In this document: one piece after another, positions 1 to 64,000 of the stretch
How positions within the stretch are numbered: the first letter of the stretch is position 1
Layout of the letters: each line of letters opens with the position of its first letter
Source: Trichosphaerium sp. ATCC 40318
Lineage: Eukaryota > Protista > Tubulinea
Assembly (NCBI GenBank): GCA_038496445.1
Contig: JALMLS010000320.1
Coordinates: 186,001-250,000, forward strand
DNA length: 64,000 bases
Direction: 5' to 3'
The notes under the pieces: model-generated
The model's database searches: none
The model's input: only the letters and a program-made list of their open reading frames with translations
What the model was told of the DNA's origin: nothing
Translations under genes and position numbers: made by a program

Positions 1-242
1 AAAAACGTGGATCCATATCTTGTTGTTGCGTAATTGATGTTGTGCGATTGGTGACAATACAGAAAACAACTGACGAAATCTTTTGTATCTATTCTAACAC
101 ATTCTGTTTTAAGACATCTTTTTGAGTCTCCGTTGCTTGCAAGCATTTTGTGATTAAAGCTCTGCTTTGGGTATTTGGCTGTAGTGCTTAGTAATAGCGT
201 TGATATTGCTACTAAAAGCAGCAGGATGTTTGACTTGTTCAT
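1..242 (-). CDS. Secreted protein, 5' part only (runs off the window edge)
   Basis: ATG at 242 opens MNKSNILLLLVAISTLLLSTTA-KYPKQ...CLKTECVRID...CFLYCHQ, a signal peptide followed by Cys-containing sequence, with no stop before position 1. Confidence 0.6.
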   Translation of the reverse strand, partial: MNKSNILLLLVAISTLLLSTTAKYPKQSFNHKMLASNGDSKRCLKTECVRIDTKDFVSCFLYCHQSHNINYATTRYGSTF

Positions 243-1917
243 TAGGAGGTGCTAGTGTCGTGTTTTGAACTTTGCAATTGTTTAGGATACAACTTCCATT
301 TTAAGCCATTTTAGGGGAATTTTCGCTTTGTTAACTTCCGAACCTTGTTTAATAGAAAACTTTGACTTTTTTAGTTCTTTTTATCGTTGTGTTAGGCTCC
401 TTTAAGAAAACATTGGAAGTATAGGATGAATAATACGTGCCATGTGTCATTTTGCTGGTTTTGTTAAATAGTTGGAGAACGATATTCTAAAGAATGACCA
501 CCCGACTAAGTCTTTTAAAAGCTCTATATTTTGTAATATGTATTCGCACATGAGATCACTGTAAACAAGGAGCAAGTTGAAGAGTCTTATTTAAGTATGT
601 TGCACAAACGTAGAAAGTGTGTTCAAAATAGACAAAATGCTTTTCACATTTGTGCGTTCAACACCTACTGCTGCTAAAGTGCAAAAAACCTTTGGAGTTT
701 TTCCGTCTAAAAAGGTACTTTCGACTAGCTGTTTTGATGTTGTATTAGGAGTTTTCTGTAAAAAGGACAAGATATACCAAGTGAGCCAATCTCATTTGCT
801 ATTGAATATCAATTTCCAGCTCACGTAAACAGCTCAGTCGGTTGTGATATAATTAGGACTCACAAATAGAAGTAAGGTCTATATCTTCATAGTTTGTATG
901 ATGGTGTAGGCAGACGAATTAACAGCTAAATGCCCATAGTGATTACCAAAACGCCTAAAAAGGAGAAAATCTCCACGAGTTTTTGTCGATAATCTGGTCT
1001 ACTCCAATTACAGCACTTCTGCGCCAATTGTTTGAACAATTAAACTACCTAGTCACTTGCTATATCGTTATTCACTGTTGTAGCATTAGGAGAGAATGAT
1101 TTTTCCGAGTGGGAGAATATAAGGGTATGGCCTTGACCATCTTTCGGTGTAAGCTAGATTTCCATACAAGTAGAAAACGCTCGCGTCAAAGTACGAATAA
1201 AAAACCCTGGCATATCTACCTTGGGTAGAGCTCTATGAAAACCAGTTTTCGACTTAACCGCTGTAGCAATTTGTAACTGGTTGGATTGTGGTTATGGTGA
1301 AATAAAAGTTGTTGGCTTCGTTGTAAGCCTCCGGGAAGCATTTGTTTCATCCTAACTCATAACTTTAAAAATTTAAGTACCACAAGTTGAGTGAACGTGG
1401 CAAACAATGTCCGTCGCAAGCAAGTTCTGTCAGAACTGTCATATCTGTGACGTGTACGCGAGCTTTCATCCATCAAAAGCCTTATTTCTGACAGCTCTGT
1501 CTGCACCTCAGATTTGTACATCTTGGTTTTCTCCGCAAACTTGGACGCATAATATTTTTTTTTTTTGAGTTGATTTTTGCTACAGTTTGCTCTTTGTCCA
1601 ACGCTGTCCAGCACAATATTTCAGTGAATCATAGTCGCTAGGAAATCGAAGTAGTGGGCTTTCAGAACTTTTCTAAACTGTTAACCGGTTTGTAACCGGA
1701 AAAGTCTAACTTCGGGTAAACTCTTCTATTGTAATTTAGCCGACTCCTTACCTTAACGAATCGTTTGTACAATTTTGATGTAAGAACGTACCTTGGTACA
1801 ATGATAGTTCATGGATGCAGCTGTGTTGACGTTTATAAATTAAGTTACAACAAAATGAACATCACTCCTTCACAACAACACTTTTATAAACTGTAACACG
1901 AAAGAAGCACCCTCACA

Positions 1918-2486
1918 ATGTCTGTATACCTGGAACACGCGAATATTACTGTTTTAGATCTTAATGAAGCTGTTAAATTCATAACGACTGCATTTCCTGA
2001 TTGGAAAGTACGTGGCGGTGATAAAAGCACGTGGGTTCATGTTGGATCTGATACTACATACGTTGCGTAAGTAGACTTTACCTTTTGAAGTTTTGTGTTC
2101 CACAATGAATGTCATGTGAAATTACAATTATCCCCACGTGATAGGCAACTTTTTGAAAAGAAAGGACCCTTTCTTTAGAGCTTCTCAATTGATTAAAGCC
2201 AAGAAACTTATTGATTTTTTTCTTAAGGTACAATCTACGCGATAGTGCAAAGGATACTGCATCAAACTACTGTCGATCAGGGATTAATCATGTTGGTTTT
2301 GTTGTTACAGATGTCGATGCAATCGTAAAGAGATTGAAGGACGCTGGATACAAAGAAGGTTACAAGGTTGCTGAACAGCACAAGTTTCGTACTCGTATTT
2401 ACTACAATGATAAGTTCGGAATAGAATACGAGTTTGTTCAGTATCACTCCGATAAAATACAAGAGCGTAATGACTACACAAGCTAA
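1918..2486 (+). CDS. VOC / glyoxalase-bleomycin-resistance family protein, 2 exons
   Basis: MSVYLEHANITV...WVHVG...GINHVGFVVTDVDAIVKRL...RIYYNDKFGIEYEFVQY shows the VOC His/His/Glu pattern. A GT-AG intron at 2067-2227 joins the exons in frame. Confidence 0.85.
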
Positions 2487-2601
2487 ACAAGTGTTAAGCG
2501 TTGCTGTTTTAGACTATTAATAAAAAATCAATACCCGCAGTCACCTGTTCCTTGAAGCGAAGAAAACACTTTTATTTACTTTTAATACAGACTATCTTTT
2601 G

Positions 2602-4077
2602 TCACATCGCACAATACTCTTCAAGGTTTGTTATATTAGACTGTTGTATAACCTTACCAGCCACTAAAACCGATCTAATTCCGATTATATGATCTGGAAC
2701 CTCTTGTGGTACACATTCTTGATTTGCTATTGATGTAACATTAAACAGCTCAATGTGAAGCCCTTCTAGTACTCCTTTCTTTTTTGTACAGAAAACGTGC
2801 AATTGACCATTTTCATACCAAGCCTTACAAACACCATTCTCTTTACCTGCTTTGAAAGTATTCTCCTCTCGTAATTGCCCATTTGAATACCAGATACTCT
2901 CAATACCTTCCCTACCCCTCTTACAATACGTGCATTTATCTTTCAACTGGCCATTGGCATACCAAGTCTTCATCTCGCCTCTGACTTGTCTATTTGTTGT
3001 TGTGCAAGCCAGCTGGATTTGACCGTTTTCATAATAACAAGCGATCTTTTCTGTTACTCTATCAAGTTTAATGACCTTCCTCTCGATGCTGCCGTTCTCA
3101 TAGTACATGGTGGTCTCACCTGTGGTATTGCCTTCGCCTATAATTGATTTCGAGAGCAATTGACCATTTGGGTACCATTCTCTTGATACACCGTACTTCT
3201 CACCGTTCGTTAGAGTAGAGGCTTCTTTCAGGTTTCCGTTTCCGTAATATTTTCGTACTGGTCCTTCTATCTTGTTGTTCTTGGCAATATATTCCTTTTT
3301 CATAGCACCATGTTCGTACCACTTTCTAACACTAAAAGTTAGAATAAAACAAGAAAAAGAAACGGAGTAAAAACAAAAATGTATCATTTTAGCGCAGCTG
3401 CTGGCAATTTACAAGAAATGCTCGTTCAAGTACCTGCATTGACCATGTTTCTTGGCGTTTTTATATGTTTTTTGAGATTTCATTCTCCCATTGGTAAACC
3501 ACGTTGTTACGATGCCTTCATACTTTCCCTTTCTTCTGATACCATAAGTCTCCTTCGTACCATCACTGTACCATGTTTTAACTTCACCTTCTTCTGTACC
3601 ATTTACCTTGGTACTATGATACTCTAAGACACCATCTTCAGTCCAATTCTTATACTCTCCTTCTATTTTACCATTCACAAAGTTGAATTCTATTCCTAGC
3701 TGTCCATTTTTGTGATACCTCCTAAATAACCCATTCTTAACACCATTCACTTGACTATACTCTGTTTCTATCTCTCCGGTATCATAGAACTCTCTACAGT
3801 TTCCGTTTTTCCGCCAATGACCTTTAACTTTGCCGTTTGCATGCCATTGTATCCATAGACCGCTGCGTTCGAGTGATGGCGTAAAGTGGGTTCGAATTGC
3901 AAACGTTTTTGATAGCGTATGCCATTTTGTAAAGGATTCTGCATTAAACGAACAAATATAGCGTTGTATGTCGTTTGGGAGTGATTGAATAGAAATAGAA
4001 GTGTTGTTTGCAAATTCGTGTTTGCTTTGGTTCTTTTTGCGTAGAGCGATAGTACCGTCTTTGAGTGGAATTGACAT
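2602..4077 (-). CDS. F-box + MORN-variant (YwqK-like) repeat protein, 2 exons
   Basis: F-box-like SLPNDIQRYICSF, then many 24-aa W/Y-x-x-NG...G repeats. Intron 3433-3326 (GTAC..TTAG) joins the two ORFs as GQCR|KWYEHG. Confidence 0.85.
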
Positions 4078-4266
4078 TACTGGTTATGGTGTATAGGTTG
4101 TGTTATTTTTAATGGTGTTGTAAAAATAGGTACAATTTGGCGCGTAAATTTATTTCTCTTCAAAAAATAAGGTGTTCCGCTCGTACTTAAGAAGTCACAG
4201 TTCGTTATAGAATGAATGACAATACAAATGCAGACACTAGTATAAAGGAGTGATTTTTATTGTTAG

Positions 4267-5940
4267 TTAATCAGCTTGATCCCAGAAAGAGCCTATACAT
4301 ACTGGCTCATTAATACGACATATAATGTTGTTAAAGCAAAATATGGTGCAAAAGCCTTTAATGCAGTTCGACGCAAACACGCAAGGTGTGCTTTTAACAA
4401 TTCGTAAACACTGGCGTTGTTTTTTGCAAGGTATTCTAGCCGGAATTGATGGTGGTTGTGTTGGCTGTACTGGAGCTGTTGGCGCGGCTGTAGTTGGTAG
4501 ATTGGCTGGTGCAAATGGAATTGGAGCAGATGGTAGATTAGTTGGCGCTAGCGGATTCGGAGCAGCTGTAGTTGGTAGACTAGTTGGCGCGAATGGATTA
4601 GGAGCAGATGGTAGATTAGTTGGTGCGAATGGGTTTGGAGCAGATGGTAGGTTAGTTGGTGCAAGCGGATTAGGAGCAGCTGTAGTTGGTAGATTAGTTG
4701 GAGCAAATGGATTTGGAGCAGATGGTTCAGTCGGAGCGCTATTTGATGATACAATTATAGCAGATCTCTTTGGCTCGCCACAAAAAGCGCGAGTACCTTG
4801 TCTGCATAGCGAAGTGTTAGAATATATTTGGACAAAAATAAGAAGACGTACAAGGAGACTCCTTCATTTGAATAGTAGTTCTGAAACGCTCCATACAAAC
4901 TAGCAGCAATATTGCTGTCTTGTCCTGGAGCTGTCAATCTTATTGTGACACTGCACGATGCTGTTTGTGATCGTTCAATGTAAGATTGAAAGGAAAGTCT
5001 ACCATTACGTTGAACATATGAGTCAAGTGCATTTCTACTGCAAGATAGTGAAGTGTTAACAAGAAAACCCAAAGGTTGATCAAGAATAAAGTCACCACGA
5101 ACGAAAGCTGTTTGAAGCACTGGTAGCCTTTCGTAGTTTTCACAAGTCAGAGTAAACTTAATGTAGTCGCCTACTTTTAAGTTATTCATATCAGCTGATC
5201 CAATGGCTGTTAAATTGTGCCTGTAGTAAGTTAGTAAAGAAATGACAATTTAAGAAAATATTGAGAAACTGATGTACCAACAAGCAGCTTTAGGCTGACA
5301 GCAAGCATAAGATACTCGAGTATTTGTAGATACCAGAAGTTGCTTTCCTCGTAGAGTGTATTTTACCTCATCAACAGATGACAGATATGTTTCATTTGTG
5401 TAAGGTAAACAAACGTCAACAGGCTCAGTAATATCGTTCTCTACAGCATATTCTGCTTCAATTACATCTCCGGTTTCTGAATTTCTGTACTGTATTCCAA
5501 TATCCACATTGTTCGTAGACTCTTCGACACGGAAGTTGTAGCAATCTAAACCGAACATAAGTAACAAAATCAAGAACAAAAATAGGTTTGTTTGACGCAC
5601 AACAGCCATCTTGATTAAAATCCAGCGGTGGATCGATTCTACCATAGATGCCATTATACACAGCAGAACAAGACCCGATTGCAAATTCACTAGATAGCTC
5701 AAACCCAACACCAGATTTTATAGTGCAGGTGGTTCCGTTGAGAGGAAAACTATCTTCAATCGTTGCTACCAAGTCTCGTCTTTCACCAAGTATTGAAATG
5801 TCAATGGTTGTTAGAGAATTCTCTGGAGTTTTTGCGTTTGCTATAACGGTCCTGAATAACTGGAAGTCATCCATCTCTAGCGTTTGAACACATAGCATAT
5901 AAAGACTAAGCACGATCAAGAGGTGTTGTAATGACTGCAT
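4267..5940 (-). CDS. Secreted multidomain protein: N-domain, Ig/DUF11-like domain, Pro/Thr repeat linker, Cys-rich tail
   Basis: Signal peptide MQSLQHLLIVLSLYMLCVQT, then ILGERRDL, YACCQP, LKVGDYIKFTLTCENY, (APNPFAPTNLPS)n and a C-terminal Cys cluster. Paralog of 47100-48862 with matching intron positions. Confidence 0.75.
4440..4740 (-). repeat. Coding tandem repeat of 36/42 bp (APNPFAPTNLPS / APNPLAPTNLPTTA)
   Basis: About 6 near-identical units are visible. The + strand Gly/Ala-rich ORF 4325-4903 is their antisense shadow. Confidence 0.9.
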
Positions 5941-6551
5941 CTTATAGTAGTTTAAATAAAGTGGCACGCGCTTGTTTGAAGCGTGCTTGTTTATGTGAAC
6001 TTCTTTTTGACCAATAGTGAGCCATTGTGGATCCACAGACTTTGTTTTTGCAATATGCTTGTTAAATAGGTTACAACAGGAAGAACAAACTGACACGCGT
6101 TCTCAAAAATAAACGAGCTGATCATCTTTGTCACAATAATTGCACCTTTGTGAAACGGAACAAGGTGCAATTATTGATTACCTGCACTGGCATTGTTGTT
6201 ATGGCCAAATTTCGCCGCTAAAAGAAGATATAAAGTCCTTGTAGTTATAGTTCTCATGTTAAATCACGTGTCAATCCGTGAAATTAGCTCCTCGAGCGCG
6301 GGAGTTTAAACACATAAAATGTATGCTATTGGCGCAAATGTAAATGCTGTTGCTTTGTCAAGATTATTTGCCTACTTTAATTTTCTTTCTGAAAGTTAGT
6401 AGCAATTAATAACAGGTACAACGTTAAAATGTAATGACAATGAGAAGAGTAAGTATACTAATAAGGTTCTGAGAACCAAAAAACTGCGTAAACGATTGTA
6501 TTTCAAGGATGTTTTATTCAATCGTTGCAGTAGCTTGTACTAAAACCCGCC

Positions 6552-6710
6552 TCAAAACGGGCCTCCTGCAAGGAGATTAATACCAAGGTAGGTCAAGTGA
6601 TCATAAAGGTTTAGTCTTAGTAGAGGGACAGAGTCTGAGCACGTTGGATCTTCTCCAGAACCATCACAACTTCTATAAGAAGATGTATGTGTAGCAAACC
6701 AGTACTCATT
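6552..6710 (-). pseudogene. Orphan 3' exon of a class 3 lipase
   Basis: NEYWFATHTSSYRSCDGSGEDPTCSDSVPLLRLNLYDHLTYLGINLL* matches the Lipase_3 C-terminal E-x-W...C...GEDP-x-CS...DHLTY pattern. There is no GHSLG exon upstream before the next gene ends at 6996. Confidence 0.65.
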
Positions 6711-6995
6711 CTAGTATGAGCGTGTTGAAGCGCTGCAATGTCTTCGCCGCTGTTGGCGTTTTTTCAACAAACAAAGTCGCTACTCATATCCTAAATAATT
6801 TCTATGCCTCATATATGATAAAATGGATGCTTTAAGGTGAATTAAACATTCAATGCATGCGTGGTACAATGTACTGAATGCTTATACTGATGAACAAATA
6901 CAGCAAAAAAACGCAAATTGCTTCTTTCTTTTTTATCAATAGAGTCAATTTTCCAACCAGAAAGTTCTTTAATTCTTTTTTTTCTGGTGTATTTA

Positions 6996-8622
6996 TTAGG
7001 TCATGTAGTTGCGAAAGTATGATACAGGCAAATTATGAGCTACAACACGTGTTCTAATGCTGTTCTGTGAAACAGAGCGAACTATACAGTAGTTGTCATT
7101 ACTTGCATGTACGTAGCAGAACTTTTAATTCCTTTTTTGTACATGTAGGTATTGCTAGTTGAAGTGAGAGACCTTGCTCACCACCTGTGTTCACTACATT
7201 TTGTACCTGACACACTTTCTAAGAAAACAAAGTCAGACAGAGAATGAAGGTTATATATCTGTGATAGTGAAGTCGTACTAAACCATATTCCTTTTTGATG
7301 TGGTGAATTAAATGAGGTAAGATAAGGCTGTCTACTGTTAATTGTTCAAATATTTCAACATCTGACCTAAAACAACAGAGGATCCTTAGCTTTTAAGCCT
7401 TTCTCTTGGTCTTTTCTATTGACACTGTAACGTACCCATTAATATAGTATACATTAACTTGACCAGGTAACACATGACAGTATGGTGAACGAAATAGCTT
7501 TATAGTAAGTGAATCAAACCGCTTAGATGCTGTAGCACATTTCACAACAATATTTTTTGCAAGATTTCTGCAAAGCCTCTTCCAGCTTACACCAACAGCT
7601 GTTGCCCATAACTTTGAAGCTATAAATACGTATTAGTATACGTGATAAACATGGAAATGTCCACAGTAACAAATGTTGCTGTGATTGTACAATATGACGA
7701 GCACGTGTTTGGAACTTTTCCTCCCTTCATAGCTTCCTCAATATTCCTGCTATAAAACTCTTTACCAACGATATTATGTTTCCATGGTACAGTAATCTTT
7801 CCAGACCCAGTGTTACTATCATATTGAATTTCACTAAACTAAGCATGGAGTCAATATATTTACTTAATGCACTTTAACACACAATATTTAGCCGAGACTC
7901 TGTGTACTGTGTATAAGCCTGTATACCATGTGGCGATGTGAAGAAGTCATAGGCCCCTTCGTGTACGTTAACACAAAAGGATTTGGTAAAAAAGCCGCTT
8001 TTAGCCTACAGAGCGGTTAGTCTTGAGCTGTGGCATTACGTGTACATTTTCCATTATTGAATCCTTGTTTTTATTCCAAAACAGCTCAACTTGTTTGAAA
8101 AGGTAGATGGCAGATTGCAGTTTAATGGCATCACCTGTATGGTATGTAAGAGGACAAATATTCACTCTTTGAAGGCACAACATGTAACGCACAAGGTTTT
8201 AGTTTCATTCGCTTGCAATCAATAAAAACACCATAATAGTCTGCTGCATAGAAAACACTGAATGGATCAGATACTATCTGCTCTGTTGTGCCTGTTTTTA
8301 TCATTGATACGATGATTGGGAGGCAGTCAGAAAAGCTACAAAGATCAGTAAAAAACTTGTCAAAGAGAATTCCGTAAACAGCCAATTTTATTCACCTAGA
8401 TTCCTCCAATGCTACTTTTTTTACTTCATCGCTATCTTCTGATTCTGTCAGGTCTTTTGTTTCGGTGTTTCGATCAAAATGAGCTTTGCTTGCAAACAAC
8501 GATAGCGGTTGACTTTCTAGCTCGTCCGCTGTAAGCGAAAAGGAGAATTCGCCACATTTGTAGTGAATAGTCTCTTTGGGACTTTCATCCACCTTCTCTC
8601 GCTTTGACTTCGGTTCAGACAT
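6996..8622 (-). CDS. BTB/POZ (KCTD-type) domain protein with an uncharacterised C-terminus, multi-exon
   Basis: ETIHYKCGEFSFSLTADELESQPLSLFA...IIVSMIKTG...FYAADYYGV resembles a T1/BTB domain. Downstream exons can be spliced in frame to a stop at 6996. Confidence 0.6.
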
Positions 8623-9000
8623 GGTTGCAAGTATAGGGAACGTTCACTTACGAGATGGTACAATAATAGTCGAGATTGATTTTTCTGGACCGTTTGACGG
8701 TTGAACCGACACCAACTTTTTTTTTTTGCAACTTTTTTTTTTGAAAGCCAATAAAATGAATATAGTGATTAGAACTAAAGCGCCATGGAAAAGTACGTTT
8801 TCTGCCCGACAACCCTAGCAACTTAACGGCGTTTCATTCTGGTATCAGTTCTTACAAACGACTTCGCTTATAGCTTCTCCAAGAGATTGATTGTCTCTGG
8901 TTGAGAAATTGCTTCCATTGACTGATCAATGAATGATCTGGAAAACATTTCCACGTGACTTAAGAATACGTTTTATCCTTTAGAAGCAAGCAACGCGCCA

Positions 9001-9716
9001 ATGTCAGCAAAACACAAGGTAATTAGAATAATTAGTAACCTAATACTCATTTAACAACGACATAGAGGACTTGCGACTCCTATCGTATTTATAGCCACAT
9101 ATTACACCTTCCTGTGGAGCTACACCTTATTATCACAGAGATAGATGCTGAAATATATTGTTTATGGCCTCTGTTATCAAAACACACAGCGTTGACAACA
9201 AGGTTTGATATAGACTTGAAAAAACATGGTAAATGGTTAAGACACTCTTATCTCTCGAAGGTGCCACAAATACTACAACAAGATTACTGGATACATGGCC
9301 AAAGAAACGGCGAGAGCACCACTTGGTTTAACAATGGAATGTTACGCAAGCAGTACACGTTTATCAATAATGAACTACATGGCAGCTACAAAAAGTGGTA
9401 TGATGATGGTCAAATACGTATGGACTGTGTTTATGACAATGGTAAGCTACAAGGAGAATTCAAAGAGTGGCACATCCAGGGACACCTTGGAAAGATGTGC
9501 TTTTATGTTGATGGCAAAATACAAGGATTATGCAACCATTGGGGTGTCCAAGGTAACCTATGGATGCAATGTGACTATGATGATGGTAATCTAAAAGAAT
9601 ACAAGGAATGGCATACCAATGGTACATTATGGCAGTTGTGTAAGTATGAGAACAATAAACTGAAAGTGCGCAAGGCATGGGATATGCAGGGTAATTTGCA
9701 AATAGTTGAGCAATAA
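9001..9716 (+). CDS. F-box + MORN-variant repeat protein, 2 exons
   Basis: Exon 1 MSAKHK (9001-9018), phase-0 intron 9019-9065, then HLPVELHLII...WPLLSK...TTRFDIDLKKHGKW and 24-aa repeats. Confidence 0.85.
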
Positions 9717-9938
9717 AGAACAGTAAATTTTACTATCATTTGTTGAATTCAAGCATTCAAAAATGAACTGATCCTGCCTCTAGGTTGTCGTGTAAATCAG
9801 CAAATATATTGCTTTTAGACCACGTAATAGCATTGCTTATGCACAGCGTTGGTAGGGCTAAAGACTTGTATCAATTAACAATAAATTCTATTTTTACACC
9901 AACATATGAATGAATGTTTATTGACTTGTTTGGTACAT

Positions 9939-11499
9939 TTAGAAGGTTCTGTCGTCTCTTGAGCGACCGTGCATTGTACCAGTACCCTCAATAAGATTAT
10001 AAGGATACGGTAGCGGGTTGCTAGAGGCCTTGTTGAGTGCCTGCATTTGCTCATCAGTCAAGGTAAACTCAGTTGTACCGAGATTATCAAGAAGATGTCT
10101 CATTTTTCTTGCACCAATGAGAGTTGAAGTAACACCTGGTCTTTGCATCACCCAACGGAGTGCTACTTGAGCTACAGGACGCTTGATATCTTCTGAGATC
10201 TTTTTCAAAGCGTCAATAGTTCCCCACGTGCTAAAAAACAAGCATTAGAAAGTGAATGTTTTCAAGGTAACAACTTACTGTTCATTTGCAAGGTTTGACC
10301 ATGCTGTTTCTTTCCAACCTACTTTCTCAGCCCATGCAACTCGGCCGTCTTCTGGCTTCTTCATACCACGTACATACCTTCCAGACAACCAACCTCCTTT
10401 GAGAGGTGACCATGGAAGATAGGCAACATTGTTGGCCTATTGAGATTAGTATTTTAGAAAGCCTGTCAGTGACATACACGACAACATGGAAATAGTTCAT
10501 ATTCAGCGCTTCTAGACAAAAGACTGTATTGAGCTTGTAATGATACGAAACCTATTGATATAAATCAGCAAACACGGTAAAAAACTCAATGGGAAAAAAA
10601 GGTATTACATGTCATATTCTCATATCGAGCAATGTTCATTGCGTTTTGAACGGCCCACGCAGGCCAGTTTGAAATACCAATGTATCTTATTTTACCCTCC
10701 ATGACCAAGCTGTGAAGTGTTCTTAGAAGCTCACGAACTGGTGTACCAGCATCAAATCCATGAAGCTATGAAAAAAATAAGGTTGGCAAGAAAACGGCTT
10801 TTTAGCACGTGATTTCGCTCTTACTTGGTACAAATCGATGTAATCAACATCTAAACGCTCGAGAGACTCATTGAGACAACGAATAATAAAAGAACGGTTG
10901 TAACCAACATTGTTTGGTCCTTTACCACCCATACGGAAAAATCCTACGTGACATTAATAAAAACAACGCTTCAAACTTATGAAAATTTGTTTTTTCAAAA
11001 TTGTGACATCACGTGCCTTTTGTAGCAAGTACTATTTGATCTCTGTTGTTTCTAGCTTTGATCCATTTACCAACTATTATAAATTATAGGTCAGATGACA
11101 TGTGTTGCTTGTTTGGGAACACTAAATAGCAGAATTCTAGTTACAAACCAACGTACCGACTCTTTCACTTTCTCCTTTACCGTAAATGTTTGCGGTATCA
11201 AAAAAGTTACCACCAGCTTCTACAAACTTATCCATAAGAGCGAAACTCTCTTCAGTTGATATTGTAGGAAGGTTGTAGTCCATATTCTTTGCATTACCAA
11301 ACGTCATAGTACCTACAAAAGCAAAAAAAAGTTAACAAATGTTTCATAGTGCGAGAAACCCTAAAAACGGTTCGTACGTACCCATACAAATCTCAGAAAC
11401 CTTTACACCACTGTTACCAAGGTAGTTATATTTCATTGTTGTCTTTCCAGCAGGGTCGGACATAATTTTAGCTCTTAGTGAAGTATCTTCGTCAGACAT
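9939..11499 (-). CDS. Aldo-keto reductase, intact copy, 8 exons
   Basis: YLGNSGVKVSEICMGTMTFG, FFDTANIYG, VLATK, SLERLDVDYIDLYQLH, WSPLKGGWLSG, AQVALRWV and LIGAR motifs. All exons join in frame, with one GC-AG intron. Confidence 0.92.
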
Positions 11500-12092
11500 C
11501 GTCTATTAGTTCTACGATATTTTTTTTTGCTCGTTAGTAGTTGTAACCTGTTGGTCAACTTTACAATCTGATTTAATAAAAGTCGAAAATGGCGAAATTT
11601 CGCTTTTTTTTTGTCTTGATTCACAGGAGGAACATTTGCCCGTTCCAAGTACGAATTCATTTTAATCTAATCCTGTCTCCCCCGGACAATAGTTAGACCC
11701 TGTGTGGATATGATGAAAGAGACATTAAGAGTACCAAAACAAGCTAGTCTGATTCTTTTTTTGGTTTGAGGTTTCTGTTTTGTTTTTGGTGCTCCAAAGG
11801 TAATGAGTTTAGTGTAAGTACAGTTTTGAAATTGTACAAATTCTACCAAAAGCTTGTTCAAGGGTACAGCAAATTCAATCGAGGTTGAGAAAATATTAGG
11901 AGTGAAGCTGTCACTTACTTCAAAAAATGTAATAAGTCAAGTAAAGTAATATTTGTTATGTACGCTCTGAGGTAGCTGGCGATTAATGAGCATAGCAGTT
12001 AATTTATAATGTTTATTTATCTCCTCAGAAAATTGAATACCTAGGGAAGTATTCAGACCAACAACGAAAACATAAAAGAAAAAAACCAAAAC

Positions 12093-13160
12093 TTACGGTT
12101 TGTTGGATACAACTTCACCGTGTTTATACGTAGTCTCCTCAATTATCTGACCATTTTCCCACTTCTTTAACTCACCATGTCGTTTACCATCATAAAAATT
12201 ACAAGAAAAAGTAAGGTTGCCATAAACGTCATATCGTTCAACAAGACCATGAAACAAATCGTTTCGATATTCTGTTTGTGCGGTTAGACGCCCATGAGTA
12301 TATTCTTCATACTCCCCAAACTTCTTCCCCTTTATAAGCGTGTATTGTTCAGAAATATGACCCCTCGAATCAGTTATTGTTACTTTACCGGACATATCTC
12401 CGTGATTAAACGTCAAAGATGTATGTGAACCGTTTTTTGAATACCCACAATAAAGTTAGTAAATGCTATGATACGCAACTCTTAAGTAGATTTTTCAGAA
12501 TGAGACAATACTATAACAGCTGTGAATAACAAAATAAAAATGTTCTGAGGTAAGCGAAACGCCTCAAAGATTCATTTCGATCCAAAAGTAAAAAGTCAAA
12601 GAATTTTGGAATTGTTGACACTTGTCGCAAAAGCGATGCTGGAGAATATACAAAGTTGTGGGTACCTGTGCCACACGCCATGTTTTCTTAATTCCATATC
12701 AAATAAACCAGATGATGTGTCTTTAGATAATAGATGCCATTTTGAGTGTGGATAAGAAGCCAAAAGGTTGTGCAAGTCAGCTGGTATTAAATGAACCCAC
12801 CTGTCTTCTTCTAAGGCAATGCCAACAAAATAACCGGATTTTATCCTTTTAGAAACACCATATTCTTCTTCGAACATCTCACCTTCAAGCAGCTCGTCAC
12901 CTTCAAACAGCTCGTCTCCTTCAAAATGTTCCTCTTCTTGCAGCTTTTTAACATGGCTAGGAAGCTCCAAAGAACAAAGCTCTTCCCATGTAAGATGAGC
13001 AGCATCGTCAAGATCTACAGTGTCGCTATGCTGCGTTAGTATTTGATTAAGTTCATATCTTTGACAACGTACTCTTCTATCCACTCTTTGTCAGTGTGAA
13101 GGAAACTACTGAATGGTATTGTGGAAATATAACTCCCAGTGTTTTCTTTTCTTTTCTATC
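12093..13160 (-). pseudogene. Divergent F-box + MORN-variant family member with an acidic N-terminal insert, probably defective
   Basis: HLIPADLHNLL...WHLLSK...FDMELRKHGVW matches the family linker, and a MORN-variant exon lies at 12093-12444. The in-frame acceptor after a TACTAAC branch point reads GG instead of AG (12446-12445). The 5' end is unresolved. Confidence 0.6.
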
Positions 13161-13756
13161 CCATTCAATCTACGATCAAACCTTAGAATTTCAGAGTTCA
13201 GGTTGGTGTGATGCTGTTTTGTACTGGCTTATCTCCTGGATATACGCTTTTGGTGCCCAGCTTAACGCGATCACGAGATCCTTTCTGCAATAGACTCTTA
13301 GTATACAACTTTGTGCGAACAACTAAACTGACACGTGACTTTGGTTAACGTACTGGGACGGAAAGAAAAACAGAATGCTCTGATACTTCCAACACAAATT
13401 GCTTTCGCGATATAGTGTTACGGGAAATAGATTTTAGTGTTTCGCGACCAAATTCGTTGGTTCCCAAACTTGACAACAACGAAACGGTTAGCACACAAAA
13501 GCGGTTGATAAAAAAACTTGACGAAAAAGGCTGCCACGAACTTCAATATTGTCCTCTCGTTATTAGTAGAGTCAGCAATAATAAATACTCTTCGCATCTT
13601 GTGTATAGTGTGCTGTACTATAAGAGCAAGTTTATGAAGATCTCGTTTGGAGTTGTCACGTGACTAGCGACGATAAAAAATGGGTCAAAAAAAAGTGAAA
13701 AAGCGCTTGATTAAAGTCGTTAAAAATACCAGCGTTGACAAGTCTAATGCCCATAA

Positions 13757-16309
13757 ATGAAGCCTGTAGTACAATTAGTTGGTGTTTATACAGGACAGGA
13801 CTATACACTTCATTTACCCACATGGAGAAGCAAAAAACGGTTTTTTGAATCGGCTGCAGCAGAACTTGGTGTTCATACCTACGATGAGTGGTATAATATA
13901 GTTTGGGATGATTTGAGGCGTATAAAAGGGAAACGGTTCATTAATAATAGGTGCTGCGCTTTTAACGCCGTTTTACGCCTATTAACACCGGTTGCGTAGT
14001 TATGAAGGCTCTTTACAAAATTGTTTGGTTGATTTGTACAAACACTACAATTGGAAGCCCTGGCAGTTTACGTACGCGAATTTAGGCTACTGGCACTGTT
14101 ACAGCTGTGTTTATCATTTGACATGCATAAGAATAACGCCCAGCGGATATTTTGACTCGGAGCCAAATAGAGTACGTGTATTAGATGATATGGCCGCGTC
14201 AATGTCGCTAAAGACGCTTGACGATTGGTACACTATCACAAAACATACAATCACTTTAAAAGGCGGGGATGCACTCTTACGCATGTAAGACGTATTTGCT
14301 TAGTTGTATTGACGCGTTTTTAAGCTACAATGGCTCAATTTCAAGATGCCTAGAGTCGCTATTTCCCAACTTCGATTGGCAAATATGGCGCTTCCAGAAT
14401 TTACCGTCAGGGAGTTTGAATGATACAAGACATCTTGAACTTGCATTTCAGAATGTTGCCCAACTTCTCAGAGTGAAGATAAATGAGCAATGGTATGATA
14501 TTACATATGACTCGTTTTGTGATAAAGGCTGCGGTTCAAGCATTTTAGAAAAGTAAGTAAAAAATAAGAAACCAAAAAATTTCGGCTTGTCACAAACGGA
14601 CGGTTTGTTTTTCTACTGGTTTAACCTCATACATGTTCAATAGGTTTGGAGGATCTTTAGGCGCTTGTTTAGAGAACCTTGTTCCAAATGAAGAATGGAA
14701 ATTGTGGAAACTAGAGTAAGTTTTGTTTTGTCGTTGATTTTGTTCTGTTAACAATGACTGTAGGACTGTACCCCTTGGTTTATGGCAAAAATTAAATACA
14801 CAACGATTAGCTTTTAATACTGACCTTGGTGAAGTGTTGAATGTAAAGGCTCTAGAAGATTGGTATGATATACCATCATCAGAGTTAAGGAGTTGTGGTG
14901 CTTATAGTATTATTACCCAGTGCGTTCTTTTGTACTTTGATGTATCAATTATTTACTGACATTGCTTTAGGTACGACTCAATGTTTGATTGTTTAAACAC
15001 TATTTATCCTGATTATCCATGGGAGAAATGGAAGTTCAAGTGCGCTATTATTAATGTTGTAATAATTATTATCGGTACCTTATTGGAGCCTTAGTCGAAG
15101 AGACAAAGGTATTTATCGCAGGAACGAAGATAGTATTCTTTCCAAAAAGTTAAATATTAAAACTGAGAGGGACAAGTTTATAAGGATGTCTAAAGCTTTT
15201 GGATTCAAGACAATCGATGATTGGTATAACATTGAAAAACAACAACTTCTCAGACACGGTGGTCGTATTATTCTGTACACATTCTTCATTCTCTACAGTC
15301 ATATTTTCTAACAAGGTTTAGGGAACAACATGAAGGCCAAGTTTCTCAATGCTTGTCTACTATATTTCCAGAGTTTTATTGGATACCTTGGAGATTCAAA
15401 AAATGGGCTATTGAAGTAGCAAGACATCAATATGATAAAGCATTAACCAAGCTTCCAATGCTTAGAAAAAGTCTTGGTATTACTTCACCTGATATGTGGT
15501 ACGTGATTTCTTTATACAAGTTTATCCTATGATAGCGGAAGCTAAACAAGTTGAGTTAGGTATCGGATATCACAACATCAATTGATAGAAAATGATTGTA
15601 ACATATTGGTTAAATTCTGGCCTTTTATTCTTTCGGATTTTGACCCAAAGTACCCTTGGGTATGGAATAACTTTAACGCTGGTGGAAAGAAATCTACTCA
15701 AAGGTATTGCTGGGTTTAATAAAGAGCTATATTTGATTCTATAATAAGTATGATCTCACCCAAACTTCTAGATTGTTGGTCAGTGCATTGGAGATTATTT
15801 TCCCGAATGAAGAGATTGTTGAAGAAGCAAAGTTAGATCTACAAACACAGAGTGTTGATAGTGTTACTGTTGATATTTATATTCCAAATCAAAATATAGC
15901 AATCGAGTACCAAGGTATGAACTGAAAGAGACCCAAAAAATCATATGTTGACAATCTTACAACCCCTAGGTGAACAACATTATAAAGACATATATTCTTG
16001 GTACCCATCAGATGTACAGAAAATACATGATGTCGAGAAGAAGCAACTCTGTAGAGAGATTGGTACGTTGACCTTTAACAACTGCTTGAGTTTTGAAGAA
16101 ATTACTTACTTTTTCTTGAAGGTGTTCACTTGATTCCAATACCTTATTGGTGGAAACATGATGTGGCATCTATAGCAGCTACAATTAACTATTTTGTTCC
16201 TTGCTCTGATATTAAAAAGAATCTATTCAAATCCGCCAAGCCGCTTCTTGAAGATGATTTAAAGATACCGTTCTTGAATGATCTAATGAGTCCAAACGCT
16301 ACTTTCTAG
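13757..16309 (+). CDS. Trp-rich (DWY) tandem-repeat protein with a C-terminal PD-(D/E)XK (Vsr/DUF559-like) nuclease domain, multi-exon
   Basis: About six ~70-aa repeats (L-x-DWY-x-I...GG...GS...CL...P-x-x-x-W-x-x-W-x-F), then VDIYIPNQNIAIEYQGEQHY...DVEKKQLCREIGVHLIPIPYWW. The start codon is uncertain. Confidence 0.8.
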
Positions 16310-16764
16310 ATACAAAAAAGAGTATAATATCAATAAAGTGGACGGACACGTGAGAACTGATGCAAAGAATACAAGGAAGACATTGTTCTGAAACAAAAAG
16401 AACAAATAGCACAAATAGCTCATCAGATGGTAGTGAACAACTGTAATCGGCATGCGATAGTGGTGGAGTGTAGCAACGTATTGTGTTTAAGGAGAGTGCG
16501 CTCTGATAAAACACCTAACAATAAAAATGAAAAAAGTATCAAATTAACAACTAGTAAACACGTGGTTGGCTTCGCCGTAAATAACACTGTAAAACATCGT
16601 GCAACTGGTCACAACAAGATTCGAAAAGTTTCCATTCTTTAGCAGTCGCAACTGCACAGCAGCAGTGTTGTTACCTTTCTGGCAAAGCCAACAGTCTTTT
16701 TTTTTTTGGATTGTTAAGTCAGAGTAGGTTAATTTTACTTTTACAATTCATCCTAACACCTGCC

Positions 16765-17967
16765 ATGAGCTCTAAAAAGTCTACGAAGCGTAAACGAAAG
16801 AGTGGAAAATCCTCTAAACAAAAACGACCTAAAATAGCCGAAGATAGCGGTATATCTGTATACAAAGAGCCAAAACGTAACGGTAGAGGCGAAATTCAAT
16901 TTCCTGATTGTGAGGCCTTCAGACCAAACCTGGTATGTATATACGACCTGAATACGCGAAAACAACGCATTACGTGCTCATTTGGGCCTATTCTCTTTTT
17001 TATTTGACACAATTACTCTGAAAGTGGTTCGTATGGCTATATATGCGCCTTGTAAATACTAGGAGCAATTCTTCGCTATTTCCAAGCGCAGTGCGCCATC
17101 TCGCTTAAACACCTTTTGCCACACTTAACCTAGCTTCAAAATGTCTTCACAATGCCCAAACTGTCAACCCTTTGTTTTTATCTTGTTGCTTTTTATTACA
17201 AGCAACGAACTATGAACTAATTCTTATCTTAGACGCCAAAAGAAGTCATCCAAAGTGGCAGCTTTGGAGGTGGTTACTTCCGAACTATAACATCCTCAAT
17301 AACAGGCAAGGTTGAAGAAGCAGATGATGAAGAAACAGGATGGAAGGCACTACCATTAAAATGGTACGTAGTGAATTACGGTAGACCACACCTTCAACCA
17401 TAAAAAACAAAAAGCATACACAACATCTACTTTTGTCACGTGATTTCTAAAATTCATTGTTTATCGCTAACCTGCACTTAAGGTTTAAGGGATTAGATAT
17501 TGAAGAGCGTGTCACAAGTCCTACATACAATAAAGGAGTAAATACATACAAAGTGAAGAGCGGATCTGATTTGAAAGAGTGGGAAAATAAAAAATGGATT
17601 GTTGCACAAGATCCAAGGTATCATTATCAATTGTCCTCATCTTAAATTAAACTATCACGTGTAGAGGGTGGTTTCAATGGTATTGCCAATACTACACTGG
17701 AAGACGAACTGATGATGATAAAAGACAAATTGACAGATGGCTAGGTAAGTAGTTAAAAAGGTCCTACCTTTTTTTGGTATTTACAGTTATGTTCAAGGTG
17801 TTTGTGGACCAAATGGCAGGTGGCGTAAGAACCTGGTAAATAAGATTGTTAAAGCTAAAAAGGCACATAATGACTCTACTGTGTCACCTGTAATACGACA
17901 AACTCTTCAACATTGGGGATATAGATTAAACAAGTTTGACTTTGAAAACGATTCCAGCACAATGTAA
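16765..17967 (+). CDS. Conserved protein of unknown function (zgc:113208-like family, often mislabelled HET-E-1)
   Basis: FRPNLTPKEVIQSGSFGGGYFR, QDPRGWFQWYCQYYTGRRTDDDKRQIDRW and SPVIRQTLQHWGY motifs across 5 exons, with a Lys-rich NLS-like N-terminus. Confidence 0.85.
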
Positions 17968-18270
17968 CAAGCAACAGAATAAACAAACGTTAAACAATTT
18001 CTCTACCACTAGAACGTAAGCAGGTTTTTGGTAACAACCCTCAACCAACAATAACTTACAAAGGGTACGTACACTCCACAGCCCCAGTGAAGCAACAATT
18101 GCGGATATGGTTAGCGGAGCTTTTCAATAATTGTACTGCTTCACCAATCATGGTCGGGTTCTATCACGTGATAAAAAATAACGCAAAAAAGTTAAGAGTC
18201 AGCTGAAAGTCTACACAGTCAAAAGACACCTACCTTTAAAATCTAAGGATAGCTTCCCTGTTTACCCGAA

Positions 18271-19078
18271 ATGGCCTTACAACACAATGTATGGTATTTT
18301 ACAAGAATTTTCAGTAGCTAACTGTGTTTAGGTAAGCGCAAGCAGGGTGCACCACGATAGTCCCCTACTACGTCTTCCTGTGGAGTTACAACTAGACATC
18401 ATTGATTTAGACTCAGAAGTGTACGTTAAAATGCCAATCTTATCAAAACAAACAGCAACGACTACAAGATTTGATTGTGACCTGAAAAAACACGGAAAGT
18501 GGCTGAAAATAAGGATAAACTCGAAAGTATCATGTGAAGAGTATTGGAAACACGGTGAACGTCATGGAACGTTCAAATCATGGCATAACAACGGTCAACT
18601 AAAGAGCGAACTTAAATATCTCAATGGTAAGCTAGAAGGAGAGGCCAAGGATTGGCACATAAACGGTCAGTGTAGTCAACAACGCTTTTATGTCAATCAC
18701 AAGCTTCATGGAGAGTTCAAAAGGTGGCACAAAAATGGACAGTTGCTATTAGAGTGTCAGTTTTTTAAAAACAAACATGAAGGAAAATTTCGATCATGGT
18801 ATAGAAACAACGGACAGCTGATGGTGGAGCGTCATTACGTTAATGGCTTATCTGAAGGAGAGTATAAAAAGTGGTATAGTAACGGACAACTGATGGTTGA
18901 GTGTCAGTACATTAATGGTAAACGTGAAGGTGACTTTAAAATTTGGCATGTGAATGGTCAAATGTCTTATCGTTGTACTTATGTCAATAATTACAAGCGA
19001 CAATGCAAGGGTTGGAATGAGGATGGTACACAACAAAAAGAAAACGCTGCGCTGAACGGCTGGTTAAGGCCAATGTGA
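18271..19078 (+). CDS. F-box + MORN-variant repeat protein, 2 exons
   Basis: Exon 1 MALQHN (18271-18288), phase-0 intron 18289-18331, then LLRLPVELQLDII...ILSK...TTRFDCDLKKHGKW and about 7 WH/WY-x-NGQ repeats. Confidence 0.88.
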
Positions 19079-19645
19079 CAATATTACCAGCGCCAATGTA
19101 CAAACAATAAAACCTCGGTGGTAATCATAACACTAATACTGGAGCAGTTAACGGTACAGAGGCTGTCAAACGTCTAAAGCTGGAACTCTGTTCCATTCTA
19201 ACTAGTTGACCCAAAAGAACTAGGAAAGAGGTTTCACAGCGTAGAGAATGAGTTTTATACTAGTTTGGCATAATACGAAGATTTTAGGAGCACAAACACT
19301 TTATAAGAGCTAAAAAAATGCTCTATACGCGTGTTAAATACTGTTCTACTTATTTGCAGTGCTTTTTAATGAAAAGACAGTTTTGTGGTTTGAATGGTTA
19401 AACCAAACCATGTGCTAATACCTTTGTGCCAAAAACAGCGATATTCACGTTCAAGAAGCTTGAATTCGTTAAATCGAGACAAATGAACTAAAAAGGAACA
19501 TGCCATTCCTAAGCGAACACACACGGAAGGGGTAAATGTTCCACCGGAACTGAAAACCTTAAAAAAGGTGAAAATTCATCGTTTTCGACTTTTAGCCATT
19601 TATTTCCGGTTTAACAGCATTCACAACAACAACTTCATAAACACA

Positions 19646-21137
19646 ATGTCGGAAACTAAAAAGAAGCTTACTGAAACTATCTTGGCAGATACTGCAGCAA
19701 AGACAACAATGAAATATAACTACCTTGGTAACAGTGGTGTAAAGGTTTCTGAGATTTGTATGGGTACGTACTACCTGTTTTTAGGGTTTCTCGCACTATG
19801 AAACATTTGTTAACTTTTTTTGCTTTTGCAGGTACTATGACGTTTGGTAATGCAAAGAATATGGACTACAACCTTCCTACAATATCAACAGAAGAGAGTT
19901 TCGCTCTTATGGATAAGTTTGTAGAAGCTGGTGGTAACTTTTTTGATACCGCAAACATTTACGGTAAAGGAGAAAGTGAAAGAGTTGGTACGGAAATCCT
20001 TAGGTTTTAGTAGTCCAATAAGTCCGTGGGTTTTTTTGTTGACATTCATTGTATAGTCGGTAAATGGATTAAAGCTAGAAACAACAGAGATCAAATAGTA
20101 CTTGCTACAAAAGGCACGTGATGGCATAATTTTGAGAAAACAAATTTTGTGCAGTTTGCTTTTATTAATGTCATGTAGGATATTTCCGTATGGGTGGTAA
20201 AGGACCAAACAATGTTGGTTACATGAGTCTCTCGAGCGTTTAGATGTTGATTACATCGATTTGTACCAAGTAAGTTGCTATTTACTTTCATTTTCTTATA
20301 CAGCCATAGCTTCATGGATTTGATGCTGGTACACCAGTTCGTGAGCTTCTAAGAACACTTCACAGCTTGGTCATGGAGGGTAAAATAAGATACATTGGTA
20401 TTTCAAACTGGCCTGCGTGGGCCGTTCAAAACGCAATGAACATTGCTCGATATGAGAATATGACATGTACCACTTTTTTGTTGCTTTGATAGGACGTCAT
20501 AGTTTTGTTTATTTGTTTAACTAGGTTTTGTATCATTACAAGCTCAATACAATCTCCTTACACGATGCCCTGAATATGAACTATTTCCATGTTGTCGTGT
20601 ATGTCACTGATAGTGCTTGCAAAAATACTAATCTCAATAGGCCAACAATGTTGCCTATCTTCCATGGTCACCTCTAAAAGGAGGTTGGTTGTCTGGAAGG
20701 TATGTACGTGATATGGAGAAGCCAACACAAGGTCGAGTTGCATGGGCCGAGAAAGTAGGTTGGAAAGAAACAGCATGGTCAAACCTTGCAAATGAACAGT
20801 AAGTTGTTACCTTTATAACGTTCACTTTCTAATGCTTGTTTTTTAGCACGTGGGGAACTATTGACGCTTTGAAAAAGATCTCAGAAGATATTAAGCGTCC
20901 TATAGCTCAAGTAGCACTCCGCTGGGTGATGCAAAGACCAGGTGTACTTCAACTCTCATTGGTGCAAGAAAAATGAGACATCTTCTTGATAATCTCGGTA
21001 CAACTGAGTTTACCTTGACTGATGAGCAAATGAAAGCACTTAATACGGCATCTAGCAATCCTCTACCATATCCTTATAATCTTATTGAGGGTACTGGTAC
21101 AATGCACGGTCGCTCAAGAGATGACAGAATGTTCTAA
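19646..21137 (+). pseudogene. Aldo-keto reductase, inverted duplicate carrying frameshifts
   Basis: Exons are near-identical to 9939-11499, but a 28-nt segment (NRSFIIRCL codons) is missing at about 20222 and 1 nt is missing at about 20945 (GGTGTAC vs GGTGTTAC). Confidence 0.8.
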
Positions 21138-21360
21138 ATGTACCAAAAAAAAATCGACCAGCAATAAAGTTTCTCCGTTCTCATCCTTTTCAAGCCATAT
21201 TTTCGTATGTTTATAGAAACAATAAATATGTACCAGGTGCACAGTGAATTGCCTAGGGTTAACCAAAGGTAATAGTAACAGAATTGTAAAAAGTTGTTCG
21301 AGTCTTTATTTTGACGCTCGACATCACGTGACTTTTACAAATTGATTTTTTGCTTTGACG

Positions 21361-21567
21361 CTACTCATCGTCTACACTTCTAATCAACTGCTTTTTTTCA
21401 GGGTTCTTGTGCTTGTTTACTCCAGATTGCTTTGATAACTTCTGTTGTTGTTTCTTGTTAGCTTTCAACTCCTTTTCTTTCTTTGCCTCTTCAGGGTGAA
21501 ACACTTTTTTCTTTGGTTGCTCGATGTACGTTCTATGAGGTTCTTGCTTCATTACTTTGTCTGTCAT
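21361..21567 (-). CDS. Small Lys/Gln-rich basic protein of unknown function
   Basis: 68-aa ATG-to-stop ORF with a protein-like charged composition, occupying an otherwise empty gap between genes. Confidence 0.45.
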   Translation of the reverse strand: MTDKVMKQEPHRTYIEQPKKKVFHPEEAKKEKELKANKKQQQKLSKQSGVNKHKNPEKKQLIRSVDDE

Positions 21568-21994
21568 TGTGTTGGCTTTGGTTGGTTGTGCAGAATGGTG
21601 AAATGGATTGACTACACTATTTACTCACATTCTAGAACGAGTCAATTTGCGCCTATCATTGCATCCATTTTTCTGAGCAACCTGTGAAGAGAGTTACATA
21701 ACACACAAATCGACAATGAAGAATCGAGAAAGTGGTTACCAAACTATATAGCGCATGTACCCTGGTTGTCTTTCTATGAACGATCAGTCATATCGTGTGC
21801 CTGTACTTTAGATGAATGTTGTACAACCAGAATATCTCAGGTTGATTTATTGGGTGCGGGTATCAACTATTGAACATAGTGGCCTATAAACTTCTCAAGT
21901 ACCCCACCACTTATTACTAGGCATGCAATGAAATCTTAAAATAGCAAAAGTCGAAAGTTCGCAACAACCAAAGAAAAAAATTAATGTTGTATTA

Positions 21995-24900
21995 TTACAC
22001 TGCTTCCAGTCTCTCTGTAAGGTGTAATAATTGTTTATCAAGAAATACCCGTCTTCTTTTCCAGCCTATGCTTTCCTCTGCAGTAGCTCCTGATATCTTT
22101 ATTTGTTGTAGCTTAACTAACTCATCTTCAATCTTTGATATTGAAGCAGTCAATTCAGCAACTACTTGAGACCTTTCTAATAATTCCATTCGTTTAACAA
22201 AAGCAGTATCACTAAGAAGCTCCTAAAGGGTAGGTAAATAAGCAAAACAAGAAGAAAACAAGAAATAAACAAGTAAGAAAGAGAAAAAGAAGAATAGCGA
22301 AACAAAGCAAAAAAAAAGACATACTTTCGTGGCAACGTGCCAGAGAGGTGATCTAGAAGTTATGAATCGCTCTCCGTCTATTTCAGGTTCCATATGAATC
22401 ATATGAGAATTAAGCATTGCATGAAGAGTATCTTCCTTCCCTCTAAAAACAAAAACTTAATAAAAAAATAATAAGAGGTTCTTGTAGTTGTTTGTGGTTT
22501 TCTTTCCACGACACGTACCCAAATACGCCATTAACAAGTTCTTTGTATGTTACTTGGTGCATATCTTGAGTAACAAGTTTCAAACATTTCCACATTTGTA
22601 GCTCTGTCCATTGGTTCTCGTTTTGAGTGAATCCACGTCGTTTGATCTCAGTAATCGACTCAGCAACCATATCAGCTACTGCCTCTGTAAAATTATTAGC
22701 ACGATTCAATACGCCCTAACAAGTGGTTGTTGAGTACTTTTTAATTGTGTTTTATTTCTTATACGTGTTGCCAGGGACGTTAAATCCTAAATGGAACAGA
22801 ATATTAACAAAAAAGTATTACAACATTCTCGTGAGAGATTTTTACCTTAGGTCTACCACCTACTGTTTCTATAGCTTTATTTATATGTTCTTCTTGCTCT
22901 TTTGTAAGTTTTATATCAGTAAGCTCATCTTTAGGTATATCTAAAACCGGGTAAACAACCCAATGTAAAACAAGAAAAACAACTTACAAATATCAATTTC
23001 TGGCAACTCCCCAAACAATGCATGCCACAGCTTTGAGTTTTTGGTCTTCTTGGACTCTGATTTTTCTGCTGGTATGTTATGTGCTGCCGACCAATGAAAG
23101 GATAAGAATCTCTTCGCAGACTCTTTACTCATATCTGGTATCTCAATTGTATTGTAATTCCCAGCAAGCTCTAAATACTAAATCAACACAGAAAAAATCA
23201 ACGAGACTCAAAAAAATAAAGTCACGGTGTTTCACAGGTCAACGGGTTTCGAAATAATGAATGACAAGGATACCCGGTGGATAATTGGCATATGCTCTAC
23301 TATGGATCGCAAAAGAGTAAAAGTACTAGGAACTTTTGGTTTTCTTTTTTTGGTTTTTGACATACCTTTCTTTAGAAATTCTTCTGTAAGTGGTGTACCC
23401 ACAATAGCTACGTGACAACATTTGTACTCAACAGTAACCCTCTCTATCCAGCTCACAAGCCCTTTCAATAATATTTTTGCTGAAGCCTTAGTGTCATCAT
23501 TAGAGTCTAAAGACGACTTAGCACAACTATAAACAATTACGATTGCTTACTTTCTATGCTGTTTAATAAATCTTGGAACCCGTCAAATACTACAACAGGT
23601 CTTGTTGATATTTCAGGCATTATCTTTATAATACGAAGAGCAGTGGTTAATGTCTCTAAGCAACTGCTGAGCTGCTCTGATCGCGTTTCAATAACTAAAA
23701 TTCTGGTTAGTTCTGGATCTAAATACCCTAGCATTGACTGTCGCACAAGGATCTTTAACACCGAACAATGATGTAGCCCAACGATACATTTTACTTATCC
23801 GCGAGAAAGAAGGTACAAAGCCAATAGCAAGCTCGAGATCGTCCACAAATGATGTCTATGTAAGGTGTCAGAAAGAGTTAATATTTGTCTTCTAATTTTT
23901 GAACCAAAAGAAAAATAGCGGAAGTTGGTCCAATCAATGACGTTATTGTAATGAAAATATCTTTGGCCGTTGTTAAGTGATTTAAAGTAAGCAAGAAAAA
24001 CTTACCTGTTCTGTTCGCTCATAAAAATGACCATCCTTACAATCAACACGAATAGCAAAAGGTCGTTTATGAACAAGACACTTCATGTTTGTAGTCTTTC
24101 CTGCACCTATCAGAAACGTGTTAATGAATAAACCCCGTATGATATAGATACCTGCAGCACCAACAATGAAAGTAACACAACGTGGTTCTGTATCAAAATG
24201 CTTAACAAGATCTACACAAAAAATCAACACCTAGTAATAAAACAAGAATCATTCTTGCCTGCGTGGAGCATGTCTCTGCCATGTAACCCGCGATGTATAC
24301 GTTCATTCCAAGTCAATGCAAGTGTTCTCATTACATTCAATAGACGGAAAGGTTCAAGCAGGAGAACAAGGAGCGCAACCAACAAGAAGAAAAGAGCAGA
24401 CAACTAAAAAGGAAATATGATTAGAAAACTAAACAAACAGTTGAGGTACTATACTCACCAAAGGAGGAGACTTCATAATCACAGATAACCGTTGCATATT
24501 CTAAAAATGCCATAAGATGACTTAAAACACCAGATGAGAATAGACTACTTACCAAGTAAGAATGTGGAAGATAAGAGAAATAAACAACTGACTCGCCATC
24601 TCCACCTGGAAACTTTGCTCTATGCAAGCAATTCCTTGCTCTGTTTGATAACAAAAAAGAGTGAATTCAACATACAACGAGTAATAGAGAGGCATTGAAA
24701 GACTAAGAGCAATCAACAATCTGACTTGTACCTGATAGCTCCTGTTTTCATAAAAAAAGTTGCAGTACATTTTCCACCATCGACAACAACATTACTGAGT
24801 TTACCATATTGACGTAAGAACGCAAACATATCTTCTTCTTTAAGGTTTTTAATAGGCGGATTGAATGTAGCTTCAATTTTCACAGTTGGTCTTGCAGTGA

Positions 24901-25771
24901 GAATATCTTCTACGAACGGCTCACCCTAATCAACACTTTGTAAGAAATTGAGATTTGCCCTAAAACTCAAAATGTTGTTTGCAACTATTCTTACCCTGAC
25001 TAAGTTTGCTCCATATGTATTCCTCTCTAGTGAGTTCTTAGCTGTACCTGTATTGATAGGTAATCTATCGATAGCAGCTAGTACATCTGAAGCTGAGTCA
25101 AAGAACAAATAACAACCACCTTCCTTAACACGAGAAATAATCTATCATAAGAACATTAATCAGGTAGTTCTTAGTTCACTTAATCTTTTATAGCGTACTG
25201 TCATATCCCCTTTAACATGCGGATCCAATGTGTTCCGGAGACGGTCTTCCTTTGCAGATGGAGTGAGTTCACAGCGAGAATACAATTACTCACTTCATGT
25301 CCAATCTTTGGTCGGAAATTGTACCCTAAAACTCTAGCAGCGGATATAAACGCATCAAGCGCTGGCCCATATAGAGAACCAAGTCTATGGCATAGTAAGC
25401 GTAGAACTTTGTTTAACTGATTTTGCCAAATTCACCTGTAAATGTTATCAACCCATATTCCATACTTGTGTGGGGCGTCTGGAGGCATCGCTACGCCGTA
25501 CTAAGCAAGTTATAATGTGTCGTGACAAATAACGGTCGTACAGATGCTAATATCCTTCTCGTGTTTTCAGTGGACCGTAGGACATCTATTATTTCCTCAG
25601 CACTGAGTGTCGCTCCAGGTTTGAGGCTAGAGCTCGCATAACGCTTTGTGACGCGTATTCGCCGTGTTGGAGCGTACTGGAACCCAGTACCATACCTCGG
25701 GCGCGTTAACCGCTAAAATCGAGTTATTTCACAGCATTATACATTCAACGTACAGCAAAACGGTTAAGCAT
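21995..25771 (-). CDS. YME2: Mitochondrial escape protein 2 (RRM + RNA12 P-loop ATPase), many exons
   Basis: Arg-rich presequence MLNRFARLTRPRYG, then EGGCYLFF, LVRGEPFVEDI, EEDMFAFLRQYG (RRM), a TM segment before EPFRLL, FIVGAAGAGKT (Walker A), RPVVVFDGF and QWTELQMWK. Confidence 0.8.
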
Positions 25772-25881
25772 CGAGCAATATTGGTTAGATTCATGTTAAA
25801 ACATGTCTTGCCTAGTCAACTACTAAACAACGTGATTTCACATAGCAAATAGCTTCTAATTGAGCAGTAAAGCAACTACAA

Positions 25882-26606
25882 ATGCCAAAGCAAGTTGTAA
25901 ATCGTGTGACGTTCAAGTACGTCCTGACATAAGTTCTGTAGCCTCTAAAAGCACTAGACACGATTGGCGTACTGTGTTTCAGGCTAGCTGGCGGAAATAC
26001 CCTCATCCAAATAGACCAGACGTAGCGGCTGTAGACATCATCAACAAAGAGTTAGACGCTGAGAACGGCATATTGACAACCACACGCCTTGTTTCGTTCC
26101 ATCCAACGGGATGGCCACCTTGGCTTCTAACAGTACATACCTGCGTAAACAAGCAAAATTGAGCGTATTTTAGTTACTTGGTGGCGGAACAAGCTATTTT
26201 TTGGAAGAAGCAAGAATAGACCTTAACAAGCGAGAAATGATTCTTTACAGTAAAAACCTATCGTTTACAGTTGCTTGCAGCATGATTGAGTGTTGTATTT
26301 ACACAGTAAACCCTGAAAATCCCGAATGGTACGCCTAAACGCTTTCCCTACGCGTGGTTCAATTGATTCAAAACGTTACAATGCTTTTGAACTCGTTCTA
26401 ATGGAAAAAACTCTAGGACTGATTTAAAGCAAATAGCAAGAGCTCAATCACATGTATTTGGATTTAGAGCGGCTATGGAAGGATGGGTACTTGATAGGTT
26501 TAAAAAGAACGCTGGTATGGGGAAATATATAATGATAGATGCTTGCAAACTGGTCAACATGCACAAACTAAGACAACCGTCTTTTTTAAAGATGACTGAC
26601 TATTAA
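25882..26606 (+). CDS. PRELI/MSF1 (Ups/PRELID) mitochondrial lipid-transfer protein
   Basis: MPKQVVNRVTFKHDWRTVFQASWRKYPHP...VDII...GILTTTRL...SKNLSF...Y..NPENPEWTDLKQ, in 4 exons. Confidence 0.88.
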
Positions 26607-26726
26607 AAAAAATCACGTTGTTTGAGGTCAATGTGAGGTCCAGAGATCATGTTTTCGGTTAAAGCAATAGCTGTAGAATGAGGGCGTATTGGCTTTTTGG
26701 TATTACATTTATATGGGTTTTTATTA

Positions 26727-29003
26727 TTAGATACCAAGCAATCCATGGTTGGTTAGTGTTGAGTTTAAAAATATTGTTTTAAGCAACTTTGTCATTTCCA
26801 CTTTTGATGTGCAATTTGCCAGAAATGGGTGCTATAATTTTTGTTATTTAGTTGTTACAATGATAGTAAATAAAGTACTTGTCAAAAAAATTTTAATAAA
26901 TGAAACGTTTAGGAGCTTTCCAAGTGGAAAAAACAAGAAATCTTAGTTTTTTCTTTGATTTTTTGGGGTTTTTTTTTGGTTCGGATAAGTTCGCGTACTA
27001 TTATAAGGTCATCGCTGGTTGCTCTTTGGTGTGGTTCTATTGTTGTACATTTTTCTACAAAGTCAAAAAGACTTTCACTTCTTCCTTTTGCTTTTTTGTA
27101 TTGTCTAAAGTTTGGTGGTCCTTTAATTGCTGTATTAAACATTATCTCCAGTTGACTACTACTAGAACCACTTCTACTATAATAAAATTCTTTCCCTTCT
27201 ATCAAACCACACGTGATCAGACCAAGAGCAAAAATATCAACGCCAGTTGAGATTGGTTCCTTCCTTATCATCTAAAAAAAAAATGAATAAAAAATCTTCA
27301 AACGTCGCTCTGAATACTCACCTCTGGTGACATCCAAAACCCTGATCCTACCTGTAAACCTCGTTAACAAACGTCCAAAAAAAATGGTTAGAGTACCATA
27401 TGTGTCCGTTCTTTAATACTTCCGTATTCTAAGTCTATAGCCATACCAAAATCAACTATCACAAAACCATTAATATTGCTCTACGCCATCATAGAAAACT
27501 ACGTACTTATTTTGACATCGCCATACACTGATAGCATTATATTACTTGGTTTTAAATCTCTATGTACTATTTTACTACTGTGTAACCTTTGTAAACCCTT
27601 TACAAGTGCTCTTAAAATATATGCAATTTGTAAATCCTAAAAAAATAAATCAGCTATGTCAAAACTTGAACGCTGAGATAAATTTGTTACACACCGTGAA
27701 AGACCACGTAGTGATAGCTCTTGTCAGTGTTCCACCTTCCAGAAACTCCATTATCATCTACCACATGACCGTTAGCTCTTGTTTAAACAACACACAAATA
27801 TCCAGGATATGGAAGGAAATTGGAAAAAAAACACTTATTTGTAGATGTCACGTGGAACGATTTAAACAAATATTGTTTAAATTAATGTTTGGTGATAATC
27901 TCGCTAATATATCGCACCCATAGTTCGTTTCCAACACGATACGTAGCATAATATTTAACAATATTTGGTACTCCTCTTAATCTTTTCAGAAACTCGATTT
28001 CTTGTAAGTTATGTTCTTTTTGTTTAAGCGTTTCATGTTTAACCTTCTTTATAGCTATCTGTACCAAAAAAAATACGTTAGACCACGTTCAGTGATGAGT
28101 AGTAGTGAACTTAATTGTGATCTTTTTTTTTGCTCTAAATAAAAACCAACTTACTACTGTCTTGCTCTTTTTGTGTTTAGCGCATTCTACTGTTCCAAAT
28201 CCTCTTTTAGTGCGTTAGTATTTATCCGTACAAAAATCAATCTAAATGACGTGCCCTTGACCTATTTTCTTCGTTAGCTTTTGAAGAAAAATTTTTTATT
28301 TATATTTTTGCTTATGGTACCTTGTTTACGAAACGATTTAAAGTTTTGTGTAGGATCTGATTTTTTAAACATAGACATCTCTTTTTGCTCTAATGTCATA
28401 CCAGCATTTTTCACTAAAATTAGATATATCAGTAGGCCATCAAACGCCAAAAGTTGGCCCTTTTGAGTGACCTATTTTTTAAACATACCATCAAGTGCTA
28501 CGCCAACCCTAGCTCTTCTGTAGCCGTCTGGGTACTGTCTTCGCGGCTTTGTAACCTTTCCAGTGACAATAAAAACTCTCTTTGTTATCCAACCCAATAC
28601 ATTCAACGTAATACGAAGGTGTCTCTCTGCTTGTCTCAAATCAATATCTAGGTAACGAAATTTAATTTTATAAAATCCATAAATAATTTTGAATGGGGTA
28701 ATAACAAACTCACTCGCATTTGATAGTATGTCAAGATACTCCTGTGGTAAATCCTGTCACATTACGTTAGTATACTTTACCCTAAAATAAGCTTGTATAA
28801 AGCGGGTAGAGCCATTTTTGAATGAACACATAAAACACGTGACTAACAACCCATTTAAATTTAGGTTTACGTACTGAAATTTGCGCTACTAGTACAGGCG
28901 CTAGTTTTTTACTGCGAATTGGTATATTTTCTCTTTTAGCTACCCCACGTATCTTTTTTTTGCTTGAGAGCTTACCGCTTAGGGTGCGTCGCAATTTAGA
29001 CAT
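26727..29003 (-). CDS. STE20/PAK-like Ser/Thr protein kinase
   Basis: IGQGGFGTV, IAIKKV, HRDLKPSN, IDFG, GSGFWMSPE, DIFALG and HPFL motifs. The N-terminal DLPQEYLDILSN resembles a PAK autoinhibitory region. Confidence 0.9.
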
Positions 29004-30193
29004 TAAATTAAAAGTGCACAGTGTTCAAATCCAAGTCAATGTAATACACTCTGCAAAATGACTTGAATCACTCCTTCCCCAAGCTTAATGCATCGTTGGG
29101 ACCTTTGAGGTGCTCCCAACCTTGAAAACCTTCAAAAAATAATCTAATGATCGCTGCGAGCAGGTGATGACTTTGCGAAACAAAGGAACGCACTAGTCAT
29201 CTTGTTAAGCACCAAAAAGTCCCACGACCACCCATCAGCCTCAGAGTAATGCTGTAGGACTTCCAACGCTACCGAAGCCCGTCGGCGAACATATCGTACG
29301 CCATACCAACCAGCGCAAAGGATTTGGACTAATTCGACCGGACGCACTTGTATGTGTTCCACGCATTCCCTATCACGTGCTTTTAATATAAAAACATGAA
29401 ACTGTGGTAATTTTAGTTCGGTTTTTATAGCCTACAGTGCACACGCTGTACTCAATACCAGCCACTGGTACCAACGCGTTGGGTGCACTTTTTACTTTTG
29501 TGACAGTTTTTACAATGTACGTTTGAAACGCTATTTCTACGCATGCAAAAAGATGTTGTCACAAGTAGCTGTTTACTTTTTTTCAGGAAGGAAGCACAAA
29601 GAATACAGATAAATAGTGTATCTTCAACGTTACAGCCCTACACGCCGACATAATGAGCATTTTCAGGCATTGCTAAACAAAAAAACATTACAGTGGGATA
29701 TCTGTCAGTTGGTTTCGCGTAATTCTTCCTTTTTGGAAGCATTTATACGCATTTCAGTGGGTTCGATACTGTTCGTGACAATTCGTCATCAGAAAAAGCC
29801 TTTGTGCGTATAAACAAGCGTGAGTAGTATCTACTAAATAGTATGTAAGTATTTAACGAAAAACGAGAGCGTTTAGAAAACGAATATGCGAATACGGGGG
29901 AATGTCGAAAAATAATATTTACGGCAACAAACGAGGAAAAAGGTGGTCGCTCCTTTTGGACTTGGACTAGGGAGCCAAAAAAAGGGAGACTCTGCGCAAA
30001 CACTACTAAACCATTGATTTGTTGCGTATAGTTTTCACCAACACAAAACTACTATTTTTGTATGCATTGGTGCTCATTGTTATGGTTGCTTTCAGTGCGG
30101 TTTAATGGCCATTTTAGCGCGTCTGGCAGAAAGTTTGGCCTTAAGTAGGCTTTTTGCGATAAATTTAAAACAATAATTTGGCGCTGGTAGCTT

Positions 30194-33100
30194 ATGCTAC
30201 TGTACATAGTTTTTGCGCTAGTAGGCTTGCTACAAGCACAAAGTAAGCATATATATATATAATTAAGAATTACTCAGTTGTGCCCCTAACATCCCCGAAT
30301 GTCCCTGTTTGCGCGCTGTTCCTTTACGTAGTGCTACGAACCATTTTAACTTCCTTTTAGTAATTGTGCCGACAGACGAGTCTACAATAGCGGCGGCGAT
30401 AACAGCTGCTGTCGGAACGACCACTATCATAGTAGAAGACGGCACCTATTCCGAAACAATTAATTTTGCAGGAAAAGCAATCACTTTACAAGCACGCAAT
30501 TTCGGCGGCGCTATTATTGATTGTTCGAATACTTGTACGACGCAAAAATACCTTTTAACACACAAACAATTAAAACATCCCTAGTTGGAGTATCTGCGGT
30601 CACTTTCAACACTGGTGAAGTCAATACTAGCATTTTGCAAGGGTTTACTATCCAAAATTGCGAGGTACGTCGTTTTTTTGATGAAAAATGCAGTTTTAGG
30701 CTCTAGATGTGCCCGAAGTGTATTTGCAAGCGTTGGTGATGTATTGCTAACAAAACCTTTAGTCACAAGATGGTGGTGCTATTTCAATTGAAAACGCAAG
30801 CCCAATCATAGCAAACATTACGTTTATCAACAACGCTGCTGGTGAAGGAACTGTTGGTGCTGCACCAGCTTTCGGTGGTAGTATCTACATGAAGGACAGT
30901 CAAGCAAAAATACAAGGTACACAGCTGATTTTCTTTACCTACTTTCCGTATCATGAAAAGTTCTGCTCCTGATCACGAAAACAAATTAAATCGTTTCAAA
31001 TAGGATGTAGTTTCACTGGAGGACAAGCAAAAGGAGGAAATGGAGGCGCAATCGCATTGTTCAGTTCCCAACCTGAAATTACTGATTGTACATTCACTAC
31101 TAATAGTGCTACATTGAACGGTACGCTTAAAAAACCGCTTTTACGCTACTTGCGCAAGTACTGCAACATTATAAATATTTTGGCGTGAATTTGTAGTTTT
31201 TTTTATTTTTTCCCGTTTTATCATTCGCTGACTTGTCTGTTTCTCCAAAGGTGGAGCCGTTTATGTCTTTGGATCCAGTCCTGTATTTACTGCTTGTAAT
31301 TTTGTTGGTAATACAGGTACTACCGGCTCAAGTTTTGGTGGTGCAATGTACATGTAAGTACTGTTTTTCTGATTTTGATCACTCCTTTAAAAAGCTCCCT
31401 GTGAGCCGTTGTGTGTTTTCTTATAGTTGTATATAGATTTGATAGTAGTATTCAATTTACTACAGTCAACTTTGACAGGAATACAGCTGTTGGTGAAGGT
31501 AGGGTTTTTTTTATTTTGTTAAATCTAACATTTTATGCTCTAGGTGGTGCTGTTTACTTGTATAACTCTATCGCTTCGCGATCTATTGCTATTGATGGCG
31601 CGATATTCACAAACAATCAAGGTTCTTCTGGTGGTGGTATGTACTTATTTGGTGCAAGCCCTTCATTGTCTGGTATTGAAGCGTCGAGTAACATTGTGCG
31701 TGCTGCTGTTTTGATCTTCTTGTTAATTTTTTCTTTCTTTGCAGGCTACTGGTGAAGGTGGTGGTATTTACTTATACGCTACTGATTCTAATCCAATTAT
31801 CACCGATTCACAAATAAGAAATAATACTGCCACTGGAGATGGCGGTGGTATTTATATTACAGGTAATGATCTTTTTTACCCTTGTAGTACAAACATAATT
31901 ATTGACAATTGTTTAGCGTTTTTGGGAGCTAGCAGTACTAATGGTAGAATTGAAGGCACAATATTCGAGGATAACTCCTCCGGTAAAATATATTTGATGT
32001 TCGTGATTCTGAAGTTTGTTAGGTAATAATGGTGGAGGATTATATTTTTCAGGCTTTAACGTTCTTACCAATGCTCGTACTAATATCTCAGATGTGCAAT
32101 TTCTGAGAAATAGAGCATCAGGCGGAACTGGTCAAGGTAATGCACTTAGTTATATCAATGCACTCGTAGAATTAGTTTGACATTCTTCCTATTAAGGCCG
32201 TGGTGGTGGATTGTATGTTGATAATATGAGCCCAATTATTATTGGATGTACATTTACTGCAAATTTCGCTCTTGTTGATGGTGGCGGATGCTATGCCACA
32301 GTTCCTTCTGTGCGTTTTCTTGTCTTTTTTTTTTTGTTTTGAGCTTTTTATTGACTATTTGCTTTAAGGGTAGTGCAGATCCTACAGATGTTGAAGGAAC
32401 CACATTCACATCAAATACTGCTACTGAAGGTTATGGAGGCGCTTTGTACCTTAGTACCTTAACACCGCAACCTCCAATCATCACAACGTAAGTTTGTTTC
32501 AATTTTTTTTCTCAGAAAAAAGGCAATTATCTTTTCTTACTTTCTTCCTTTAGCAATGTATTCGAGTCTAACACTGCATACTATGGTGGCGCACTTGCCC
32601 TATTATATGAGGGAAATATTGATATTGGTGAAGATATCTTTAATAATAACGGTGCTACGACTTCCGGTGGTGCTGTGTATTTACAAGTTGGCGGTGGATC
32701 TCTTGCAAGTGTTCAGGTTGTAAACAGTACAGCAGAAGTAGGAGGTGGTATTTTCGCCACAAATTATGCAGCAGCTGCATCTGTATGATACTTTTTTAGT
32801 ATTTCTTCTTATTTCTCTTAATAATTCTTTTAGGGAACTACTTCTACACTAATGTTTGGTTCTGGTTCTACCTTTACAACTAATGAAGCTTTGAATGGTG
32901 GTGGTATATCGTTCGAGCATACAACAGCTACAGTTTCGTCAACCTTTCAAAGTAATAAGGCATCTAGTACGTGTATTTTGGAAAGCAAATGGTTGTTGAC
33001 ATTGTTTTTTTTTCAAGGTAGTGGTTCTGCTATTTACGGTGTATATACAACTGGACAAAAGCTTACATTAGAGAACGCAAACCTCGTAGGTAACACTGCT

Positions 33101-36100
33101 GGGACAAGTACGTATTTTTGTATTTACTAGCCAGAGGAATTCGATTGTTCTTCGTATTGTACTCATTTCCAAATAGGTGGTGCTGTTTATGCATTTTCAA
33201 GTTCTGGCCTGTGTATATCGGCGTCAGTTATAAGAAATCGTTACACTGCAGCGTCACCTCCTTTGACAAAAGTTGAGTCTGCTGTCAACTGTAACGCTGT
33301 ATGTCCTGTTGGTACGCCTTTTTTTTGTTTTGAGTCTTTCTCTTACAGAGAACTTACTAACGCGCATTCTAATAGTCGAAATTATGGGGACTATGTTTAC
33401 CAACAATACTGCTGGAGCATTTGATATCAGCCAGAGTCAAACTGTAGAAGGTGAGCTAGAAGCTAAATTGAAACAACATGTTAATTTCAAACAATAGGTG
33501 GAGCCCTAGTAATCACTGGGTTACGTGTATCAATCTCCAATTCGACTTTTGACGGTAACAGCGCCCAGCTTAAGGCCGCTGTTGAAGGTGGAGCTATGAG
33601 TGTAACAGATACTTGCTTGTTTGTGGATGATACGAGCTTCGAAGGAAATATTGTTAGAGGGCAAGATTTTGATGCCCTTGGAGGTGCTCTCCATGCTGAT
33701 GCATCTTTCGTATTCATGCAAGGAGTAACTATGGATAATAACCTTGTTGAGGTTAGTCAAACTGGAATGTACGTAAAAAATACGTTTCGTTCTTGTCTTC
33801 GTAACTCTTTGTTTTTAGTGCTGGCGGTGGTGCTGTTTACATATTTGGATCTGTTATGGTCACACACGATACTACTTTCAGTAGAAATATTGCTAGTAGC
33901 CCAAGGAATTTCGCTCTGGGTGGAGGTACGTTGTAGTAAAAAAAATCCATCAAATTAGATAAAATCACAAATATTGACTTCATCTTGCTAGCTATCGATA
34001 TTCAACTTCAAAGTCGATTGTTCATGTTGAACAGCTTCGTTACTGGTAATATGCTTGATGGCGGCAGTGGTAGTTTGGGTGGCGGTATCTACGTTACTCT
34101 TGAGTCATTCCTTTGCTTAACGAACGTCAATCTCACTATGAACCTTGTACCAAAAGGCAGTGGTGGAGCAATCGCTTTTAGCTCTGTTTCTGATACACCT
34201 TTCAAGATATCAGACTCTATCATTGAGCTTAACCAAGCTGACACAGGTAACACTTTGAGCAATATTTTGTTGTGTTGACGCAGTGGTAGGTGCTGGTATA
34301 TACATCAAGGTTGGTAATGGACAACTACAGAATACTTCAGTGACACAAAACAATGCAAGCGTGCGTGCTGGAGGTATATTTGTCGTTGGAGAGACTTCTG
34401 AGGTGGACATTTTTGATTCGAGCATTACAGCTAATTATGCACTTTTCCTGTACGAAATTTTACTCTATTGGTTGGTTAGGTAAGAAACTTACTCTTATTA
34501 ATAGTGGAGGAATCTACTTGAGTGAGGATGGCAAAGTAAATCCTGATAATCTAACAGAAATTGCAAACAACGCCAACAGCGAAATCACTGGTACGGTGTA
34601 ATTTTTTGTTGAAAGAAGACCTCAGTTTTTTTACCATTTTTTGCTTACTATTTTTTGTTTAGAAGCTGCTGACCCGACTAATTCTGAGTTCTTTATTGTA
34701 AGTAATACTCTAGATACCATAGAAGTGTTTGTTGTATCAAAGAACTTTCACAAACTCAACACAGGTTTCGGTGGTGACAATTATGAGGTAACTTTTTTTT
34801 CTTTATTACCCCACGTTACCTGTGACTCATGATTTTTTTAGGTAACATTTACTTCACCAACAGGCAATAGTACTGTCATCTCATCTCAAACTATGGGAAG
34901 TGAGGGAGCATTTGCAGATAATGGTGATGGTAACTATGATATTACATTGTTTGCAACGAACAATACTGCTGGTAGATGGAATATCACAGTCCACCTTAAT
35001 GGCACTCTCGTCGGAGATGGAAGAAGACCTAACCCTGTGTCATCTCTTGTTGCAGCTGGTAAGCCTCACTTTATTGTTGTAGTTGGCATTGTTTGTTTAC
35101 TGGTTTTTTTAGGTGAAGTTGGCCTGGATAGTATAATACAAACTGGAAGTGTGGTGACAAGATGTTCAAGATCTAGTATTTTTGTTAGTGCACGTGATAT
35201 GTTTGGTAACACGCTTGTACGTTTAGTGAAATTAAGTGTTAGCGCTTTTTGCTTATACTTCGCCTAGCAACGTTCTGGTGCTCTATTTTCTGCTGAATGG
35301 GTTGGTGAAGGTCTAAGCCATGATATTACTGTTAATGATTTGCGTGACGGGACATACAGTATTGACGTCAGACCACAAATTGGTGGTATGTTTTCGTATT
35401 GGTTATTTTTAAGATCAAATGTTATTTTTATCAACGTTAACCTTTGTGTAGGTAGTTTCGATATTCTTCTGTACCTTGACTATAATGGAAGTCGTACAAT
35501 AATCAACTCAGGACCACAAAGAATCTTAATTGATGGAGCTAGTAAGTGTTTTTCTTCCCTAATTATTTTTCGAGCAAATGTTAATGTTCTTCTAGCAACC
35601 CATCTATGCTCTGACTCCCTCGTACTTGGAGTACTTGTTACATGTTGTGTACTTGTAGTATTATACATTATTTTCGGTATTATCACTCTGATTTTCCGAG
35701 AACATGAGATATTGAGATTTTCTTCTCCTGTCTTTCTTGTTTTAACAGTACGGTTTTTTCTTTCTTTTTTTTTGTACGTTTTTTCCTGCTTATCTGTATA
35801 TTAGCTTGCTGGAGGTATATTGATGACGTTAGCTGTTGCCTTATGGCTTCCAGTACCAAGTGCAATGACTTGCAGCCTTGCCTTTTGGTGTTGGGGTGTT
35901 GGATTTGTACTCCTCTTTGGTGGTGTATTTGCTAAGAATTTCCGCTTGTGGCGTATCTTTGATAATGCGTCCAAGTTGAAAGTTAGAATTATCACTAATT
36001 GGCAACTTCTACAATACATTGGTATCCTTCTAATACCTGAGGTGGTACGTAAACCATGACAATCCATCGTTTTTTGTTACTACATTTCTTCTGACATATT

Positions 36101-37035
36101 CTTTAGTTTATCCTCATTTTATGGACTGCCATAGGCAGTACTAGGCCTATTGCTGAACAAGTGACTCTTTCTGAGGATGAAGGCAACTACACCTTGCGCT
36201 GTAGATTCAACAGAATCTTTGTTGGTATATTCCTTGGTGAAAAAATGCTTTTGATGCTTTTCGGTCTTTACCTCACATTTGCTGTTCGTAAAATCAGACT
36301 TAAGTCAGCTTTGAACGAAATGAAGTACTTAGCGCTCATGGTACGTATATTATTCTTGTAAATCACATGATTTTGTACTAATGTGGGTTCTGTTTTTAGA
36401 CGTACAATATGACTTTTGCTACTCTGTTGATTATGATATTTATTTACTCTGTTCAAGAGTATATTACGCAACTTGCTTTGTTGTCTATTTCGATCTTGTT
36501 CTCAACGTTTATTTGTCTTGCTGTATTGTTTATACCTAAATTCTACAACATGTACAGAGATGATGTTAAGAGCTCACGTAGAACAAGTACAGCACGCTCT
36601 ACAAAGAACAAGAGGTAAGACTTGTTGTTTATTGATTTCTTTTTTGTTTTTGTTTCCCTCTGTTTGACCTTCTTACTCATCTCTTTTTCCTTTAGTTCTA
36701 TGACACAGTCTGTTGGATCAAACAATGTCCATAATACTGTTATTATGCCTGAAGACTCAGATTCTTCAGATCAATCAGAAGATGAAGACGCTTATCGTGA
36801 CAGAAGAGACACAAACATGAGTGGTAACCCAAGTGAACCTACAGAACCAAGTTCAAATGAAGATGTCTTAAGTTCAGATGAAGATACTAGATTAGAAGAG
36901 ATGGCTGGTAGTCCTACTTCAGGAGAGCGTCAGCCTTTAAAGAAGAAGAAAAGCATGAAAAGTAAGAAATCAAAAAAGAAACTCACAACTGCAAGTGGTC
37001 ATGTAGGTACAATACAAAGTGATGACATTCATTAA
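30194..37035 (+). CDS. Large receptor: right-handed beta-helix (Pmp-like GGA/FxxN repeats) + filamin/Ig-like repeats + class C GPCR 7TM + acidic/basic tail
   Basis: Signal peptide MLLYIVFALVGLLQA, DGTYSETINFAGKAITL, many F-x-x-N-x-A...GGA[IVL] repeats and DNGDGNY/DGTYSI. The 7TM region has ILRFSSPVFL, LLFGGVFAKNFRLWRIF, NEMKYLA and LFIPKF. Confidence 0.85.
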
Positions 37036-37413
37036 TTGTACAAAAAACCCTCCTACCAATGACAACAAAATACAAAGCGAGTGGCAGTGTAAAGATATTC
37101 TCGATTTGCAAGGTTTGTTGGCAGAGATTGAAAAGTGTTTTGAAATAATAGTATTTAAAATAAACCAATATAAAGGGATAATACTGCTTTGTTTTTTTTA
37201 CATTCTTGGTTCTGCCTGAACTTGAAGTTTACTTGCATTGAATCCGTCTCCCATGTGACGCGTGTATAATAGTGAATTGAAAAACTGATTCATGACACTC
37301 ACACTTGACTCAGTGCTAATGTTACCCAAAAAAAAACGAGTTTGAGAGTACTTGGCTTCAGTGAAAGCTCGTGGTTGTTATAACTCAGTGTAGCCTGTTG
37401 ACGAGCCACTATT

Positions 37414-39061
37414 ATGACGGAGGCTTTGGACTTTCTAGATTTACCTCTAGATGTAATTTTAGACTGTTTTTGGCCTTTGTTAGCGCTAACTGATCTGTTA
37501 AATATGCGACAGGTTTCTAAACAACTACGCATTACTGTAGATTATACAGATGAGGGTTACGTACGATTTTTAAACCAATTTGTTTATTTTGTTTTTATTC
37601 TTTGATCAATTGCGTGTTAACGCCGTAAGTGAAGCTAATTAATACCTTAGGCGGCTTCAACTGAATATATCGTCAAAACAGTGTTTAAGGGAGGCAAATC
37701 TACGCCGTTACGCTGTAATACCCTCATGGCAGTATCTAAGGATAAAAAGAGAGTAATATAGCCTTTTTACAATAGTTTTCATGAAAATACGTCTTGTATT
37801 CTTATGTTAACTGCTAGATTACAATAAGCGACGCGTGGAAACCTTATAAAACGGTACTGGAGTTGAATACAGAAACAGACGAAGTTAAAGTTCTGAACAT
37901 ACCTGAACTGCGTTCAAACCAAATATTATCAGTACCACAAATAGCATACACAGGAGAAGACCATTTTCTATACTTTTCAGACAAAAGGGAACTATGTACA
38001 ATGATAATAGAGCCAAAACAAAAAGATGAAGGTACAGAATTAGAAAAAAATAAGAATGAAGAAGACAATGATGAGCAAAATGTTTCAGGTTTGTTTCGAG
38101 AAAAAGATCCTGTACGTGTTTATTATACACCTTGTTAATGAAAGATTCAATGCTTATGTATTTTGTATAGGCTACTGAACATGAACAAGCGCAAAAAGTT
38201 GATGAACAACAAGAATTTAATGTTTCGTCAACGGTGCTAAGATCTTTTGGTTTTGAGAAGATTAACGCTTTATGTAATGATAATTATAATCCTGGATATA
38301 TATTGGTTGTATATAATTCTAAATTGATGAGAGTAAGTCTCTTTGATTTCAGTCAGGATTCTATTATTGGAGCAAGGACAGTAGGTGTGTTTAGATATAA
38401 CACATTCTTTTTTTCTGATACAGTGTGCGATATACATGAGCCTTTAAGGTATCCTCAACGTGTATGTTCGAGTAGTAGAAATGGTATTATATATGTATTC
38501 ACTTCACAGTGTATCTTCAGGTACTGTAAACCAACACTGAATGAATTTGTAGCGAAAAAGGCTCTTCAGTTTCTTGTTTTTTTCTTCTTACAGTGTTTTC
38601 TTTTTACCTCTTTAACATTTCGGGGAGTTTAAATCAAAAGTTTTTCTACCATCGCACTGTATCCTATAAATAATATTAGTGTTACTTTGCGTTTATTAAA
38701 ACTGGTTTGCTGTTTATTTTGGTAAAACAAACCTGAACGTGATATGTTTTTTTGTGTGCATTTTTCTTATCCTACCTTGCTTTGTAGGTTTGATGAAGAG
38801 AATCAAAAACGTATAACAGTATGTGACGGTGATTGGGGACAACCATCAAGAGCAAGTGATATTACATGTGATGATCAAGGTAACCTTTATGTATCAGACT
38901 TGAGAGGAATTTATAAGATATTTGTTAAAAGTGGTTTTTGTATAAAGTTACGCCTTAAAGACCCTGTAAGAAGTCTTAAAGGTATTGAATGGGTTGATGG
39001 TACATTATTTTTTATGACTACAACAGATGTATATTCTATACAGACAGATCAAGAGCTGTAA
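37414..39061 (+). CDS. F-box + NHL/beta-propeller repeat protein
   Basis: FLDLPLDVILDCFWPLLALTDLLNMRQVSKQLR is a clear F-box. C-terminal DITCDDQGNLYVSD and KGIEWVDGTLF look like propeller blades. Confidence 0.75.
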
Positions 39062-39364
39062 AAGAAAAATAAAAGAAAAAAAAAACCATTACGCGGTCAG
39101 AATTTTGCTCCTATTACGTGTTACAAGCTGTAGAAAAAGGCAAAATCCCCGTTCGTAGTTTAGATTAAAACTCATTTGATAATTCTTGTTATTTTATCCG
39201 ACCTTTAGACAATTATGTACTCTTGTTTCTCGCTTGTACTAAAGCTATGGGGTTTATAGTTCAAGTATAGATGCGTATGTAATGTTGATAAAGATATAAC
39301 TAGCAATAAATTCCATTTCAGTATTTTATATCAATCAGCAACCAAAGAAAAAAGGAAGCTGTTG

Positions 39365-41332
39365 CTAGTTTATTTTTTTTGGCTTTTTCTTCAAGCACAA
39401 ACCAACACTTGGTTCAATATGTACGCCATCAGAATGCCAGCTCATTCCTCCGATGAAAGAGTTGGAATATTCTTTAATGAGTATAGAACCATCCAAATCA
39501 CCGCCAAGATCGGCAAGCTGAAAAAACTCAATTAAACAAACACAAGGTAACGTATGCGCTTGGCAGCAAAAATTTGCGTACTGGTAGCATATGTGCTGTT
39601 GCAGTTGTACTCAATCTTGATGCAACCATCATACCAAACCATACCTTAACACAACAGGTTACTTATAAAATAACAAGAAAAAATTATACCTTCAGGTTTG
39701 CTTTTCTTGCAGCGATCACAGCTCTATCATTACCTTTGTAAGTACATATTGAACAGGCTTTATCATTATGTATTACCTTATGGCTTCTCTATAACCTCCA
39801 GTTTTATCTAGCTTGATATTTACACCATGAACAAAGTCCTATTTAAGTAACATTACTAAAAAAACTTGACTTAAACGACGCACTTTGAGTCTTTCAACAT
39901 CTGCTGATGTTGATACTGTCTCATCTGCGTATATCAGTACACCAAGTTTCCTGCAAATGACCGTCAACTTAAGTAATGCATGTAAAATATAAGAGTACCC
40001 ATAAGCTTCTTTGACTTTTATCCATGAAGCCACATCTTCATCTTTCTAAACATTTTTTTTTAGCTTCACAAGACCCATTTTGGCAATGTTGACAAAACGT
40101 ACTACTACAACTGGAAACGGTTGTTCAACCATGTATAGTACATCTTTATATTTTTCAATAACGTCAAGATACGCCATAGCAGTATCAACACTCCAAGCGG
40201 CACTTTGAAAGTGTTGTCAGATTTCAATACAATAATGTTGTTCTACTTACTTTGCATCTATAGTCCACTATTTATTGACATTAGAATCATTAGGTGACGA
40301 AAATAACATGTGCTTACCTTGTATTTGGTGATATTTCTAGATTTATAGAGGTCATTCAGTGCCGCTAGTATCTTTTCTCCTTCATTTTTTGGTTAAACTT
40401 TGAGTGATTTTTCTTGGTATTGTTTTTTGTTCATTACCTCTTTCGACTTCATGATTAAGTTTAACCTTTATGTAAGCTGTATGTTCTAAACCACATTTAG
40501 CAGATTCCATAATCTTACTAATATCATCATTTAAAGCTGCTGTATAGAACGAAGGCTTTGGAATATAAGTATCAATACCAATGAGCTTATAAACAGGGAC
40601 TTTCAATAACTTTCCAAATATATCAAATAAAGCAAGCTATCACGTGATAAGTACACAGGTACATGTTTTTCTATCAACCTAAAAGTAATAAATCATTACC
40701 TCAAAAGCATTCCTGAATACACGTTGCTCTGGTTTCAATACAGTGCGGTCTAGAATCTATTTGTATAAGTCAACTTTTTACTGTTTTCTTCTTCCAAAAA
40801 AAACGTGCCTCCACCAAAAAGTGTAACATTGAATACTCTTTCTTAATACTATCTGCTACCGAAGAGTTCCGTAGGAGGTTAAAATACGGTTCTGGAAACT
40901 CGTTAAATGATTTGTGAGGAGCAATTGTTGGTTTATATTCTGAAAGGCTGGAGGACAGCTGTTGATATCAATTAGGTGCTATAAACGCTAAATCACGGAC
41001 GTTTGCTAGATATTTTGTGAAACAATCAGTTACATCGTCATAATTTGCTAAATAGCAATGAGGCTTCTTTGGAGGAAGTCCACACTCTCCAAAACCGCTA
41101 AAATCACCAACCTAAATACGTTTTAGCGTTTATTTGTCAAGAAACGTACTTGAAGTGTCAAAAGTGCATTTGATCGCTTGTTAGTACTAGAGTGGCTCGT
41201 TCTAGAGGAGTTATATCATCTTTACAATTAAAGCCGTCTGTACCCAAATTCCCAAGCTAGATCCAATTCGTACGCTTCCACAGAAAGAAACAAACGCGGT
41301 CTCAATCCTTTTGCTGGAAATTCACGCTGCAT
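39365..41332 (-). CDS. Enolase-superfamily (MLE subgroup) L-Ala-D/L-Glu dipeptide epimerase-like protein
   Basis: FGTSHSST, GFGECG, IKVKL (KxK), IDANSAW, MVEQP, ADETV, VNIKLDKTGG and DLDG motifs. Confidence 0.85.
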
Positions 41333-41439
41333 GGTATTATTTATTCAACAAAATACAAAATTGGTAAAAGTCAAGGAGTTTTTTGGTTAAGCACCGAAAT
41401 CCATTTTTTGTCGAGAAGTCAATTCATGTTGACCAGAAA

Positions 41440-42040
41440 TAGCTACCACATCTGATTGCAAGCTACACCAACTAATGCTGTAACTCCCACATCTGTAACG
41501 CGGGTTCACCTAAGTCGAACGTAGCACAGACAAAGCTTTGAAGCCAATGTCAGTACTAACATTTGAAACAGATCAATTGTATGAGCACCTGCCAGGCTGT
41601 TACACTTGCATCCGTGATGAGTATACATCTACCTAAACGTATAGTGTGTAATACTCTAGCACGGAGAGCAAAGAGAGCGCAATATCAGTTATTACTTCTG
41701 AGGCATGTAAACTGATGCTCGGTATACAAGAAAGTACTTTAAGGTACCTCTTTTTTTCCAAGAAGGTGACTGATGCGGATGCTCTTGAGGTTTCACAAGC
41801 TACACTATTTCGGAGTCTGTACTACTCGGATAATCTAGTAAGCTAAGTGACTAACACCTCAAATAGATAGCATCCCTTTATCTGTCACGTGTTTTGTACC
41901 AACACTTTCAATAAAGTCGACATGTGAAATTAAAGCAAGGTCTTGGAAGTAGCAAGTATTTTTGTGTTTTTTAATATTGGGCTTTTGAAAGGCGAGCAAA
42001 GCAAGCTGTTGAATTAACAACAAAGTGACCATATCCAACA
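41440..42040 (-). pseudogene. Decayed LRR gene related to the F-box-LRR at 59119
   Basis: Frameshifted fragments VTDKGM, LHTIRLGRCILITDASV, LAGAHTIDL, TDIGFKALS and VTDVGVTALVGV match the ITDxGxxxLAGVHTIxL repeat. Confidence 0.65.
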
Positions 42041-42187
42041 TGATAGCACGTCAAAGAAGTGCTCTCCGAAACATGGACTTGCGATTTTCGACTCACTAAA
42101 GCGAGTACATTGTTATTGACGTCAATGAATGTCAACAAACTTTCAAAGAAAATGTTTTTCAAGTCAAATACCTTAAAAGTAAACCAA

Positions 42188-43206
42188 ATGGACACAAGAG
42201 AAGAATACTCGTACACAGCCTACCTAGCTGAACAGGTATGCCATATTAAAAGCCTTATTTGCACAAGATGGCATTGTATGGCCTCTCTTATTGGGCAGTT
42301 AGCTAAAATTTGCAGGAAAGCGAAAACAAACAAGCAATAAACAAACTTTAGGCAGAGGATTATTCAGAGATGGTTGAAGCAGTTAAAAAAATAGCTTGTG
42401 GTGGTTTTGAACTGTCGATTGAGGAGCGTAACTTGTTCTCTGTAGCGTACAAAAACGTGGTAGGTACGTATGAGTCACTACTCTAATGGATTTAAAATAT
42501 TGATTGTACTGGGGTAGGTGCAAGGCGAGCAGCATGGCGCTTTGTGTCGTCCTTTCAAACCAAACAATTTGAAAGGTAAGCTACTTTTTATTTCTTTCCA
42601 CTTGTCTTCTCTTACCCTTGTTTCTATAATAGCAATGAGAGTGTATATACGATAACTATAATAAATACATACCTCAGAAAGATAGAAGAAGAGATCAAAG
42701 ACCTTTGCAATGAAGTTATAGGTATTCTAACAACAGAAATTTTACCCAAATGTTCAACAATTCAGTCAACTGTATTTTATATGAAAATGAAGAGCGACTT
42801 TCTTCGCTACGTGGCCGAAATAAGTATTGGTGATGAGCGTACAAGTGCTACTAACAATGCTTTTGAAGTTTACAATCAAGCCATCAAGATTGGTAGAAGT
42901 AACATGCGACCAAGTAACCCTTTACTCCTTGGCCTTTTATTGAGCTATTGTGTATTTCTACATGACATTTTGAACAATCCTACTGAAGCTTGTGCTATTG
43001 CCAGGAGAGTCTTTGATGATGCATTAGATTGTTATGATAGAGAACTTGATCATGATACATACAAAGAGACTAATATTATTCTTCAACTTCTAAGAGAAAA
43101 CTTATCATTATGGACATCAAACGATGATAAATATGAGAAGAGAGTTGAAATATATCACACTCATGGCCTGACAAGTGCAAAGGATTACATGGTTCCAAAC
43201 ACTTAA
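42188..43206 (+). CDS. Divergent 14-3-3 protein
   Basis: [52 protein letters not shown] and [14 protein letters not shown], in 4 exons. Confidence 0.92.
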
Positions 43207-43305
43207 CCCAGTAAGCAGGAACATATATCTGTTGTAACCTCTTGATTACTTAATTTACAACCAAGTTACATATCAATGGTGTTCTGCTTAAAGCTACATT
43301 TGGTA

Positions 43306-43361
43306 ACAACACTTTTAGTTTGTTGGACTTGGCACAACACTTTTAGTTTGTTGGACTTGGC
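43306..43361. repeat. Perfect 28-bp tandem duplication
   Basis: ACAACACTTTTAGTTTGTTGGACTTGGC occurs twice in tandem downstream of the 14-3-3 gene. Confidence 0.95.
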
Positions 43362-43894
43362 CCTTTGAGTAGCGTAAACTTTGAAAGAAACGTTTTATTT
43401 AGGGCAAAGAATCATAAACAATATACCATAGTTTCGAGTGTAGAGCTAAACTCCGGTTTTGTCTGTTTGATGCTTCTCTAAACCTCTATAAGTTCTTGAT
43501 AAATAGCAAACAGTAAGCGGAGATTGCAAAAATTACGTACCTGGTGCTATCGTATGCAATCGTTTGTATCACGTGCCAGTCTAGCGGAGTACTTTTCGCT
43601 TCAAGCTTAGTAGCGCTAGTAATTGTGACTTATTTATTAAAACTCCGTTACTCTTTACCATATTAGTGTTACGGTGAACACTAAACTTGCTTTATCCCTA
43701 CGAAAGTCTCGTTATCCTATTCATTAGTTTTTCGAATAAAAAAAAGCCGTTTGTGAGTTTTTGTACTTGATGTCGTAATAAAATTAAACCTAGCATTTAA
43801 AATCTAACGTCAACAACCATCAAAGTATCTTACAAAAAGATAACCACGAAAAATCAAGCGTCACGTGACATCAAAACAGAGAGCGACACAAAAA

Positions 43895-46563
43895 ATGGTT
43901 TTTGTTTTAATTGTTTTATTATCATTCCACCTTTGCTCAGTAAACGCTCTTACAGGTACTCACGAGTCCTTATACACCTCTATTTAATCAGCTATAACTT
44001 ATGTAAATTGAATAAATGCTCTAACTCTTGTTCGAGCGTATTTAACCAACAAACAGCGCTAAGACACCTTTAGTTGTCACATCAATGGGACATACTTGCG
44101 CCGATGATTTATCATGCTACACAAGGATCCCTCAAGTATCTAACATTCTATTGAGTAGTTTTATACATACTTTTAACGGAAATATAACACTCAGTACATC
44201 TCTGACGATCGAATCAGGTGATAAACATACCAAAAACAAAATTCTGACAAATTCAATTACCTTTTTGTTAGTCCTTTTTACCTTACTCACAAGCTATTTC
44301 TGTCACGTGAGAATATCTAATTTATTTAGCCTATGCAACAAAATCGATAAATATCACGTGTTCTCAAGAAAGTATGGACGTTGACATGAGTAACTCCAAT
44401 TTAGTATTGAGTCGACTTTCCGTACGAGGTTGTCAACTGAATATCAGAAACGTTGGAAATCTTGACATTTCGTAAGCAAAAACCCTTTTGACTCAAATCC
44501 ACTCACCAACTTTAGTTCAAGCTCATTTGGTTCGTTTATTTCAGATGCTAGAAAGGTAATGAACTATGGAGCTATGGCTATTTCTAGATGGTATGTCATA
44601 GCCAACTCACCACTTTTCATGCTAATAGAGGGTTGCGACTAGTGCCAACATTACAATCAGTTCAACGGAGTTTTCTCGAAATAATCTTAAAAATCTTCAA
44701 GATAGTACTACTTTTGGTGGTGGACTACATGTTGTGGATAGCAACTCACTTATTGTAAAAGAATGCTTATTTCACTCTAATACTATAAGTTCTGACAAAA
44801 TTAATCTTGGAGATAGAATAGGCGGTAAGCAAACAAAAAATTATGAAACGATTTTGACATTATTCATTGTGTTAGGTGGAGGTTTATATGTCAAATCCCT
44901 TCAACAGGTCTGAACTTATAGAAAGTTTCTGCTTTTATTTGAATTAAATATTGGATTAGGTTACTATTGATGATAGCAAGTTCAGAGAAAATAACCTCTA
45001 TTTTGGTGATACAAGTACGTAAACAAAGAAATGAGACTATTGGCGTGAGTTACATTTATTAACACACTTAGACTCTGATACTACTTGTGGTGGAGCACTA
45101 TATGTCGATGAGGATGTGGTCAATACAGAGATAAGGCGTTGTGCTTTTGAAGATAATTCAATATCATACTTTAATCCAAGCTCTCACATAGCCCAAGGTA
45201 GGTTATTGTTAAATAGATTGGCCTTAATTAATTTTATGGTAATAGGTTGTAGTATTTATGCCGCTTCACAAGTATTGATAGAAGACACAATCATAAAAGG
45301 GAGTAATTGTAATGCGTAAGCAAGGGAATTACATTAATCTACTTCTTACTTTTTTCTGTTTCCAGAAGCTTAAACCAAGGAGTTGCAGTCTACACAACAG
45401 ACAATATGACTCTCATGTACGTTGTAACAAAGTATTTAAAAGCGTTGACTAATTATGGTTTGCAGAAATTCAGTCATTGTTGATTCAAGTACGAGCCGTT
45501 ATTTCACTTTGTTTAACAAAGAAACATGGATTAACTTACCGTTAAAAAAAAAAGGTCAAACTGGTCCAATACTGCAATGTGCTCCTACTCAATCATCTAT
45601 GGATACTTTGAACTCAATTTTATGCTCAGACAACCTTTCCATTTCTTGTCCAGGACTTAGTACGCCAAATAGCTTTTAACATCTTGGCTGCATTAACACA
45701 CAAACATAGGAAACGGTCCAACTTCTTGTGATAATTGTGGATCAGGTTCATGTTGCTCAGGTGCATTATCCAATATGGCTACTCAATATTGATATCAGAC
45801 TATAGAATCTGTTTCCTTTCAGTTTGAAGGCTTTGATACTTGCTTTATACCACTGCCTACAAGTCCACCAACTTTTTCACAGCCAACAATGTTTGTTGCA
45901 ATGCCTACAAGTACTATCTTCAAAGTTCAACCCTATTCAACTTATGAGAACCTCTAGTGTCCCTTGATTTTATAGTTACTGATACGCTCACTGTTCTAAG
46001 CCAAGAGTTCACAGTACAAGGTAACAAACTCAAAACAAAATATTATACAATCATGTACTGGTTCTGTTTTAACACCGATCTCTGGCTAGGTGATATCATT
46101 TTTTTGAATGGTTCTACACTTGAAGTCAATAGTGATTCACGCATAATCGTTGGAGGTTGTCCACAATTCAATGGAGCAGTAACATTTGATATAACAACGG
46201 TTGCCAATATAAATGTGATTTAACAATCTAACTAAGTTTGTTGTAGCTATCGGCGGATCCTATTCCTTTGTTTGTCTTCAGCGATGCGTGCGTTGTATCT
46301 GATACTATTGATACTTCAGGGATCACCTTGACTGAACCAAACTCATGCCTCTTACTCGGTACTCGTTTACAAAGTTCAACATTCCTTCTAACATTGCAAC
46401 AGAGAAGAACAAATTGAGCGTTTTGCTCAATACATGTAATAGTGGAACAGAGTCAGATGGCTTCCCTACTTGGGCTATTATTCTTGTTGCTGTTATTGCA
46501 GGTGCATTAGTGATTGCGCTCTTAATAACATTTGGGTACAGTTGGTACTACATGAACATGTAA
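43895..46563 (+). CDS. Single-pass surface protein with beta-helix (Pmp-like) repeats and a Cys-rich segment
   Basis: Signal peptide MVFVLIVLLSFHLCSVNA, F-x-x-N...GGGL/GGAL repeats, and a C-terminal TM PTWAIILVAVIAGALVIALLITFG. Confidence 0.7.
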
Positions 46564-47099
46564 TACAATAAAACAAATCCCTATGAAAATAGAAACTTTG
46601 ATACAATGTTAGATATATGTGTAGGAAATTATAGTGTGTTACAGCAATTATACGATGTTTCTCAATTACTTTTTTGTTTTTGGAGCATGACGGTTTGTCA
46701 AAAAATTAGTTGATCTTGGTTTCTGATTTGTTCTAGAGGTAAATGCAAAATCGGGATTATTATACTGAACCCTCACTCTTCTGGCTCGCTACTAAAAAGA
46801 TACACAATATTTAACAATCTAAACGTCCTTATACACTACTGAGCTATCGTTATTTACCTGAATTTGACCGAACAATAAAAGAGACTGATTTTAGGCAGCT
46901 GTTTAGCTAGTTGCACCCAGTATTTTTTTGAAAGTTCATAAACTGGCATCTTTTGAAATTGACAATTTTCAAGCGTTTGCAATGCTCTGTCTGGATATGT
47001 ACTCTACTCAAGGCTTATGAACATCAAAAGGCAAACTACCACTGTGTTCTCACAAATGATTCATTTTTTTATTAATAGATGCGGTTGTTTGCTCAAAGA

Positions 47100-48862
47100 T
47101 TACTTTTTAGCGATGGTACACGTGCACATTTCTCCACGGTATCCTACATGGAATGTAGCTCCTGGGTATCCTCTGGAAATGAAGTAACAATACCATTCAT
47201 CTGTTTCACATTGAATATCGCCACCTGAATCAGGGATCACAGCACATGGGAAAATAGCACAGCTTAACAAACACATAAGTCAATGAACGGCCGGTCGAAA
47301 AAAAAAATAGAGAAAATCACTGTGATCTTATTTAGAAAGCTGAAACGTACTCGCAAGCGCCGTTAATGATGCGAGGGGAAATGCAAACCAAGTCCATTGG
47401 TGGTGGCATCGTTGGAGGGACTGTTGTTGGAGGAAGTGTTGTTGGAGCAAGGGTTGGTGGAACTGTTGTTGGAGGGTTTTGGATAACAAGTGATGTTGGC
47501 GTTGGAGGTTCGCAGAAATCATCAGTACCAGATCTAAAATTTTAAGTGAATATAATTGGACATTGGTGAAAAGAGGCCAAGAAAGAAAAAAAAAAGCGCT
47601 CACCTGTCGCCACCAGAGTGAGAAAGAATTGGGAACATATCGTCTGTGATTGGTGTTCTGATTGTTCCTTGGATATTATCGACTTGACCACTGCCAGTCA
47701 ACTCAACGTTGACCATACAGACAACTTCTTCTCCATCTACCAGTTCGCCATTGAACTCTAGTGCGTTATTGTTTACTGTTTGTCCGGTCTGTGCAAAGAA
47801 GTTAGATACGAAAAAACCGCATTCAGTTAGGAAAAAAATACTGTTACGTACGACTTGTCCTGATCCCATACACATAACTGATGCTTCATCCATATCACCA
47901 AAGGTGTCGTCGAATTCAAAGGAAGCTTCGAACGTTTGGAGATCAGCAGGGATAGATTCGTAGTTGGAGCAAGTGAGCGATAATTTGATATTATCTCCTA
48001 CGGTCAAGCTATTAATATCGGCTCCACCAAGCGCTTCAACTGTGTGGCTAAACAAGAGTTAGTCAAATGAGGTTCTTTGCTGAAAATAAAAAACACGTGA
48101 CAAAAACGTGATAAAGTTGTGTTTTTTTTTTTGAGTTCGTTTTGATTGGCTGTTGTAGACGTACTAGCAAGAGATAGATGGTTGACAGCAAACGTATTGA
48201 ACGTTAACGTCTACGTTAGCGTCAGTACCAATGACATCAAAGTTGACAGAAGTGACATCACGGTAAGAGCTTGGATCGCCTTCATATTGAATACATACAT
48301 CGGTTGGGTCTCTAATATCAACAGGAAGTGGCAAGGCAGAAATCAAAGTTCCAGCACTGGCACTTTCAACTTCGACGGCCAAAGTCACAGCGTTATCAGC
48401 TTCGATAACGCGGATGTTCCAGCAATCTAACAAAAAGAAAGTAAGAAAAAAAAAAAAGATACGTCGGAGATCTGGTACAGAAAAGAATCTAAATGGGAAT
48501 AAAGTGAAGTAATATAACGTACCACACCCGTAACGGTTGAAGTTAATAGCTGGATCGAACCCAGTACCAGCAGGACCAGCGTAACGAGCTCTACAGCGTC
48601 CAACGACTGTAACATCGGTACTGAGGGCGAAGAAATTACTGACAATTGTACAAGAGGCTTCTAAAGAGTTTGCGCTACCCTCTGATCTTGTTACAGTCAA
48701 AGTACGCATGTCTCCAAGGATTCCAGCTCCAGTCACTATGTCGGTGACTTCTGGATTGACCTCATTGGCTGTTGCTTGCGAAAACGTTTCAAAAGTATCA
48801 AGTTGGTCTTGTGCCAATGAAACAGCAAGTAATACAGCTATACAAAGTAGGAGAAGCTTCAT
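47100..48862 (-). CDS. Secreted multidomain protein, paralog of 4267-5940
   Basis: MKLLLLCIAVLLAVSLA, ILGDMRTL, YVCCQP, LTVGDNIKLSLTCSNY, a PPTT linker and a Cys-rich tail. Confidence 0.8.
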
Positions 48863-49639
48863 TCTTCTTTGTGGCGCAGATTTATTATGTTGTTTCTGTT
48901 TGTATCTAAAATCTCGCGTTGATTGTGATCTTTATGTGTGTACGCAGCAGAATAACTTAATTTTTTTTAGCAAGAAGACCTCTATTTTTATCGTGGGATA
49001 CACCTACGCTCCCCACGTGGCACACGCATGGTTTTTATAATTTCGTACGATGTAAACTTAGAAAATACACCGGAGATATGCCCGTTGCTTTTCTACGCCA
49101 ACAGAACTTCGCAGCAATGCAAAACGCAAAGAAAAAGATACAAGTGTTTTTGTTACACAACACAAGATACAATGGATACGTTGTGTCTAAAACCTATTTT
49201 TTTAGGTTTGTTCCTACCACTTACAATGTTAACTCCTAGTTACAAACGGGCAAAAGGTAATCTTCACTGGTGTTAATGTGTACTATATCTGTTCCAGATA
49301 GTAATGTGAACCCAAAAATACCGGTGGAGCATTGGGATAAGGGCGAAAGTATAATTAAAGACATCTTTCAAAATCTCTGCGTATGATATCACGTGTAGTC
49401 TTATTATTATAACGTCTCGCCAAAAACTTTGTCTACAGCGCAGTTTTCGGAAATATACGGCGTAGAATTCACGCAACAAGACAAACAACAAATGCAAATA
49501 AGTTTTGATGAGTCAGTTTTTGAACAAGTTCGAAACGCTGTGAAGAAATCTGACTTTTTTTATAAGTTTTTTGAACCTCTTGCTTATTTTCAGCATCACT
49601 ACGCTTATCCTATATATTAACTCGCTTTTAAACTAAAAT

Positions 49640-51419
<1,780 letters not shown>

Positions 51420-51781
51420 AGGTCTTTTAATTGATATCAACAAGCGATAAGCATGTATGTAAAAAAAAAAAAAATCTGATTTCACGCAACAGATGTCAAT
51501 TAAGCTTATTCTCCTACTACAACAATAACTCTGTTTCTCGAGTGTCTTGTCTGCCACAGTTTAGGTTATCCCTTTCAATGGCATTACAGACGAATTCATA
51601 CATGTATCATCCTTGCTCACTTTTTATTGTAAGTACGCTCAATATGTTTGCTGCGCGTAGGAGAGCACAGCGGTAGTACTTAGATAATCTTTGCAACTTG
51701 GCGAAGGGATTGAATAAATTTCATAAAAACGCTCGTAAATATTTGCTAATTCTCTGCGAACGACAACTCAACAAATAAACT

Positions 51782-54710
51782 ATGTCACTGCATGTCATAA
51801 CGTTAGTTTGCATACTTGTTTGTCTAACTATTGGACAAACAAGCGCAAAATACGTCCCAACAAACAAACCAACGCCGTTGAGACCTTGCACGTTCTACGT
51901 CAATGAAACATCACCAATGAATACTACAGTACGCATTCAGAGTGATTTTGAATCGTTTTAGAAGCCTAACGCGTTTATTAGCCAGATGGTAGTCCACAAT
52001 ACCCTTATACATCAGTAAACACTTCTTTGCATGCCTGTGAAGTAGATGAAACAGAAAATAACAATGTAACGGATTGTGTTGTGTGTATTGGACGTACGTG
52101 TGTGTATACCGTAATGAACTTTCTTTGTTATCTTAACGCCGTCTGAAACAGATATGGTTTACGATCACTGGTATAAAGCCAACTACACTGCGATCAGAAG
52201 CGTGGTCTTTCAACCATGGAGAAATCAGTTAGGAGAGCAAAGATCATCGTTGCAGTTAGTGCGTCGAAGATCCAAAATACTCTGTTTTCTATTAAACGTT
52301 CGTAGAGTTTGCAAACGAAGTACTCGGTTAATGTTACTTTCATCGGTATGTACTCTACATATATTGTAGTCAGATACACTTTTTACTGATTTATTAACTG
52401 TAGGGATTGAGAGACTTCTAGTAGACTTAGTGCCAAGTGAAAAGAATATCCCAACTTTTTTGAATATGCAAATTTTAAATTGTACTGTGGTTAATAGTAC
52501 GTACTCTGTCATGAGTTCTTTTCACCTCCCACTAATGGTCGTCTTTAGTAATTCATCTCTATTTTTCACACGTAAAAATGTGTGTTAATGATACAGTGTT
52601 CTATCGTGGCGCAGGATTGCATACTGTTACAAGACTAGTAACAGTTGATGCTTTAATTAATAATGTGCTTTTCAAACCATTCTCAAAGCTCTCCTTGGAT
52701 ACAACAAGTGGTGACTTCTATTTTAATAATGTTTCTGTACTCTCCAGTGATGTTACACTTGATGGTACATTTTACATTAAAAGCAGACACTACTGTGTTT
52801 ATGAGCCTTTGAGTTTAAACAATGTTAGGGGACTTTGCTACTCTACATATTAATCAGAGTTATTTTGAGAATAATTACGGTTCTCATACTTTCCTTACAA
52901 ATACAATCTATGTTGAAGGAACAGAGTTCAAGTGTGATGTTCATGTACGTTAAACAAACGCGCACCTTTTGTTCTTTACATTTATTTTCTTGTGTAGCGC
53001 TGTGTTCGATTTGGCTATAGTTATTCTGATGTTTATGGTTATGTGAAGAATTCAACATGGAGTTTACTACCATCGTACGACAAAACTTTCTCCTTTTTTC
53101 CTTTCTTTCTTTTTTTTTTTTGCAACGAACTACAGAAGTATCGTTGTTGTGAAAACATTTAAATCCTTTTACTTTCTAAAGAGAAATCAGTTATCCTTGC
53201 AAAAAACCCGAGTTGTTATCCATGAATTGTTATCTGCGTGAGATAAGAGCTCCTCCCTTCTCAATTTATTTGTTATCCATGTGGATAACAACTATGGATG
53301 TTGAGTTATTTCGTGTAAAACAACTTAGACGCTTTACGTGAGATAAGTGACCCTATCGTCTAAATTTGTTGTTTATACATCCCAGAGGCCATCCTAGGAA
53401 CCTAGCCAAGCTACTACAAATTTGTTGTGAAATATAAGTAATTTTTTTAGTGGTTTTTTTTTTGTGAAGTAAAAATGTTCTGTGCCTCACGTCAAGTTTA
53501 GTTCTACTGCATTTATTTTAGGGCAAATTAATCCTTCAACTTTTGAAATTGACAATGTTATTATACAGTGTAAATATCAAGTACGGAAAAAATGAAGATA
53601 AAACAAAAATATGAATACTAACAATTTTTTTTTATTATCACCCAGACAACACACACTGAAACACTTATTTCTATTCAAAGTGGTTCTCTTAACACTGACC
53701 CAATTCTTGAAAATTGCAATAGTACGTACTATCAAAAGTAAAAAACGTTTCTTATGATGCACTAACACATTATTTTCTTTAGATTTTTGTGCACTTGGTA
53801 GTGTTAGACCAGAAATATATGAGAATTGCCAAAGATGCCCGTCAGGAACAATTTCATATTCCACTACAGCAAAAAAATGTGAACCCTGTCAAATAGGTAA
53901 TGTTTATCTCACATTATCATGCGCTACGTTGTTAACATTAATATAAAAAGGGTATGTTTCAAACTATGCTAGAACACAATGTACATCATGTCCAGCAGGA
54001 ACATTCAACGATGATCTGTGAGTTCTTTTTTAGATAGACCTACTTGCTTACTTTCACTTCTAGTGGGCAATCTATGTGTACTCCTTGTCCTTATGGAACT
54101 TATACACCAAATAACGGTTCAACTTATTGCTTTATATGTCCGTCAGGACATGCAGTGAATATTGAACATACTGCGTGTTCCAAATGTCCAGCTGGTATGA
54201 AGCCTTTTGTTGTTTTCCACAAACCAACCTCTAGGACAATATGAAAAAAACGGAGATTGTCTAATATGCACTAATGACCTTTTCTTGACTTCTGGGAAAG
54301 GGTACACGTCATGCAGTAAAGGTAGATACAGGTTTCCAGAATGAGAAAGAAAAAATTGATCTTTTTTGCCATTTTATTTTTTTGAGCGATAACTTGTTAT
54401 TCTCCATTACAAGATACTCAATTGTAGGGCAATTGACTGCCTTTATTTCGCTTATGACTTGTCATATAATTATAGTCACTTACACTTGCGAATGCATTGC
54501 CTTATTTTTGTTTTTAGTTGGTGTTCTTTTGGGTCTTTTTATATTTGTAGGAATTGGAACTATTATGATTTTGGTTTTTGGTACAATTCTTCGTTCTTAC
54601 CTTTCAGTGTTGTTGTGCCTTGGTTTTTAACTCGTTTATTAGCAGCTATAATGGTGAAAGTGTGTAAGAATAAGCATGGTGATACTGCTGAGTACTCAGC
54701 AGTTAACTAA
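51782..54710 (+). CDS. Cys-rich surface protein with ephrin-receptor-like/TNFR (GCC2-GCC3) repeats and a C-terminal TM
   Basis: Signal peptide, PDGSPQYPY, repeated C-x-x-CP-x-GT motifs (CQRCPSGT, CTSCPAGT, CTPCPYGT, CSKCPAG) and TM VLLGLFIFVGIGTIMILVF. Confidence 0.75.
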
Positions 54711-55782
54711 ACAAGTAATTGATTTATTGCTAAAAAAGTACATTCATACAAGTAGTTGTATGTAGCGTTAATGTATTTACAGAAAACAAATAATGTTGTT
54801 TGTAAAATAATAAAACCCACTACAATGATCATATTCTTAGACCACAAAATACTTTGCAATCTTTGATATGTGATATCAACAATATTCGAACTAATGAGAA
54901 AATCACGTGATAATTGGTGGGTCTGTGTAACAGAGGTATAGCAAGATGTATGTCTAAGTTAGGTCTATCTATTGTACATAAGTTATAGGTCGCTATATAG
55001 GGCTACACTTAGGATGTAGTAACCTTACTAGTAACTACGGTCCCACGGACGACCCCTTTGAGTATCGGATCATTAACTGAAAATCTTCATGTTACAACAT
55101 GAAATCATACTATTTTGGGCGATACGTTTGTCTAATCAACAGAAGCGTAAGTGTAACCAACTACTATCTCTCTGCTTAGTACTCTGGTGTACGAACCTCT
55201 AATTAGATACAGGTAGCTAACGTGTAGACTTTCCCTATTTGTAAACAAATCAAAAATAATAAAATACAAGCGTAGCAGGTAGAGTGTTACCAGTTAAATA
55301 TTTCCTATTGTGCACCCAAATATTAGTCGTAGCGTGCTACTACAGATAGTGGTTCTTGGAGGCCTCTACAAGTGTATATACGAAACAATTAGTATGGATA
55401 GTATGGACATACGTGACGCTGCAAGGATAACCACTACAAATACAAAAAATCACGTAATAAACATTTACAATAATTTCTTCCTTGTCAGTAATTGTGTAAT
55501 AGTGTTATGAAGTATTGACTACTCTTTGTATCAATACATGAATGAACTTTGACCACAGCACATACTTTTGCGCAAGTTTCCAGTCACTGGAACGAAAAAC
55601 ATAGTCGCTGATTGCAATAATTTTTTGTTATATTTTTCCTGAGTTTTTTGCTTGTGAAGTTGTTAAGCACTAATTTCTCCTTGAAGGGTCTATCAATCAC
55701 CACTCAACATCCCCTTACATTCTTCGAGGTAAACTGAGTGGTACTGAGGTGGGTACCGAACTATTTGTTTATTTTGTTCATA

Positions 55783-56564
55783 ATGCTGACCAGTCCCAAT
55801 ACTGTGGTGTGCGAGGTATCATAATAAAGGCAAAGGTAGTTAACAACTCATATTAATAGAGATTAACTGCACAATCACGTGATTTCCATCTATTACACCT
55901 ACCAGTTGAGATCCAGCTAGATATTATAGATTTGGACTCATTTACATATTTTATATGGCCGCTTATGTCGAAACAGGCAGCAATGACCACAAGGTTTGAT
56001 GGTGAGATGAAAAAGCATGGAAAATGGGTTAGAAGGTTCAATAAGAAACTCGTAGAGCAAAACTACTGGAAACACGGCGTAAGAGAAGGAGAACACAAAG
56101 ATTGGTATTTCAACGGCCAATTGGAGACCCAGTGTAATTACATCAATGGTAAACGAGAGGGAGAATTCAAGGAATGGCATTTCAATGGCCAATTGGAGAT
56201 CCAATGTAATTACATCAATGGCAAACGAGAAGGGGAATGCAAACAATGGCATTTCACTGGCGAATTATATAGCCAGTTTAATTACCTCAATGGCAAACTG
56301 GAAGGTGAATACAAGCAATGGCATGACAATGGCCAACTGAGGGAGCGTTTTAATTACGTAAATGATGAGCGAGAAGGAGAATACAAACAATGGCATGACA
56401 ATGGCCAATTGCGCGTGAAGTGTAATTACATCAATGGTAAACAAGAAGGAGAATGCAAGGAATGGTATGCCAATGGCCAATTGGAGAGCCAGTGTAATTA
56501 CATCAATGGTAAACAACAAGGAGAAGGCAAACACTGGCGTGATAATGGCCAATTAATTGTGTAA
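55783..56564 (+). CDS. F-box + MORN-variant repeat protein with a homogeneous repeat array, 2 exons
   Basis: Exon 1 MLTSPNTVVCE, phase-0 intron 55816-55859, LLHLPVEIQLDII...WPLMSK...TTRFDGEMKKHGKW, then 6 full 24-aa repeats and a partial one. Confidence 0.9.
56103..56560 (+). repeat. 72-bp coding tandem repeat (MORN-variant units)
   Basis: TGGCAT...AATGGCCAATTG...TGTAATTACATCAATGG..AAA....GAAGG recurs at a 72-nt period. Confidence 0.9.
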
Positions 56565-56758
56565 CATGATGTTCATTATTTTAAGGAGTTTGATGGTGGA
56601 ATACCACGTGGTATCCTTCCTGGTTTAGACGTTGCAAGGTCTGCTTGCCATCACTTAACATCCTTCTGAAGGAATAAATGTCAAGAAAAGTCAATTAAGT
56701 CAGCGTAACAGTCATTTTGTTACACATCAGTAGCGATCACACTGCACAATACCTAAAA

Positions 56759-58729
56759 ATGTTCGGAAGCGGTACAAGAAGAAAGAGAAGGAGATCTGGT
56801 GACGAAGATTACTCAACCGGTACGTTTTAAACCGAATAACCTGTTAAACGTATTTACTTGTTTAAAGGTCTCGAAAGTGATTTATACGCAGAACCAATGG
56901 GAGAGTGGTACGTCGCTTGGGTTTTACGACGTTTTAAAACAATTTTTATTTTTCCGCGTTTAATACTCACTCTAAACGTTAGTGGAACTATTCTGGATGA
57001 ACTAGTACGTGTTATAATATATAAAACAGAGAATTGATACATGAAACGTAATATTAAGCACGTGATAGATGAGACAAACGTGTGCGGAAGCATTTTTACA
57101 GCCGGTAGACTGGAAAGGTCTTAATCTTGTTTCTTATCCACGTATTGTTAAAAAACCAATGGACTTGGGAACTATAAAGAAACTACTAGACTCAAACCTA
57201 TTTGAAAGGTACGTCAACAGACTACAAGACAAGAAAGTATTCCCAAAAAAATTTTGAGAAATAAAACAAGCCATTTTCTGCACTAAACTAGATTGAAAAA
57301 ACACAAAAATTCTATGTTTGCAGCCTCTTTTCTTGTTATTGGGGAAATCGTTTGGGTTTTTTGCCCTTTTTTTGCGCCTTTTTTTCAATTAATGTTCATT
57401 CATTGTTTTTTTTAGCCCAGAGCATTTTGCAATTCACGTGCGCTTGGTTTTTTCAAATGCTTTACTATTCAATGCAAGGGTATGTATATTTATTATGCTG
57501 TGTTCTCCATGGCTTCTATTGCATAAAAGAACTCGAGAGAAGAAAGAGCTCTTTTGGTCAACGTTTTGTGCCAAAGTTTTTACGAATTCCAACTCTGTTG
57601 TCGCAGGTACTAACCTTAGCATTTATAGCACTCCCCGATTGGAAATGCCGCTGTTTTTTTGAACGATATTTTTGAGAAATCGTATGGCGCTTTGATTGAT
57701 AAATGGCTTCCTGGTGCAGAGGTACTTTTCATCATTTTGTTCTCGTACATAATTTGTACTAATATTTTGACGTATGTAAAGGCTTCAGGAACTCCAAGCG
57801 TTGCACCTGCACCCAAACGTAGACGTAAAGCATCAAATGCAACAGCTGCAGATAGCGAACTTAAAGGTCACATAGCTAAGTTACGTCAAGCAATCTTGGG
57901 CATGGATAAGACTGTCAGTGGTATAAAGGTATGTACCTTTGATAATTCCGGGATCAAGGAATCCTCTGACATACTTTAGGCTATGTACCAGACAAAGAAA
58001 AAGAAGCTGAAACGAATAACATTCACCAAACCACAAAAACCTTTGACATACAAAGAGAAGGAGAATTTATGCCATCTTATTGAGAAATTACATCCAGATG
58101 ATCTACCTGGTCTCTTAGCTGTTATCAGTCAAAAGCAAAATAAACCAGTACGTCATAACGAAACAAAAACATTTCACGTAACAGCGCTTTTAACGATCTT
58201 CTTTAAAAAAAAAGAAATTCACTTTTTTTGACTAAAGATGTGCTTGTAAAGCTATCACTTTGTACATGAATCTGATCATACGTCAGAACCATGTGCAAAC
58301 TAAAATTTTCTTGTTTAACATCAGAATCATGCGGTGCTCTAACCGTCATTCGTTTTGATGTTTTCAATTGAATTTTCGAGTGCCTCAACTAAAATATGAT
58401 ATCTAGGAGACAGAAGTCGTTATAGATATGGAAGAAATGGACATGTGGACTCTAATGAAGTTACAAAAATATGTACAACATTGCTTAAAGCATAACCATG
58501 CTTCAACATCAAATACCTCCACTTCAGGTACACGCACGTGTTAGCAAGACCATGCGAAATCATCTAATTGTTTTTCTCAGGTGCAAACCAAGGTACTGCA
58601 ACTACTGATGTTGTTGAGGCTTTAGAGGATCAAATACAAAGTAAGAAACAGTGTTTTTAAAAGTATTTATTCCGTGCTTATTTTCATGTAGATATAAAGG
58701 AGCAGCAATACATTGATGCATCACACTGA
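56759..58729 (+). CDS. Bromodomain + extra-terminal (ET) domain protein, BET/GTE-like
   Basis: AEAFLQPVDWKGLNLVSYPRIVKKPMDLGTIKK...VRLVFSNALLFN, then the ET domain PLTYKEKENLCHLIEKL...EVVIDMEEMDMWTLMKLQKYV. Confidence 0.88.
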
Positions 58730-59118
58730 GCACTTTCAGGTTTTTTGGCTATAAAAAATACCCTTTGACTTGTAACACCTAAAATAAATGGTTGACTGTT
58801 ATTACAATGTTGTTTCTTTTATTCCAGAACGGTATTGGGACATTTAGAAAGGCGAAACTTGTTGAAGAAAACCAATGAATATGATCAAAAAAAAAATTGT
58901 TTGTTGTCGTCCATATCCAATAATATCAAGCTGTATTTCCACTGGAAGCGAGCTTAGATAGCTACACATTATCCATCTTTTGAAGCGTGATTACTTTGCG
59001 ACATAAAAGAATTGCTTCAATGATACTATCATAAAAATATTATTTGATATATTCAATCAAAAAAAAAGTGATTGATTAAAATTCTGTAGTCAAACAAAGT
59101 AGTTCTATACTACTACAA

Positions 59119-59952
59119 ATGGAAGAACACTCAGGAACAACTAATTACTTCGACCTTATCGCGCTCCCAGTTGAAGTAGTAGTTCATATTCTTAAACAAG
59201 GAACGCATACACTTCGCGCGGCCCAAACTTGTCGCCTCTTGAGAGATATCGTTCACAAATATGTTGGATACAACCACATCAATGTTATCCATACATCCAC
59301 AGTGCTAATGCTTGCTATGCGTCCTTTATTACTGCAAAACACGAGCCTTAGATTAAACAAGCATACAATGAATGATAATCATTTGCGTTTACTTAAAGGC
59401 GTACATACTATTAGCATGATTGATTGCACTCTAATAACGGATTATGGGTTCAAGTCGATGGCTGGCGTACATGCGATTTATCTATCAGAAACGAGCATAA
59501 CAGATGATGGGTTGGATGCGTTGGCTGGAGTACACACAATCTATTTAAATAGATGTGAACAAATTACAGACAAGGGCATCAAGACACTGGCGGGAGTACA
59601 CGATATTGATCTGTCACAAACGAGCATAACAGATGAAGGTTTGAAGGCGTTGGCAGGTGTACACACAATCTGCTTGTGTTGTTGCAAAGAAATAACAGAC
59701 AAGGGCATCATGACACTGGCGGGAGTACATGAGATTGATCTATCAGAAACGAGTGTAACAGATAAAGGCTTGAAGGCGTTGGCAGGTGTACACACAATCT
59801 GCTTGTGTTGTTGCAAAGAAATAACAGATAAGGGCATCATGACACTGGCGGGAGTACATGATATTGATCTGGCACTAACGAGTGTAACAGATGAAGGCAT
59901 CAAAGCGTTGGCTGGTGCACACAGAATTGCTTTATCGTATGCGACAGTATAG
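59119..59952 (+). CDS. F-box + leucine-rich repeat protein, intronless ORF
   Basis: LIALPVEVVVHIL...AAQTCRLLR F-box followed by about 8 LRRs of the form ITDxGxxxLAGVHxIxL. Confidence 0.9.
   Translation: MEEHSGTTNYFDLIALPVEVVVHILKQGTHTLRAAQTCRLLRDIVHKYVGYNHINVIHTSTVLMLAMRPLLLQNTSLRLNKHTMNDNHLRLLKGVHTISMIDCTLITDYGFKSMAGVHAIYLSETSITDDGLDALAGVHTIYLNRCEQITDKGIKTLAGVHDIDLSQTSITDEGLKALAGVHTICLCCCKEITDKGIMTLAGVHEIDLSETSVTDKGLKALAGVHTICLCCCKEITDKGIMTLAGVHDIDLALTSVTDEGIKALAGAHRIALSYATV
59566..59930 (+). repeat. 129-bp coding tandem repeat (a 21-aa + 22-aa LRR pair)
   Basis: ACAGA(C/T)AAGGGCATC starts at 59566, 59695 and 59824. Confidence 0.92.
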
Positions 59953-60317
59953 CAGGTCTATTATCTTTTTAGAGCGCTACACATCAAGGGAATCACGGCT
60001 TTGTCGAATGGATAGTATGGACAAGTTATGGCAGCTCATACTTTTTACTTAGCAAGTTCACAAGAAGGAATGTCTTATCTTGACTTTGCCTAAATTGACA
60101 TATTGGTGATGTTAACTGTGTTGAATCCTCTTGCTTGTTGTAATACCATAAAAATATGTTTATTTGATTAGAGTGGTCTAGCGAGGGTATGAATATTTGA
60201 AGAATTCTATTTTGTCTTATGTCCTTTTTGACACAGTTCACTACACTAAAAAGGCAATTGACATTAGCTAATGTTCTTTCTATGTATTGTTAACGAATAA
60301 TGTGTCAAGGTGTATTC

Positions 60318-61424
60318 TTATTCTAACGTTTTTGGAAATATCCAACCTTTGTGGTCTAATTTACTTCCATTAATATAAAACTCTGAAAAATAAGATCCAT
60401 TATAATACCAATATCTGTATTCTCCTTCTAGTTTATCATTTTTATAAAAACAATGAATTTTTAACTCTCCTTTGTGGGCACGCCAAACCTTATACTCTCC
60501 TTCTCTTTTACCATTGATATATCGACAGGTTTTCTTCAATTCTCCATTGGTAGACCATACCTTTAATTTTCCATGTACCTTACCATTGACACAAAAAAAC
60601 TGCTGTTTAAGTCGGCCATTTGAATACCAACTGTTGAACTCTCCTTCTTCTTTACCATTGGCATAATGGCTATGCTCTATAACTTGACCTTTACTATTCC
60701 ATCGCAAGGAGTCTCCGTCTTTTTTACCATTGAAAAAGAAGCATCCGCAACTAAGAAAACCATTGTTATGCCATTCCTTGTAAACACCATGTAAAACACC
60801 TTTCAGATAGCAACATTGTTTTCTCATTTGATTGTTTTTATGCCAACACCTACAATCTCCTTCTCTGATACCTTTGACATATGTACACTCCTCATCCAAT
60901 ACACCATTCACGTGATATGTTTTATACTCACCGTCTAAAAGACCATCGACAAAGTGTGAATGCTTCTTTATCCCAAGACCATTATACCACTCTTTGTATT
61001 CTCCTGATAACTTACTGTTCTCATTGTAATACGATTCAGTACATCTATTACCATTGTAGTACCTTAAAGGTATGTTAGCGTGTCTTGAAAGATCACTCGA
61101 GGTAACTTTCAAAACAAGATAAAAAGGTCTTGGTTCGAAAAATCTGAGATCAGACTTTTTTTTAACCACGTGTCAATAAAAAGAATTGAAATTATACCAT
61201 GTTTTGTATTCTCCGTGGAGTTTCCCTGATATGTATGTACACTTTGCACATATTACATCGTTGAAGTATTTACGCCACCTCCCATGTTTTTTTAAACAAT
61301 CGTCATACCTACTCGCCTTTGCTGCTGTATTTGACAAAACTGGCCATATCTTGTATAAAGAGGTGTCCATTTCCATGATATCAAGCTGTAACTCTACCGG
61401 AAGTGAAGTCAGGTCGCTACACAT
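60318..61424 (-). CDS. F-box + MORN-variant repeat protein, 2 exons
   Basis: LTSLPVELQLDIM...WPVLS...SRYDDCLKKHGRW. A phase-2 intron at 61197-61063 splits a Trp codon (KTW|YYNG), followed by about 10 repeats. Confidence 0.88.
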
Positions 61425-61632
61425 GAGCGTGTCTTGTTATGTCAAGGAAAGTTCGAAGTAAATACAAGTACTGACATGTTTTCAACAGCTAGTCACGTGT
61501 TTTCTTCAAATCACTCCTCTTTCGATAATTACAAATATATGTATCCCCAGTGTACTAACGCTGGAAGTTTTTAATGGAAATGGCTACTTTATTCTCTGAG
61601 GGTTAAGTCTGTTTTACAAATTAGCGTCATCT

Positions 61633-64000
61633 TCATCGTCTGAGCTTGTACTCTCCTTTCTTTTCTTTGATTTTATCGCTCCTTTGGCATCTTCGCCTGA
61701 TAGGGAGAAGTGATAACGGTATTGCTAGTAAAGAGTTATTGATTATTGTTTTACAAATCTGAACAAGAAATTTCAAGTACGTACAACTTTTCTTCCAAGT
61801 AGTTTCATGAGCCAATACCACCATGAAAATCGATTATCACGTGGTCCAATAAATGCAAGTAATGATACAAATAGTAGAAAGGCAAATATAAGTGAGTAGG
61901 CAACTACCATAACCATGAATGCGCCAAACTAAACACACAAAATGTAAGAAGGAAAAGTTCGATCAAACCATACCCTGAAAAAGAAGCGAACTTGTGCAAA
62001 AAACAGCATAAAGCTGCCCAAGAAAGTAGTTATAGAAGCTGATATTAATGAGATACCAACATGTCCAAGAGCGTTTCGTAGTTTCTGGAGACGTATTCCC
62101 TTCTTTGAATAATCTGCTTTTGCCACTCTAAAGTCAATCGCCAAATGCAAAGTATAATCAACACTCAATCCAGCCAAAACAGCAATAGAAATTGCTTCGA
62201 TGATACCTATTTTAAACAAACAGTTAATCACACGCTGAATGAGATATCTTTCGTTAATAAAATAACATACCAAGATCCCATCCTATCCATACCATTGTTG
62301 CAATGATGGCACAAACAACTCCACAAATCGAGAAAAAAGCAAGAAAAGAGATCAAGATATCGGATGTTGCAATAATGAGAACAAACGCAACAATACCAAG
62401 TGATATACCCAATCCAACAAGTGCTGCTTTCACAATCTGTTCTTCGAACTCCATACCTACATACTGAGGACTAGTCTGATACATTCTACGAAGAGAAGGA
62501 GGAGTTGTGGGCAAAGCATTGATATTAGCGCTCCACTCTTGCATACTTTCATAAATAGGTCGCACAGTATCAGCAGGATCCAAGAAAGTAAAGGAAGAGA
62601 ATCCAAATATCTAATAGAACAAGTAAACAAAAGGTTGTAAGATTGACAAGATTATTAACACTAAAAATGGTACAAAAATAATCGTAAAAGCAGACATACC
62701 GAAAACCAGACAATTTGTTGGTCTCCGTTTCCATCTGTTTGACATTGCATCGCTATATTCCATGTATCTTCTTCAGTACGCTTTGCAAAACGTTTCCATG
62801 AACATATATTATCAACAAAGGTCTTCTTATCAGTAATAGGCCAAGAATTGTTTGGTTGAGAAACCCAAAAGTCTCTGAAAGCAGTCATAAAACAATTCAT
62901 GTTTGATGCAGAGATTAACGGATTACCATCCTCTAAAGTATGTACTTTAATATTGAGCTTTTAGCAACGGCGATTATAAATGCCATTGATGTTACTTACT
63001 TCCTTTTTGTAGAGCAAGGGAATCACAAGTGGAGATTACAGATGATTGAACAGCTACTATGTCATCAAGAGTGAATTCAGGATCGAAAATGGGTTCTCCC
63101 AGTTTCACATCTTTCAAATCAGCTCGAGATCTATCTAATCCTTTTAAACCCCATACAACTGATACTATAACACCATTTCCTCCTGCACTCTAAACCAGAA
63201 TAAGTAAAGGGGAAAAAAACACGAAAAACAGAATACATTGCAAAGTTGTTAGAATTCAACAGAAGATAAGTGTCGCCACATTTCCACTGTCACAAAGAAT
63301 AACGAGCTGTTTTGTTGTTACGTACTTCTGTCGCCAAGAAGAATTTTCCAGTTTTAGTAACAAGTTGTTGAATTGGATGACTGTCAGGAAGGAACGCTAA
63401 CAGTGATTTTAAGCGAAATGACAAAATATAATAATGAGTACCTTCCGCTTCTTGTATAGGCTTTATTGTGGTTGCAAAGTAAAGTGTAACACCAATAAAC
63501 ACAATAAATAAAACGATTATAACAAACCTTGCTTTGTGAACATAGGTCGAGAAAGGTCCTTCAAAGAATATCTCCATCCATCTTCTATCCTGTTGATCCT
63601 TGTCATGAGAGCCTAAAAAACACCTTTAGTAAGGAGAAGCCACAAGAAGTTATCATTTACAAAGCACATACTCTTGTCTTTTAGATTACTTCGTTCAATA
63701 TCATCGCTAATCCCTTCTTCTGATTCGGGATCTCTACAACACCAACAACCATGCTTACAATACTTTAGATTGCATCCTTCGTCATCACTATTATCTTCTT
63801 CTTCTGGCTCGGGATCTTTGAAACAACAACAGCAGCAACTCTTACAATACCTATTTGCGAGAATAACACAAGCAGGCCAAAAAGTGATGGCCATTGCATA
63901 ATCAACTCTACGAAAAACATGAGTAACAAAGCAAGCTGTTACTTTTTCTCTGAGAAAACGCACAAAATGATTGTTCCAGCAAAAACACCAAAGTTTCTTA
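61633..64000 (-). CDS. Dispatched/Patched-like RND sterol-sensing-domain protein, 3' part
   Basis: Multiple TMs, WDLGIIEAISIAVLAGLSVDYTLHLA (GxSVD motif), ALGHVGISLISASITT and a Cys-rich cytosolic loop. The 5' end lies outside the window. Confidence 0.88.

Follow-up and report, generated by a model that had tools for sequence, protein, structure and literature searches.

F-box proteins such as D3/MAX2, Fbx4, and the FBXL proteins have at their N-terminus three helices spanning about 40 residues, a module that starts with LPxE[LI]xxxI and is rigidly joined to a C-terminal repeat domain. A gene family found in a 64-kb window (the whole stretch of DNA analyzed) likewise combines a predicted module of this kind with a C-terminal repeat domain, rigidly coupled to it in the model and here a putative substrate binder, and occurs in multiple copies with variable arrays; it differs from F-box proteins in that it fails the Pfam models and lacks the conserved tryptophan after [CS]K. 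The F-box plus FNIP-repeat families of Dictyostelium and Mimivirus also join an F-box to a lineage-specific short repeat, are expanded in amoebozoans, and are shared with amoeba-infecting giant viruses, but their repeat is FNIP/IP22 rather than MORN_2 and their F-box is recognizably canonical. To our knowledge, MORN_2 is not among the partner domains of F-boxes, and no description of an F-box-like module fused to MORN_2 was found in the literature searched. The same hairpin array is present in the MORN or "YwqK antitoxin" families of giant viruses (Orpheovirus, Hyperionvirus, Pithovirus, Marseillevirus, and Harvfovirus), which are also expanded multigene families. The window genes differ from these by their spliceosomal introns, host-like composition, and cellular neighbors, and their N-terminal module and junction were traced to no viral record. 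Eukaryotic MORN proteins (MORN1, junctophilins, radial-spoke RSP1/10, and the SETD7 N-terminal domain) have the β-hairpin repeat fold in common with the family but are built from canonical MORN repeats (PF02493), superpose with an rmsd of about 6 Å, and have no F-box-like module.

The Trichosphaerium genome paper (Tekle et al. 2023, PMC10521059) gives a GC content of 37.69%, 8.7 introns per gene, and a mean intron length of 75 nt, statistics that the window matches. The window probably derives from that genome or from a related one; among the gene-table rows compared, none matched the window's neighbors. Models for YwqK, MORN, and F-box genes are numerous in its tables, including many of 148–249 aa annotated as YwqK antitoxin or MORN repeat and others of about 268 aa annotated as F-box domain protein; F-box and MORN are the commonest among its putative viral LGT domains, and lateral transfer from virus to amoeba is proposed for these genes. 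There the two are handled as separate, putatively viral domains, and the fusion of an F-box-like module, a junction, and MORN_2 repeats is not described. On that proposal, the window genes could be giant-virus genes that were laterally transferred into the amoeba, either as passengers or as domesticated viral host-manipulation factors, an origin that is judged unlikely on the evidence given below.

Six family genes are present in the window, each with a conserved N-terminal module (N-module) of about 55 residues followed by 4–14 MORN_2 repeats of 24 residues. A seventh copy, absent from the list in the preliminary description, is a truncated relic. The features, with a neighboring gene of another family that served as a bona fide F-box reference, are as follows:

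2602–4077, minus strand: gA, 457 aa, about 14 MORN_2 repeats, clean spliced frame; exons 3434–4077 and 2602–3331; phase-2 intron 3332–3433 with GT..CTAAC..AG signals, containing an in-frame stop
9001–9716, plus strand: g9, 222 aa, about 6 repeats; exon 1 9001–9018, exon 2 9066–9716; phase-0 GT..AG intron 9019–9065 (47 nt)
12093–13090, minus strand: g12, divergent N-module, acidic N-terminal extension, about 4 degenerate repeats
18271–19078, plus strand: g18, 254 aa, about 7–8 repeats; exon 1 18271–18288, exon 2 18332–19078; phase-0 GT..AG intron 18289–18331 (43 nt)
55783–56564, plus strand: g55, 245 aa, 7 repeats; exon 1 55783–55815, exon 2 55860–56564; phase-0 GT..AG intron 55816–55859
58905–58969, minus strand: relic of a family member, 5′ part only, MCSYLSSLPVEIQLDII
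59119–59952, plus strand: F-box–LRR neighbor from another family, canonical F-box and LRR_6 repeats in 129-nt tandem units
60318–61424, minus strand: g60, 323 aa, about 10 repeats; exons 61198–61424 and 60318–61062; phase-2 GT..CTAAC..AG intron 61063–61197 within the first repeat, containing an in-frame stop

The six genes that the preliminary description had grouped by a common start, linker, and MORN-variant repeats are all present where it had placed them and on the same strands, and the repeat number does vary, from 4 to 14. The shared N-module sequence, LPxE[LI]xxxI ... WPLLSK ... RFDxxLKKHGxW, is real. A hidden Markov model trained on four copies recovers those four at E values of about 1e-32 to 1e-34 and also picks the two divergent ones, gA (3412–4083, E = 7e-5; LPNDIQRYI...WHTLSK) and g12 (12599–13090, E = 3e-4; IPADLHNLL...WHLLSK...LRKHGVW), as well as the relic (58847–58990, minus strand, E = 2e-5). 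A repeat model searched against the six-frame translation found no further MORN_2 genes in the window, and neither Rfam nor tRNA features were found there.

All five intact copies carry introns, and GT..AG splicing yields five clean reading frames. g9, g18, and g55 share a phase-0 intron located 13–14 codons upstream of the LP motif, and its occurrence in three copies excludes retrocopies, as had been argued before; an intron before the N-module is absent from g60. A pseudogene status of gA and g60 was considered and rejected: both are intact because their in-frame stops are confined to canonical GT..CTAAC..AG introns. g12 has a donor at 12665 and a TACTAAC branch site at 12461, and the first AG beyond the latter (12398) is out of frame. 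A clean ATG-initiated first exon was not found for g12, in which the first in-frame ATG lies at 12877. Read from its splice signals, g12 is probably a pseudogene, a candidate whose rescue is conceivable through an alternative donor at 12651 that would keep the frame. DNA of the relic is about 80% identical to the first ~65 nt of g60; past this part there is a 1-nt indel, similarity is gone, and a T-run and a stop stand at the end. The window probably holds five intact and two decayed copies, with g12 counted only as a candidate. The one copy that had looked dead before is retained as a candidate on account of its out-of-frame acceptor, and the relic is added to it, but donor 12651 would restore the g12 frame.

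No two copies are adjacent, in agreement with the preliminary description; aldo/keto reductase, kinase, BET bromodomain, and F-box–LRR genes intervene, and the neighbors comprise glyoxalase, aldo/keto reductase, kinase, 14-3-3, Dim1, and BET genes. Co-duplication of the MORN genes with the two adjoining aldo/keto reductase copies was examined and rejected, as the MORN genes lie outside the inverted arms, which are 92–98% identical. The GC content of the copies (35–40%) is the same as that of their flanks, and there are no viral hallmark genes near the copies and no toxin partner gene adjoining any of them.

The N-module is very rare. A profile search of 1.84 billion proteins recovered 54 cluster representatives and, though exhaustive, reached nothing beyond the N-module family. 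The members that could be traced appear to come mostly from one marine protist transcriptome (13 of 20 are MMETSP transcripts marked "type:complete," which speaks for expression of relatives), and none of them is on a viral record. A scan of IMG/VR with g55, by a method that detects only near-identical peptides, returned no relative. The window proteins themselves are not present in the protein databases, and an exact look-up of the F-box–LRR product also gave no record. The Dim1 exon, scanned against the JGI metagenomes, matched at no more than 41%, and a 14-3-3 search with a strict E limit of 1e-30 was empty. At the protein level, the window copies are 26–51% identical to one another (37–51% for the three that share the intron), an identity at which synonymous sites between them are expected to be saturated. 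In the family tree, which is star-like with only one strongly supported branch, the window copies interleave with those of another organism, which indicates that the paralogs are old. Decayed copies and a varying repeat number are observed; the birth-and-death dynamics suggested earlier are, as a rapid process, weakly supported for copies this old and this divergent.

The copies are old, their GC content equals that of the flanking DNA, and their neighbors are housekeeping genes; they therefore look like long-resident genes of the cell, an AT-rich and intron-rich protist that is probably a Trichosphaerium-like amoebozoan, and not like recent viral inserts. A viral origin is further opposed by the homologous spliceosomal intron in three such divergent paralogs and by the scattering of single copies, and a transfer, if there was any, would be ancient.

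One argument for a viral origin comes from the repeat array. Five of the six genes exceed the Pfam gathering score of MORN_2 (PF07661), 29.6 bits (37–108 bits, E = 1e-9 to 1e-32; for gA, E = 5e-27 and 1e-13 by exon); g12 falls under it, at 15.8 bits (E = 0.016). Within the repeat, G9, W14, N17, G18, and L20 form an invariant scaffold, and variation falls on surface positions 1, 3, 13, 16, and 21–23. The repeats of g55 are internally homogenized, with 72-nt units 67–76% identical, and their 24-residue (72-nt) period is visible directly in the DNA at 55783–56564. In Foldseek searches of BFVD, the array matches MORN/YwqK proteins of Hyperionvirus, Orpheovirus, Pithovirus, Marseillevirus, and Harvfovirus with E values of 1e-19 to 1e-13, an rmsd of 1–2 Å over about 180–200 columns, and 23–33% identity. 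Matches to solved eukaryotic MORN proteins, MORN1 and others, are far weaker (E = 6e-9, rmsd ~6 Å). The repeat variant, previously described as typical of YwqK-like and giant-virus proteins, is thus MORN_2 and structurally nearer to the viral than to the solved eukaryotic proteins. Its predicted structure places the repeat module in one class with the MORN/YwqK repeats, of which giant viruses and bacteria have many, and the module may have been exchanged with giant viruses.

Going by the names that automatic annotation gives such proteins, the genes could encode antitoxin or immunity proteins of the YwqK type, bacterial in origin and neutralizing a cognate toxin, but this is considered very improbable. 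JGI names database relatives "antitoxin component YwqK," and a bacterial MORN_2 homologue lies on a gammaproteobacterium-like contig (L008). The gene context brings this explanation close to refutation: the genes are eukaryotic and intron-bearing, their neighbors are unrelated cellular genes, and none is a toxin gene. They also possess the additional F-box-like module, and all curated bacterial families stay under cut-off, the sole NCBIfam similarity being a Leptospira MORN_2 adhesin at 20–55 bits against a cut-off of 250.

Pfam scans, which called MORN_2 in most of the window genes, returned the F-box and F-box-like models (PF00646 and PF12937) in none of the 9 N-modules and in none of the 50 complete family proteins searched, at E limits of 10 and 0.001. 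The positive control, the N-terminus of the adjoining F-box–LRR protein, scored 26.2 bits on PF12937 (cut-off 24.3). Searching the PDB with both profiles by hmmsearch gave chance matches only and no F-box. In sequence, the spacing from LPxE[LI]xxxI to LL[SC]K is one residue off the canonical F-box, and the tryptophan of the canonical [VL][CS]KxW is replaced by alanine in the family (LL[SC]KxTA).

Profile comparison and structure prediction were more favorable. An hhalign comparison of a 55-sequence N-module profile with an F-box alignment, in which 7 of 8 members pass the Pfam F-box model, gave a moderate probability of 61% (E = 8e-5) over 45 columns with LPxE in register. Its score of 24.6 was reached by 0 of 200 column shuffles (7.7 ± 1.6, maximum 12.8), and a reversed control scored 8.8. 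The LPxE..I motif may account for most of the hhalign signal. The AF2 model of g18 (mean pLDDT 93.4) contains helices at residues 17–26, 28–37, and 39–45 followed by eight hairpin repeats, with pLDDT 95–99 in the hairpin units and above 90 throughout the junction; modeled alone, the N-module forms the same three short helices (pLDDT 88.7). Of only seven Foldseek matches of the N-module in the PDB, four are F-box domains of SCF complexes, those of D3 (7sa1_B, 6bro_B, and 6bro_D) and Fbx4 (3l2o_B), bound to Skp1/ASK1, with an rmsd of 2.2–2.7 Å over 39–42 columns, although their E values of 2.8–7.9 are not significant. The F-box-like start named in the preliminary description is thus partly supported, by the predicted three-helix fold and the profile similarity, but neither the Pfam scans nor the sequence searches of the PDB identify an F-box. 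Taken together, sequence and model give moderate support to an F-box-like N-terminus.

The failed sequence searches and the insignificant Foldseek matches would also suit a different function, in which the N-module is a helical cap or oligomerization element of a MORN scaffold and the protein acts as an adaptor at membranes, the cytoskeleton, or phagosomes, without ubiquitylation. Solved MORN proteins (MORN1, junctophilin, and radial-spoke proteins) are scaffolds. Moreover, the N-module is never paired with another C-terminal domain, as an integral cap predicts; MORN_2 and no other domain is found in 48 of 50 N-module proteins. This explanation is nevertheless considered doubtful: against it stand an hhalign score for verified F-boxes far exceeding that of the shuffles, best structural matches that are specifically F-box domains, and a motif spacing so close to the canonical one.

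The model put forward here, which is regarded as modestly probable, is that the genes form a dispersed, lineage-restricted family of small soluble proteins that would serve as alternative SCF substrate receptors. The architecture, the predicted fold, the rarity, the introns, the age of the paralogs, and the probable decay of two copies come from the analysis, whereas homology to the F-box proper, docking on Skp1, ubiquitylation, and the kind of target are inferred. A parallel is a protein from elsewhere (P0006) in which a RINGv domain is fused to MORN_2, so the coupling of MORN_2 arrays to E3 modules has occurred on more than one occasion. A divergent F-box-like three-helix module (LPxE[LI]QxxI - D.E.Y - WPLL[SC]KxTA) would dock on Skp1 of an SCF (Skp1–Cullin–Rbx1) ubiquitin ligase. 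The junction (RFDxxLxKHGKW), a degenerate first hairpin in the model, would couple the helices rigidly to the array, and the 4–14 MORN_2 β-hairpins would form an elongated sheet whose surface binds substrate. Paralogs would then be interchangeable receptors, each with different targets.

A more specific version, which we consider quite improbable, would make the family a candidate SCF-based innate-immunity repertoire of the amoeba, in which MORN_2 surfaces recognize proteins of giant viruses or intracellular bacteria, or mimic or compete with viral MORN proteins. The recognition module would then be shared by host and pathogens, and the turnover of repeat units in g55 and the decay of g12 and of the relic at 58.9 kb could be read as traces of an arms race.

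As a ubiquitin-ligase receptor, the family is a variation on a known theme. If the N-module does dock on Skp1, MORN_2 arrays would be a class of SCF substrate-recognition domain that had not been described before; if it is not a working F-box, the family would be merely one more lineage-specific expansion of repeat proteins. Should the model be correct, it would provide a concrete biochemical role for a repeat that giant viruses and bacteria have multiplied enormously and whose current annotation there goes no further than "YwqK antitoxin" or "MORN repeat protein." The many "viral LGT" F-box and MORN genes reported in Trichosphaerium would likewise be recast as one old, intron-bearing cellular family, a point that matters for deciding which way genes have moved between amoebae and giant viruses.

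The DNA around the family has a GC content of 36.9% and few long ORFs, and its genes are interrupted by short GT..AG introns (43-135 nt) whose CTAAC-like branch site lies a few bases 5' of the AG, which indicates that the window is a nuclear segment from an intron-rich eukaryote. The genome of the marine amoeba Trichosphaerium has been described with a GC content of 37.69%, 8.7 introns per gene, and a mean intron length of 75 nt (Tekle et al. 2023, PMC10521059), values that agree with those of the window. Ordinary cellular genes surround the family, encoding a glyoxalase, two aldo/keto reductase copies, a protein kinase, PMP-repeat proteins, 14-3-3, the Dim1 rRNA dimethylase, a BET bromodomain protein, and an F-box-LRR protein. 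Neither Rfam nor tRNA features were found in the 64-kb window.

Features of the window (gA to g60, family members)
2602-4077, minus: gA
4758-5249, minus: ORF without Pfam match (...GSADMNNLKVGDYIKFTLTCENYE...), paralogous to 47603-48058
9001-9716, plus: g9
12093-13090, minus: g12
18271-19078, plus: g18
about 30200-35800, plus: multi-exon gene with abundant GGxIY-type motifs
42580-43203, plus: 14-3-3 exon (Pfam E 4e-50)
about 44000-46300, plus: second multi-exon gene with abundant GGxIY-type motifs
47603-48058, minus: ORF without Pfam match (...GGADINSLTVGDNIKLSLTCSNYE...), paralogous to 4758-5249
55783-56564, plus: g55
58905-58969, minus: relic of the 5' part of a family member (MCSYLSSLPVEIQLDII); faces the F-box-LRR gene head-to-head
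59119-59952, plus: F-box + LRR_6 gene, single exon, 129-nt tandem units
60318-61424, minus: g60

Several neighbors have features of their own. The aldo/keto reductase gene has undergone a recent inverted duplication (9926-11462 versus 19683-21150), with 82-98% identity (mostly 92-98%) across nine collinear arm segments located ~8-11 kb apart; g9 and g18 each adjoin one arm, both outside the duplicated DNA. A short-period repeat (36-42 nt) at 4492-4719 adjoins the ORF at 4758-5249. The GGxIY-rich genes, one exon piece of which has a weak Pfam Chlam_PMP match, probably encode large secreted or surface beta-helix proteins. The 14-3-3 exon had no match at E <= 1e-30 in a word-indexed protein search, reflecting either an unusually divergent 14-3-3 or a limited search. 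Among the closest relatives of the F-box-LRR gene are transcripts, apparently from the same MMETSP assembly as those of the MORN family, and Trichosphaerium models resembling it carry the annotation 'F-box domain protein, Indivirus' in the available excerpts of PMC10521059.

All six genes of the preliminary description were recovered. Five match Pfam MORN_2 strongly and the sixth weakly, and an HMM of the conserved N-terminal module (N-module) matched the canonical copies g9, g18, g55, and g60 at E about 1e-32 to 1e-34, as well as the two divergent copies, gA and g12. The same HMM yielded a seventh, partial match at 58847-58990 (minus strand) that had been missed. A repeat HMM detected no additional MORN_2 genes in the window. 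The phase-0 intron reported in three copies proved homologous: g9, g18, and g55 each begin with a very short exon (6-11 codons), followed by a 43-47-nt intron located 13-14 codons upstream of the LP motif. In gA and g60, in-frame stops fall within canonical phase-2 introns (3332-3433 and 61063-61197, respectively), and splicing leaves uninterrupted ORFs (457 and 323 aa). One copy had been suspected to be dead, and g12 likely is: downstream of its donor (12665) and a TACTAAC motif (12461), the paralog-like acceptor position is GG and the first AG (12398) lies out of frame, although a weaker donor at 12651 would bring that AG into frame. The 58.9-kb fragment shares ~80% DNA identity with g60 over the initial ~65 nt of that gene and is considered a relic because a 1-nt indel follows, similarity is lost, and a stop ends it. 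The family in the window is thereby confirmed and extended: five genes are intact, one is doubtful, and a further copy is a relic.

The proposed F-box-like character of the N-terminus was not borne out by domain databases but gained some support from its predicted fold and from profile comparison. Pfam F-box matched none of 9 isolated N-modules and none of 50 full-length members; hmmsearch against the PDB with 9- and 55-sequence profiles returned chance matches only, and the exhaustive profile search of 1.84 billion proteins reached nothing beyond the family. AF2 models contain three short helices (17-26, 28-37, and 39-45), whether the module is modeled alone or within the whole protein. With the isolated module, Foldseek retrieved only seven PDB entries, four of which are F-box domains in Skp1/ASK1 complexes (D3, 7sa1_B, 6bro_B, and 6bro_D; Fbx4, 3l2o_B), with rmsd 2.2-2.7 A over 39-42 columns and E values of 2.8-7.9, which are not significant. 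When the N-module profile was aligned by hhalign to a reference built from the neighboring F-box-LRR gene and its homologues (7/8 pass Pfam F-box), the probability was 61% (E 8e-5, 45 columns) with LPxE in register; the score of 24.6 compares with 7.7 +/- 1.6 for 200 column shuffles (maximum 12.8) and 8.8 for a reversed control. By eye, the LP-to-[SC]K spacing is one residue off the canonical F-box motif, and the Trp that follows [CS]K in canonical F-boxes is replaced by another residue. We consider the N-module a candidate divergent F-box derivative, and probably one. The main rival, a MORN scaffold capped by non-F-box helices, would account for the Pfam result, but in light of the hhalign score and the F-box domains among the Foldseek entries it appears less likely.

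The repeat unit spans 24 aa, with positions G9, W14, N17, G18, and L20 nearly invariant and positions 1, 3, 13, 16, and 21-23 variable, and it occurs from about 4 (g12) to about 14 times (gA) per gene. In g55 (exon 55860-56564), the units are homogenised, with a mean within-gene aa identity of 60% (up to 79%) versus 26-38% in the other genes and 72-nt DNA units that are 67-76% identical, which indicates recent unit duplication or gene conversion within this gene. The AF2 model of g18 comprises eight beta-hairpin units (mean pLDDT 93.4). Foldseek related it to solved MORN1, junctophilin, and radial-spoke proteins (E about 6e-9, rmsd about 6 A) and far better to giant-virus MORN/'YwqK' proteins (E 1e-19, rmsd 1-2 A) from Hyperionvirus, Orpheovirus, Pithovirus, Marseillevirus, and Harvfovirus; the MORN variant had therefore been correctly assigned to the giant-virus/YwqK-like type. 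The 'family linker' RFDxxLxKHGKW is modeled as a degenerate first hairpin with pLDDT above 90, so that the helices would be rigidly coupled to the repeat array, an arrangement that may resemble known SCF receptors.

Among the 1.84 billion proteins, only 54 cluster representatives matched the N-module profile at E <= 1e-3, none of them a window protein. Twenty were traced, 13 to MMETSP transcripts and four more to JGI/IMG only; all four placeable traced members map to JGI sample 3300016894, and for one traced member the source is a eukaryote-like contig from a metagenome (47% GC). Transcript and gene numbers that rise together suggest that the MMETSP members belong to a single assembly. MORN_2 is the only other domain in 48/50 family members. 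Window copies are 26-51% identical, both among themselves and to database copies. A tree, although poorly resolved, places g9, g18, g55, and g60 in a single subfamily with support (SH-aLRT 97), where they interleave with MMETSP copies, g18 pairing with P0046 and g55 with P0037; gA groups with P0049 and P0056 (all database proteins). This interleaving indicates that the paralogs arose before the two organisms diverged and that the family is old rather than a recent burst.

Recent viral insertion is contradicted by the intron common to paralogs only 37-51% identical, the host-like GC of the family genes, their dispersal as single copies among housekeeping genes, and the lack of the N-module in every viral source traced. 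That giant viruses and the host lineage exchanged the repeat module long ago, whichever way it moved, would fit the structural matches, yet we judge it improbable. Gene context all but excludes a bacterial-style YwqK antitoxin role. The family is partly foreshadowed in the literature: available excerpts of the Trichosphaerium tables (PMC10521059) include dozens of gene models annotated as YwqK antitoxin, MORN repeat protein, or F-box domain protein, with viral labels for MORN repeat protein (Pacmanvirus, Orpheovirus) and F-box domain protein (Indivirus). The fused F-box-like + MORN_2 architecture is not described in the available parts of Tekle et al. 2023 (PMC10521059), and our literature search found no description of F-box-MORN_2 receptors.

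Database protein P0006 is a RINGv (RING-CH E3) + MORN_2 fusion (L007:4796-5398; GCA_013566075.1, contig JACCDY011331419.1). Its 8.8-kb contig, with densely packed genes apparently lacking introns, looks virus-like; a second RINGv gene and a MORN_2 gene of 434 aa lie on it as well. The fusion shows MORN_2 arrays attached to a predicted second kind of E3 module, which would fit a substrate-recognition role.

The earlier interpretation, a birth-and-death family of variable substrate receptors, draws partial support from the F-box-like helices, the MORN_2 variant, and the shared intron, but not from Pfam F-box (0/50) or from the family's age. On balance, and with modest confidence, the best reading is that these proteins are predicted alternative SCF substrate receptors in which the MORN_2 sheet would provide the substrate-binding surface; the family would then be of F-box type, lineage-specific, and unusual in its recognition domain.

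Follow-up and report, generated by a model that had tools for sequence, protein, structure and literature searches.

A nuclear, intron-rich protist gene encoding a DUF4046-type repeat array and a predicted Vsr-like nuclease domain

The Vsr, DUF559 and DUF2726 proteins are placed together among the PD-(D/E)XK nucleases (group 58 and entry 110 in PMC3424549). These proteins are prokaryotic and either single-domain or otherwise fused, whereas the nuclease domain described here, which appears to have the same fold and active-site layout (residue equivalence being assigned by spacing), stands behind DUF4046 repeats. A second related system is the EDxHD homing endonuclease I-Bth0305I (3r3p), in which a Vsr-like C-terminal catalytic domain likewise follows a separate DNA-binding region, a role that is putative for the repeats of our protein. 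The targeting part of I-Bth0305I consists of two NUMOD motifs and an HTH instead of a repeat array, and the EDxHD homing genes lie in phage introns and inteins whereas the present gene is nuclear and intron-rich. The same layout is also found in the FASTK, OPR-RAP and HPR-RAP proteins, where a helical array precedes a Vsr-like PD-(D/E)XK domain that closes with a hydrophobic strand of the P-Y-x-x-W type. Both the helical-repeat and RAP proteins and the DUF4046 family are large and occur in protists, with structural Z values between them of 8.5-10.1, but the repeats of the former are helical hairpins of 37-40 aa whereas those studied here are of 75 aa and five helices. With the TALE nucleases, and with TALE, PPR and PUF proteins, the likeness is one of concept only, namely tandem modules before a nuclease. 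The TALE nucleases use a FokI-type domain, while the present protein is naturally fused to a Vsr-type domain, and the TALE/PPR/PUF code assigns one module to each base through a few hypervariable residues, whereas the DUF4046 units show no restricted hypervariable pair in their column entropies. We read the gene as probably encoding a Vsr-like Mg2+-dependent DNA endonuclease in which a helical DUF4046 array would give target choice or tethering, with a probability of about 0.55.

The gene occupies positions 13757-16309 on the + strand of the window (the whole stretch of DNA analysed, 64,000 nucleotides of Trichosphaerium sp. ATCC 40318). According to its open reading frames and splice sites it has 13 exons and 12 introns, every intron being GT-AG and 40-91 nt long, and the spliced frame is open throughout (1857 nt, about 618 aa). 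The exons, all on the + strand, were scored against a repeat-unit profile and a nuclease profile made from database proteins alone. The ATG at 13757 is preceded by an in-frame TAA and is a predicted start, RNA contigs leaving 13600-14463 uncovered. From this start exon 1 (13757-13950, defined by its ORF and GT donor) encodes the last part of a degenerate unit, then the first half of repeat 1, from helix A to G-x-x-x-I-N-N with the motif DEWY; its residues 26-63 correspond to positions 37-74 of the unit profile (28.6 bits). The second half of repeat 1 (Y-x-G-S ... W-x-x-W-x-F) is found in exon 2 (14000-14071), with AG/GT boundaries in phase 2 at both ends and a unit-profile score of 29.2 bits. 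Repeat 2 (DDWY) begins in exon 3 (14144-14284; 41.1 bits), which holds its first half and aligns without indels to the orthologous contig L001. Exon 4 (14325-14552; 70.8 bits), the donor of which is given by the RNA joint 14552>14644, joins the second half of repeat 2 to the first half of repeat 3 (EQWY) and is the sole exon with a whole repeat unit, in permuted register. Repeat 3 is completed by exon 5 (14644-14715; 21.1 bits), both flanking introns of which are seen in spliced RNA contig record 1. Repeat 4 is divided between exon 6 (14764-14919; EDWY, 34.9 bits), the acceptor of which is given by the joint 14715>14764, and exon 7 (14971-15039; 28.9 bits), bounded from GT-AG and frame only.

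A basic linker (exon net charge +8) opens exon 8 (15095-15274; 36.0 bits) before the first half of repeat 5 (DDWY), with the donor given by the joint 15274>15322. Exon 9 (15322-15498; 32.3 bits) completes repeat 5 with its second half and opens repeat 6 as far as D-M-W, and its RNA joint 15497>15559 (cut +1) places intron 9 at 15499-15559 and splits the W codon of DMWY. A donor for this intron at 15519 was ruled out, the RNA contig placing it at 15498. The remainder of the degenerate repeat 6 (W-V-W-N-N-F) and the linker to the nuclease are in exon 10 (15560-15703), both boundaries of which are in spliced RNA contig record 3. The nuclease domain is divided over three exons that are collinear on the nuclease profile: exon 11 (15772-15914) with the N-terminal helix and strands 1-3 (35.5 bits, profile positions 32-79), exon 12 (15970-16062), which completes the G of E-Y-Q-G and continues through E-Q-H-Y and H-D-V-E-K (21.8 bits, positions 81-109; donor by the joint 16061>16121, cut +1), and exon 13 (16122-16309) with the last strand and helix (22.9 bits, positions 112-137), P-Y-W-W at 16142-16153, a 35-residue tail and the TAG at 16307-16309. 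RNA contig record 4 spans 16121-16440 and continues beyond. The protein thus read has six Trp-rich repeats of ~72-75 aa each before its C-terminal nuclease domain, marked in order by DEWY, DDWY, EQWY, EDWY, DDWY and DMWY and also by W-x-x-W-x-F motifs, and the exon pieces match each other inside the gene (tblastn E 1e-5 to 1e-8). The intron-rich gene with about six Trp-rich repeats that the sequence-only reading had described is borne out, with its motifs and coordinates, by the open reading frames, splice sites, RNA joints and profiles.

The gene is intact, transcribed and nuclear, and belongs to a protist. Half of its introns (4, 5, 8, 9, 10 and 12; 6 of the 12) are shown exactly by spliced RNA-derived contigs from one public run (X1). 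The orthologous contig L001 is 82% identical and has introns at the same places. Its exons show 76-90% identity and no indels; of its four introns, three show 60-62% and the fourth 78%, and three carry indels. Exon 2 is 90% identical to L001 and the intron after it 60%. Over about 210 codons dN/dS against this contig is 0.15. A word search with exon 4 gave a single match, an 111-aa ORF (P0001) of a related organism, 81% identical. A pseudogene or a dead nuclease was rejected on expression, the dN/dS of 0.15 and the intact residues, and the twelve spliceosomal introns led us to reject an insertion from a giant virus as well.

The C-terminal domain is assigned, on a structural model, to the Vsr / EDxHD / DUF559 / DUF2726 / RAP branch of PD-(D/E)XK. 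The fold was modelled on the domain of the closest homologue (P0015:511-667), which is 33-43% identical to the window exons, the window domain itself being known from separate exons. This AlphaFold model (pLDDT 88.3) has an alpha-beta-beta-beta-alpha-beta core with the elements H26-40, E47-55, E61-68, E73-78, H95-110, E114-119 and H126-136. Foldseek matched it with probability 1.00 to T. gondii mitoribosome chains and to I-Bth0305I and with 0.99 to Vsr, and VIA gave Z values of 10.1 for 9i05_Xr, 10.0 for 3hrl (DUF559), 9.9 for 3r3p (I-Bth0305I), 9.3 for 1cw0 (Vsr) and 8.5 for 9gek, the range 9-10 also covering 1vsr. The superposition on I-Bth0305I has an rmsd of 3.5 over 96 residues and comes without an HMM or sequence match. 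Among Pfam families only DUF2726 (PF10881) recurs on the C-terminal domains of the family, on 35 of 79 at E<=1 (best E 6.4e-6), mostly below or near its gathering score of 24.7 bits; window exons 11-13 scanned singly have no DUF2726 match, the domain being split over three exons. Neither Vsr (PF03852) nor DUF559 (PF04480) is among the 25 of 27 matched families listed for these 79 domains at E<=1. A PDB sequence search with exon 11 and the C-terminal profile gave chance matches only (a fimbrial protein and a flavoprotein), and a feature search of the Atlas with exon 13 gave unnamed clusters only.

The window exons encode every residue that is nearly invariant in the family (D, P, E, Y, G, H, D, K, P and W), and the protein has the invariant motif set D, E-Y-x-G-x-x-H, D-x-x-K and P-Y-W-W. 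Numbered as in P0015:511-667, D65, H82 and D101 are conserved in at least 90% of 79 sequences. Using the residue correspondences to Vsr and I-Bth0305I in PMC3239194 together with spacing, the Asp of V-D-I-Y-I-P (codon 15872-15874), of metal-binding type, would be equivalent to the metal ligand D51 of Vsr, the His of E-Q-H-Y (codon 15978-15980), 17 residues after it, to the general base H69, and the Asp of H-D-V-E-K (codon 16029-16031; Lys codon 16038-16040) to D97. The Glu of I-E-Y-Q (codon 15905-15907) would be the extra acidic residue of the EDxHD homing enzymes. I-Bth0305I has the same D, H, D and extra acidic residue in common with our protein, and the D-to-H spacing is 17 in both. The nuclease had been proposed from the letters alone to be apparently intact, Vsr/DUF559-type and related to RAP domains; all the catalytic-type residues are present, and the homologue model (pLDDT 88) agrees with this placement in its Z values for DUF559, for Vsr and, at 8.5, for the RAP of FASTKD4.

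The family to which the gene belongs is very large and so far uncharacterised in the literature searched. The repeat profile matched 5,415 cluster representatives with E<=1e-3, of which 513 reached E<=1e-30, the named sources being Amoebozoa and Heterolobosea (Cavostelium, Nematostelium, Heterolobosea sp. BB2) and MMETSP, and the arrays contain 4-26 repeats. A word search with P0015 had P0002 among the matches listed. The nuclease profile was matched by 100 of the 153 top members, so the layout of a repeat array with a terminal nuclease, first proposed for the window gene and seen there as collinear profile matches, is found in about two thirds of them. In some paralogues a LigE-type DNA ligase follows directly after the nuclease. 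P0146 and P0111 match the NCBIfam DNA ligase model PRK09125 (E 1.5e-39 and 1.9e-29), under the model's cut-off of 200 bits; P0146 also matches the solved ligase 4d05 (3e-26), and P0140 matches DNA_ligase_A_M with 32.5 bits, above the cut-off. Pfam was mostly empty on the extra C-terminal segments of members, where the ligase was seen with NCBIfam and PDB. The window gene has no ligase and is a typical ligase-less member of the family.

Relatives of the nuclease in viruses, also anticipated by the sequence-only reading, were found on IMG/VR viral contigs, with zinc-finger arrays where the repeats would be and DUF2726 scores of 18.5-19.8 bits, under the cut-off, and in phages, where they are annotated as homing endonucleases. 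The DUF4046-type repeat itself was present in 0 of the 80 viral loci examined. These relatives, in which homing-endonuclease-like genes carry other modular DNA-binding arrays, together with the size and diversity of the family and its arrays of 4-26 repeats, would suit a selfish or conflict role, that is, a nuclear free-standing homing-type enzyme or a defence enzyme (against giant viruses or mobile DNA, for example) whose rapidly diversifying arrays recognise foreign DNA or proteins instead of taking part in housekeeping repair. We consider such a role quite improbable for this gene, as the window copy is under clear purifying selection over the codons compared with L001 and has twelve spliceosomal introns, no flanking mobile-element features were seen, tblastn of the exon pieces found no further copy in the 64-kb window, and there is no link to infection.

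The relatives bear as well on the substrate expected of a Vsr-like endonuclease. DNA seems likelier than RNA as judged from sequence: the leaning towards DNA over an OPR-RAP model acting on RNA comes from the fusion of paralogues to DNA ligase and from Pfam RAP (PF08373) being as good as unmatched (1 of 79 C-terminal domains, E 0.038), and also from the viral and phage nuclease relatives, which look like homing endonucleases. Because the ligase stands directly after the nuclease in those paralogues, the family is likely to nick or cut DNA, which the ligase-bearing members would also reseal. The structural matches to RAP proteins, as good as those to DNA enzymes, count against the DNA reading.

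These matches would suit an organellar RNA factor of the helical-repeat and RAP type (like HPR/OPR-RAP or FASTK), the repeats then binding specific mitochondrial transcripts or rRNA pieces and the nuclease-like domain cutting or holding RNA ends. The top structural matches include Toxoplasma mitoribosome chains (Z 10.1 and 8.9), the FAST1-FAST2-RAP part of FASTKD4 (Z 8.5) and a Tetrahymena mitoribosome chain (Z 6.9), and in two members the C-terminus is a variant domain that RAP/MTES_1575 matches weakly (RAP on the variant C-terminus of P0023 scores 20.0 bits, under the 24.2-bit cut-off). Moreover the N-termini of the family are more basic and less acidic than internal segments, 23% against 5% having no acidic and at least three basic residues. 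Large paralogous families are typical of the organellar RNA-binding repeat proteins PPR, OPR and HPR, and the present family is large and paralogous too. Nevertheless we hold this explanation to be rather unlikely, as Pfam prefers DUF2726 to RAP on the C-terminal domains, the closest relatives by sequence beyond the family itself are homing-endonuclease-like genes of viral contigs and phages, and members are fused to an ATP-dependent DNA ligase. In addition, the window protein, as read from its predicted start, does not begin like a presequence, positions 2-21 holding 1 basic and 1 acidic residue, and the repeat is unrelated to the HPR, OPR and FAST modules.

The repeat corresponds to Pfam DUF4046 (PF13255), a eukaryotic repeat family with a Trp-rich unit of 75 residues and the W-x-x-W-[KR]-F motif. 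In precomputed annotation PF13255.12 is placed on the family member P0002, and the repeat model aligns with DUF4046-named clusters of the ESM Atlas, 55-100% of whose members carry PF13255, with TM 0.57/0.62 over 145-166 aligned residues; by features exon 4 scored 0.86 to a DUF4046-named Atlas cluster, which is a lead only. PF13255 was not matched by hmmscan for exon 4, P0002, P0003, P0015, P0022 or 58 three-repeat segments, and the Pfam copy used may lack the model; Pfam on single exons gave no matches. The repeat had been thought to be without functional characterisation, and this stands in that no paper on it was found in the literature searched and its name carries no function, but the repeat itself was already in databases as DUF4046. 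The family period is about 75 aa and the unit is predicted to consist of five short helices. Its conserved core of W, Y, P, G and L residues reads D-W-Y ... G-G-x-x-L-L ... Y-x-G-S ... Y-P ... W-x-x-W-[KR]-F. By the column entropies of 542 units, about 20 of 69 columns vary; these are spread along the whole unit and extend to the helix behind D-W-Y, where K, R, S, T, N and Q are frequent.

Among solved structures no significant relative of the repeat was obtained, the best Foldseek match being annexin with E 0.65 (probability 0.15), and an annexin-like reading was rejected. The best VIA match of the repeat model is a TetR HTH with Z 4.3, SAM and Slx4-CCD domains giving about 3-3.7. A SAM-like reading was also set aside as too weak, Pfam SAM_TNK being matched in 7 of the 58 segments with a best E of about 1e-3 and the VIA Z to SAM being about 3.1. 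P0002 matches Myb_Rap1 at 44 bits, but through ~20 of 59 profile positions (P-x-H-x-W-x-x-W-R), and the model has a loop there instead of a recognition helix; this reading was likewise rejected.

As solved structures offer the repeats no significant relative, nucleic-acid binding by them is a guess from the architecture. The fold weakly resembles small helical bundles with a wide variety of functions (SAM, CUE, TetR-HTH, Slx4 CCD), and the repeat part of the window protein has a near-neutral net charge of +5 in 468 residues, within a family that is only mildly basic (median pI about 9.0). Both would fit a protein-binding or structural scaffold attached to a non-specific or inactive nuclease, the array having no role in nucleic-acid targeting. 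This seems to us very unlikely, given that the catalytic-type residues are all nearly invariant in the family, that the order of array then nuclease is kept in most of the top members, and that the relatives on viral contigs have the nuclease behind DNA-binding zinc-finger arrays.

For the DNA endonuclease with Vsr-like chemistry that we favour, sequence-specific modular recognition by the repeats is something that we infer. The first proposal, a modular sequence-specific DNase or RNase like a TALEN or an OPR-RAP factor, holds for the layout, but the evidence leans towards DNA and the repeat has many variable positions rather than two or three. It is a doubtful extension that DUF4046 is a new nucleic-acid recognition unit, with arrays that programme a Vsr-type nuclease (in some paralogues a nuclease-ligase pair) to defined DNA sites and a readable relationship between repeat and sequence.

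Should target choice indeed lie with the arrays, the family would add a third kind of natural design of repeat array plus nuclease to the organellar hairpin repeats with RAP and the engineered TALE nucleases, and one built on a different module and a Vsr-type catalytic domain. Such a catalytic domain has already been proposed by the authors of I-Bth0305I as a candidate for gene-targeting fusions. The added value of the window locus itself is modest. Nevertheless, with a family of thousands of clusters that is absent from the literature searched, biochemistry on one member would annotate thousands of proteins and could account for a DNA or RNA transaction of amoebae that is as yet unknown. If DUF4046 arrays programme the nuclease, the family would be a natural protein-only modular nuclease system of amoebae and heteroloboseans.

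The gene at 13757-16309 on the plus strand of the window lies in AT-rich eukaryotic DNA (about 37% G+C in the region). Reading of the three forward frames together with a scripted splice-site test gave 13 exons, separated by introns of 40-91 nt which are all GT-AG and joined by a reading frame that is unbroken across them, and the final gene model has 1857 nt and encodes about 618 residues. X1, a public run from 2015 stored as contigs and whose RNA label is a guess, contains 28% of the sampled words of the stretch. When aligned to the window its contigs exactly skip six predicted introns, all on the plus strand and with GT..AG ends (14553-14643, 14716-14763, 15275-15321, 15499-15559, 15704-15771 and 16063-16121), and they must therefore come from spliced RNA. 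One of these contigs sets the end of exon 9 at 15498, within the Trp codon of D-M-W-Y, by which the canonical W-Y-x-I motif is regained in the last repeat. Introns 1, 2, 3, 6, 7 and 11 are based on GT-AG ends, open frame and collinearity with the family profiles, introns 2 and 3 being additionally backed by conservation in the orthologous genomic contig L001; the 5' end of the gene is predicted and lies outside the coverage of the X1 contigs. The gene that the sequence-only reading had placed here is borne out by the six spliced introns, the open frame and the family profiles. X1 differs from the window by a C>T change at 14799, which alters the second base of a Thr codon in exon 6 and gives Ile, and by one absent base at 16332 in the 3' UTR, which are probably strain variation or assembly error (depth below 10).

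L001, a genomic contig of 969 nt that comes from a different sample, carries an orthologue that is 82% identical overall. Its exons show 76-90% identity and zero indels, whereas introns 2, 4 and 5 show 60-62% identity with indels; intron 3 has 78% identity and lacks them. The dN/dS ratio is 0.15, counted exon by exon over about 210 whole codons. Because of the spliced contigs of X1, this contrast between exons and introns and the low dN/dS, we conclude that the gene is expressed, spliced and under purifying selection.

Many other ORFs of the window encode MORN_2 repeats (Pfam E 1e-9 to 5e-27), among them 2602-3387, 3409-4077 and 60318-61169 on the minus strand and 9114-9716, 18347-19078 and 55932-56564 on the plus strand, and this genome seems to have an expanded family of MORN-repeat genes. 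An ORF at 59119-59952 (plus strand) encodes an F-box-like domain with LRR_6 repeats (E 1.2e-15).

The repeat unit consists, in order, of helix A (N-x-R-x-F-x-x-W-L), D-x-W-Y-x-[VI], G-G-x-x-L-L, Y-x-G-S-x-x-x-x-L and Y-P-x-x-x-W-x-x-W-[KR]-F. Six such units, recognisable by DEWY, DDWY, EQWY, EDWY, DDWY and DMWY, make up the array of the window protein, in agreement with the about six Trp-rich repeats noticed beforehand, and the sixth is degenerate. The exon pieces match one another inside the gene (tblastn E 1e-5 to 1e-8), and tblastn found no such match elsewhere in the 64-kb window. All ten introns of the repeat region (introns 1-10, 13951-15771) are in phase 2, which makes the repeat-region exons symmetric (2-2), a pattern that tandem duplication of a two-exon unit after intron gain would produce. 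Eight of the ten fall at two recurring places in the 75-aa unit, either directly before Y-x-G-S (introns 1, 3, 4, 6 and 8) or one residue past W-x-x-W-x-F (introns 2, 5 and 7); the two introns inside the nuclease domain are in phase 1.

All searches used single exons or database homologues as queries. An exhaustive search with a repeat profile built from the aligned separate exon pieces retrieved 5,415 cluster representatives at E<=1e-3, 2,754 at 1e-10 and 513 at 1e-30, the best of them being 326-2124 aa long with 4-26 matching stretches. D-x-W-Y anchors have a modal spacing of 75 residues. Among the sampled matches, those with a named source belong to transcriptomes of the amoebozoans Cavostelium and Nematostelium, of Heterolobosea sp. 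BB2 and of MMETSP, and the others come from metagenomes and Logan assemblies. The repeat, on annotation and structural match, is already present in the databases as DUF4046. PF13255 is given in the precomputed annotation of the family protein P0002, the best structural matches of the repeat model are ESM Atlas clusters named "DUF4046 domain-containing protein" (TM 0.57-0.62; Discosea, Tubulinea and Evosea), and such a cluster ranks second (score 0.86) in a feature-based search with exon 4. Pfam searches of the repeats gave only partial, motif-level matches to Myb_Rap1, SAM_TNK and CUE; hmmscan gave no match to PF13255 even at E<=10, a model possibly missing from the Pfam copy searched. Neither a mention of DUF4046 or PF13255 nor a description of the family was found in the searchable literature.

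A model of three successive units from the closest homologue (P0015:173-391, 58-row alignment) has a pLDDT of 93.7, each unit forming five short helices. No convincing solved relative was found: the best Foldseek match was an annexin (E 0.65, probability 0.15), and VIA against all representatives reached a best Z of 4.3, with zero chains at Z 5, its matches pairing single units with TetR HTH, Slx4 CCD, SAM and winged-helix domains. The repeat fold, as modelled, is a small helical bundle from which no function can be assigned. Column entropies over 542 near-full-length units showed a scaffold conserved at W, Y, P, G and L and about twenty variable columns scattered along the unit, including the helix that follows D-W-Y, where K, R, S, T, N and Q are frequent. 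This pattern would fit a putative diversifying binding surface and differs from the two-residue code of TALE and PPR repeats. Overall, family members are mildly basic (median pI about 9.0) and the array of the window protein almost neutral (net +5 across 468 residues).

A nuclease-profile match was obtained in 100 of the 153 top family members and an E-x-x-G-x-x-H-type motif in 88 of 151 retrieved proteins. The consensus is E-L-D-I-x-I-P ... L-A-F-E-Y-Q-G-E-Q-H-Y ... R-D-x-x-K ... G-I-x-L-I-x-I-P-Y-W-W-D. A 79-row alignment shows conservation of 90% or more for its D, P, E, Y, G, H, D, K, P and W, and exons 11, 12 and 13 of the window gene encode all of them. These exons are collinear on a nuclease profile built without them (positions 32-79, 81-109 and 112-137, with 35.5, 21.8 and 22.9 bits, respectively). 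Among 79 C-terminal domains DUF2726 was the sole recurring Pfam family (35 members, best E 6.4e-6) and RAP gave a single match (E 0.038); the Vsr and DUF559 models were not among the 25 families listed. Vsr, DUF559 and DUF2726 have been grouped together in PD-(D/E)XK, with RAP as a separate eukaryotic entry (PMC3424549). The AlphaFold model of P0015:511-667, whose identity with the window exons is 33-43%, has a pLDDT of 88.3 and an alpha-beta-beta-beta-alpha-beta core. Its neighbours in VIA and Foldseek are a chain of the Toxoplasma mitoribosome (Z 10.1), 3hrl, which is a DUF559 protein (Z 10.0, with an rmsd of 2.6 across 91 residues), the catalytic domain of I-Bth0305I (Z 9.9), Vsr (Z 9.3 and 9.0) and FASTKD4 with its FAST1-FAST2-RAP module (Z 8.5), while generic PD-(D/E)XK enzymes such as Hjc, TnsA and McrC stand clearly below (Z 5-7). 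On this homologue model, the Vsr/DUF559-type PD-(D/E)XK C-terminus of the sequence-only reading holds. Residues D196, H213 and D222 of I-Bth0305I have been equated with D51, H69 and D97 of Vsr, and homing enzymes carry an extra conserved acidic residue (PMC3239194). The spacing of 17 between D and H in I-Bth0305I is the same as that between the invariant Asp and His of our family, which also has a further invariant Asp after the His and an invariant Glu six residues ahead of it. For these reasons we read the predicted active site as complete, the residues being mapped by spacing and literature rather than by superposition.

In three family members the nuclease is directly followed by a LigE-type (small bacterial) ATP-dependent DNA ligase. 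P0146:575-900 has K-L-D-G and matches PRK09125 (NCBIfam, E 1.5e-39, below the 200-bit cut-off) and the solved ligase 4d05 (3e-26), P0111:555-854 matches PRK09125 at 1.9e-29, also below that cut-off, and has lost the motif-I (K-x-D-G) lysine, and P0140:128-474 matches Pfam DNA_ligase_A_M above the cut-off (32.5 bits). Relatives of the nuclease domain are encoded by at least 301 IMG/VR stretches, and hmmsearch found no repeats on the 80 loci fetched. Two of five scanned ORFs, on the viral contigs L005 (4645-6231) and L053 (5479-6198), have treble-clef zinc-finger arrays (DUF4379, DUF723) ahead of the DUF2726-like nuclease, which on sequence is a second, independent design of a modular array plus this nuclease. 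Relatives in annotated Firmicute phages bear the label homing or HNH endonuclease. Because of the ligase fusions, the viral relatives with zinc-finger arrays and these phage labels, we lean towards DNA rather than the RNA of an OPR-RAP model as the predicted substrate. An organellar role is possible because the RAP proteins of mitoribosomes are structurally as similar to the nuclease as the DNA enzymes are, and because family N-termini are enriched in basic, acid-poor composition (23% versus 5% of internal windows); however, the N-terminus of the window protein, itself a prediction, is not of this type. In two other repeat-array proteins (P0023:723-842 and P0073:520-667) the C-terminus is another nuclease-like domain, which matches RAP and MTES_1575 weakly, and because of these variant ends the array seems to occur together with more than one Vsr-like subfamily.

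The window gene is a typical ligase-less member of this family and not a new discovery. The sequence-only suggestion of a modular sequence-specific nuclease is reasonable as its putative function.
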